From the NCBI GenBank assembly GCA_002633005.1, contig NMRA01000265.1, positions 246,761-301,226 of the forward strand: a stretch of 54,466 nucleotides of DNA, in the 5' to 3' direction. Shown one piece after another: positions 1 through 54,466 of the stretch; position 1 is the stretch's first letter, and every line of letters starts with the position of its first letter. This stretch comes from Phoronis australis (lineage: Eukaryota; Animalia; Phoronida). Made by a program: the position numbers and the translations under genes. The notes under the pieces were generated by a model. That model ran no database searches and had not been told where the DNA came from. It worked only from the letters and a program-made list of their open reading frames with translations.

Positions 1-429
1 AATGATAAATTACGATGTAAACTCTTCAAATATGACATAAGCAATGAATGTGCAAAGCAGCCGATACCCCGCCGTTCACGTCACTGACACATCAGCCAAT
101 CAGCGATCGCTTTCAGAATTCAGTGTTTTGACCATGAATACGAATTGGCTTTTGTTTGGCACGCAAGTCAGGCAAATGTGAGTTTTATTTGTATGTTAGA
201 ACCGATTAACTGCAACATTATTTTGACTACAGTCCCCTTTTAACGCTGCAGATAAGAGCATAATCTAAATATTTTCTCGATGATCTAAAAATTTATTTTG
301 GCGCGTAAAAATGGCGGGAAATTTTGCGACCTGGCATTTACGAATGCGAGCTGGATTTTGAAAATGCGACCTGGGATTTTGGCTAGGTCGCACAATGCGA
401 CCTGGCGATTTTAATAGAGTCGAGCCCTG

Positions 430-3400
430 AATGGTGGTGTCAATATTTTTGAGGGGATTATCTGCATCAATTGTGAAAGACTCTTGCAGACGATTCACAC
501 CAAAGTGACTCATTTCAAATCAAAAATTAAACAATCTCAGAAGTTGTACAGACCCAAACGTTGTGCGGTGGAGAGCCCAACTCTACCCTCGGCCAGATTC
601 GAAGTTAGAGGTGGCCAGCGACGAGAAACCTGTCGCAAACTTATTGAGCTCCAGCCAGCATCAGCTTTTCAAGAAGTACAGAAACGCGCACCAGCTGATG
701 ATTGATTTAGCACTGAAAACTTCTCGAAATCTACAGGTGCATCCTCGTCTGAAAAGAAGGATGTTGAAAGAGCTTCTAGTATTTTGAAGGATGAAGAACT
801 CAAATATGCCATTACAGAACAACGTATGAAGAAAGATGATGTTATAGCCGATTCCATGGATATATTTCTCATTTGCAAGTAAAGAACAAAAACTCTTATG
901 ACACGTTATTCCAGTTTGACTGGACCATCATTGTCAATGAGATGAAACTTAAATTTCCCGTGTTGTTCTCCCTTATTGTAGGAGTTACGTGTGTGTTAAC
1001 TCCTGACAACAGGTCAAGCGGAAAGAAGGTAGATAGCATAATACCAAGAATTTCTGTTATAATGCCCTGTGCAAGCAATCTAGAAGTCAGCCTATTTGTC
1101 TGGTACAGCGAGTGATATAGTCTGTCCTGTCAAGTAGCTTACTGGAGGTTAAGGTATGTCAAGTTCATCTTGGCTTAAAACAACTTTATTTTAAAGTCAG
1201 TGTAAATTGTGGCATTTTAGTACAATTTACAATACATGCCCATAGCCAGAATAAGAAAATGTAGAAAATTTCAAACAACAAATACTAATTGATGCAAATC
1301 TGAATAGTTTTCTTTAACAACTTGTATTTCAGATAAACATAGCACCTCTTTTGATAAAGTTCTCTCTGTTGTCTATGTTTGTTAAACAGTGAACTAATGC
1401 ATGAGCAGGTAATACATGAATACAATGCTACCTTGAAGGAGAGACATTTAAAGTTATTTTTGTCTTATTCTTTTAAATTGTCACTGCTACTTAAGGTGCA
1501 ACCAGCCAAAAGTCTACTACAGTCAAACCATGTTAGAATGAACCCGTTTTTAATGTTTGCTCACTCATAACATTCTTTTCCGTAAGTCCTAAGACAGCTA
1601 TACCACTTGGAAATTACTTTGGTTAAATTTAACTTCAGATACAACGGGTTTTTTGGAAATTACTTTGGTTAAATTTAACCTCAGATACAACGGATTTTTT
1701 CAAAAGTCTTCAGAGGTTTTGTTAGAACGTGATTTAACTGTGTGTAAGTGCTTCACGGTATATTTTTGACCTTTGTCAGTAAGGGAATGTACAAGCCAGG
1801 TGGTAGGAGTGTGCCTTCTACAGCTTTGTTTTCTGTTTTCAGTGTCAAGAGGAATGCTTACATGTATAACCCTCCTGGCATATCCTGTAATGACTGTGGC
1901 CTTTCGAACTTTAATTTATAGATGCTTCTTCTGACTTTCTACTTTGAGAGATGCTTAATGTTCTCTAGCTATTTATCCGTCACTGGTGTGTGACTGCGCA
2001 AGCATTCTGGGGACTAATTATTGGTGAATGTGCATGCTCAAAAACTTTGAAAAGCTATAAGAAATGAAAAAATATTCAATGCATGGTAAAAATTCTCCAG
2101 TTTGGGACAATGAATTTTTAAATTATTTTTGCTCCGTGTCAGAGGTTGTACTGTACAAAATTTTGAAAGTAGGCAATAAAGGGTATACCATTATGTTGTT
2201 GAACAGCTGATTCTACTTTCACTCCATGTTGACACAAAATGCATTGCGAAATTTAATATAAATATGATGGACAACACCAAAATAAATCATGGTCTCTAAC
2301 TATGAAAATTCAACTTTGGCTGGTCGTATTTTAGTGGCTGGCCCAAACTGGAGAATATATATATAGACTAAAAGTGGGTGGACCCTCAAGAAGAGGTCTC
2401 ATTGCCGCACTCTCACTGCTTGTGATCATTTTTAGTGCCCGTGCATGCACACATACACACTGGGATTGGAAATCAGCTTTTCCTTTAACATTGTTGTCTC
2501 CAGCATGCAGTTTTGTTTGTTTAAATATCAAAATAACTTTTGTGGAAACTGGTGGTATATATTGTAGTGTACTTAAGTATGTCTGTTTTGATCATACTGC
2601 ATTCGGATAAAATTCTGGTTCCATAATGAGATGCTGATCAAATAATTGCAGTTGGCATGCTTAAAAATGACATCTACATGTAGCTCTGAGGAATATGCAC
2701 ATTTTTGGAAATTGCCAATTTTGTCATGATTATTGCCTGTTATAATTAAATCTGCAGCTGTTGATTACAGAGGGTACATTATGTAGTCATAAAGAAACTG
2801 TTATTATTTAAAAAAGGAAACTGTTATTATTTTATCCAGATTGAAGTGTGCAAAGTTTTCAAGTTTGACCGTCTTTCTGCTATTTTATATTCTTAATGTA
2901 TCACTATGCTAATTTGGTGGCAGGCATTTAACAATAATAAATTGTTTCTGTTAAGAATTGTTTCTGCTCAGGCAAGTTGAATTTTAAAATTTTGCAGATC
3001 TGATGCTCTCTGTTTCTTATATTTGTCATCCCTGATTTTGTGGATTTTGTTAAATGGCTTTCAGGTTCGGTATTGAAAAAATTGATGATCAATTGTTAGC
3101 CGTGTTAGACTTCGTGAGGCTTGATTTTAGCAAGTCTGATTGTTATCACCTCCTGCTTGCCCCATTGATAAACCAGATCAAGGCTATATTGGCCATTGTG
3201 ATCGACTAATAGCAGGGGCGGATCCAGGATTTTGAGTTAGGCGGGGCCAGGGAATAACCAGAATTTCGGCACATCCTAAAATGTGGGGATGAAGGGGTCT
3301 CGAATTTTGGGCTTGAGGACTTGTTGACTAAAAAAAGAAAGGGGTATGCATTGCCTAATCACCCCCGAGCCCCCCTGGTTGCGCGCATGTGCAATTCGCA

Positions 3401-3900
3401 TCAGAACCCCCAAATGGTATCTGGTAGAATTATAGAGGGGCCATAACCCCCTCCCCCCACTCCTAAATCCGCCAATGAATAGACCCAAGTTACGTGACCT
3501 CATGTAATTATGAAAACAAAGTTAGTGTTCACCAGTTTACTTTCTTCACCAAAAGAAAGAATTAGAGCTTCCCTATATATCACTGTTGTGCCAGAATGGC
3601 ATTCAGCGGGCTGATTACTAGACACATAGACTTCTCAAATTGTCCCAGGGCTGCAAGTAAGTCCGCGTAGATAGGCAGTACTTCCATCATCCCGTCAGCA
3701 ATATACCGACCACATCGCCACCACTGACACACACCTTTATACATCGGATTTGTTTCGGCTTAAGCCACTGTACCGTGGTTTTCTTGGTCTTATTCACTTC
3801 CACCACTGTCCGTTTTAAAGTCCTTGTTTCACGCGTTGTTAACACTTATTACATGGTTAGAAGATGTTATAAGGATCCAAGAAGTACCTACCCCATAACT
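430..3900. mobile_element. Degraded AcademH-like DNA transposon (RecQ-type helicase on -, putative transposase on +)
   Basis: Minus strand ~3770-3583 reads WLKPKQIRCIKVCVSGGDVVGILLTG*WK.. then, frameshifted, LVISPLNAILAQQ, matching RecQ/SF2 motifs 0, I and Ia. Plus strand 460-1150 has ICINCERLLQ and FQFDWTIIVNEMKLKFPVLFSL..., resembling from memory the N-terminal part of Academ transposases. The convergent two-gene layout fits AcademH. Confidence 0.6.
1607..1700. repeat. ~45-bp tandem duplication
   Basis: ttggaaattactttggttaaatttaac(t/c)tcagatacaacgg(g/a)tttt, two copies. Confidence 0.85.
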
Positions 3901-4165
3901 AATATACGATCCGTACTCGAAAACAGTTTAAATGAACGCGCCACTCACGATTCGCACCCGAAGAAACACCGCCATTTTGAACTTGCCGCGAACCCGGAAG
4001 TACAATTCATTGAGGAACCCAGGCCGAGAAAACGCCGTCAGTGCGACTCGAGCAGTGCCTGTACTGTTACCAGCCAGCAAACGGGGATAAAATGATCGAC
4101 AGCGCGCCTTAATTTTAATAAAATCAAACTACAGACAATTTTATCGAATTTGCTGAAGAAATGTG

Positions 4166-5143
4166 NNNNNNNNNNNNNNNNNNNNNNNNNNNNNNNNNNN
4201 NNNNNNNNNNNNNNNNNNNNNNNNNNNNNNNNNNNNNNNNNNNNNNNNNNNNNNNNNNNNNNNNNNNNNNNNNNNNNNNNNNNNNNNNNNNNNNNNNNNN
4301 NNNNNNNNNNNNNNNNNNNNNNNNNNNNNNNNNNNNNNNNNNNNNNNNNNNNNNNNNNNNNNNNNNNNNNNNNNNNNNNNNNNNNNNNNNNNNNNNNNNN
4401 NNNNNNNNNNNNNNNNNNNNNNNNNNNNNNNNNNNNNNNNNNNNNNNNNNNNNNNNNNNNNNNNNNNNNNNNNNNNNNNNNNNNNNNNNNNNNNNNNNNN
4501 NNNNNNNNNNNNNNNNNNNNNNNNNNNNNNNNNNNNNNNNNNNNNNNNNNNNNNNNNNNNNNNNNNNNNNNNNNNNNNNNNNNNNNNNNNNNNNNNNNNN
4601 NNNNNNNNNNNNNNNNNNNNNNNNNNNNNNNNNNNNNNNNNNNNNNNNNNNNNNNNNNNNNNNNNNNNNNNNNNNNNNNNNNNNNNNNNNNNNNNNNNNN
4701 NNNNNNNNNNNNNNNNNNNNNNNNNNNNNNNNNNNNNNNNNNNNNNNNNNNNNNNNNNNNNNNNNNNNNNNNNNNNNNNNNNNNNNNNNNNNNNNNNNNN
4801 NNNNNNNNNNNNNNNNNNNNNNNNNNNNNNNNNNNNNNNNNNNNNNNNNNNNNNNNNNNNNNNNNNNNNNNNNNNNNNNNNNNNNNNNNNNNNNNNNNNN
4901 NNNNNNNNNNNNNNNNNNNNNNNNNNNNNNNNNNNNNNNNNNNNNNNNNNNNNNNNNNNNNNNNNNNNNNNNNNNNNNNNNNNNNNNNNNNNNNNNNNNN
5001 NNNNNNNNNNNNNNNNNNNNNNNNNNNNNNNNNNNNNNNNNNNNNNNNNNNNNNNNNNNNNNNNNNNNNNNNNNNNNNNNNNNNNNNNNNNNNNNNNNNN
5101 NNNNNNNNNNNNNNNNNNNNNNNNNNNNNNNNNNNNNNNNNNN
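4166..5143. other. Assembly gap (978 N)
   Basis: Run of N; ORFs spanning it are artefacts. Confidence 1.
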
Positions 5144-8100
5144 AAAAAAATCAACGACCACAAACTACAAACTATAAATACACTGCATATGCAAACGAAT
5201 CACGATATATTACTAATAAAACAATATAATGAAGACTTTTCGAGCAAGCCATAGCACATTCAGTTACAAGGAAAAAATGGCGGCGTTCAGGACAAGTTCC
5301 TGAACTGATGAGCCGGAAATGTGGGTACAGAAATAACCGATGACAACCGGTAATCATACGCTCAGAGAAAAGGGTCAAATACGGTTGAAAAATCGCTTTT
5401 GGCAAGAAAGGCGAAAAGAATGTAAAGAAAGAGTGTCGAAAATAATGTTTTATGTAGTAAGTATTTTCGGATACTAGAACCACATGGGCAAGTTTGCAAC
5501 AAGGACTTTAATAAAATGCAACTACTTAAATCCGTGGTCGCCACTCTTCGTAATTTGTAAACTGAAAGGGGTTTCCCAACTTTCAACCAATGGGAATGGC
5601 TGAATGTTATGACGTCTGTTTCATTACTTTAAGCAATGGGAGGCCATATTAAACAACATTCTACAGTGCTAACTTTCGTTTAGCACTGTGATAGAGTGTA
5701 GTCTATGATGCTGCTATTGAGCAGACGACATAACCAGTCGGCACCGAAGTTTGAATTTTGTAATTAATTACCAGTAGCATTTTTCAAAACTACTCATTAT
5801 ACCAACACTTCTACTATTGGAAGACTTTGAACAGCGTTTCAATGCCAAAATTGTTTTTTGTTCGTTGTGCTGGACAGTAAAGTAGATGCGAGAATTTCCC
5901 GTGAAAATACATTTACCGGAAACTGCACCAGACAATTTAAGAGAGTGGCGGCGCCTCTTGGCTAGCTATAATCTATGGTGTAACTGCGTTTTTATCAATT
6001 GCGAGGTTTAGGAAAATAGAAAGTATTTGACTTAAAATTTTTGAAAATGGGCCGTGCATTCATTGGCGACGCTCGGGTTTATTCCGGACGTACACCACAG
6101 GCCACTATCGGGATTGTTATAAAATTCCTGGACCCACACGACTCCCTCAACCCATAACCCCGACGACACCTCGAGCCACGGCCCACAACCCCTTGACGCA
6201 GTCTACACAGGCTCGACTAGATGCGAACATAGAACAAGCGCTGACTTGCTGGTCCAACTAGTCTTACCGTGAGCTCGTCGGGCTAGCGTGTTTTTTTGCA
6301 ATTAAGAAAATCAATTCGGCAAGTTTGAAACCCAAAACAGAAAAAATAACGCACCTAAATCAAATCAATAACCTACCAATGTTACAAATGTCATTCCCGG
6401 AAATGTGTAATGGTCTCGTCTGCTCTTCAGTGCATGGCAGATTCAAGCCTTTTTCCTTGAGAGAGTTCGAAGAACCGATGAATATGTATTAAGATCATCA
6501 GTAAATAAAGTTTAAAAACGAAAATGTTTTACTAAATAGTACCTCAACGTTACCTGTTGCTACTACACGCTGATATTTTTCCCATTTTGGGGACACTGTT
6601 GTTTTTTAGATTTGAAAACCTATTTTTAAAGCAGTCTGTGTCGCATCCACACACACATGAGATGTCTTGTTTTTGTTTTTTATTTTTGTTGTTGGCCCAA
6701 CGGGTTACACGCGTATAATAATAATACCGTAACATTTTGTTCCTAAAACTTTATTTATGATATTATACGAGTACTAATACGGTTTCAGAATACGTTTATT
6801 TACGGTACCATACGATCTGATACGTTTTACGGTTAAATCTGAAACAATTAATAAAGATAATACAACCTCTAGAAAAAATTCAAGTACCAAATACATCATA
6901 CTAAAATACGGAAAGCTGCATGTCTGATAATATATATCAACTCACAAGGAAAACACTAGTTAGCAGAAGCTTGTAGTTACAACAATTTCTTTGAATTAAT
7001 CAAATAACCAAAGAACTGAGAATAGTTGTTTCTAAAGACAAAGTTAATAAATAGTAAAGCATCAAGAAAAAAAGTTGTCTCTTACCAACGCTGGATATCT
7101 GTGATATTTTTGAAGCAAGAAGCAGCCTCTCTCCTAGCAAGATGAATTCTAGAGTAGCTAACAGAACATTTGTACTGAATACAAGAAAGGTGGTCGAGAT
7201 AGCTCAAAACATAAAACTCACACACTTCCTCCAAAATGCTGCACCTACATGTAGTTCCAAACCAATTCTGTGAATAAAGTTGTTACCGGATTCCAGCAAT
7301 TAACCCAAGTCATTACCAAATATGGTGTAGGCAGACAAAAGTTAAATAATTTCGATAGATAATAGTTCTGATTATTGTTGTTGTCGGAACTGCATCATCC
7401 AAAATCTGACCAGTTTCAAAGAATTCAAGTTACATAACTAGCGATGCAAGTCACAGTCGTTATTGTAGACATCCCACAACTGGTTAAAGACGTATGGTGA
7501 ATCACTTCCTATGCACTCATAGGAGGATACAAATGTTGGTAAATAACCAATATAGTTAATTAATTATACATCGTTACTAAACTTGCATAATATTGTGTTT
7601 AATTAGACCAATTATCTACAAAAATACATGTATCACCAACACAGTCAATTATGAGAAATGGTAATTACTAAAGAATTAAAATGTTAATTGTTTTCTTCAA
7701 GGAAAATCATCAAGTATTGACAAAGGGCTTTCTACTGATGTGCTCTAACAAAATTCGGTTGAAAAACGATTTAGTTGCGAAAAGTTTTTATAACAGTAAA
7801 TTCCATAGCAAGTGCACACAACAAACGAATGTAAACACGCATGAGCGACGCAACCTCAGCGGCCGCAAGAAAATATTTATTTTTGGAACAACGTGAACGA
7901 CCAACTCAGTGATAGGGGCCTACGTGTAAATGTAATTAGCCCAGATGTTAACGACCGATGCATGAAAACGGAATGCGCAAAGCTAGAATTGGCTGTAGCC
8001 ACAACAGTGATCATTCCGTGTTTGATGTCACCGTTTAAGTTCGTGGAAATCGTAACCTTGTGATTTCGAAGTTAGAGCCATCGAAGTCCGTGGGTTTAGG

Positions 8101-8584
8101 GCATACTTGACCGTGAATTTCGCGTCTGTACTGCAGGGGTTAATACTATGAAAATACAATCCCCGGAGTGAGAGCTCTTCGCGGTGTAACAACTCACTCA
8201 CTGTCCCATCATCACGCGCGTGATAGGAGAACCGTGAATGACTTGAAAAACGCAAAAAGATGCAGTTTGGCGTAACACAAACAAAAATCAATTTGACTAT
8301 CAAAATTACCTGCGTTTACAAAATGACCAAGGCGTAAAATCAGTGTATTTGGCCGGGAAGCAGCCAATCTAATGCAACTTGTTAACGTCACGAGTCAAAT
8401 TAAAGATCCAAAACTTGTTGCATTGTCCATAATCCAATGTTTATTATTACCGCTTGCCTTCAACCTTCGAATTATTGGTGTAACACAACCGATGTGAACT
8501 CATGTAACGGAAACTAGTAAAACTTGGTTAATTTATTTGACCCTGTGCTAAGACGACACGCAAAGTGGTATCAACCTGACAATC

Positions 8585-8806
8585 TATTACGCAACTGCTG
8601 CTCTAGCCTAAAATTAGCAGCCGACCAGCTGGTCGGCTAATGGCCGGTCGGCTGAAGGGTCGGCTGAGGAGTCGCCTTATGACTAATCGGTACGGCAGCC
8701 GGCTGCCGGTCGGCTAATTTTTAGCCGACCGGTCGGCTAATTTGCCGACCGGTCCACGGCCGGTCGTCGACTCCTAGCCGACCGGTCGGACAAAAATTCG
8801 TAATGT
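8585..8806. repeat. GC-rich nested-palindrome element (MITE-like)
   Basis: Repeated self-complementary units tagccgaccggtcggcta, gccgaccagctggtcggc and ggcagccggctgcc within about 200 bp of otherwise AT-rich DNA. Confidence 0.7.
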
Positions 8807-9739
8807 GTGCTGAGTATATAAATAATTAGGGGCCGGAGAATTTAATTTTTTGAATGGAATTGAAAGTTTTTATCTCGTTGTGAATCTGGCGATTTTCTTC
8901 AAATTCTAACAGTATTTAAAGTGAATAGTTCTCACGTTATCATCCTTGAGTAGATTACCAACGATTTGTTTAAAAGGTTTTTCTTACGAGTTTTCGCTTT
9001 CTAGGTTTGGCGCAGCACTGAAAAAAGTGGGGGCTATAGCACCACAGCCCCTATGGTGCGCCGCCCATGAGTCGTAGCTGTGAACATTCATTATGCGAAA
9101 GTCTATGAATCGTGAGTTGTAATTTGTTCGTCACTGTTTATTATACAGTAAAGCAGATAGTGAAAGCATCAGCAGCGTTGTTCCCCCAGCAGCGTCATCA
9201 TCTATGTTTTCGTCGTGGTCGAAACTTCGGCGTTCTTGTTTGCAAAATAAACCTCAATGATAAAAACCTCATTCCATTCACAGGTGTTTCTCCATCTGAA
9301 CGCTTTTATTATTTTTATATTACATGACTTGTGGCCTTTTACATGTATGTAAGCAAATCAATGGCGATCATTCACTTGAGAAATGTTTACCAAAGATGAA
9401 TAGGTTTATGCTTTGTGTGTTCACTGAATAATTATTTGAGTGCATGCAAACTGTATTGGGAAGAGAGAGTTTATATTTCGTATTTGTTTAAAAAAGTGAT
9501 CGTGGCGACTTTTGTTTACCAAGTTTAACATTGCGCTCATGTTACGAGTTTTGAAGTTCCGGTTCGCCTTAATTTCATGAAAATTTGAATACAGCAGAGT
9601 ATGTCATTGTGCATTACTTTTACATAGTGCGGCTGCTCAAATTTTTCAATACGACGTCAACTGTTTGTCCACTCCATTTGTCGAATACCTCAAACTATGG
9701 AGCCTGTTTAGTGGAATCGGATATCTACCAAGTACAAAC

Positions 9740-10810
9740 ATGAAGAAGCAGCAACTAAAAAGATATGGTTTTCACATTATTTCGTCGCTAATTTTCTTGC
9801 TAGTGTGCCTTCACGAAACGGATTCACAGACTTGCACGCTAGACATGGTCATTATTTTTGACGGATCAAGTTCTATATTTACTGCTCAATTTAATAATCT
9901 AAAAAGCTTCTTAATAAAATTCATCACTCTGTTCAATCTGGTAAAGACTAAGTTTGCGCTCTGGCAGTTTTCGGGGGATGATAGACCTGGTGGAATTAGT
10001 TACAACAAACTGTTTAACCTTAACCATGAAAAAACTTTGGCACAAATGAAATCACTAATAAAGCGTGAGGAACAATTGAACGGCTATACTCATACGGCTG
10101 ATGTTTTGAAGGAGGTTCACACCAACGGTTTCGCTTCCAATCGTCAAGGAGCGGCTAAAGTGCTGATGACAATTACTGAAGGCTTATCACGTAATCCGGT
10201 AACAACAATGTGGGCGGTAAGATTGGAGCAAAAAGGAATTTTACTCATTGGCATAGGTATTCAAATTTACGGACGAGGCGATTTTGAAGAACAACGAGCA
10301 ATCAAGGAACTGAAAGCATTAGGTGTCGACGGTTTCTATTTTGTCGACACCTTTTCAGTTTTAAATGAACGAGCAGTGTACTCTACTATCGAGAGAAACG
10401 TCAAGGAGTCGTGCTGGTGCGACGTGGGAAATGGCCCAAGTAATATTGTCTGATCAAGTAGAGAGAATTGTGGAATATTTGAGTCTAGTGGCTCAGTTAT
10501 CTCTAATAACACAGTGTGCAATCCAGCAAGAACAAGGAAAAGACCAAGAACAACGACCAGCCCAATGAGAAGAACAACGAAAAGGCCAAGAAGAAGGACA
10601 ACGACAATAACAACGACAGCATCAACAATGACAGAAACACCAACAGTCCCATGGAACGAACTTGGGTCGACTGCAAATGTAGCAAGAAAGCCACCATCTA
10701 AAATCCCGATGTGGCTCTGGTATATTCTTATTGCCATCGTTGCACTCCTGCTACTATGTTTGCTTAAGAAATGTTTATGCCGTGGCGAAAACTCCAAGTC
10801 TTCCTCATAG
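9740..10810 (+). pseudogene. Intronless type-I membrane VWA (integrin I-domain-like) protein gene with one in-frame TGA at 10451-10453 (pseudogene, null allele, readthrough or sequence error)
   Basis: ATG at 9740 and a signal peptide (..GFHIISSLIFLLVCLHETDS). VWA domain LDMVIIFDGSSSI (MIDAS DxSxS)..FALWQFS..GYTHTADVL..KVLMTITEG..GILLIGIGI. The frame continues past the TGA (NIV*SSRENCG..VCNP) into a Thr/Arg-rich stalk, a TM helix (MWLWYILIAIVALLLLCLL) and a KKCLC tail, with TAG at 10808-10810. AATAAA at 10912. Confidence 0.8.
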
Positions 10811-10811
10811 A

Positions 10812-10882
10812 TCTTTCTCTTCCTCTCTCTCTCTCACTCCCCCTCCCCCCCTCTCTCTCTATCTCTCTTTCTCTCTTTCTCA
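10812..10882 (+). repeat. (CT)-rich polypyrimidine tract
   Basis: Lies directly after the VWA gene stop codon. Confidence 0.85.
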
Positions 10883-11039
10883 TCCTGATTCATCAGTGCA
10901 GTATCTCTCTGAATAAAAAATATTGCAGGCGGTCTGATACACGTCGTTGTACCAGACGTGCGCAGGCCTCACATGTGTGCCCATTGCACTGATCATCTGG
11001 AACTTATGTTATGCTTTATTAATATATGAATAGAACACT

Positions 11040-14000
11040 GCAAGAAATAATCATTAAAATTATCCTGCTTAATCACTGCAATCTCAAGCTTAAGCTCAGC
11101 ATCACCATCCGCACATCTGAACTTGGTTCCGCTATCACTGCAAAACCTCTAGGACTAATAAATCTATTCAGACCACAACAGAACGAATCAGTACTCAAAC
11201 TACGATAAATTTCAATATGCACAGCTCTCAAACCCAAATATGTGACAATACAACCAAGACGTTTAGTTCTAGTCCTACCAACCTGCACCATAAAAAACAA
11301 ACTAGTCTATACAAACAGACGCAAATGGTGGCTTAAACGGAGAAATTCTCTCCTTACCCAAACAACACATAACCCGATGACCAGGACGTGCATTACGTTT
11401 GCGACAATCAAAAGTTCTTTGGCCCACTTTGACTCCGCTTTTGAAACTTCGGAGCTATAATTTAATTGCGTACAAATATTTTGATATCCTCTCCCACAAC
11501 TTTTCAGTTTCATTAAAATTGTTGGCATAACAGGACAATATGCATCAAAACTAACAACTCTATCAATAGCAGATTTCAACCAACTTGACCATAGGATTCA
11601 GTCTACGCAGGGAATTAGGCTAGATCTACCATTAACCTTGTTCAATAGTCGTTGCTGAACATCAGACTCATTATGTAACAACTGGGACAAATGTTGAGAA
11701 AATACTCGAGTTTCTACATGCTTAAAAACAATCTTAGAAGCCTTCCGGATCTCACCAACCGTAAGGTTAGCAGAGATACGTCTTAAAACGCAATAACAAA
11801 GCAACATCTTTCAACAGCTAATACCACGATGAATGACGCTTCACCAATCAATCTAGAGGATAATCGCCCCAACTATCAGCAACAGTAGAAACACCTTTTC
11901 TCAGCTCTGGATCATTCTCCAAAACATCGTTCAGTTCTCTCGGAGTACGCGACCAGCAAGTAGAATTAGAAAGATTATTGTCACAACGTGACAATCATGG
12001 ACTCTGCGCGTGCGTATTAAAGGAATTGTTATGGGAAGTTACTGACAGCAACCCGTTTACCAATTTCAAAAGGAATTCCTTAAAATTGTAGGAAAAATTA
12101 CATGTTAATATTTTGATGACCTTTCCACTATATAATTGACCTCTTTCGCTGCATTATGAGCCCGGATGAGGGAAGAATTGTAAACTCGATGAAAAGTGTG
12201 GTTAATGCTAAGAATCACAAATGTTTTACTTTAAGCACTTCAGAATACAACATGAATGAATTGGTCAAAGTTTCAGAAGAAAAATGCACCTAACGACCTC
12301 ATGGGTGCTCCAAATGACCTGATAATTTAGACTTCAAACTCAATCACGTTTACTAAACAGATATGTAATTTTGAAGTCTCTAGCTCAAAATTTTTGTTTG
12401 CACTCAATGACCTTCGATCTATTTTTCTAATTGGTTAGGCATATTGTGTAGTAAAATAGGGTTTTCGATTGGCATGGTGACTTACACCAGTGTGCTGAAC
12501 TTGATAAGAATTCCCTGAAAAATGGAGGGATATAACATTTTGAACGTTAGATGATCTTTGCACTAACTGACCCTATCCGGTGCATTATAAGAGTCTTGAG
12601 GAGAATTATTGCAGAGCCTGTGAATAGTGTGTTTAATGCTGAGAATCACAGATGTCTAGCGGTTGACACATCACAATTCTTGGTGAATGAAAAGGACAAA
12701 CTTAAGAAGAAAAATGCACCTAATGACCCCATGGTTGCACTAATAACCTGAAACTTTGTATTTCGAATTGAATTAGATGTACCAATCAGACTTGTGAATT
12801 TGAAGTGTCTAGCTCAAAATTATAGTTTGCACTCAATGACCTTTGACATATTTTCTCTGGTTGGGTGGCCCTATTGCTTAGTAAAGTAGGGTATTTCACT
12901 GGCATGTAGGTTTACACCAATGTGCTGGAATTGAAGAGAATTCCTTGAAAAATATAGGAGAAATAACATTTTCAATTGTAGGTGACCTTTGCACTAATTG
13001 ACCCTATCCAGTGCATTACAAGCCCTTTTAGTAGAATTAACTGCAAAGTCCATGAAAAGTATATTTGTTGCTTATAATCAGAGTTGTCAAACGGTTGACA
13101 CATCAGAATACTTGGTGAATGAAAAGGACATATTTTCTGAAGAAAGATGCGCCTAATGACCCCATGTTTGCACTAAATGACCTGAAACTTTGGATTTTGA
13201 ATTGAATTACCTGTGCCCATCAGACTTGTGAATTTGAAGTTTCTAGCTCAAAATTTTAGTTTGCACCTAATGACCTTTGACCTGTTTTATCTGATTGGAT
13301 AACTTGATTACTTAGAAAAGTTTTTTTTTTTAATTGTCATGTTGACTTATACCTGTGCACCGAATTTGAAAAAGATAGCTTTAAAACTGAAGGAGGAGTA
13401 GCATTTTGAAAATTATATGACTTTTACACCAAACGACCTCTTCCGGTGCAATATGGAATATGATTATATAACCAATCAAAATTTATATACTGTCAAAAGT
13501 CGTATGCTGAATTTAAAGACCGTACCTGCACCCAATTTGGAGTTATTACATGTAAGCCTCAAAGTTGGTCGGAAGAAGAATAAGAATAATAAGAAATAAT
13601 AAAATTGCAGAAAACCCAGGAACAACAGTACTCTGCGTTTCCACGCGCAGAGTAATAAGAAGAATAAAATTGAAGAAAACCCAGGAACAACAGTACTCTG
13701 CGCTTATACGCGCAGAGTAATTAAGACACTAATAGTCTAGTCCCCTGACCTACTGCTAATGAATCTTATTCTGTTCAAACAGTTTCGTGAGATGCGTAGT
13801 CTGCAGGATTCAAACCACCGTTAACCTCAGTATTCTAATGAATCAACGACAAACGGTTAGCAACAAAGACCTAAAATCCAGGCTTTGTAGTTCTATTATA
13901 ATGTGACACATTGGTAGAATCAGTCCAAAAGACAATATCACCAATCCTGCATATGTAGCAAAACAAGAGACCTTCACAGCCAACGTAGCAGAAGATGATT

Positions 14001-14750
14001 CTAACCCGGAGATAGTCAAATCTTCGGAAGGAGAAACACGTCGTTTTCCTAAGACGATAGAATAGAAAAAATTGACCGCAATATTCCAACAACCGTAAGT
14101 AAGTCGCAAAACCATACCCTACATTGTACTTCCGAAACATCTGAGAAGCCACCAAATGAAACAGGCTTAGAGCAGTGAGGAACATCAATAACACTGAACT
14201 TAGTTAAACAGTCTCAGCTACCTCTCCACAGCAACAACATGTCATCAGGTATCAATTCATCCCATTCAAGTTTCATAACTCCCAATTGCTGCAAAATCAG
14301 TTTACCGGCAAAATAAAAGAAGAAGCGGTACCAAAACGATAATACATAGAGCTTTCTACCGACGAGATACTTCTTCTCGTAGAAAAGGCGACGTTCTCTA
14401 CAACCCAAAAACTATATGTGTCGCTATCAACATTCTTCTGAACACCAAGAGCATATCCAATCGGCAATTTATCAAGATTTAAATCTTTAACGGATGGAGC
14501 ACTCGCACAATCAGGAATGCTAGCAAGAATATTGCGACTGTTAATCCACTTGTGAGATGAAACTCAGCTCTCGACATTGTATCATCCAGTTGTTCAATTA
14601 GTTGAAGAGCTAAACTAGTATACATGTACAACCGAAAGCAGATGTTAGAATTGAAGATATGTCCATTCACGTTAACGTAAATTCTCCCTAACTTTAGTAG
14701 AACAGAACAATTGGTATACGCTAGAGTAACCATTTCCGTGACAACGTTAG
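11040..14750 (-). mobile_element. Degraded BEL/Pao LTR retrotransposon pol (RT-RNaseH-integrase remnants), interrupted by an insertion at ~11990-13720
   Basis: Integrase core KRLGCIVTYLGLRAVHIEIYRSLSTDSFCCGLNRFISPRG (11073-11300). Pao-type KLILQQLGVMKLEWDELIP (14214-14408), VGYGFATYLRL (~14100) and MSRAEFHLT (~14560). Many stops and frameshifts. It may continue past 17530. Confidence 0.8.
11990..13722 (+). mobile_element. Non-autonomous Helentron-associated (HINE/pearl-like) element with internal ~430-bp tandem repeats
   Basis: Sub-terminal inverted repeat actctgcgcg (12001) / cgcgcagagt (13644, 13709). About three diverged ~430-bp units (anchor atgc(a/g)cctaa.gacc at ~12284, ~12714, ~13148). 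An AAG/AAT microsatellite at ~13572-13602 and a 3' hairpin actctgcg..cgcagagt duplicated as a 65-bp module. Confidence 0.7.
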
Positions 14751-14779
14751 CACGCTCACAAATTGCTATTTTAGATCAT

Positions 14780-17527
14780 TTTCTTATAGTCAAGTTCACT
14801 ATGTCCAAATTTTGACATTCGTTGGAAATTTTTGGGGAAAGTGGAAAGTATATATTTTAGAAACGTCAAATCAGAAAATAACTGATTCCATTTTTTCGGT
14901 GGCCATCTTGGCGGCCATCTTGGATTTTCAAAAATTGCTCCGGTATAATGGATTTTGCCCAATATATCCGCCCTTGGGTCAATGAGAATGTTAGTTTTTA
15001 TCGCTACACCTGCAGTTCTGAGGTCAATGAATTGGAATTTTTAAATTTAATGGCGGCCATCTTGGTAGCCATCTTGGTAGCCATTTCGAAATTTCATAAA
15101 TGGCGCCCGAAAAATACATTTTGCTCAGTATTTCTGTTCTTGGGTCACTTACAATGTTAGTTTTAATGGCTGCACCCACATTTTTGGGGTAAGGAATTGA
15201 AAAACACTATTTATAAAATGATAATATAATCTAAATGATATTATTAGCAGATACGAACACCCTGATTATTTAAAGGAATCGCAGAAACGCAGATTAACTT
15301 ACATGCATATTTAGAGTGTATATCTATATCTTTTTCAAAAGACATTTGAGACATATATTTTGAAGATTTCGTTATTATTTCCCCTGTTCACTTTGGAATC
15401 CAGTTCTCCTCTACTCCATGGAAATGCATTTTGCCTTTGACAGTCGGATAGTAGATAAGCTTGACAGTAACCAGGCTGAGGATCAATGACGAAAACAACT
15501 GTTGTAGCCTGCTGGGCAAATCGACCAGAAACATGCTATCTGCCACTATGATTTTACCCTAACACCAAGAGCAGTCTTTGCTGCCAGTGGGACAATGCTG
15601 TCATGCACAGACAAATCGAATCGAATCCACCTTCTGCAGAAACTTTCCGAAGCAGACGTCTAAGAACAGGACAGTCCTCAAGCTGCAAGAGAGGTTTTAG
15701 ACTCAGAAAATATGTAAACAACATCCAATGAGTTTGTTCACCCAAGCCAAAAAACTACTCGTGTGGATAGTATGGAAGAGATTATGACGATATCATTCTG
15801 GTTTTTGACACCCACAAAGACAACTCTTTGAAGCAAGCCACAAGAGAAAAATGGAGGCAGAGAAAGGGTCAAGTACAGCACCAGATAAGAGATGAGACTT
15901 ACATAAACAACATCTCAATGAGCCGTTTCCTCTCCCATGACCAAGAATGGCTCAACTTACTGAATATCTGTCTACAAAGACACTTGAATATAATAAAGAC
16001 TCTGAAAAGATAGCCATTACTTCAGCTTCAGGATGCACAAAGAGCAACCGACGTGATCTACGCTTAGAAGAAAATGATCAAGGAAAAGCAGATGTATTGC
16101 TAATACACTGTACATCATAGAGTTTTGGCATCACATCAAATGGTCCCGGATTCTCAGCTGATGTTTTTTCACCTGACATGGATTTACTGATACCCGTCAT
16201 TGCCTATTATGACAGGCTTCTCAGAAATACTTCAGTCACCATGGCATCTGGGATTGTGGACGTGAATCCAATATGGACAATATTAGGTGCTGCCGGGGCA
16301 AAGGCTCTTCCTGCGTTCCATAGAAAGACAACACTGGTCCATTCTATACATGTAGGTTGGATATATATTTGAACGCAAACACCGATGATATAAATGCACA
16401 GCAGACTTTTGTACTGCTTTTAAGCAGAAGAAGTAACAGGTGAACCTTTTTTCACATTAGCCCTTTTTACATGTGCATACTCACAACAGGGTATAGGCAC
16501 AAATAGCATTCCAGAGCTGAGATGGTACCTCTTCTGTAAACATATGGCTGACAGCGTCAAACGTCCACCAACCATTGGTGCTTTGAAACACCATGTGCTG
16601 AGGGTGTTTTTTCAAGACAGAGTGTGGAGCCAGGAAGTCATTGCTCAACAGAAGTTCCTTGACCCATTGCAGAATGAACTTACAAAGATGACGACCTGAA
16701 ACATTCACAACTGAGAAGCTCCGGCGCCACAGGCTATCATTGATATGGTTCCAAAACAATTCCTCTTCCCAAAGATGCTCTTGCCGGTCAAATGTCAGTA
16801 TAGTGCAGAATGTCAGAATGGTGATGATGACGTGATTCCTGGTGGCAGTGATGGCTATAGTAATGATCTATAGACTGTCTTTAAAGTTTTGAAAGACTAT
16901 TGACACTACAAAAAACATACTTTCGTTTTTTTCAAACGTAAATAAGTTGTCTAGGTACTGTTTTAGTTTTAAGTGTCTTGAAAGAAGCAAACTCCGAACA
17001 AAATATACAAAAAGTGAGATAGTGGTCATGTGTCGGATTACATGAAGAATGCATTTAGAAATTGTGGCTGCTAATAAATGGGTTTTTGATTATGTTTCTC
17101 ATTTAATAAGTTGCATTTTCAGATTTCTTGACCACAAAAATATGGGTGCAGCCATTAAAACTAACATTCTAAGTGACTCAAGAGCAAAGATACTGAGTAA
17201 AATGTATTTTACGGGCGCCATTTTTAAAAATCCAAGATGTCGCCCAAAAATTAAAATTTCCAATTCCTTGACCTGAGAAATGCAGGTTTAGTCAAAAAAA
17301 CCAATATTCTAAGTGACCCAAAGCGGAGATATTGGACAAAATCCATTTTACCGGTGCCATTTTTGAAAACCCAAGATGGCCGCCAAAAACGGAATCAATT
17401 ATTTTCTGATTTGTCATTCCATGAGGTTTCCAAAAATGTATAGTTTCCACTTTCCCCAAAAAATTCCAACAAAGTTACACAACAAACCTGACTATTACGC
17501 CACTTTTTGTTTTTAACCACTGGACTT
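14780..17527 (+). mobile_element. AcademX-like DNA transposon derivative (long TIRs, degraded XPG/PIN-like nuclease ORF)
   Basis: Imperfect inverted repeats of about 370 bp (~14820-15190 vs ~17130-17470). Internal remnants YDDIILVFDTHKDNSLKQATREK (15783), ENDQGKADVLLIH, FSPDMDL, ILGAAGAKALPAFH and RPPTIGALKHHVLRVFFQDRVWSQ..LDPLQN (16562), then a Cys/acidic tail. This motif order is typical of AcademX proteins. Confidence 0.7.
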
Positions 17528-19613
17528 GAAACAGAGAAGATTTGCCTTATCTATACTTTGCTTGGAATCAAACAAATGATGTTATTTGCTTACGCTCAGT
17601 ACTTTGTGTGTAATGCATATATTTTCTTTCCTTAGTACTACTCAGATGAATGTGATTTCTGTATGGTACTAATAAGCAAATTTTATGCCCAATATCACGT
17701 CCTAATTCCATAATGAAAATCGCATGAGGACTTCAATGTAATACAGCAGATTTATTAAAGCTGCTATAAACCCACATTGTATCAATAATGAACTAACTTT
17801 TGATTTACATCATTTTCACATCAAACCTCCTTTCATTGAGTTTCTTTGACCTTGTGAGGATGGGTTTCTTGGCTTGGAAAGAATTCACCTAGAAAAAATG
17901 ACATGATATTTTAAGTCAAATTGATAAGCTCAGGTTCGAGCTATAACGAACTGTCATTTCTTTCTAATTCCAGGAATCACTTGTACTTTGAGTAAGAAAT
18001 GGGCCGAGACAATAAATAGTTAAAATCAAGGGTTGGTTTATTCGAAGGAGGGCAGGTTTATACATGTAGGTACTTTAACAGCAATGACATAGTCACATTA
18101 ACGAACAGCATGGATTTGCAGTGACGAAGTTAAAACTACACATCATCAAATGCATTTCATTTTTAACATAAATAAATGTAAATGCAAACAACAGTTGTTC
18201 CATATGACATGTAATAAATCGAAATATGCTTGAAGATACGTTTATTTTAAATACTTGGTCAATTCCCACCAGCACGTGGATCAACATAAGCAGATGATGC
18301 GGGTTGATAGAATTAACTTTAACCAAGTTACATGAACACTTCAGTTACAAAGCAGGTGCTGTATCAGCTTTTTGGAGTCGCATGTAGGCAAACAGTGATC
18401 AATTATTGTTGTTTACTTATATAAAAGTAAAATGTCAGACATACAGTATGTTGTACGCCGGGTTAACGGATAAGATGCAAAGTATTGTCGTGTCCCATTG
18501 TACTCATTACTGCAGTTTATAACCACGTCAAGCTACTGTGCAAAATTAACTTTAAAAATAATGTCAATTGTTCATACCTCCGTTTGATAATGTTGGGTCA
18601 TTAGTCCGCAAAAAATTAAAAAAAAACGTGAATGGGAATGTTCTGAAAGAAGTTTTCGGTGATAACTGTGAGTTCTAAACTTACGTCGTTTGTATACAAG
18701 ATAAATAGCAATTCATCGTAAAAGCCTCATCCCCCGGCAGCCAGCGCACCGCGAGACCTTCACATTGAAGGCCTGAAACAAATGTGAACAATAGGCACAT
18801 GCATTCGCTACGCAACCCCTGACTGCAGTCGCGCGTGATCGAATTAGTTGGTATTCTTGGGCACGGGTCTAAGTTAATCAAACTCATGAAAGTCACGGTC
18901 AGTTTGGCATTTTCTGTAGTTGTGCCGCCGAACCAAGCTCGAGTGTGGGATGTGTCTTGCAAATCGGCCACAGCATACAGGCTAATTAGACTTGAGACTG
19001 AATTTCGAGTTTTTATCGGAACTGGAGCTTTTTCTCGAGTTTGTAACACGAATTTAGGGATCAACGGTTACTGAATGAACTCGAGTAATAGCCACTTGCT
19101 CAAAGTAGACCTGATGTATAAGGAAATGTTAATTGTAGACCCGTTCCCAAGTCCGCCTACCGTTATTTTTTTTCTCGGTACGTGAATTTGGAAACCCGGT
19201 GCCAATCACGACGAGTAAAATGTCACAAAAAGCATGTGCAAACTCCGATGTTGCATTTGTTCAAGAATGCGACCCTTTTGGGTTTTCTGAGCGGAGTGTG
19301 TCCGGCCCTTCTGATAGTAGGCTATAGACCTAGGCCTAGCATCCGTGAGATGTTTACTGGCCGGCCGTAAACCGAAATTTTCGCCAGGTGAACCCGCCCT
19401 TGTATTGGTTTCACAAAAATCAAGAGCGAGAGTTCTTGACTTTGGTCATCAAGGAGAAGGATTACTGGCATACCATAGTTTGAATAGACCGGCCCACTGT
19501 TGTTATCTGTCTACGCGGAATTGCGAGACTTTCCATGACAAGGTTACCATATTCACTCACCTGAGCAGATTTGCAATGAGTCAACAACCGTTGACCTACT
19601 TTATGACTACAAA

Positions 19614-22600
19614 ATGGACGAGTTGTGGAAGTCCATCGTGGTAACTATAGTTGTCGTTGTGGCACTCGTGCAAAAAAGTAAGTCTTTGACTTGTTTAGGC
19701 CTACACAACAATTGTGTCCTGTTAGCTGTTTTTCACGCTGTCAAGTTATCTGTTACTGTATCTTATTACTTTGACGACTCTGAGCGTGTTCTTTTTGACT
19801 GAGTTAGCTGCCGTCGTCGCATATACTTTAGCCTAGTGTAAACTCTACCTGTCTACGACTGGCATATCACGTCGTAGGGCCTAACCTGAGTGTTGCTGTT
19901 TGCTGCTTAGATTGGAGAAACGTGTCAGTTGATCTTCAGTTCATCACCGGTGGTTCACTATCCTACGACCTTGTTTTGGTTCGCTTTATTTCGGTATCAC
20001 TTTGCAGATAATTTACTTGTATCTAGAAGAACTTTGAAGAAATAATTAGTCAATTTCCAGTCACCAAGTAATGCGCATGGTTTGCACCAAATTCGGGCAA
20101 TTAATCGGAATCACCGAAAGGATTTTAATCCGCTATTACTTTTATATTAATAGGCCTAAAACGAAGAATTTTGATCGTGCATGCATAATTAGTAAAAACC
20201 AGGTAGTTTAGAACTATAACAAATTTTGTACTTAATTGACATTTTTTTTGTCTAATGTCCCTAACTAAATAATAAATTGGCCTACTTAGGAAGATTATTA
20301 ATTTACTACAGTAAAGTATTGAAATGTTAAAAAATATGCTCACCAGTGAATCATACTGAAATGAGCTGTGAAGTTAATGTTGTACTGCAGATAATGCCAG
20401 GGTCCTCAATCCCTCAATTTAGGGGTTGAATATTGGCCGCATTACCCTCTGAAAAATATCAAAAAATCATGCAAAATTCCTCTTGTGAGACCTAAAAATT
20501 TCGCTCAAGGGAGATAAAAATTTTTCCAAGGTTTGACTCACTTGTAACTGACACAGACGGTGATTTGAAACACCACAAAATCTTATGTTTTGGCTACTTG
20601 AGGCAGAGCCTCTGAGGTCTGATCAAAGGGCACGGGGGGGTACAATTTTTCTTATCCCAAAAATCCCCCTGTTCAGAAGGCATATGTAGGTTTCCCCTCA
20701 GGTAATGGAGGGCGCTGAATGCACATCGTTACATGCTATAGTAGATATGTGATTGACACACTCTTTCAATGCCTTCAATAATAACACCCTGGTTTAGTGG
20801 GATAGCATATTAAGCCATCCGTGAATCTACCTCAAATACCGTACCACTTCTGTCACTACTTTCTAAGCACATCTTTGACCTGGGAATAAATTGAGATGAA
20901 TCAAAGTTGTTTTGCGATGGAAAGGTGGTTGCATTGAAACTCTGGAATTTGTAGTTTATTTAGCTTAACAGTCTTAATCCTTACTTGTGTGCACGCTGAA
21001 GTATGTATAGTTAGTCTTTTGAAGCAGTTGCTACTTTGTAACATGAGATATGGTCATTGTAGGCAGTGCCATCTGGTGCTTTGAATGTACTTCATCCCAG
21101 CCTGGGTGTGGTATGGAAGTAGACTGGAAATTGCAGAAGTGGCACTGGTGCACCTCTTATCATGGACAACCTGCCATGTGCGTCAAATACAAAGAAATCA
21201 GTGGTGGTAAGTGTGTTAGTATCAAGTAGAGGATGGGCTTAATAACCGCATGGGTGCAATACGTTTTTACATGATGGGTGCATAAATCTCTATGAAGGTG
21301 CATCTAAGACATTACAATTAGGAGAACCTCCGACTGAAAGTTCTAAAAAGGAAAACTTGTATGGAATGCCGGTAACAGTTTTGGTCATCTTCAAACCTCA
21401 CCCCTAAATTTGACTACATGAATGCAAATTATTGACTAAGCTATAACATTAGGGCTTGCCCATCAACACGGCCAGACCCTGCCCTGTAGTCTCTGATGTC
21501 TTAAATAAGAAGTTTTGTTCAGAACACTTGTGGCTAAGTTTGTAAAACCCAGCAGGTTTTGTTGATCGAAGCTATTCCATTTAGCAAAATGCCCCGCTTG
21601 ATGAAACAAAGTGTACACATTTTTAATGCAGTCTGTGGAAATTGTTATAAAAGTTGCATTTGGGAAATACGTTTTTCTCTAGATGCTCTTTATTTTCATT
21701 CAGCACTGTAACTTTTAAGTGGACACAAGCGACGCAAGCAACTTTTTCTAGTTTAAGAAGAGTACATATAATGACCTTGAAGCAGTGCCTAGTGTGGGAT
21801 TAGTGCAAGTGATTAGTAGGGATGTAATTGAGAAAGAATATGACCATGCGTTCTCCATTTAAAGCACACTCAGCTCATTTCACCCTCCCTCATTTGTAAA
21901 AGTAATGTATATTCAGTTTGCTTTGTTGGGAGAATTGAAAGTTGATGGATTGATGGCAGAACAAAACGAATTTATAATTTAAAGATGAATAGTAGTTTGA
22001 AATTTGTCAAATGGTTTATGCCCTTTGGTAGGTCTATTCATTATGTCAATAATTTTTCAATTGTATTACAAATGAATAGACAATCCTCTGTTGGAATGCC
22101 GTTTGGTAAACTGGAGTCAAGTCAGGAGATGGAAATAAAGAGTTTCAAATGGTAGTATTCTTAGTAACCCCACTGTCCAGTGCTAATGTGTGACCTTGCC
22201 AGTGTTATAAGAGAAATTGTTTTCGTGTTCAAAGAATGTGCACATGAAATCAGCACTTTCACAGACGCTTATGGTACTTTGTACCGAGTACCATGCATGG
22301 TAAGATATCCACCATCTTGCAGATGGCATCTTCAGGATCAATGAAAGTCACGTGTCAATTGTCGCCCCCATGCAGAATATTGCTGGCATAAGCCAAAATG
22401 CTCCATTCAATGGTTGTTAATTTGCCATGTGACTGATAGTTGTTACTATCGATATTGTTACTGATGTAAACTACATATGGCCCAGGACTCAATGACTTTT
22501 GAAATTAAAAAGCTGATCTGTACTGGAAAAAGATGCCTGTGTACTATGGAACTTTGTCTGCTGCATGATGTCTCAGGGTTTGTACATTATGTAGAAAGCT

Positions 22601-23679
22601 TCGCTCAGCAGCTTTTGAGTAAAAGACTGTTCTAAAGCGTGCCTGATAACTGAGAATCATTTTGGAAGTTTAAAATGGATGTATTGATGTCAAATTCCAG
22701 TTTACTTTGCAAAAGTGTTTGGTCTTTTGAACACTGGTTTTCTAAAATTAAGTGCATTGGGAATTCCAGAAGGCGAACAGGTCATCTTCTTTTTTTTTTT
22801 TACTTTCATAACCACATAATTAGTGTCAGAAATCACACACCAGGTTGAGTAATCGAGTATGGGTACAATTTTATTTCAATAAAACTGCAATAATATTTCG
22901 GGCAGTGATAAGTAACTTCCATCTATATCCCCGGCACTACTGGGAAGTCACGAGTTTATTATTTGCCTTATGGAAATCTCAATCTGCATGTTATCAAGTA
23001 TTACGCTGTGACTGTGCTAATTTCACGTATGCATTTTGTGAATGGTTAAGCTGTTACCAAGTTGTAAGCAGCATCATGTAAACGGGCTTTAGTCAGTTTA
23101 ATTGGCTGTCTGCTTCAGTCATACTGGTAAATTTAAAAGCTGCTTTTGGGATTGTGAATTAGTTTCTGGGGAATATCGAAACACTGTGAGTTAAAGTTGA
23201 GAAGGACATTTTCTTCAGCATGGCATTGAAATAGAAGACCTCCGGCATTTGACCCTAAACTAATGTAAGAAAATCCCATATTTACAGCACTGTTTCTTAC
23301 CTGTCACGTGAAAGAACATACTTCAGGATTTGTCTAGACTATAATACATTGTTTAAATGTTCTACATGTATATTCACATGTTAACATTGTGCATATTTCA
23401 GCTTCTGAAAGATATGTTCGTGGCTGTGTAAATAAATTGTTTGAAAACACATTCTACCGTCACGAAATACCATCAACCATTCGACAGAACTACTGTGTTA
23501 CATCCAAGTCAACGGGAAACAAAGTAATCAGCAGAGACGAGGATGTCAAAAAGGCCAAACAGATCTTCTGTTTCTGTAACTCTAACGATGGCTGCAACTC
23601 AACGACATGGCTCCGTGGACATTTCAGTACAGTTCTCTTGGCCTCTGTTATGTCATTGCTGTTACTGAGAGCTTTTTAA
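19614..23679 (+). CDS. Ly6/uPAR (three-finger) GPI-anchored protein, Quiver/Sleepless-like, gene A (161 aa, 3 exons)
   Basis: Exons 19614-19677 (MDELWKSIVVTIVVVVALVQK, donor gtaagt), 21063-21206 (SSAIWCFECTSSQPGCGMEVDWKLQKWHWCTSYHGQPAMCVKYKEISG, acceptor ttgtag, donor gtaagt) and 23402-23679 (ASERYVRGC...NYC...IFCFCNSNDGCNSTTWLRGHFSTVLLASVMSLLLLRAF*, acceptor tttcag). 64+144+278=486 nt in frame, both introns phase 1. Ten Cys in LU spacing with CxC..CN followed by a hydrophobic GPI-type tail. AATAAA at 24176. Confidence 0.92.
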
Positions 23680-25218
23680 TACCAGCTGTCCTAGTCTCAG
23701 ATATGAGCACTGTTGTATAAAATTGTAACATTCCATTGTCTGGTCGTATAACATTATGTTCATATGTAAAAAGAAGTTATAAGTTGTCGTAGGAAGAATT
23801 AAATCAAATACTGGAACTGGGAAGTGTCATGGATCGTGACAGGTTTTCATTCCACCCTTTCGTCCGTCCCCCCCNCTCCAATAATATGCTCACATATAAT
23901 GACACTGTGTCTACATTTTGCAATATTTCAGCTTGTCTGTTTTGACCAATAGATGGTGTTTTGGTTAGGTGGGGAAGTACATTGGAAATGAATATAAGTA
24001 TCTATTGGTCAAGACATCTATAGCTTTTTGCTGTAATTCATGAGGTGCAGATTCACCGCCATTAATTTGAGTGCATTATGTGTCTCAGTATTTGATTTTA
24101 TTCATTCCTACAATGGGATGTTTAGTATTGTTAGATAAAGTCCTTTGTACATAAAAGAGGCATAGAAATGGATTTAATAAAATGTTTTACCTTGTTGGAT
24201 TTATGAACTCTTAAAATATCTGGTTTTGCTTTTTTCACATTTCAGCCACAATTTTTACCAGGGAATAATGTATTAGCACTTAGGAGGAATGTTCTGTGCT
24301 GATTTGCCATTACTTTTCATTTATCCATGTAATTTGAGTTATCAAACAAGATGTGTTTCCGTGACTACTGTTGTATAACTTTTAGGTCATTAGATTTACA
24401 TGTTAAGCATTCATTTCAGGAATATTATTTTGCTCCATGTATTCGTAATTACTGTCCCTTCCTTCTGTGTTGATATATTTTTTCTGGTGACTTATGCACA
24501 TTCATGACCATATCCAAATATGTTTTGGTTAAATAATAAGATAGAAATCATTACAGAAAACACGGTATCAGATTTTGTGTCTGCCTCCTTTTTCAGGTAA
24601 TGCAGCAATTTGGATGCCAAATTTATTTGTTAAATGGTCATTCTATTGTACTCTCCATATCTTTCCAGAGGTTTCATTGTTGCCAACTGCCCTGCTTCGT
24701 CCCACGTCTTGCTATGTCATGCTATTTTCTGGCTCTTTGGTTTTGGGGCTTTTATATACAATTTCCACATTCCATTTCACACCAGTGGCATAAGAAGTAC
24801 TGCTAGCGTGCCATGGATAGGGTTTACACAGATATTCCTCCCTTGTGGCATCCTACTTTTTCATGTTGGAATGTTGGCAACTGTGGAGCTTGTGCTAGGT
24901 TTTCCTATGGAAAAACTATACTGTCAGTGTGTCATCTGTAAATATTGCTTTATACTGTAATATTTTGAGCATATAGTTTGGATGTATTTTTCGGAAAAGT
25001 GGAACAATCTTGATTTTGTCTGATAAGAATTTTCGTTGAAGTGAAATGCAAAGGTAAAACTAGTGATTGCGAAATAAGGTAAAATGCACATTTTGGCAAG
25101 GCAGAAATGTACTTCATAAAGTATCTAGCACAACTATCCCCAATCAAAACTTGCTGAAGTTCTATTAGTGCTAATGCAAATGTGACCGGTAGTAGCCAGT
25201 CTTTCACTGTGTCTCATA

Positions 25219-25284
25219 GCATTTTTTGCTGTGGACATGCAGCATTTCTTGCGGTGGACACGCAGCATTTCTTGCTGTGGACAC
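25219..25284. repeat. 23-bp tandem repeat, about 3 copies
   Basis: gcagcatttcttgc(t/g)gtggaca(c/t) repeated. Confidence 0.75.
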
Positions 25285-26435
25285 AATACTTTTCCACTTG
25301 CTGCATTTCCTTTTCACATAGCATTAGATATCGGCTTGGCACTGGTTAGGAATCAAGATCCTTTACATCTGAATGGATCTACAGCAGAACTTCATTCACC
25401 AACATTGTGGTTATTGCGAGCTAACGCTTCCGAGTGCATGCGTTTGTACAGGTGAGACTGTAGTCTTGATGCAGTCTCTATTGGTGCAAGAGTCTGGTGT
25501 GCATTAGGAAATCAAGGCCAGTTGGTCTTTTTTCTACCTTTTTAAGCTATGATCCGATTTGTTGGTATACTTTAACATTTCAAATTTTCTGATTCAAATA
25601 TTTTCTCAGTTGCTGCTCAATCATTTCATATGTCTGCTGTTCCTTTTTGGGATAACAGTAATGAGATATGAAAACAGAACTAAAGTTACTCAAACCGAAG
25701 TGTTCTGCTTGAGTGGCAGTGATGTCTCGAAGCGATTGTCACAACGCTCTTTTTTTATCAGCTGAATTAAAGCTCTAGCTTTGGCCACGTTTTATATGTT
25801 CATCTGATTTAATTGCACCTCTTGACCTCATCCTTCATTAAACAGAGATGTGCTCTAGATTCTAAGATTGGATTTGAGACCAGTTGAGCTGTTGTTTAGC
25901 TGGAGCCTTTATGAATTTTTGAGTCACCCATTCTTCGAAACGAGCAGTGTTTTAGCCTCTTGACAAATTGCATGTACCCACATATGGTAGACTGATTATT
26001 TTCTGAGAGCACTGCAGTATGTCCCATGCAGCTAACGGGCTGATTAAGCGGGTACTTACTAATGTGTCAGAGGTAGTTTATGTGGGTGAAAGACTGGCGT
26101 ATAGATCCTGAAATTGCAACTGAAGATTTTTGTATGTGTGCATTCTACATTTAATGGTTACTGCACTTTTTAATGGTGCGGTGCTTACGTTCGCTTTTTT
26201 ATAATAAACAGACTATTATTATAGTACAATGTATTGAGTTTCACGTACTTTTGCACCAATGGTGTATTGTAGCGTAGCATAAAAGCAGTGGGAAAGGACC
26301 TCGGCATCTGGAATGGAAGTGTACGTTTACATACTGTGTATTTAGGTCCATTTACTTTTGTCCAGAATGTGGACAGCCATGCAACACAAGAGATAGATTT
26401 GATTTATAATTTCTTATCTAGCATATGCAGGCTGA

Positions 26436-26583
26436 AAAGCAGGAAAATTTGGCACTGTAGTCTCCAAAGCAGGGAAATTTGGCACTGTAGTCTCCAAAGC
26501 AGGGAAATTTGGCACTGTAGTCTCCAAAGCAGGGAAATTTGGCACTGTAGTCTCCAAAGCAGGGAAATTTAGCACTGTAATCT
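26436..26583. repeat. 30-bp minisatellite, about 5 copies
   Basis: aaagcagggaaatttggcactgtagtctcc starting at 26436, 26466, 26496, 26526 and 26556; the middle copies are identical. Confidence 0.95.
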
Positions 26584-27536
26584 TGAACATGTATCTGCAT
26601 GCCCTGAACTGTGTTAATGATATTGCTGGAACTAAACGGCAGTGCTACTTTAACATCATCTATGCTGAACAAGGTGCAGTTGTATTCATTGACAACTTGT
26701 AAATGTGAAAACAAACATTTTGCAAATAGGTCACGTTACGGGCTCACAAACCCACGTCATGTAGTGTTATTCCCCAGCACTATGTCACGAGACTTACTGG
26801 ACACGATGCTGTGATTTGCAGAGGATCATTTTCACCACAAAACTCATTCTTAAAAACATCTGGCAATTTTCCACCTAGGGCACTTCATATTCACATCGTC
26901 CCTATGTTTTTTAATAATTTGGCCAAGTAATCACAGAGATAAGGAATTAGCCTGCAATGCACCTTAAATTTAGGACATTGTATAGTGGAGATGGAATTTT
27001 ACATGTGGATGAGGTGCGCGTCCCAGATATGAAACAAGTCCCTCACCATTCGATCTGGACAACACTCAGTTTTGCTTTCAACAATCACCAGGTGGCGAGA
27101 TCGTCTCATTCACTGGTTGGTTCACCTAGCACCGCCAAACATTGTGGAAATCACCGTTTCGCAAGTTGGCTATAGAGTTCGACCTGGCCAATGTTAAAAA
27201 GATTACTTTATATTTTTGTAGACTAAAATACTCATAAGGTTACATGGGCAACAAGCCTGACCAGATCTCCCCCAATCACCCATTTTTATTTTATAAAATT
27301 AATGCAACGTGTTGTTTGCATACAAGTATGGTAAATGCAAATTGTTCTCTAGTGGCCATCCCAGAGTTCAAAGCAACTAAAATTTTTGTCCCAGAGGTAA
27401 GAAAGCGCATTGTTTTCATTGGCTTCATTTCGAAATGTGAGGCAAATTTTCACTGGTTATGTTAGAAACCGCAATTAATATCGAACATCCACTGATGTTT
27501 GTCAGTCCAGTTGGAGTTGCTTCCTACAGCTCAGCA

Positions 27537-30400
27537 CTAATGCTTTGCTGGCAATAAAAGGATGAAGGTTACTGCACCCAGGAATACGACGATAACAAGT
27601 AACATCTGGAATTCCACCGACAACAAAACAAGGCAACAAAAATGCCAGGCGGATATAGCGCCACTGTGTAATCTGGAACGTTCCTATACGAACTATGTTC
27701 ACTGTAACTGAAAGCAATCACGCCACTTTTTCACGTGGATAACTAAGTGATGACCAAGACTGGTTATTGGCAACAGGTCCATACAGCTTACCGTTGGAAT
27801 GTTGCAAGATAGTCGCTCACAGGTAATTGAAATTCAACTCCTGTCCAGTTGACAGGAAGAGAAACTTTTGTGGAATTTTCTGATGTACAGTTAGGGGAAT
27901 GTAGTCCTAACAGAGTGTTATTTGTTTTTCGCCAGGACAAATCTGTAAAAAACAAAATGCGGTTGGATTGGACTACTAACCAACATAAATCGAAAGGCTC
28001 CAACTTTTAAGTTCTAGAGGTTTATTCTGAAAGTAATAGAACATATGCTCTGATAGAATGCCAGTAATCTCATAATAAAAGAATTCTGTTCTAAAAATCA
28101 CACCACACAAACATATGTTCAACGTAATCCTGCTCCTTAACACTAACAATCATCACTTCATAATTACCACACAATGTGCCACAAATTTACACGCTGCAAT
28201 ACTAAATTTACAGAGCTGAAATGGAAAACTTAAACATGTAGTGTGACTGTATTCATTCTTATATTCCAGTAATAATAATTAACAAATTGACCACAATATA
28301 TATATAAGATCTACTGTGTTCATGATTAGACAAAACATCCAAGTCAGGGCCCTCGTTCAACTGAGGGGAAAGATTCCTTCCAACCCTCGCAGTTAACAAA
28401 ACATTCTGAACGTGATAATCTGTATGAGTAAAAGTGAATTTTTTAATCACTTGAGGTGAATTTTGGACCTGACAAGAAGAATTTCAATTGATTTTAAAAT
28501 ACCTTTGGAGGAGAATGGGGATGATATTCGGCCCAAAATCGAGGGCCCTGGAAGTGCATATTTCCAAAATGTACATCAACTATCAGACACCAATTGGCAA
28601 ATCGACTCATTGCCTGCTAACAATAGAATATGGCATTACCTTAGCTATCACATTGACTAGTACAAAGACTCAAAGTACCACCCTGCAACTTCTCAGTCAA
28701 TATTGAAATAAAGAGTGAGGTGTGAAAAGAACACAGTAATGGTGGACCAAATTCTATACACAGATCAATGATACAGTTAACAACTTGTGTGCATAGAGTC
28801 TACAACCATGTCAACTAAATGCCTATAAAGGACAGCGTAAACCTACAATAGTTACAGCAACAAGGCTGCACACACAGATGCCACGGTGGCGATAGCAAGG
28901 CTAACGACGGAAGCACGTATGTATTCGCTGGTGTTGCACAGGTCACTGCCACACTTGCACTTTCTAGTGTATCCTTCACCGGCTTCGCGGTACTCGCAAT
29001 CCTCTAGATCAGGTTTGTCTTTACCAAAGAGTGGTTTCACTGCACCGCACAGACGAGATGTGATATTATATGCTGAAAAAACATTCGCAGAAATTGAAAC
29101 GAGAATGGAGGTGTAGTGAAATTTCGTAGCTTAAAATGACATACCCACCCAAAGTTATGTCACTTTTAACACAGCATAATCAAGAGCTAAAAAGTGATTA
29201 CCAGTTTGTCCAGGTAAAAGGTGGTGACAGCATTCAGGGCCCTACGTAACTTCTAGAGAGATGACAGAGCATGAGATACCCCACCAATTGTCAATTTAGT
29301 GGAGCAGAGGGAGAAAAGGTTGAGCAAGGAAAGAAATACTTGGGAAAACGGTGCCTTTCAAATAAGTTTTCAAATTTGAAAAATTTGCAGAAACAGATTT
29401 TTGTTCCTTTGTAATAAATTTGCACAATGCATAATTGTAGGTCATTTTGCCATTATGGATTTTATCGCATTTTCTTCATGAAAAAATAAGACGTATACAA
29501 GGAGATGAACATCACATAAGTTCATCGTAACCAATAGCATCGGAGTGTTTTAGTTTCGTGCCACAATACTCACAATTCTTACTAATCCAGTTCAGTTCAA
29601 AAGTGCTAGATGTTCACAGACCAGGACTGTCGTGAATTAGATTTAAACAAAAATAGCAGGCTTACTCTCTGGCACAGTGCCCGATTTTTCTGTGTTTAGT
29701 TGATATATTTCACTGTTGACAAACGTCAGCCCGTGAGATATTGGCGAAATGGCTGTACACGTTATACGCAAGGTACGGTTTCTTTGGTTCCAAAAGGGAT
29801 CTTTTCTCAATATTTTATCATTTAAATGGAACCCAGTAATTTACATAGTATCAGCATCTATATATATAAGAACAAAATTGAAATGGAAAGTTTTGCCACG
29901 CCAAACTGCATGCCACAGCCTGCCTTTAAGTCCTGCAAGTGAAAGGTGATTTAAGTCTGCCAAAGGCAATTCTTGACATGAACAGGTCAGAATCTCCGAA
30001 TGTTACTTGTGCAGTTAATGAATAAGAAAACATGCTACATGGCCCTTTCTCAGTGACAAAATTAACAGGCGGGAAATATACCCTTACCACAGAGCCTGAA
30101 CTCCAACAACAGCCAGGCACCACGGCTGTAGATCAGTTCTCAGGTACCAGTGCATATTGACAGAGACATATCACATGGACTTTAAAATTAACAATTCTAC
30201 TATCAATTACTTGTTATAAAACAACAGGTTATAAATGCTCAACACTCATGTGAATTCCGCCATTGTCCTTTTTGCGGATAACGAGACACATCATATAAAG
30301 GATTGTGGGATAGCCGTTTTCTCGAGTAGCACCACCACTCACAAACATTAATTGAGTTCACTTCAAGTTTTAGAAGCATTTCAAGCAATCAAGTTAGGTC
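27537..30400 (-). pseudogene. Degraded exons of a putative N-glycosylated, possibly Ig-like, membrane protein gene interleaved with gene B
   Basis: Exon-like blocks bounded by AG/GT: 29857-29666 (192 nt, phase 1-1, one TAA; ..PFWNQRNRTLRITCTAISP.., donor gtaagc) and 27942-27792 (LSWRKTNNTLLGLHSPNCTSENSTKVSLPVNWTGVEFQLPVSDYLATFQ, four N-glycosylation sequons, donor gtaagc). After an 84-nt intron, 27707-27537 contains a frameshifted TM-like MLLVIVVFLGAVTFILLLP. Weaker blocks at ~30180-29926 and ~30330-30245. Confidence 0.45.
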
Positions 30401-33400
30401 TGGAGTGCCTCTCACACTGTCATGCTAGCAGTGGAGTTCAATTCATTTTCTTACAGGCCTAAAAAGTTGTGGGCTTCCAAGAGTTCAGCTTAGTTTGTGG
30501 AGCACCACCATTAGGACCTCAAGTCATGAACTTTTAACTGGAAGCAAATATCAGCTTCTTATCATGAGTCATTGTGTGCTGAGGAAAGGTAATGTTCTGA
30601 TAATTCATGAGCTTGAACTCGTTACATGTCCAAAAGACTGGAACTGACCGTAATAAAATACCATGAGCTCGTATTTCAGTTGAGACTACAGCGTAATTTG
30701 TGCAGTGTTCTCCACAACAGAAAAATTCAAACTCCACTAGAACTGCAAAATTGATGTTGGCTGCTTGAAACTTTATGTCCATACAGCGAGGAGTTTGTGA
30801 CATAAGCAATAAATTTATGCATTCAATTGCTACCAAAAATCCAAAATGTCCTAATTTGCTCGTGACTAATCTCCCAATACTTGAAATCCAATGGATGGGA
30901 TTTTAAATCAGATACAAGCAAGCCAAACTCCTCATAACAAAATTCAGACTTGACCTACCAACGAGTCACAGCAGGTTGTGGATAACACTGATTGTCTTGT
31001 CAATGTTTAAACCAAGTAGCCAAAAACATAGACATGGAGAAATCCATATTTAGTTGTACAGTTAGGACATTTACTACAACACTATTTGTTCCTTCACGAC
31101 TGTAATCAATTGAACAGTAAATCATTACACAATATTTAATTATTTAGTCATTTGTCATAGACAAGTTATTCCAGCACTTGAATGGAATGCCATGTCAGCA
31201 GGAAGTATCCCGCTGTAGTCCGGGTTGGTTAATAAGGAGACAACCCCTGTCCAACTTCATTTATTTTGTGGAGACCCCTCCAACCAAATCTAATTCTGGG
31301 CACAGCCTTGTCCCCAAGCCTTAAGATGGCGCTGATCACTTTAGCCATTTGAGGCTTGGGAGAATTACTTTCTGCACAATGATTGGCCGCTCCCTTGATG
31401 TCATTAAAACAAAGGCAGATTTTAATTATGTTCACACGCATTGTTGCTGCCATTCATGAAGCAGAAGGCATGGATTTGGTTATTGTTTGAAATAAAGGTT
31501 GTTCTTGTTCGCATATGTATTTTCATTACTTTTTTGTTAATAGTATCTTCTATCTATTCATTATTGAAGCCCATCAGCTCTTACTGTTTTCCATGACTGC
31601 CCTCAGTAAAAACACGCAAAGACAGTATGACAAACAAACAGAATTACAAAATGAAAGACAAGATCTAAATAATCAATGACGAATAAGAAACTAACATGGA
31701 AAGACTGGTGAAACAAAATAAATAACAAAAATAATAAACAGAAGATACTAAAAGTAAGACAATATGATTAACTAAAAATATCTATTAAAAATGCATCGTT
31801 TGCACAAACTCCGTCTCCCCACCTCACTACAGACCTTCGCTGCCCCCATTTCGGCACTGCCTTGGTCCCAGGTATTGCACCGGGCCCCTATTTGGATTCA
31901 AAGTGTTCTTTTTTTTTTCTCACAGGCCGTTTTTTCGCGGACGCAGAGGGAGGGTGGCGAGCTTTGTGCTGGCCTTGGTGACGTCAGTTCGTCGGCTTAA
32001 TTTCACTCCCTCCGGCTTCTGTCACATATATAATTCATCGGGCCTGTCGCCGCCAAACTTAATGATGCCTCATTAAAAAATTCTTACTCTTCCTTGAGTT
32101 AATTAAATTATTTACCCTGCTGTTGGAAAATTGGCATTCTTCAGTTACCGGTAGTCTGCTAAATTTGCGATGCGCTCTTTGGGCGCCAATGCATCACCTA
32201 TTGGCCAATTTCCATGTTATTCAATCAAATGTGAGGTTGTGAACAAGTCATTACAATCGCAAATGATTTCATTTCATTACAAGTTTTTACTATTTTATTA
32301 TCAGAAAACCTAATTTCAGAAAAAACTCTCGAGATATTGCAAAATTTTCGGAAATACAGCGTACGTGCGTGTGTCACAAGTATGCACTGTTTTCAAAACA
32401 ACCACAGATTTTCCTTAGGTACAAAAGGTGGAGAATTACGAAAAATACTTTTATTAGATAATCTTTTTACTTCTATAAACGGCTGTAACGGGCAAGGTGA
32501 ATGTTGGTTCATTCCCAGATTCTGTATTCCCCCTGTAGGTTTTAGCTCTAAGTTTCACGAGGTGACAAGCTGAGCACCGGGGTTGTGCGAAATTTCGGTG
32601 TCTTAACAGTGAGCTCTACGCACAGCTATCTAGCTGTATGTTGACGACAGTCTTCATACAGCTAGCTGGCTTTCTACCTCAGTATGTACATTTATGATGC
32701 AACTTTTGTAAATACATCTACATATTTTGTGCACTATACAGTATTTTAAATGCATTCTTAGTTTTCACTTTAATTAATATCTGATTACTGTACTTTGTGT
32801 TACGGCAGTGTAAAATGTTCTGGAAAGAACTTTGTACTGCCTGGAGAAAGTATCCCACAGCCGCACACCTTGCCTACTGAAAGCTGACAGCTGAAATTCT
32901 GCTTGAAGCTTTGAACACGGCTTTTCAAGAAGTATTCTTGTCTCTTGTGCTGAACACTAATGTTCACCCTGAGGAGTATCTACATGCATTTCCCTCGGCG
33001 TTTCCCACTAGCTGCTACTCATGTGAAAGTAACAGCTAGTAAATATTCAATAAATAAAAAATAAACAATAATTGATATTGAATGCAAGTTTGCTACACAA
33101 ACATTCATCATAAAGAAATTAACCTCTTCTCGAATCATAATACATCATTTTTGCAATAATTTAGACCTAAAGTGCTGCTGCAATATATCATTCGTTTTCA
33201 TTTTTTATATTTTACTGCAGAAAATATCACAGTTATATCACTCGTGATATTCAGGCAATGTCCGTAAAAATGTGTTAGAATTCCAACACATTTGATTTCT
33301 CATAACCAAGCCCCACCAATCAGCGCCATCTTGAGTCTTGGGATAAGGCTGATTCCTGGCATAGCTCGTTTTCTTTTTACCTCAAATTAAGCGTTTTCAT

Positions 33401-36400
33401 CTCTGTATGGAATCACAAACCAGTTATACATTGAGACTCACTGTCAGACGCCCTTTATGCAAACCATAATGTACTCGAGCATGGAACAAGTCAGATATAA
33501 ATATGTAAAATTTGCTCAAAAAATATATCACAAAATAATAGGAGTTACGAGTAGAGTTCCGAGATTAAAATCAGACTCAGCTCAGAGAAAGAAAAGTTAC
33601 TCACTAGCAACATTCTCGCCTCCAATCACTTTAGTTTGGACCGTGACATACTTGAAGCAGGCATTCTCCTCAGGGCGACATGTCACCTTCGGCACGCTGT
33701 CAACATCCCCACTCTCATCACCACAGTTGGGATGATAATCAGTCGCATTAACCACAGTGCTGCAGGAGAAGCAGCGAAGGACATCAGTCTTACTGTCCGT
33801 ATCAGCAGCGCCTGGCAAGACACAACATTTTCAAAGTACAGATAACCCTGAAGAATATCAAATACCTCAGCAGAAATGGCTGATCACGTTCAAATGAAAC
33901 TTTCAGATAATGTAGTTTTTCAAAGGAATCGTAAAATGTTCCACCATCAATAATATGGACTTCCAGGACTTTTGAAACTCAATGATTGCATAAATATAAA
34001 AAGAAAAATTTAGAAACCTATAATAGCATGTTTGAGATTTCATCTTGCCGAACATTTCCAGCATATTTGTTGGCATCTCAACAAGTGCGACCTGTTTACA
34101 TTTTCAGTTATAGAGAACCCTGCTGAGCATGAAAATCAAATAAATTTGGTGAATGTATTTTTGATATTCTTGTTTTGCTGTGACTGTGCCTTCTTTTTGC
34201 AAAGTTTTATTAAAAAGACATAGTGGCCATACCCAAAATGATGGCAGATTGGAAATAGTAAAAGATCAAATTTCAGACTTTCTTTTTTCAGAAAATGTTT
34301 TTCTTGATAAATCCAGGTTCATTGATATGGCCCCATAACAGGTTAATTTAACGCAACTCCATGCTTAGCCTAGCAGACATTTGACCATCATGTACAAATG
34401 TTGCCGCATGCTTGCCACAATTGGAAATAGGACTTTTTCAATTGGGAACAAACAAATGTTACAAGTGAGTGGGTCAAGTGACTTGAACAGTAATTCTTTG
34501 TTCATTTAGCACACACTACGATCTACAAGTAAAATTCATTTTGGTCAAATTTCTCCACAAAATAAAGATTTAATGAATGTTAGTCTACAGCTTGGATCAG
34601 TCCCTGGTTCAGTTGCTCAAATCGTCCACTCGCCATTTTTAACACTGCGCGCACCAGGAGATATGACGTCATACCACCTGGTGTGCACAGTGTTCAAAAT
34701 GGTCGGTAGCCCAAGTCGGCAAAGACTGCTCGAAGAAAAAATTTGATTACGCACGCCAGTGGATATGACATCATGCCATTTGGGCAACTGAACGACAGAC
34801 AGCTCGAAAAAAAAGTTTGATAACAGCAGTTGAAAGGATTTAAAGAAATCAACAGTAAAAGTCTAGATGCCAGGTCCCAATTCAATCCTCTGTCTCTCTT
34901 ACAAAAATGATCACACAATCGATTCATCTCAGTCCACTCTTTATTCCTAAGGATAGAATTACTTCTATTTAAGCTTTCATTTTCCAAAAATTCAACACCA
35001 AACTTCACATACATGACAGTGTAGAAATCTCTCGTTCTTTCACAGAACCCACTGAAATACAGGTGCGATGACAAGGACACTTAGCGTCGAAATCCGTAAA
35101 CTAGTACCGGACAAATACGAATTTGTGACTGTTAAGTCATATACATGAGATACGTATATTTATTATTTATTGCCTTCACGGATCTCTGCAGCGGGAACTT
35201 GGATATTTTATTTACTCACATCATTTTCCTGCTGCATGAACCCTCATGAACTGAAGAAATACAACGCTAGATGTCGTTGATGCAGCTAATGCATGGAAAA
35301 ATGGCCGCATACAAAAGAGAGATATCTAGTCTGTTACTTATACCACGTTTGTGGGCAAATTTTTGGAAAGTGAAAGCTTGAATCAAAATAATTTTAGCAT
35401 GGGAGTAAAGAGTGGACAGTGACAAATCGATTATAAGAAATACATCATCCATGTGTGATCATTTTTGTAGGAGGAATGAAGGATTGAATAGGGACCAGGC
35501 AACTAGACTTTTTGTTTACGGTCTCCTAAGCCAAGGTGTCCCTCTATGGCTATGCGCCAAACAACGTAGCCTTGGTATAAAGCTGTATACTAAATATGGG
35601 TAAAAAAGTGGTAAGATAAAATCTGACACAAAATTAGTATCAGTAAAAACTAGTCTTCCTTGAGTAAACTAAATTATTTAACGGCGTTGGAAACAAGAGC
35701 AACGCGGAGCGTTGAAATGCGCCCACAATTGCACCGCATACGGTATCCTTCTAGGGTTGTTTATTGGTACCATAAAGTGGCCAGTAGAGGGCATACTTTG
35801 CAAAATGGAAAGGCATGGTCATTGTCTCCTCAATAGGCTAGGGGCAAAATGTGAGTAATCTTCATAATACAAGCACATCCTATACACCAGTTGCTTAAAG
35901 CACCACAGAAACAAAGAATTAAAAACAAATTTACCAACATACGAGATTAGCACAGCATTAGAATGCCAGAAACAAATTTCTACTTGGAACTTTTCCTTCA
36001 CAGTCACGAAGTAACACAAAGTATACACCTGAAGACCTATGAAAATACAGAGGTCAATGTAAAATACTAAAATTGCCACTAGAGGCAAATACTAAAATTG
36101 CCACTAGAGGCATACCGGTAATCAGAATCATCCTAAAGTCGTCATCGTCCGTTGTCAACATCACATAAATACACTTGCTAAATTTAGTAAAGATCCTGCA
36201 AACGGTTTGGGAGATACAGCCATGGGCGCAAAAAAACAAAACTGCCACTAGGAGGCGCCACAGTAGTCCAAATCGTCTGAAAATCATTGTCAGCTGTCTT
36301 CCTTATAGTAAGCACATACACGCCAATTTTCACAATCATCCTTTGAGCGGTTTGGTTGATAGAGGGGTGGACGCAAAAATACAGACTCGAAAACAGTAAA

Positions 36401-39400
36401 AATGGCCACTAGGTGGCGCAAACTACGTCGAATCCATCTGAAAACAGTAGGATAGCGTCATCTCACTAATAGGTGCCTACATACCAAATTTCATGAAAAT
36501 CCGTTCAATACTTTTGAAGATACAAAGGTAAGCGTAAAAAACTAAAATTGCCACTAGGGGGCACACCGGTAGTCGGATCCGACCAAAAGTCGTCATCTTC
36601 CGTTGTTAACATCATATAAATATACTTACACAATTTGTAAAGATCCTGCGAACGGTTTAGGAGATACAGCCATAGGCGCAAAAAAACAAAACTGCCACTA
36701 GGAGGCGCCACAGTAGTCGAAATCGTCGGAAAATCATCGTCAACCATCCTCTACATAGTAAGCATATACATGCCAATTTTCACAATCATCCTTTGAGCGG
36801 TTTGGTTGATAGAGGGGTGGACGCACAAAAACAGACTCGAAAACACTAAAAATGGCCACTAGGTGGCGCAAACTATGTCGAATCCATCTGAAAACGGGAG
36901 GATAGCGTCATCTCACTAATAGGTGCCTACATACCAAATTTCATGAAAATCCAATAAGGACTTGTGAAGATACAAAGGTAAGCGTAAAAAAATTAAAATT
37001 GCCACTAGGGGGCACACCGGTAGTCGGATCCGTCCAAAAGTCGTCATCTTCCGTTGTTAACATCATATAAATATACTTACACAATTTTGTAAAGATCCTG
37101 CGAACGGTTTAGGAGATACAGCCATAGGCGCAAAAAAACAAAACTGCCACTAGGAGGCGCCACAGTAGTCGAAATCGTCGGAAAATCATCGTCAACCGTC
37201 CTCTACATAGTAAGCACATACATGCCAATTTTCACAATCATCCTTCGAGCGGTTTGGTTGATAGAGGGGTGGAAGCACAAAAACAGACTCGAAAACAGTA
37301 AAAATGGCCACTAGGTGGCGCAAACTATGTCGAATCCATCCGAAAACGGCAGGATAGCGTCATCTCACTACTAGGTGCCTACATACCAAATTTCATGAAA
37401 ATCCGTTCAGGACTTTTGAAGATACAAAGGTAAGCGTAAAAAACTAAAATTGCCACTAGGGGGCACACCGGTAGTCGGATCCATCCGAAAGTTCGCACAT
37501 GCCGTCCCATTCATGAATGGAACATATGTGCCAAATTTCATGAATGTATGTCAAAGGGTTTTGGAGATAGAGCAGCGGACGCCGGACGCCGGACGGACGC
37601 CGCCCGGACGGACGGACGGACAGAGATGACGGCATAATGCGTCCACATATAAATATGTGGGCGCATAAAAATGACGTTCTACCGTTATTCTGCTGTTAAA
37701 GTTGTGGATCGATCTTTAGTGACGGCTTCGGCGCCATGAAATATTGCGTCACCTATTGGCCAGTTTCTTTTTTCGCCGATTCTTCGATCAACTCATTCTT
37801 TCACAAGGTTGCGTACATGTCACAAATTATCGGAACTGGCTTCACTTCATTACAAGTTTTTAGAATTTTGATATCGAAAAACCGAATTTCAGAAGAAATT
37901 TTGCTGCTGCTAAGCTATAATCATCTCCCAACAGATGTCACAAAAATTTATTAAATGGCGCGTGACACGAGCGTACTGTTTTTGAAACGATGACCTACTT
38001 TTCACTGTTAGAAAAGGCAGAGAGTTACGCAAGAAAATGACGTTTATTGCATTGTTTTTCACTTAATGGCTCTAACGGGCAAGGTGAGTGTCGGTTGTAT
38101 CCCAGATTTTGAATGCACTCCGTCCAGTCTTTAGCTTTACATGTTGATAGAAGTTTCACGGTGAGGTGACGAGCAGAACTACTCTGGATGTGTGCAATTT
38201 CCGGTCTACGGAAGAAATACACACAGCCACAGGGGTACTTAGCTGTACTTTGACGAGTCTTCATACAGCTACAGTCAAGTGACCTAATTATCGGACGTTT
38301 TGGCACATTTTGCATTATATTTAATTGAAAATACTACGGATTGTTGTAAATTCTTTGCTGAAATAAAGATTTACCTTCACGGAATTGTTCTGTTACTATA
38401 TCTTGTCACTGAAAGCCACATTTATGTTCCGACTGATCTTCAAAAATCCCAATAACCAAACCTTCGGAGAACCTAAATATCGGACACCATGATTCTCCAT
38501 ACGCCACACCGCGGAAAACTGACTAACCGTGTAATGGCCGCGGACACCTTGTCGCCAAATTTCAGCTCGAGTGTTTTGGCATATATGCTGCTAGAACCCA
38601 AGTCCATTCGCAGATAAAATGAAATCTGATGATGGCGCCAAGTCGTTTCGATGAATTAGTGCAGACGACTGAAGCACGTGCAAACTCACTGCAGTTTTTA
38701 GTATCACTTAGGCTTCTTGATATGACACCCGCACGTGCGCAGTCGGGATTTGACTTGAGTTTAAAAACAAACGAAAAAATGGAACAATGGCATATTGTCA
38801 GTTCAATGAGATGGTGTCATTGTGGAAAAAGATTTTATTTTCAACTTTTATAACCGATTTATGCGATCGTCCATTTTAGGCCGACTTGGGGGTCTAAATT
38901 GCACCCTCTCTCGGTGAAATCAAAACGAGGCAACGCTGTAAAAAACGAGACGGTGCCGGACATTGAACGCATTACAACGGAACAAAAATTGGTGTCATTT
39001 AATTCTCAGATTATGCTTCAAGTAAGATTCTATGAAATGTCCGATATTTAGGTTCCATCCGATAATTAGGTACACTATGTGTAGCTGGCTGGCTAGAAAC
39101 AACGTGACTTTGATGTTTTAATCAGTGCGAGGCATAATTCGCTGATAAGCTTCCAGCGTATGAAGGGTTATAGGAGCTTCACCGTCTAGTCCAGCTAAGA
39201 CAGTGGTCACTGTCCAGTCGTCGAGACTCAAATCTCAATCAATCAGAATTGGAATTTCATAATCGAGAATAGACTGCCAATTTCAAGCCACCGAAAGTCA
39301 AACAAAGGACATATGTGTACACTTGATGAATCAATTAGTGACATCAACCCAAATTACTTACTGAAGCTTACTGCTGAAAGACAGAAAAATGCAAAAACGA

Positions 39401-39410
39401 TACTTTTCAT
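28852..39410 (-). CDS. Ly6/uPAR (three-finger) GPI-anchored protein, gene B (158 aa, 3 exons)
   Basis: Exons 39410-39362 (MKSIVFAFFCLSAVSF, donor gtaagt), 33811-33605 (SAADTDSKTDVLRCFSCSTVVNATDYHPNCGDESGDVDSVPKVTCRPEENACFKYVTVQTKVIGGENVA, acceptor tcttgccag, donor gtgagt) and 29072-28852 (TYNITSRLCGAVKP...DCEY...KCKCGSDLCNTSEYIRASVVSLAIATVASVCAALLL*, acceptor tttttcag). 49+207+221=477 nt, phase-1 introns, 10 LU Cys. Exon 1 is the least certain part. Confidence 0.88.
32075..32670 (+). mobile_element. Interspersed repeat family; other copies at ~35565-35691 plus 37670-38275 (split by the HINE) and ~46500-46795 (inverted)
   Basis: Shared blocks tcttccttgagt..aaattattta, tcacctattggcca, tcattacaagtttt..aatttcagaa, taacgggcaaggtga and agtcttcatacagcta. 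Confidence 0.7.
34855..35515. mobile_element. MITE-like element with ~150-bp imperfect inverted arms
   Basis: aaaagtctagatgccaggtcccaattcaatcct..tacaaaaatgatcacaca (34857-34917) is the reverse complement of tgtgtgatcatttttgta..ggattgaatagggaccaggcaactagacttt (35452-35512). Confidence 0.65.
35692..37669 (+). mobile_element. Non-autonomous Helentron-associated (HINE/pearl-like) element with 451-bp tandem repeats, in intron 1 of gene B
   Basis: 5' aacaagagc. Sub-TIR atgcgcccaca (35717) / tgtgggcgcat (37656). Units of 450-451 bp (anchors 36094, 36544, 36995, 37446). (GGAC)n microsatellite at 37577-37621 and 3' palindrome atgcgtccacatat-aa-atatgtgggcgcat. Inserted in an A-run. Confidence 0.85.
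38465..39061. mobile_element. MITE-like element with 18-bp perfect inverted repeats
   Basis: gaacctaaatatcggaca (38469-38486) / tgtccgatatttaggttc (39038-39055). Confidence 0.65.
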
Positions 39411-42400
39411 GATTATCACCTAACACAGCTAAAATGCGCAGCGAAAACGAGGCCCGTCCTTGATGTGCTCAGGCAATACCAATATTATGAGACAGCTGTG
39501 GCTGAACCAGTTCAGAGTGCAGACGGTTTGGCTTCAGCCAATATAGATACATCTGCTCACTGTATTCTATATGGGCTTACCTCATCGCAGGCTTGTCAAA
39601 GTTTTGAACGTACGAGTTTGCAATATCTAGCAAGATACAAAGATAACCGATATCAAATGCCTTTGGCAAGTTTCAGTGGCACGAATTTGCTTAGCCGGTT
39701 AATCGATGAAAGCCCGCCGCCGGGGCCGGGCCGGGAATTTTGCGCGCGGTGTTAAAAGTCTAAGACTTCAAAGGATACCAACGGTTTTGGCCTGTTTCCA
39801 GGCATTAACGACAACGTTCCGATCTAGCAGTTCTCTGAAACAAAAAATACCCAGAAGGCTAACTTTTGACACCCTCAAATGTTTTGAGAAAAATTCTGCC
39901 AGTTCCGCTGTCGGTGCCAACCGTCCGCCGGAGTCAGCCCGGCAGTGCTTTATGTATGCAACACCTCAAGGGAAATATCCTACCTGTGACAAACGAAGCC
40001 GAGTTTTTATTTGAAATCTGCATTTATCACTCAAGTGGGACACCAATGATGCATTGAAGCAGCTGGTGTGACTGCCGGACGCCGTGCCATGGGCACTGAA
40101 ATCCACTTTGCGCCGCTAATGATTCCCGTTCACCAGTGACTGGCGCGCCATAGGAGCTAGGCTATACCCCCCCCCCCCCCCCCCCNTTAGTGCTACGCCG
40201 CACACGTGGTCTATAGGCGGTGCGCCTCAGGGGGCTGCCGGCGGGGCTTTCAGATGTAGATAGTCACAGGCCGTGGTTCTGTACTGCTGGCAGGTAGGGC
40301 TTCACTACTGCCGCATTCAAGTTTCGATAGTGTCATGTAAGGCAGTCTACATAACTTATCTCACGCGTTTGGAAGCGTTTTCGAAAATTCCCCGCTGCAG
40401 AAGTGGCACATATTTTGTGAAAGAAGATTTTTATGTACTCAATTGAAGAAAAGGTGAGCTGCCCTCAGTCTTCAGCCAACACGACCACAAGCTACGAAGT
40501 GGCAAGGCCTCGGCGCTTTATACGTGTTGTAGATTCATTTAAAAGCTCCAACGTATCAAGTTGAGGTGAAACAACTAATAATGTGTTAACTGCTGCAGCT
40601 ACGGGGACACAACGGGTTCTTGCTCCTTAGAGTTGATTGTCAAAAGCCCTCCCAAGTCGAAAATCGCTTCAGTTTTTCGTTTGCCCTCCTCCCCAAGACG
40701 CCGGAGTGGCCCTACGAGTTGACACTCAATTAAGACTTCCCTTGTAAAGTATTGTCATGGCTAATGCACACGATACATGTCAACAAAATAATACAGACGA
40801 TTTAAATTAACCGTTAGAAGGAACACGAGACTTGGAGAACATTGCTGTGGCGGATTTAGAGGGCTCAGGCCCCACTTCTTCCTTTGGTCGTCAACATATA
40901 GTAAAAATGACAAGGGAATGAGTTTTGGAATTTATTGTGCTGCTGTTGAATTGTGGGCGCGTACCTTTTTGTGCGTTTGCATGTGGGGACAGACCATATC
41001 GGAAAATGAAAAGGGTTAGACTTTAGCTTCCTCATGATATCCTAAATCTGTCACTGCATCGGGTTGGGGGAAAACCCTGGCAGACTAGAAAACATAGCGA
41101 CAGAGGACATCGCAACGGGTATCCGGATGGCGGAATATCGTCCGATTGAGAAGATGTAGAATGGGAGATATAGGGACAACGTCCGTTTTGGTTTACTGTT
41201 AACGCGGTGTTATAAATTTTAGTTTAGAAAGCAACATTTTCCTTAAAATAAAGTCAACTCAACATTTTAAATTTAGATGATGTTCATTGCGGGTGTCAGT
41301 CAAAACCACAAAAAGTGTCAATTTTAAAACTAATAATATGACTCAATTTAATTTGAAGTTTTAGGGCTAGTGTTCACAGTTTCTGACCTGAAATAAAAGT
41401 TCTGTAGATCTTGTTTAATATAAATCGTGTAAATGATATTTTGAAAAAGAAACGCCGTGGATTCTAATTACACCAACTGAAAAGATTGTCAGTTTGGTTA
41501 TACATTGTTGTACAAAAATATTTGTAATAGTAGTTCCAAACGTCAACACCAGTTGATGATCATAAATTCTGAAATTTGCATTTTAATGTGAATAAATAAA
41601 ATGTGTATATCATGTGTCATGACTTAATACAACCTCTGGGAATATTGGCTACAGTTTCACCCCTTATGGACATTTAACTCCATTGCTTCCAGGTAAACTT
41701 GCATCAGTGAGTCTTCACTTCTCTTCAACATTTTATATCAATTTAAAATGCTTTGTTTTTATCATTGTTGAGTTTTCAGGTAATGTATAGGTGTAGTTTG
41801 TGACACTTTCTGCTTCACTAGATGCATTTTAAGCCACGCCTCCTTTCCAGAGAATACTGTACAGAAGAAAATGCTGTTTTAATTATAAAAACTTACATGA
41901 AATTGCCCAGTTAGTATGAGAAAAATAGAGAACTTTTGGTACATCTGTACATTTCAAAAGCGTGGTATGTAATTTGGCCGAAGCCTTCAGGTGCCTTCAG
42001 GGACCATGGAATTGTTTTGACTTGAATGTGGTCTCTGTCTTACAGCTCCACACCATCATAAAAACTTGATTTCCACCTCCAGATATATATGTACTATCAA
42101 GGGCATAAGAGTGCAGAAAACCTCACTTTTAAAGGAGTTGACTATTCCGTCCACAAAATGCCGCTTGTTGAGACTCAACGGGTAAGTGATCCCTACATTA
42201 AGAAACTAAATTTATCTCCCCGAAATGCAAATGAAAATTTTGTGTGAGCTAATTTCATGATTTAAACGTTAAGTCTCAAAATGAAACAAAATGTGCCTTT
42301 AAAGTTTCAAATTAAATCCACGTTTCTGAAAACTCCTGTAAACCACCTAATTTGTGACTCTAGTTTTGAGTGCTCTTCCTCAAAACTTCTTCACTTAACT

Positions 42401-43070
42401 TCGAACAAAAATCCCTATAAATCAACTCTTCGGGAAAATTGTGTTCATTTTCGTAAATTCTTGGAAATTAGGGAGCACACGCACTTCTTCAATATTTTAT
42501 TTCATGCACGAATGATTTCAACATAAACTTTATACTAAAAAGATTCAGTCCGTCCTCAATATGTGTAGGCCTACACGTGTATGACGAGCATGGCTGAGGT
42601 AACAACACGTCAACAGCCGTGTTTTATGACGTACTGTAGGTGTGTGAAAAAGTGTACAAATCAGCTATTACGGACCATGCCTTACAAAACAATCAATGTT
42701 TCTACAATTGACAATGACAATTATTTTTAAATGGATCAGAGAATCTATTTGCATCAAAACGATGGCTAGTATATGGATGAACAGAGACGTAGGGCAACTT
42801 CAAGTCGTACAGACTACAACGCATTTCTTAGAAGTAGCCACAAGTCAAGCTACGCCTGCTCCGATCGTGACGTTTGGAAACTCGACACATATCAGTTAGA
42901 AAATGATGAACACCGAACCATGGTGGTCAAAAACGTTATCAAAGAAACAACATCATCGTCTAAGTCCAAACAATTTTGCTTTTCTACATTAAGCAATTTT
43001 CAATGACAGGTTACAAGTACAGTATAACAGTATAACAGACAACTAATGCGATCACTTCATTAATTAAAGC

Positions 43071-43327
43071 CATGCGCGCACCCAGCCTTCAACACGGGGG
43101 GCACGAATTTCTGACGTCGTGGACTTTTTGGTAAAAACAGAGCGGGAGGACTCAAAAAAAAAAGAAAAAGAAGGGAGCACCTCTGTGAAATGCGCGTTTG
43201 CGCTTATTTAGACTTTTGTCCTATTTTGTCCGTCTTTTTGTTTCCTGGAAGCGGACCTTTTTGCCCACTTCGCCAAATGGGGTGGCGGCTCGTTCGAGCC
43301 CCCCGAGGCCCCCTGGGTGCGCGCTTG
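43071..43327. mobile_element. MITE, TIR catgcgcgcacccag, 5-bp TSD aaagc
   Basis: aaagc|catgcgcgcacccag...ctgggtgcgcgcttg|aaagc. Same family as 47567-47813. Confidence 0.8.
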
Positions 43328-43468
43328 AAAGCGGAAATGTACCATCAAAGAACCATTTTAATTTGTCTTATTTAATTTAGAACGCTTAAGGATACAAAAC
43401 CTTTCCCAATTTGTCCCCGGTTCTGTTAAGGATAATATGTAGAACCTTACAGATACACTGTAAGTCTC

Positions 43469-43620
43469 CAATGCTGTAGTGGGGCGTAGGTGCACGTAGG
43501 CGCAGCCAACCACCTTTTGGCATTTGAACGTAGCGCCTATGCACCGTAAGTTACGTTCAATGCTCGAGGTGATCCGGTGGGCTTTGGGCGTCTACTTCTA
43601 ATTTTACCACTACAGCACTG
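43469..43620. mobile_element. hAT-type MITE, 152 bp, 8-bp TSD
   Basis: taagtctc|caatgctgtagtgg...ccactacagcactg|taagtctc. Confidence 0.8.
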
Positions 43621-44278
43621 TAAGTCTCTATATTCAACAAAATATCTGCAAAGGTAGAGAATTTGACTCTGGAATGATAACACCATTTTCTGAAAGCAGA
43701 AAGTCTGTAGAATTTTTTGCTTTATATCAAGCTGCGTCAATTTGTTCAAGTGACTTTTTAGTAATAGACAACAAAAAACAAAGATACAACCATAGCACAA
43801 CGACGGTATCAACAACATGTCCAAATATCATTTGGTATAAAATGTTCAAGGTGAAATCTCAAAAAACGATGTCATATTTTTCTAAAATTCCTTTTCTTTT
43901 ATTAACGAAGACTTTTTCATAAAATCATACCTATTGTGATGGCCCTTTAAGCAAAAGTGGATCAATTAACGTAACCGTATGAGATTTCTGAGTTTGAAAA
44001 AACGCGACAGTTCGTCATTAGATGAGACCGTAGTCGGCGTATAAATAACCCACCGCGACTAGATAATTACCTGGTGAGTTGGACTCGAGCTATGGTAACG
44101 AATCAGTTCTTCTCTATACCTGAAACCGTCTCTATTCCGAAGGGGTAACAACACAAATCGCGATCAGTTTTATACCGGTAAGTAGCCTTAATCAAAAGTT
44201 AGTTTTTCCTAAGGGGGACTTGTACAGCATGCCTATCAGCATAACCCGTAGCACAAGTTGAGTTATTTCCACGGTAAA

Positions 44279-44818
44279 CTACATATTTACTGCTGTTATT
44301 GCAACTAATAACACCATCGGCGAAACAGCTGGGTAAAAGCTGGCGCTGTCGTTACACAAGTCCGAGAAACACCAGCATATTTCTGACGAGTAACCAATTA
44401 GAGGCAATTCCTGGCAGCCATCTTCGCGATTGCCAACGCTGTGCTCTGGCCTCTTCGCTCGGTCGCCTTTTTTGATGCAAGATTTCACGACTATGTTCAT
44501 GACTAGAAATGCACAAGAAATTGTTTAAACAAGATTTGCCCTGCACAATGCACAGCATTGAGTTAAAAAAATGTCAGTAACAGAGAGGTTAAGATTGGAA
44601 GATATAACCCCGCTTTTTACGCCAAGAACACAAGGCAGTTGTCCTGACAATGTTCAAAGAAAGATGAAGAAAGCTCTAATTAATCGGCATGCTCACGATG
44701 TTTTTGCTTTTGTTCATAGGGCGCATGGCTGACCGCCCACCGCCCAGAATACGCGTGCATGGATTCCTAGTGCAGTCGTTTATAGAAGCAAACCACTGAT
44801 GGTTGCATCAACCATTCA

Positions 44819-44851
<33 letters not shown>

Positions 44852-46127
44852 GTACGCATGCACGCACGCATACACGCATATACATATACATTACATAAGC
44901 GAACACTTATCCCACTAATACAACAAAATGTCCCCCCGTTCCCATACGTGAAACCAGGAAGAGATAACCAGTCCTGGTGAAACCCATAAGAACGGCGTGT
45001 CGACGGCGTTTTTGATCAGATACGAAGATACCTGTGCCCGATTACATGAAACAGTCCCGAATAGGGACTCAACCATGTTCCCTAAATCTACAGGGTATTT
45101 GTGGGCTCATGAAAACACTGATTATCCTTTCTTATGCTGTTTGAGTCTCATTACTCATTGATACAAATGGAGAGTGATTTCTACATTGAATTCTCAATAT
45201 TATTGAAAATAAGTAGGTATCTTTCCATGCAACGCCCTTAATTTAAGAATTATTATTGGCTCAGTTTTTAGTTATATTACTTAAAAATGTCGTAAGTCAA
45301 AGGGGAGCTCAAATGGTGGAAAAAAATTACTTCTGCGAGTAAAGAACGAAACAAATACGCAAAATTTAGGGAACTTAGTCGAGTCTATATTAGGGACTGT
45401 TTCAGGGCAACCGGGCACTGGGGCCTATTTCAAGAAAACTAACTTAGCTGAGACAAATTCTAAATTTCAGTCAATTTTAGGGACTGTTTCAGGGCAACCG
45501 GGCACTGGGGCCTGTTTCAAGAAAACTAACTTAGCTAAGACAAATTTTAAATTTCAGTCAATTTTAAGATTAAACTTAAACTTGTTTCAAACCGTTTCAA
45601 ACACTAGATCTTAAGTTTAACTTAAGTTGTTGACTTAAGTATTGTCTTTAGTTAATGTTGACCAACTTACCGGATGTGGACGTTTCACAGTTTGGAAGTT
45701 GAATCAATTCTTAAACACAAATCAAAAATGAACTTAAGTAAGTTTCTTGGAAGAGGCCGCTGGTTCCTAAATTTGAATCCGCCTATCCCACTTACTCTTT
45801 CCGGACAATCGGTCAGGCACGTATCGAGCAACCGGTGCGTCCATTTTTGTTGTCGTCTTTAAGCACATGTCGCAGTTTGATTTCGCTTGATTTTCCTTTG
45901 GGATATCTTCGTCACAATCCATACAGTCTATACACCGAATGCCTGAAACGGGCAAGGTATTTTGATCAGCGAATTTGAGAGTGATGCAAGTAATAAAATA
46001 GGACTGAGTAACTAACTGTACATAAAGTCATTTTAATAGACTTTTTCATGTTGACGCTGCATGAATACACACCCTTTGCAACGGAGATGGAAAAGCTTGA
46101 AAGTAACAGAAACGTCGTAAGTTCCAT
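44279..46127 (-). CDS. Ly6/uPAR (three-finger) GPI-anchored protein, gene C (141 aa, 3 exons)
   Basis: Exons 46127-46073 (MELTTFLLLSSFSISVAK, donor gtgtgt), 45942-45796 (GIRCIDCMDCDEDIPKENQAKSNCDMCLKTTTKMDAPVARYVPDRLSGK, acceptor cgtttcag, donor gtaagt) and 44502-44279 (IMNIVVKSCIKK...GCQE...ICWCFSDLCNDSASFYPAVSPMVLLVAITAVNM*, acceptor atttctag). 55+147+224=426 nt, phase-1 introns, 10 Cys. Confidence 0.9.
44817..44890. repeat. (CA)n(CG)n alternating purine-pyrimidine microsatellite
   Basis: cacacacacacacacacacgcgcgcgcgcgcgcacgtacgcatgcacgcacgcatacacgcatatacatataca. Confidence 0.9.
45391..45760. repeat. ~87-bp direct duplication overlapping the left end of a MITE-like element, in gene C intron 2
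   Basis: tagggactgtttcagggcaaccgggcactggggcct.tttcaagaaaactaacttagct.agacaaatt.taaatttcagtcaatttt occurs twice; ggcctgtttcaagaaa / tttcttggaagaggcc form inverted ends. Confidence 0.7.
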
Positions 46128-47566
46128 GGTAAATGCCAATCGGTTATGGCCTAATCGAGATTCCTTCAAGTAGGCCTATTATCGTGAACCATTCACGTGC
46201 ATGTAACGCGACTCGTGCACGCTTCATCGGCGACCACGGTGGCAAATACACGAGACGAGTACTATACAAGATTTGGTCCAGCATCTCCTTCCCTGTTGAA
46301 AACATGAAGCCGGGACCTTGTTGCGAGCCGGAGTGCATGCAAAACCTGGGAGCCTACCCACACTTGCAGCGGTTTCAGAGCAATCTAATAAACGTCATTT
46401 TCCTACATAATTCTCAGCCTTGAATTGCAACAAAGAAGTCTATCATCGTTTCGCAAGCAGTACGCTCGTGACGCGCGCGTGCCATTTCTCATTTAATTTT
46501 TTTGCTTCATCTCTCATCGGCCGGGAGATGCAAAATTTTGTTCGGGAATTCGGTTTGCTTGTATTGAAATACTAAAAACTTATAACGAGATGAAACCAAA
46601 AGCCGATGCAAAATATCGCTCCACAACTTTTTAAAAGCACAATAACGGTAGAACGCCAGTTTTTTAACGCCAGTAAATACTTTAGTTTACTCAAGGAAGA
46701 TTGTAGTTTTGAATGAAACAAATTTTATGTTAGGTTTTATTTGGCCATTTTAGTCTACATCAACTTTTAGTGTACATCTTTGTACCAAGGCTAAGAAATA
46801 CCTGGAGCAAATAACATTTCATGGTTATTGCCCTTACGTTCGAAAAACGTACTTGCCTACCTTATAGGGACACACAGATGGCTTACATGTACACTGCGTT
46901 ACATGTCCACTATAGGTATGCCATAAGCAACTGGTTGAGTAATTTATCGTAAACAGCGACAAAGATAATCTTACGTACCGTAGTAGTAAAGCGAAATCGT
47001 AAATTTCTGTTTATGAGGAGTTGGAACTTTTTCCGAGGAACACGACACATTAGCCTACATGTACCTTGACGTAAAACCCGCTTGAGCTCAAAGGAACAGG
47101 CAATCAGAGCAGCTTATAGGGCCCAATACCCATTATAGTGCGCGACCAAAAAAGGAAAAAATAAGCCTGAGGAAACTCCACCGGCAAACTGTTTTTAGGA
47201 TTCATGAGATTATTTCACGTTTCAGTAGTTCCGCCAGCGAAACTTTAAAAAAAGTCGGAGCTATTGGGTTTTTGTTTTTATCCCATACGCGTTGCATCAG
47301 TAGAGGGAAATACGACCATGTAATAATATTTTCCGTATTCACCTCCCGCACTACTTCAATAGTGACCTCTGACATGGAAGGTTCAAAAGGTATATGACAT
47401 ACATGTAGGTTATTGTCGCCTCGACGTCGTTAGCCGGTTTGATCATCAAACTTTCTAAAAATATTTTAAAGTAATACAATTGCAGCAGTGTAAATAACAA
47501 TCAACACGCAATCAGGTCTCAATCCTAACATGTGGAACCGGACTGTTAATTATATGACATCATGTC

Positions 47567-47813
47567 TATGCGCGCACCCAGGGGGGCTCGGGGGCTCCCC
47601 CCTCCCATTCGAAGGTAAAAAGGCCCGTCTCAGAAAAACAAAAAGTCCGAGAAAACGAGACAAAAGTCCACTGAAAAGGCGCATACGCACAGTTCATTGA
47701 CCTGAAGGTAGTACCCCGTTTTTTTAGTCCTCCCGCTTTTTTGTTAGCAAAAGGTCCACTTTGTCAAAGATTCGAGCCCCCCTCCACCACATTAAAGGCT
47801 GTGTGCGCGCATG
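47567..47813. mobile_element. MITE, same family as 43071-43327, opposite orientation
   Basis: atgtc|tatgcgcgcacccag...ctgtgtgcgcgcatg|ctgtc. The internal gtggac.tttt..agcgggaggact block is shared in reverse. Confidence 0.75.
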
Positions 47814-50012
47814 CTGTCTCAGATTTCATTTGCTAAATGTTACATATTGTCTGCAACTCAGGCGCGGATTCCTCGGTAACTACAATATATAATATTGTTT
47901 TAAGCATGATCAAGGCTGATTGATAAAACACGCACGAAAACAACCTCGCCTTCCAACCAGGCGAAAAAGCACGATTTTATTTTGAATGTAAATCTTGAGC
48001 CTTCATACATTCAAACGTGTTGCACTTTGAAGAGCCCTGTAAATTATGCGTATTCATGAACTTGCCCACGAAATAACGGGTCACGACCTTGAAGAGTGCA
48101 GTAGTTAGATGCAAAAAGTTGTTGGCATCATATTTCCAGAAACCTCTGGTTCTAGATCAAAAAAATGTGTTAAAATTATGCAATAACGATACGTCACCAT
48201 ATCGTCACGGACACAAGAACATGATCATATCAGTAGAAATATATTTACATGTCACATTTACACACAATTTTGGAATGCTAAGTTTTGAGATTTACAGGAT
48301 AACTTCATTCAAAATTATGAAGCAGGGAATGTGCCTTACTGGTCCTAGACTAATAGACTATAGAGGTCAGTCGGATCAGTAATGACGCAAAGATGTTGTT
48401 TAGACCTTCAACTTCTGTCATGGAATACTTAGAATACACTCGCCTACAAAAGGAGGTTGTTTTCACTTCCTTGCAAATGCTACCTGTAGAGTTATTAGGA
48501 AACGGCATACTTAGTGGCTGACCAAAATATTCTCTTCAAAACTCCCAAACAAAGAATCAAACAGGAAACAAATTAAACAGAAGAAAAACCACCACCAGGG
48601 GTACTCTTCGAAAACAGGATGCAAAAACATGTTTAATGATAGATCTGTATGTAGTTTTAACTTGAAAAACTAAACTGATGTTTTCATAAATATTGACCTG
48701 GATAATTTATTATGACAAACACAGACTATTTTCCTGATGGTGTTCACCTTTGGAATAATGCACGACAATACACAAAACTGTGAGTAGAATGTACCTCACA
48801 TGCATATGTTTCACTGCTAAATCTAAGAAATTCACAGAGATTTGTCACCTTTCAATACTTTGCAAATAGGTCTCGAAGAACGATGTAGAAGCTTCTCCCA
48901 AAAATAGTGCTAAGCTATGACATCCTGGTCATACAGTGCCTTCCGTTTTAATGGTCAACAACCTCTGAATGTGAAGTGGCCAAGGTTGGAAACTCTTGGC
49001 AACCTTGTCAAAAACTGATTCTCATTCACAAGTCTATATCGTGGCTCATCTGTTTGGAATGGAAGTCACATTCTATCTTAGTACAAAAAGATTAGAGGTA
49101 TTTGTTATGTGACTGAGTAATCAACTTTAAAATTTGTGTTTTAGGAATAAAATAAGCCGAGGAAATGAATATTTCCTCATAAAGTTTGCCATCAGAAGCA
49201 GAAATGGCTTTGAAAACTACGTTGTTGTTTGAGAGTAAACATAAGTCGCCCCAATGGTTATAGAAAACCTAACACTAATTCAGCAATTGCCCAAAGAACC
49301 AGAAAACTTTGGTAATACCATCCTAGGTTTCATTCAGGTCTAATCTTTTCTGACAGCTAGCAAAATGAACATTTTAATACCAAGTTGCCTCAATACAGGG
49401 GTGCGTTCTGTAGACATAAGCTTGCACATGTGGTGAATAATCTTTGATTATGGAACAGCAATAAATTGTTGATTCAATCCCATAATGCAACATTCCAACC
49501 TCGCCAACTAATCACTTCAGTGGCTGCCACTTTACTAAGATAAGCTAGTAAGCTCCGGAGCACTTTCAATAATATTCAACTATAACTTGTGTGATTTTGC
49601 AAGAGCTTTTTAGCAAGAAACTTTATCTACATGCATAAATTGCTACCCCCGTAAATTCATAAGGGTCAAGCAAATATGCAACTTTAATCGGAGACTGGGC
49701 ACTTAATCATATTATGGATGGACAATTAACTAAACCAAAACAGTGAGTGAGTGCTCAGTGGCCAATCTACCAGGGGGCGACAGGGGTTAACCAACCCTCA
49801 AGAATGAGCATTTAAAAATACTCTTATAAAAACACTGAATGAGTAACAACACCACCCCCAGTAAAATTGTAGATCCATGATTGCTTCATCACTTGAGTAG
49901 TGTACAATGGAAGGGCTTTTACTCTTATAAAATCCAAAAAGTACTGAGAGGCACATGCTGTATCTATAATATTTGGATGTATGATCTAGATGAAGGACTA
50001 TGACCAGCATGT

Positions 50013-52487
50013 TTACATTCTCCTTATAAACAACAGAACAACTGAAGCTAACAGGACAGTCCATATGGAGCCACAGTAACGATGAGAGGTGTTACAGTAG
50101 TCAGTCTCACAATAACATTCACGTTGTTCCCCGGCATTGGTGTCCCGGAAATAGCAATCTGAGAAGGACCTTGCATCACGGGCCATTTGGACACAGATCC
50201 TTGAATCAACCGTTGACACTACAAAAATGAAAGAAAGAAATTTAATTACAGCCCTACTGGTAAGCAGTGTTATAGCTGAAGAGGTACATTTTCATTTTAA
50301 ATATCACAATAGATTAAAATAACACTGAGAACAATTGCAGACAACATACAATTAGAATGAAAGCATCTAAAGGTCCTATCATACCTAACGAGGGTTCTAC
50401 GCAAACTGTATCAATTTAAGCGTTTAACTTTTGTCCTGAATGAAATCTCACGCCTTCGTTTAAAGTGGACCTTGCACGCTAATTCCTTAACTATGCAATT
50501 GTTTGAATTAGTTCGAAACACAACATATTGTGACCATGTGAATGTTGAAAAGTGCCAAATGTTTTTAAGAAGGAGTTTTGTGTTGAAAATGATCAGCCTT
50601 AAAGGACTCAACTGTGTCCAGTAAGGATCACGACATGGTGTTGGGGAATAACACTGCATGATGCAGGCTATGTGAGCCCCCAAGATATGTCATTAATGCA
50701 AAGGTCACCTATTGGCAGACTTTTTGTTCTCACAATTTACAAGTTGTCAATGAATACTACTGCACTATGTTTAGCGTAGATGATGTTCAAATAGCACTGT
50801 CGTTTAATTCCTGTTATACATTAGAATAGTTAGGCACATGCAAATACATAAAAATCATTAAAGTTGTTTCAAAAGACACTCAGGTAATTTTAGTCTCTCC
50901 TGTGTATTGTACAAAACTCACTTCTGTTTACTCTTCACGGCATAAAGATTAATGAAAAAAATAAAACTTTGCCAGAGTAAAGCAAATGGGGATTATCAAA
51001 TTTCAAAATTTTATTGGTATGTCCCAAAACACCCAAACGACATATTCCCTCCCATACCCACCTTTGGTCATCTATTTGGGTCCCTTTTGTGTGTTAGTGA
51101 AATTTACATTTCAGCTGTCTGTCATTTTTGGAAGTACAAAACTGTAAAAAAATTGGCTTTGAATGCCCAAGCCCGTGAACATAGTTTATTCACAGAAATT
51201 TTTAAAACCTTTTTGTCGTGCAAGAGATCACCATACTTTGAATTTGTCCCTTAACTACAATGACGATCAACAGTGCCATCCACACACTGACTTACCCTAG
51301 AACAAGTCACTCCGGAAACAAGTTGTTGATAGGTATGGAGGCTGTGTGAATGCTATTTAAACTTATCCCACTAGTGACAACTTACTCCACATTATCGAGG
51401 TGAGGTAACTTGTTCTAGGGTAACTTGCACCACTTTTAATTGCTGTGTGGTTGCTAAAGTGGAGTAAGGTGGAAGTACTAATCAGCCTCCTATTCTTATG
51501 CATGTCCATTGTCGTACACAGAGTGATAACTTTCACCTTAATCTAGTTATCGAATAATGTGTGCGTGTGAACAGTCCACTTAAAAGTGGAGTAAGGTGCA
51601 CTAGTACAAGCTGTTGTAGGTCAGGCTGTGTGTGGATGAGAGTAATCTTACCCAAGTGTTTAAATTTGTGGTAGTGTTCTCGAACTGTCGTCGATACTTT
51701 CATACAAACTTCACAGTCATCTCGCTTAGGCCAGGACTCCATAGGCTCTTCGCATTTAATACCATAACTTCCACGGAATACGTTGCACTCGTAGCATTTC
51801 ACCTTACGACGCTTACTGATAACAAAATCTGAAAGTAGTAAATAATGGTGACCATTATGTTGGAGAAAGTATTACGAGAAATCCACTTTAACAAAAACAC
51901 TGGTAACTAAATACTGCTAAACTAACTGAGTTAGGTGAAAACGTATCATTCAATTTTCGTAACTGGAAGCTTTCACCTGTCCCAAGTTTGCTTACTTCCA
52001 GTTTTGTGACTGTTCTGCCATTTTGCCCTTCACTCAAAATAATTACAGTCAAATCAATATGGGTAGCTTTAAGTCGTGCACTTTTTTGTCATCGGCATCA
52101 TTCCCCGGTAAAGGTAGACAAGAGCGAGCGTTGGGCCTATCAATTGTATCATAAACTGAGTCAGCCAAAGGTGTGATAGTTCGCAAATTTTGAACACGGA
52201 ATTATTCTACAGTGTTGCCGGTGTAACTCTCTGACTCTGGACCTGGCCATGTCACAGTAGCAGAAAATGGCATGCACACCCACAACAGCTAAGTGCAATA
52301 TCTACAATTTAAACTTCAAGTAACAACTGAAATTGACCTAGTTTACGTAGGTTAAGAACGCCATAGTTGTGATTTTGAAATGATCCATGTGCACACGGAA
52401 GACGAAACTGTGCTGCGTACCTGAGCCCTGTCCAGACGACTCATGGACGAAAGTCAAAAGGACGACAAATAGAATACACTCTCTCAT
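50013..52487 (-). CDS. Ly6/uPAR (three-finger) GPI-anchored protein, gene D (149 aa, 3 exons)
   Basis: Exons 52487-52421 (MRECILFVVLLTFVHESSGQGS, donor gtacgc), 51828-51652 (DFVISKRRKVKCYECNVFRGSYGIKCEEPMESWPKRDDCEVCMKVSTTVREHYHKFKHL, acceptor tactttcag, donor gtaaga) and 50218-50013 (VSTVDSRICVQM...DCYF...ECYCETDYCNTSHRYCGSIWTVLLASVVLLFIRRM*, acceptor tttttgtag). 67+177+206=450 nt, phase-1 introns, 10 LU Cys. Confidence 0.92.
51292..51423. repeat. Short inverted-repeat element in gene D intron 2
   Basis: ttaccctagaacaagt (51292) / acttgttctagggtaa (51408), a 16-bp perfect inverted repeat. Confidence 0.7.
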
Positions 52488-52580
52488 CTCAGCTTCCCAC
52501 CGGTCCTCAACGGTTAAATAATTCGCGAGACATAGAACTCGGTTAAATTTTGACTCAGCCGGGGCGCTCTTTCACCTGGC

Positions 52581-52588
52581 TGACGTCA
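52581..52588. promoter_or_regulatory. Candidate CRE (TGACGTCA) upstream of gene D
   Basis: Perfect palindromic CRE about 95 bp upstream of the ATG in a CpG-richer stretch; motif match only. Confidence 0.3.
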
Positions 52589-54466
52589 CAGCCTAAGAAT
52601 GTTCGTTATTGGTATAGTATGCGCATGTGCAACTGGAATAGAAATACGTCGTGTAAACTTCAGCGAAAGTAACGGCACTCACTCTGTTAGTCAGTACCAG
52701 CTGAAATTGCGACAACTGGCGGAGGATTTCATGAGACTTGCGCAGTTTTATTGTTACGGGTAACGGGTGGTAGAATATACAAATGCAGTATAGTCAACGT
52801 GGAAACTAGGATAACCACCCACGGAAACAGAGGACTTGAAAAAAGAGTAAATTGTTAGAAGTAATTTGTTGGAAGCTATCTTTTCGCCCTCATGCACTAG
52901 CAGGCAGGTCCGCGCCGGCTCGTTGAAACACATGCCGCAGATGCCACGTCGTCAACAGTTAATATCTCTGAAAATATGTTGAAGGGGCAATGTCGGAGAG
53001 AAAAGATTTTTCTGAAATGAAATATGTATCAATGGAGCCCAATGATTCCTGAATCGTAGCAACGCGTTAAGGCCGGGTGGTGTATGCACTGGTCAAATTT
53101 CCAGGTTCCTATCTAAAATAAGTATAAAGGGGTTTTAACTAGTTAGACATGACTCTAAAAGTGACAAAAAGTCGTTGTTTTTTAATAACGTATTTTTTAA
53201 TTTTCAAAAAACAAAATTTTACTTCAATTTTTTTTCAAAATGCACAGGGATTATCTGTTTCCTTACGCAAAATTCTACTTGTCCATACTAAATATAGGTA
53301 CAAAATCATTATGATCTTGAATTTGTGGCATTTTTGCGTGTGTGTTGTGGCAGGCACGCCACTTTCTGTCATTTGGTCAGTTTCCGTCTAATTAGTAAAA
53401 ATCTGGTCCATATATCAAAAAAAAAACCCGGCACGCGATTTTACTTCAGTTATAGTGGATTTCAAATTTGCAAGTTTCGTAAAAATTGACCCAGTACGTG
53501 TTGCGGAAAAATAGGCCCGAGAATCTGGCCACTATTCTGAAATCACGAGCCGAGAAAAACCGCTTTTGTAACTTGACTTGTTAAATGGAAAATACCTTGA
53601 TTTCAGCCCTCTATGGTACTTTTATTTTGAGGCAGTTTATATTTTAATTATACATGTAAATGACCCTCCACAAGTGTGCACGTGCGTATGTACATGTATG
53701 CCGGTATGAACGTTTTCTTTTCGTTTTCACATTTCTGTAAAAGTATTATGTTTAATAAAAAAAATAAAAAATAGCAACACTTTTGAACACTAAACTGACA
53801 AAATGTCATGTTCGGTGGAGTCTTTTGCCATGTCTTAGAACTTAGTCCTAGGGAGAGGAACAACCCTTGGCTCCATAAATCCGCTCAGATGCTTTGAGAT
53901 GAGGAACTCCCTCGTTTCCTGAGCTACCGCAGTACCCGGCCACTTTTTACTTGAAGGTCGCGCATTTTCAGTCCTGTGGAGACCTTGAGCGAAACATCTT
54001 GTTCATTGGTCAGTTGTCATGAACTCTTGTTAGTCTAACGAGTTCCAGAGTCATCTTCTAGTGCTGTGTTATTTGATTCGTACTGGAGAGTACCGCAATC
54101 CCGCCAAGCAGGAAATGTGTTTCAAACATGATCCTTTTACATGTACGTATATATTTTCGCAGGTGCGTCTCGTGAGTTCATTCTCGCTCTTTTCTCGGGT
54201 ATCTTCATTTACGCGCTAGTAAAAATTTGAACATAAAATAATAAAATTTTCAATGAAATTGGGCTATTCGGAAAATCTACAATAACTAGAGGGCGTGCGT
54301 GTACTAGTGGTGATAAATTAACAGCCTCGATTTCGCGAGCCCTTTAAATACATGGTGAAATGGCTTGCAGCCGTGCCAACTGAATCTGAGATTGCGTAAA
54401 AAGGGTGCTTCTATGAGAGGAAGTAAGCACGACCTCATACAAAGGTAAGGTTTGTGATTATTTTAA

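What the first reader, a model, noticed from the sequence alone, without database searches (positions are those of the whole stretch)
19614..52487. Hidden cluster of four intact, highly diverged three-finger (Ly6/Quiver-like) GPI-anchored genes
Seen: four genes with the same architecture (signal-peptide exon, exon with Cys1-5, exon with Cys6-10 plus GPI-type tail; all eight introns phase 1, GT-AG, frames close exactly), yet almost no identity outside the cysteines. B, C and D are tandem on minus; A converges on them. Established: LU proteins such as Lynx1, Drosophila Sleepless/Quiver and fish Bouncer modulate nicotinic acetylcholine receptors (nAChRs) or K+ channels or mediate gamete recognition, and snake three-finger toxins derive from this family. 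Inference: an old, maintained and functionally diversified repertoire of endogenous toxin-like modulators or recognition proteins in an invertebrate, probably uncharacterised.
Basis: partly seen in the sequence, partly recalled or inferred. Interest (0 to 1): 0.85.

Follow-up and report, generated by a model that had tools for sequence, protein, structure and literature searches.

The report
Ordinary Ly6 cluster around Crimpled-like gene
Four real, spliced and expressed genes for small three-finger (Ly6) proteins with predicted membrane anchors sit together in an invertebrate genome, which is the textbook arrangement for this family, and one of them belongs to a deeply conserved subfamily that likely helps seal epithelial cell junctions rather than acting like a toxin.

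Summary
All four three-exon genes exist, with phase-1 GT-AG introns and ten domain cysteines. RNA reads support all eight junctions: seven by split reads, one by loose read ends.

The interpretation needs revising. The cluster is 1+3:
- Gene A belongs to a conserved, essentially one-per-species subfamily found in 41 named spiralian species. It scores 102 bits on the subfamily profile and shares its cysteine spacing; B-D score at most 5 bits. RefSeq calls seven relatives 'crim-like', after the Drosophila septate-junction protein Crimpled; orthology to fly Crimpled was not tested directly.
- B, C and D share a different spacing, and no relatives were found. C is absent from one of three RNA libraries in which A, B and D rise two- to sevenfold.

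Three-exon phase-1 structure, clustering and extreme divergence are textbook Ly6 features (PMC6600238). Many invertebrate phyla average 30-100 such genes per genome (PMC13719153). Nothing here points to acetylcholine-receptor or potassium-channel modulation, or to toxin activity. This scan has reported similar clusters in other genomes. New members of a known kind; low interest.

The parts
19614..19677 (+). Gene A exon 1 coding part: signal-peptide-like N-terminus
   Evidence: Split reads 19677/21063; hydrophobic N-terminus
21063..21206 (+). Gene A exon 2: LU Cys1-5
   Evidence: Split reads; Pfam QVR E 1.5e-4, below the curated cut-off as a half domain
23402..23679 (+). Gene A exon 3 coding part: LU Cys6-10, Asn, 26-aa GPI-type tail; crim-like subfamily
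   Evidence: Split reads; 17 hits at E<=0.001 among 1.84 billion proteins; spliced model scores 101.7 bits on the subfamily HMM
23680..26213 (+). Gene A 3' UTR, about 2.5 kb, AATAAA near its end
   Evidence: Stranded depth and read starts at 26140/26213
28014..28851 (-). Gene B 3' UTR; ends about 1.8 kb from A's 3' end, no overlap
   Evidence: Read starts at 28014-28048; AATAAA
28852..29072 (-). Gene B exon 3 coding part: Cys6-10 and GPI-type tail
   Evidence: Split reads 29072/33605; QVR E 0.011
33605..33811 (-). Gene B exon 2: Cys1-5
   Evidence: Split reads; QVR E 1.5e-4
39362..39410 (-). Gene B exon 1 coding part: signal-peptide-like
   Evidence: Loose read ends at 33811 match 39362-39391 at 29 of 30 letters
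44279..44502 (-). Gene C exon 3 coding part; its 3' UTR runs below 43600
   Evidence: Split reads 44502/45796 in X2 and X3, none in X4; QVR E 0.015
45796..45942 (-). Gene C exon 2: Cys1-5
   Evidence: Split reads; no QVR match
46073..46184 (-). Gene C exon 1 (ATG at 46127; transcript start near 46184), 130-nt first intron
   Evidence: Split reads skipping 130 nt and read ends at 46184
48251..50012 (-). Gene D 3' UTR, about 1.8 kb
   Evidence: Stranded depth and read starts at 48251
50013..50218 (-). Gene D exon 3 coding part: Cys6-10 and GPI-type tail
   Evidence: Split reads 50218/51652; QVR E 0.0075
51652..51828 (-). Gene D exon 2: Cys1-5
   Evidence: Split reads; no Pfam match
52421..52585 (-). 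Gene D exon 1 (ATG at 52487; transcript start near 52585)
   Evidence: Split reads 51828/52421 and read ends at 52584-52585

Best explanation
[quoted passage not shown] Shown: gene structure, splicing, strand, different expression of C, and A's membership of the subfamily. Predicted: signal peptide cleavage, five disulfides, three-finger fold (modelled for A's Lingula relative only), and replacement of the 23-26-residue tail by a GPI anchor. Inferred: the subfamily is orthologous to fly Crimpled (about 0.8), and A then works as fly Crim does, escorting or stabilising the claudin/Neurexin-IV-type septate-junction complex that seals epithelia (about 0.6 overall). B-D share the spacing C7-x12-C8-x1-C9-x4-C10-N, unlike A, so they likely arose by old local duplication separately from A and diverged in their fingers and expression, as insect Ly6 clusters did.
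For: Junction reads for 8 of 8 introns, one of them through loose ends. Pfam QVR on 6 of 8 half-domain exons, all below the curated cut-off, and on 6 of 7 full-length relatives of A at E<=0.01. A's spacing 2-6-13-9-16-22-24-1-5 matches the subfamily pattern 2-6-13/14-x-16/17-22-x-1-5 in 40 of 43 complete members. The spliced A scores 101.7 bits (leave-one-out range of members 73.9-166.2) against 5.2, 3.0 and -2.0 for B, D and C. The subfamily appears in 41 named species among 80 hits, one row each except Lingula and Heterobilharzia, and its tree groups molluscs, cestodes plus trematodes, and rotifers with strong support. Seven records carry RefSeq's 'crim-like' name. The domain model of the Lingula relative (pLDDT 78) has LU, three-finger or TGF-beta-receptor ectodomains as its first 35 of 50 VIA rows. 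Coding exons differ from the X1 contigs at 4 of 805 letters against 91 of 3612 in UTRs. Crim mutants fail to form septate junctions (PMC8006247, passages); the four fly junction Ly6 genes have conserved insect orthologues (PMC3058042, passages). Tandem Ly6 duplicates diverge in expression (PMC4476152).
Against: No arthropod sequence was in hand, so orthology to fly Crimpled rests on RefSeq's automatic names. UniProt labels 15 of the same hits 'Protein quiver' or 'Protein sleepless', in two cases (Mytilus, Littorina) the same protein that RefSeq calls crim-like. A is a long branch (1.63) of unresolved position and scores at the low end of the subfamily. Fold matches are weak: Z at most 5.2 and no Foldseek E<=0.001. 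B-D were not folded, and no GPI or signal-peptide predictor was available. PMC8006247 is inconsistent on Crim: an assembly factor in the text, a core component in Table 1. The three raw RNA libraries come from one study and their tissues are not given, so C's absence in X4 could be a missing allele rather than regulation. No function was tested for any of the four.
Confidence: 0.65

Rival explanations
1. The cluster is a repertoire of endogenous prototoxin-like modulators of nAChRs or Shaker-type K+ channels, as the first reader proposed (Sleepless/Lynx1-like).
For: All four are QVR-family-like; UniProt auto-labels 15 of A's relatives quiver or sleepless; Foldseek's top rows for A's relative include snake alpha-neurotoxins; Sleepless does modulate both targets (PMC6600238).
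Against: The UniProt label is family-wide and sits on the same proteins that RefSeq calls crim-like. A shared fold shows no function, and TGF-beta receptor ectodomains match equally well. No neuronal expression or receptor link was seen here.
Confidence: 0.15
2. All four, or A, B and D, form a co-regulated septate-junction Ly6 module, analogous to the four non-redundant fly proteins Bou, Cold, Crok and Crim.
For: A, B and D second-intron reads per million all rise in X4 (A 2.3/2.4 to 10.9; B 9.4/8.0 to 26.1; D 4.9/4.6 to 30.1). The fly junction Ly6 proteins are also very different in sequence.
Against: Three libraries from one study; neighbouring genes often co-vary. B-D show no similarity to A's subfamily and no conserved relatives were found, whereas the fly junction genes have conserved orthologues. 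C does not follow the pattern.
Confidence: 0.1
3. B-D are fast-evolving gamete- or immune-recognition proteins (Bouncer-like or Ly6 immune-like) and A is an unrelated neighbour.
For: No relatives were found for the B-D exon-3 peptides; C is on in two libraries and off in a third.
Against: Coding differences are fewer than UTR differences in the contigs compared, with none in B exon 2 and one in D exon 2, which is no sign of diversifying selection; C was not covered. B and D are expressed in all four runs.
Confidence: 0.1

Closest known systems
Drosophila Crimpled (Crim) and the RefSeq 'UPAR/Ly6 domain-containing protein crim-like' proteins of spiralians (XP_064635069.1 Lineus, XP_074660199.1 Tubulanus, XP_067943631.1 Watersipora, XP_071100315.1 Haliotis, XP_070200719.1 Littorina; Lingula XP_013398538.1 unnamed)
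   Same: Gene A: same cysteine spacing, 29-40% identity over most of the protein, 101.7 bits on the subfamily HMM, same length class and tail.
   Different: A is a long branch outside the mollusc, annelid and flatworm groups. The fly protein itself was not compared here. B-D do not belong.
Quiver/Sleepless family, Pfam PF17064 QVR (invertebrate GPI-anchored single-LU proteins)
   Same: Ten-Cys domain ending C-x-C-x4/5-C-N, signal-like N-terminus and hydrophobic tail; QVR is the best or recurring Pfam match on 6 of 8 half domains.
   Different: Half domains stay below the curated cut-off, and the spliced proteins could not be scanned. No evidence that any of the four is the Sleepless orthologue.
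Clustered LU genes in general (human 8q24 and 6p21 clusters; Drosophila Ly6 clusters III and V)
   Same: Three exons, phase-1 introns, an intron splitting the domain, small clusters, highly divergent paralogues with divergent expression (PMC6600238; PMC4476152).
   Different: Different lineage; here a conserved near single-copy gene lies convergent to three unplaced paralogues.
Snake three-finger toxins, Lynx1, Bouncer
   Same: Predicted fold class only (for A's relative).
   Different: Snake toxins are secreted 58-75-residue chains in the matched PDB rows; these domains are 91-109 residues with GPI-type tails. No sequence similarity to any PDB chain.

Membership tests
Ly6/uPAR (LU) single-domain GPI-anchored proteins | Three exons: signal exon plus two domain exons with phase-1 introns | tested here: met
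   definition in PMC6600238
Ly6/uPAR (LU) single-domain GPI-anchored proteins | Ten conserved Cys ending in a Cys-Asn motif | tested here: met
   4 of 4 genes
Ly6/uPAR (LU) single-domain GPI-anchored proteins | Three-finger fold | tested here: inconclusive
   Modelled only for A's Lingula relative: first 35 of 50 VIA rows are LU-type folds but Z<=5.2. The four window proteins themselves were not folded.
Ly6/uPAR (LU) single-domain GPI-anchored proteins | N-terminal signal peptide and C-terminal GPI signal | tested here: inconclusive
   Hydropathy only: hydrophobic N-termini and 23-26-aa tails ending in 15-22 uncharged residues with 0-3 residues after them, like 14 relatives of A. No SignalP or GPI predictor was available.
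Ly6/uPAR (LU) single-domain GPI-anchored proteins | Disulfide pairing and actual GPI attachment | not testable with these tools
   Needs mass spectrometry and PI-PLC release
Pfam PF17064 QVR | Whole-domain score above 27.3 bits | tested here: inconclusive
   Half domains score 14.6-23.2 bits on 6 of 8 exons; A's relative P0001 scores 36.8; spliced proteins were not scanned
crim-like spiralian subfamily (gene A) | Cysteine spacing 2-6-13/14-x-16/17-22-x-1-5 and profile score within the members' range | tested here: met
crim-like spiralian subfamily (genes B, C, D) | Same spacing and profile score | tested here: not met
   5.2, -2.0 and 3.0 bits; different spacing
Drosophila Crimpled orthologues | Groups with arthropod Crim rather than other fly Ly6 proteins in a tree | not tested
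   No named arthropod sequence was returned. Support is indirect: RefSeq names and unnamed arthropod QVR clusters of 156-165 aa as nearest Atlas rows.
Drosophila Crimpled orthologues | Required for septate-junction assembly | not testable with these tools
   Needs knockdown and barrier assay
Prototoxins (Lynx1, Sleepless) | Binds and modulates nAChR or Shaker | not testable with these tools
   Needs electrophysiology
Secreted three-finger toxins | Secreted, ending at the last cysteines without a GPI tail | tested here: not met
   All four carry 23-26-aa hydrophobic tails after the Cys-Asn

The most novel reading that the evidence does not exclude
Gene A is the true orthologue of fly Crimpled, making Crimpled an ancient single-copy septate-junction component shared by arthropods, most spiralians and this animal, and its neighbours B and D, whose RNA rises and falls with A's, are physically clustered, co-regulated junction partners: a genomic septate-junction Ly6 module.
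Probability: 0.1. Interest if true: 0.55.

Novelty: new member of a known kind. Interest (0 to 1): 0.2.

Why it matters
As found, it adds four correct, RNA-backed gene models to a family with tens of members per invertebrate genome. The modestly useful point is that one Ly6 subfamily stays near single-copy and alignable across brachiopods, nemerteans, annelids, molluscs, bryozoans, flatworms, rotifers and this animal, although Ly6 orthology is usually hard to trace. If it is Crimpled, it gives a handle on septate-junction assembly outside insects. Three full-text searches listed no paper on Crimpled outside insects, but RefSeq already uses the name.

Tried and rejected
1. C exon 1 at 48805-48748: rejected; it lies in D's 3' UTR and RNA shows a 130-nt intron from 46073. 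Identities used the wrong C model; those replace them.
2. Word-indexed homologue search with the four exon-3 ORFs: 0 of 255 candidates at E<=0.01. This search is insensitive (it also missed A's relatives), so it is weak evidence that B-D lack orthologues.
3. Sequence search of PDB chains: B exon 3 gave 2 unrelated zinc-ribbon hits; the A-subfamily profile gave 0.
4. Full-length model with signal and tail helices: the VIA list was swamped by helical hairpins; repeated with the domain alone.
5. ESM Atlas could not read the window's own exon; only A's relatives were searched.
6. No whole genome is held, so the total Ly6 count and synteny were not tested.
7. A fifth LU gene in the window: none by pattern; 0 of 104 other ORFs of 62 aa or more in the flanking and intergenic stretches matched Pfam at E<=0.005 (2 VWA-region ORFs were scanned).
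8. Placing the organism: the neighbouring VWA ORF found no relative (0 of 410 candidates), and A's branch is unresolved. The run index listed no holder on record as RNA; the raw RNA runs came by species label and were validated by laying them.
9. Overlap of the convergent A and B 3' ends: rejected, 1.8 kb apart.
10. Tree rows: 43 of 46 chosen relatives had a complete domain; P0007, P0091 and P0092 were dropped from the HMM, and P0007 was put back for the tree.
11. Nilton et al. 2010 (PMC2889608) is not held; it is known here only through citing papers.
12. No complex prediction was run, as no specific binding is claimed.
Full report
Observation. A six-frame scan shows four exon-2-like and four exon-3-like cysteine-rich segments at the stated places. 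Strict patterns for the two halves each occur exactly four times, against means of 0.02 and 0.07 in 60 shuffled windows (patterns were written after seeing the genes). The final models are A (+) 19614-19677/21063-21206/23402-23679, B (-) 39410-39362/33811-33605/29072-28852, C (-) 46127-46073/45942-45796/44502-44279 and D (-) 52487-52421/51828-51652/50218-50013. They give 161, 158, 141 and 149 aa. All eight introns are phase 1 and GT-AG, with five domain cysteines in each of exons 2 and 3.

RNA. Three raw RNA-seq runs of one study and one contig set were laid on 43600-52700 and 19300-36040. Seven introns are bridged by split reads at exactly the predicted sites. The eighth, B intron 1, lay partly outside the laid stretch; 105, 135 and 309 reads leave exon 2 with loose letters matching B exon 1 at 29 of 30 positions. 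Strand agrees for all four genes. RNA corrected my own first model of C, whose first exon is only 130 nt upstream of exon 2. Per million reads, second-intron counts in X2/X3/X4 are A 2.3/2.4/10.9, B 9.4/8.0/26.1, C 5.9/4.6/0 and D 4.9/4.6/30.1. Tissues are not given, so C's absence may be regulation or a missing allele. Against the X1 contigs, coding stretches of A, B and D differ at 4 of 805 letters and UTR stretches at 91 of 3612 (Fisher p 7e-5). I tallied these by hand from the tables; three differences in A's last exon were not itemised, and if all were coding the count would be 7 of 805. Two of A's three listed coding differences are synonymous.

Divergence. Pairwise LU identity is 23-31%. 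Against shuffles with fixed cysteines, alignment z-scores are 1.5-5.1, highest for B-D. B, C and D share C7-x12-C8-x1-C9-x4-C10-N; A has x24, x1, x5. The cluster is thus one gene plus three.

Gene A. Its last exon found 17 proteins at E<=0.001 among 1.84 billion; the best are from Lingula, Lineus, Tubulanus and Owenia. A profile of seven of them returned 80 proteins, with 41 named species across brachiopods, nemerteans, annelids, molluscs, bryozoans, flatworms and rotifers, one row per species except Lingula and Heterobilharzia. No arthropod or deuterostome name appeared, but that search needs shared words. The spliced A matches the subfamily's cysteine spacing and scores 101.7 bits on a profile of 43 complete members; members score 73.9-166.2 when left out, and B, C and D score 5.2, -2.0 and 3.0. 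The tree groups molluscs, cestodes plus trematodes, and rotifers, as expected of orthologues; A is a long branch of unresolved position. RefSeq names seven relatives 'crim-like'. UniProt's automatic label on 15 hits is 'quiver' or 'sleepless', twice on a protein that RefSeq calls crim-like, so I read that label as family-wide. Nearest Atlas clusters are unnamed arthropod QVR proteins of 156-165 aa. Orthology to fly Crimpled is therefore likely but not directly tested.

Fold. The Lingula relative was modelled whole (pLDDT 83.8) and as the mature domain (78.4). For the domain, the first 35 of 50 VIA rows are LU proteins, three-finger toxins or TGF-beta-receptor ectodomains (best Z 5.2, rmsd 3.5, 86 aligned); Foldseek agrees but without E<=0.001. 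The four window proteins were not folded.

Genes B-D. Pfam QVR matches four of their six domain exons below cut-off. No relatives were found, by one insensitive search. Their function is open; by family precedent they are likely surface proteins that bind and escort or tune other membrane proteins in particular tissues.

Mechanism. Shown: transcription, splicing, differential expression, A's subfamily. Predicted: secretion-pathway entry, five disulfides, GPI replacement of the 23-26-residue tail (hydropathy only). Inferred: A assists assembly or trafficking of the septate-junction complex, as fly Crim is required for junction formation (PMC8006247, passages; that review lists Crim as an assembly factor in the text and as core in Table 1). 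The four fly junction Ly6 proteins are mutually dissimilar and have conserved insect orthologues (PMC3058042, passages).

Comparison with what is known. Three exons, phase-1 introns, an intron within the domain and small clusters are the stated norm for LU genes (PMC6600238, passages). Insect Ly6 clusters show highly divergent sequence and expression (PMC4476152: abstract, Introduction and one Discussion section). A 2026 survey found LU genes in all 387 invertebrate genomes examined, averaging 41-101 per genome in bryozoans, echinoderms, annelids, hemichordates, nemerteans, molluscs and a brachiopod (PMC13719153, parts 1-2 of 4 and a term search; supplements not seen). PMC7848756 gave only a reference. 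Searches listed no paper on Crimpled outside insects. Earlier notes of this scan describe similar Ly6 clusters in octopus, scallop, sea urchin and an arthropod as ordinary (unchecked); none lies near this locus or resembles A.

Verdict. The finding is real and well supported as gene models, and it is an ordinary new instance of a known kind. The toxin-like modulator reading is possible for B-D but has no specific support, and the best-placed gene points to epithelial junctions. Interest 0.2.

Noticed in passing
window 9740-10810 (+): Intronless ORF with a signal-like N-terminus, a VWA domain (Pfam E 6e-19), a Cys-rich and Thr/Arg-rich stalk and a transmembrane helix, interrupted in frame by one TGA at 10451-10453.
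   Followed up: partly
window 19677/21063: 11 X4 reads and 2 X3 reads carry an extra A at gene A's first splice junction, next to a run of six A. It would shift the frame; slippage or an alignment effect is likelier than an allele, since X4 has 128 junction reads.
   Followed up: no
window 24905-25255: A 349-nt skip with non-canonical ends (TA..GG) in A's 3' UTR, in 17 X2 and 7 X3 reads and none in X4; probably a deletion allele.
   Followed up: no
window 19400-36000 and 48200-52000 versus 36000-48200: CpG observed/expected is 0.54 and 0.45 over most of genes A/B and over D, but 1.0 between them, as expected of invertebrate gene-body methylation; the stretch holding gene C is not depleted.
   Followed up: no
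window 36062-37492: Tandem array of about 450-bp period, 3.1 copies, 93% alike, inside B's first intron; 35511-36040 beside it draws very deep repeat-derived RNA coverage.
   Followed up: no
proteins P0027, P0046, P0056, P0065, P0067: Several flatworm and one gastropod member of the crim-like subfamily are named 'steroid dehydrogenase' in NCBI, probably a propagated mis-annotation from a fused gene model.
   Followed up: no
window 48331-49174: D's 3' UTR differs from the X1 contig at 40 of 844 letters and many sites are heterozygous in the raw runs: a highly polymorphic species.
   Followed up: no
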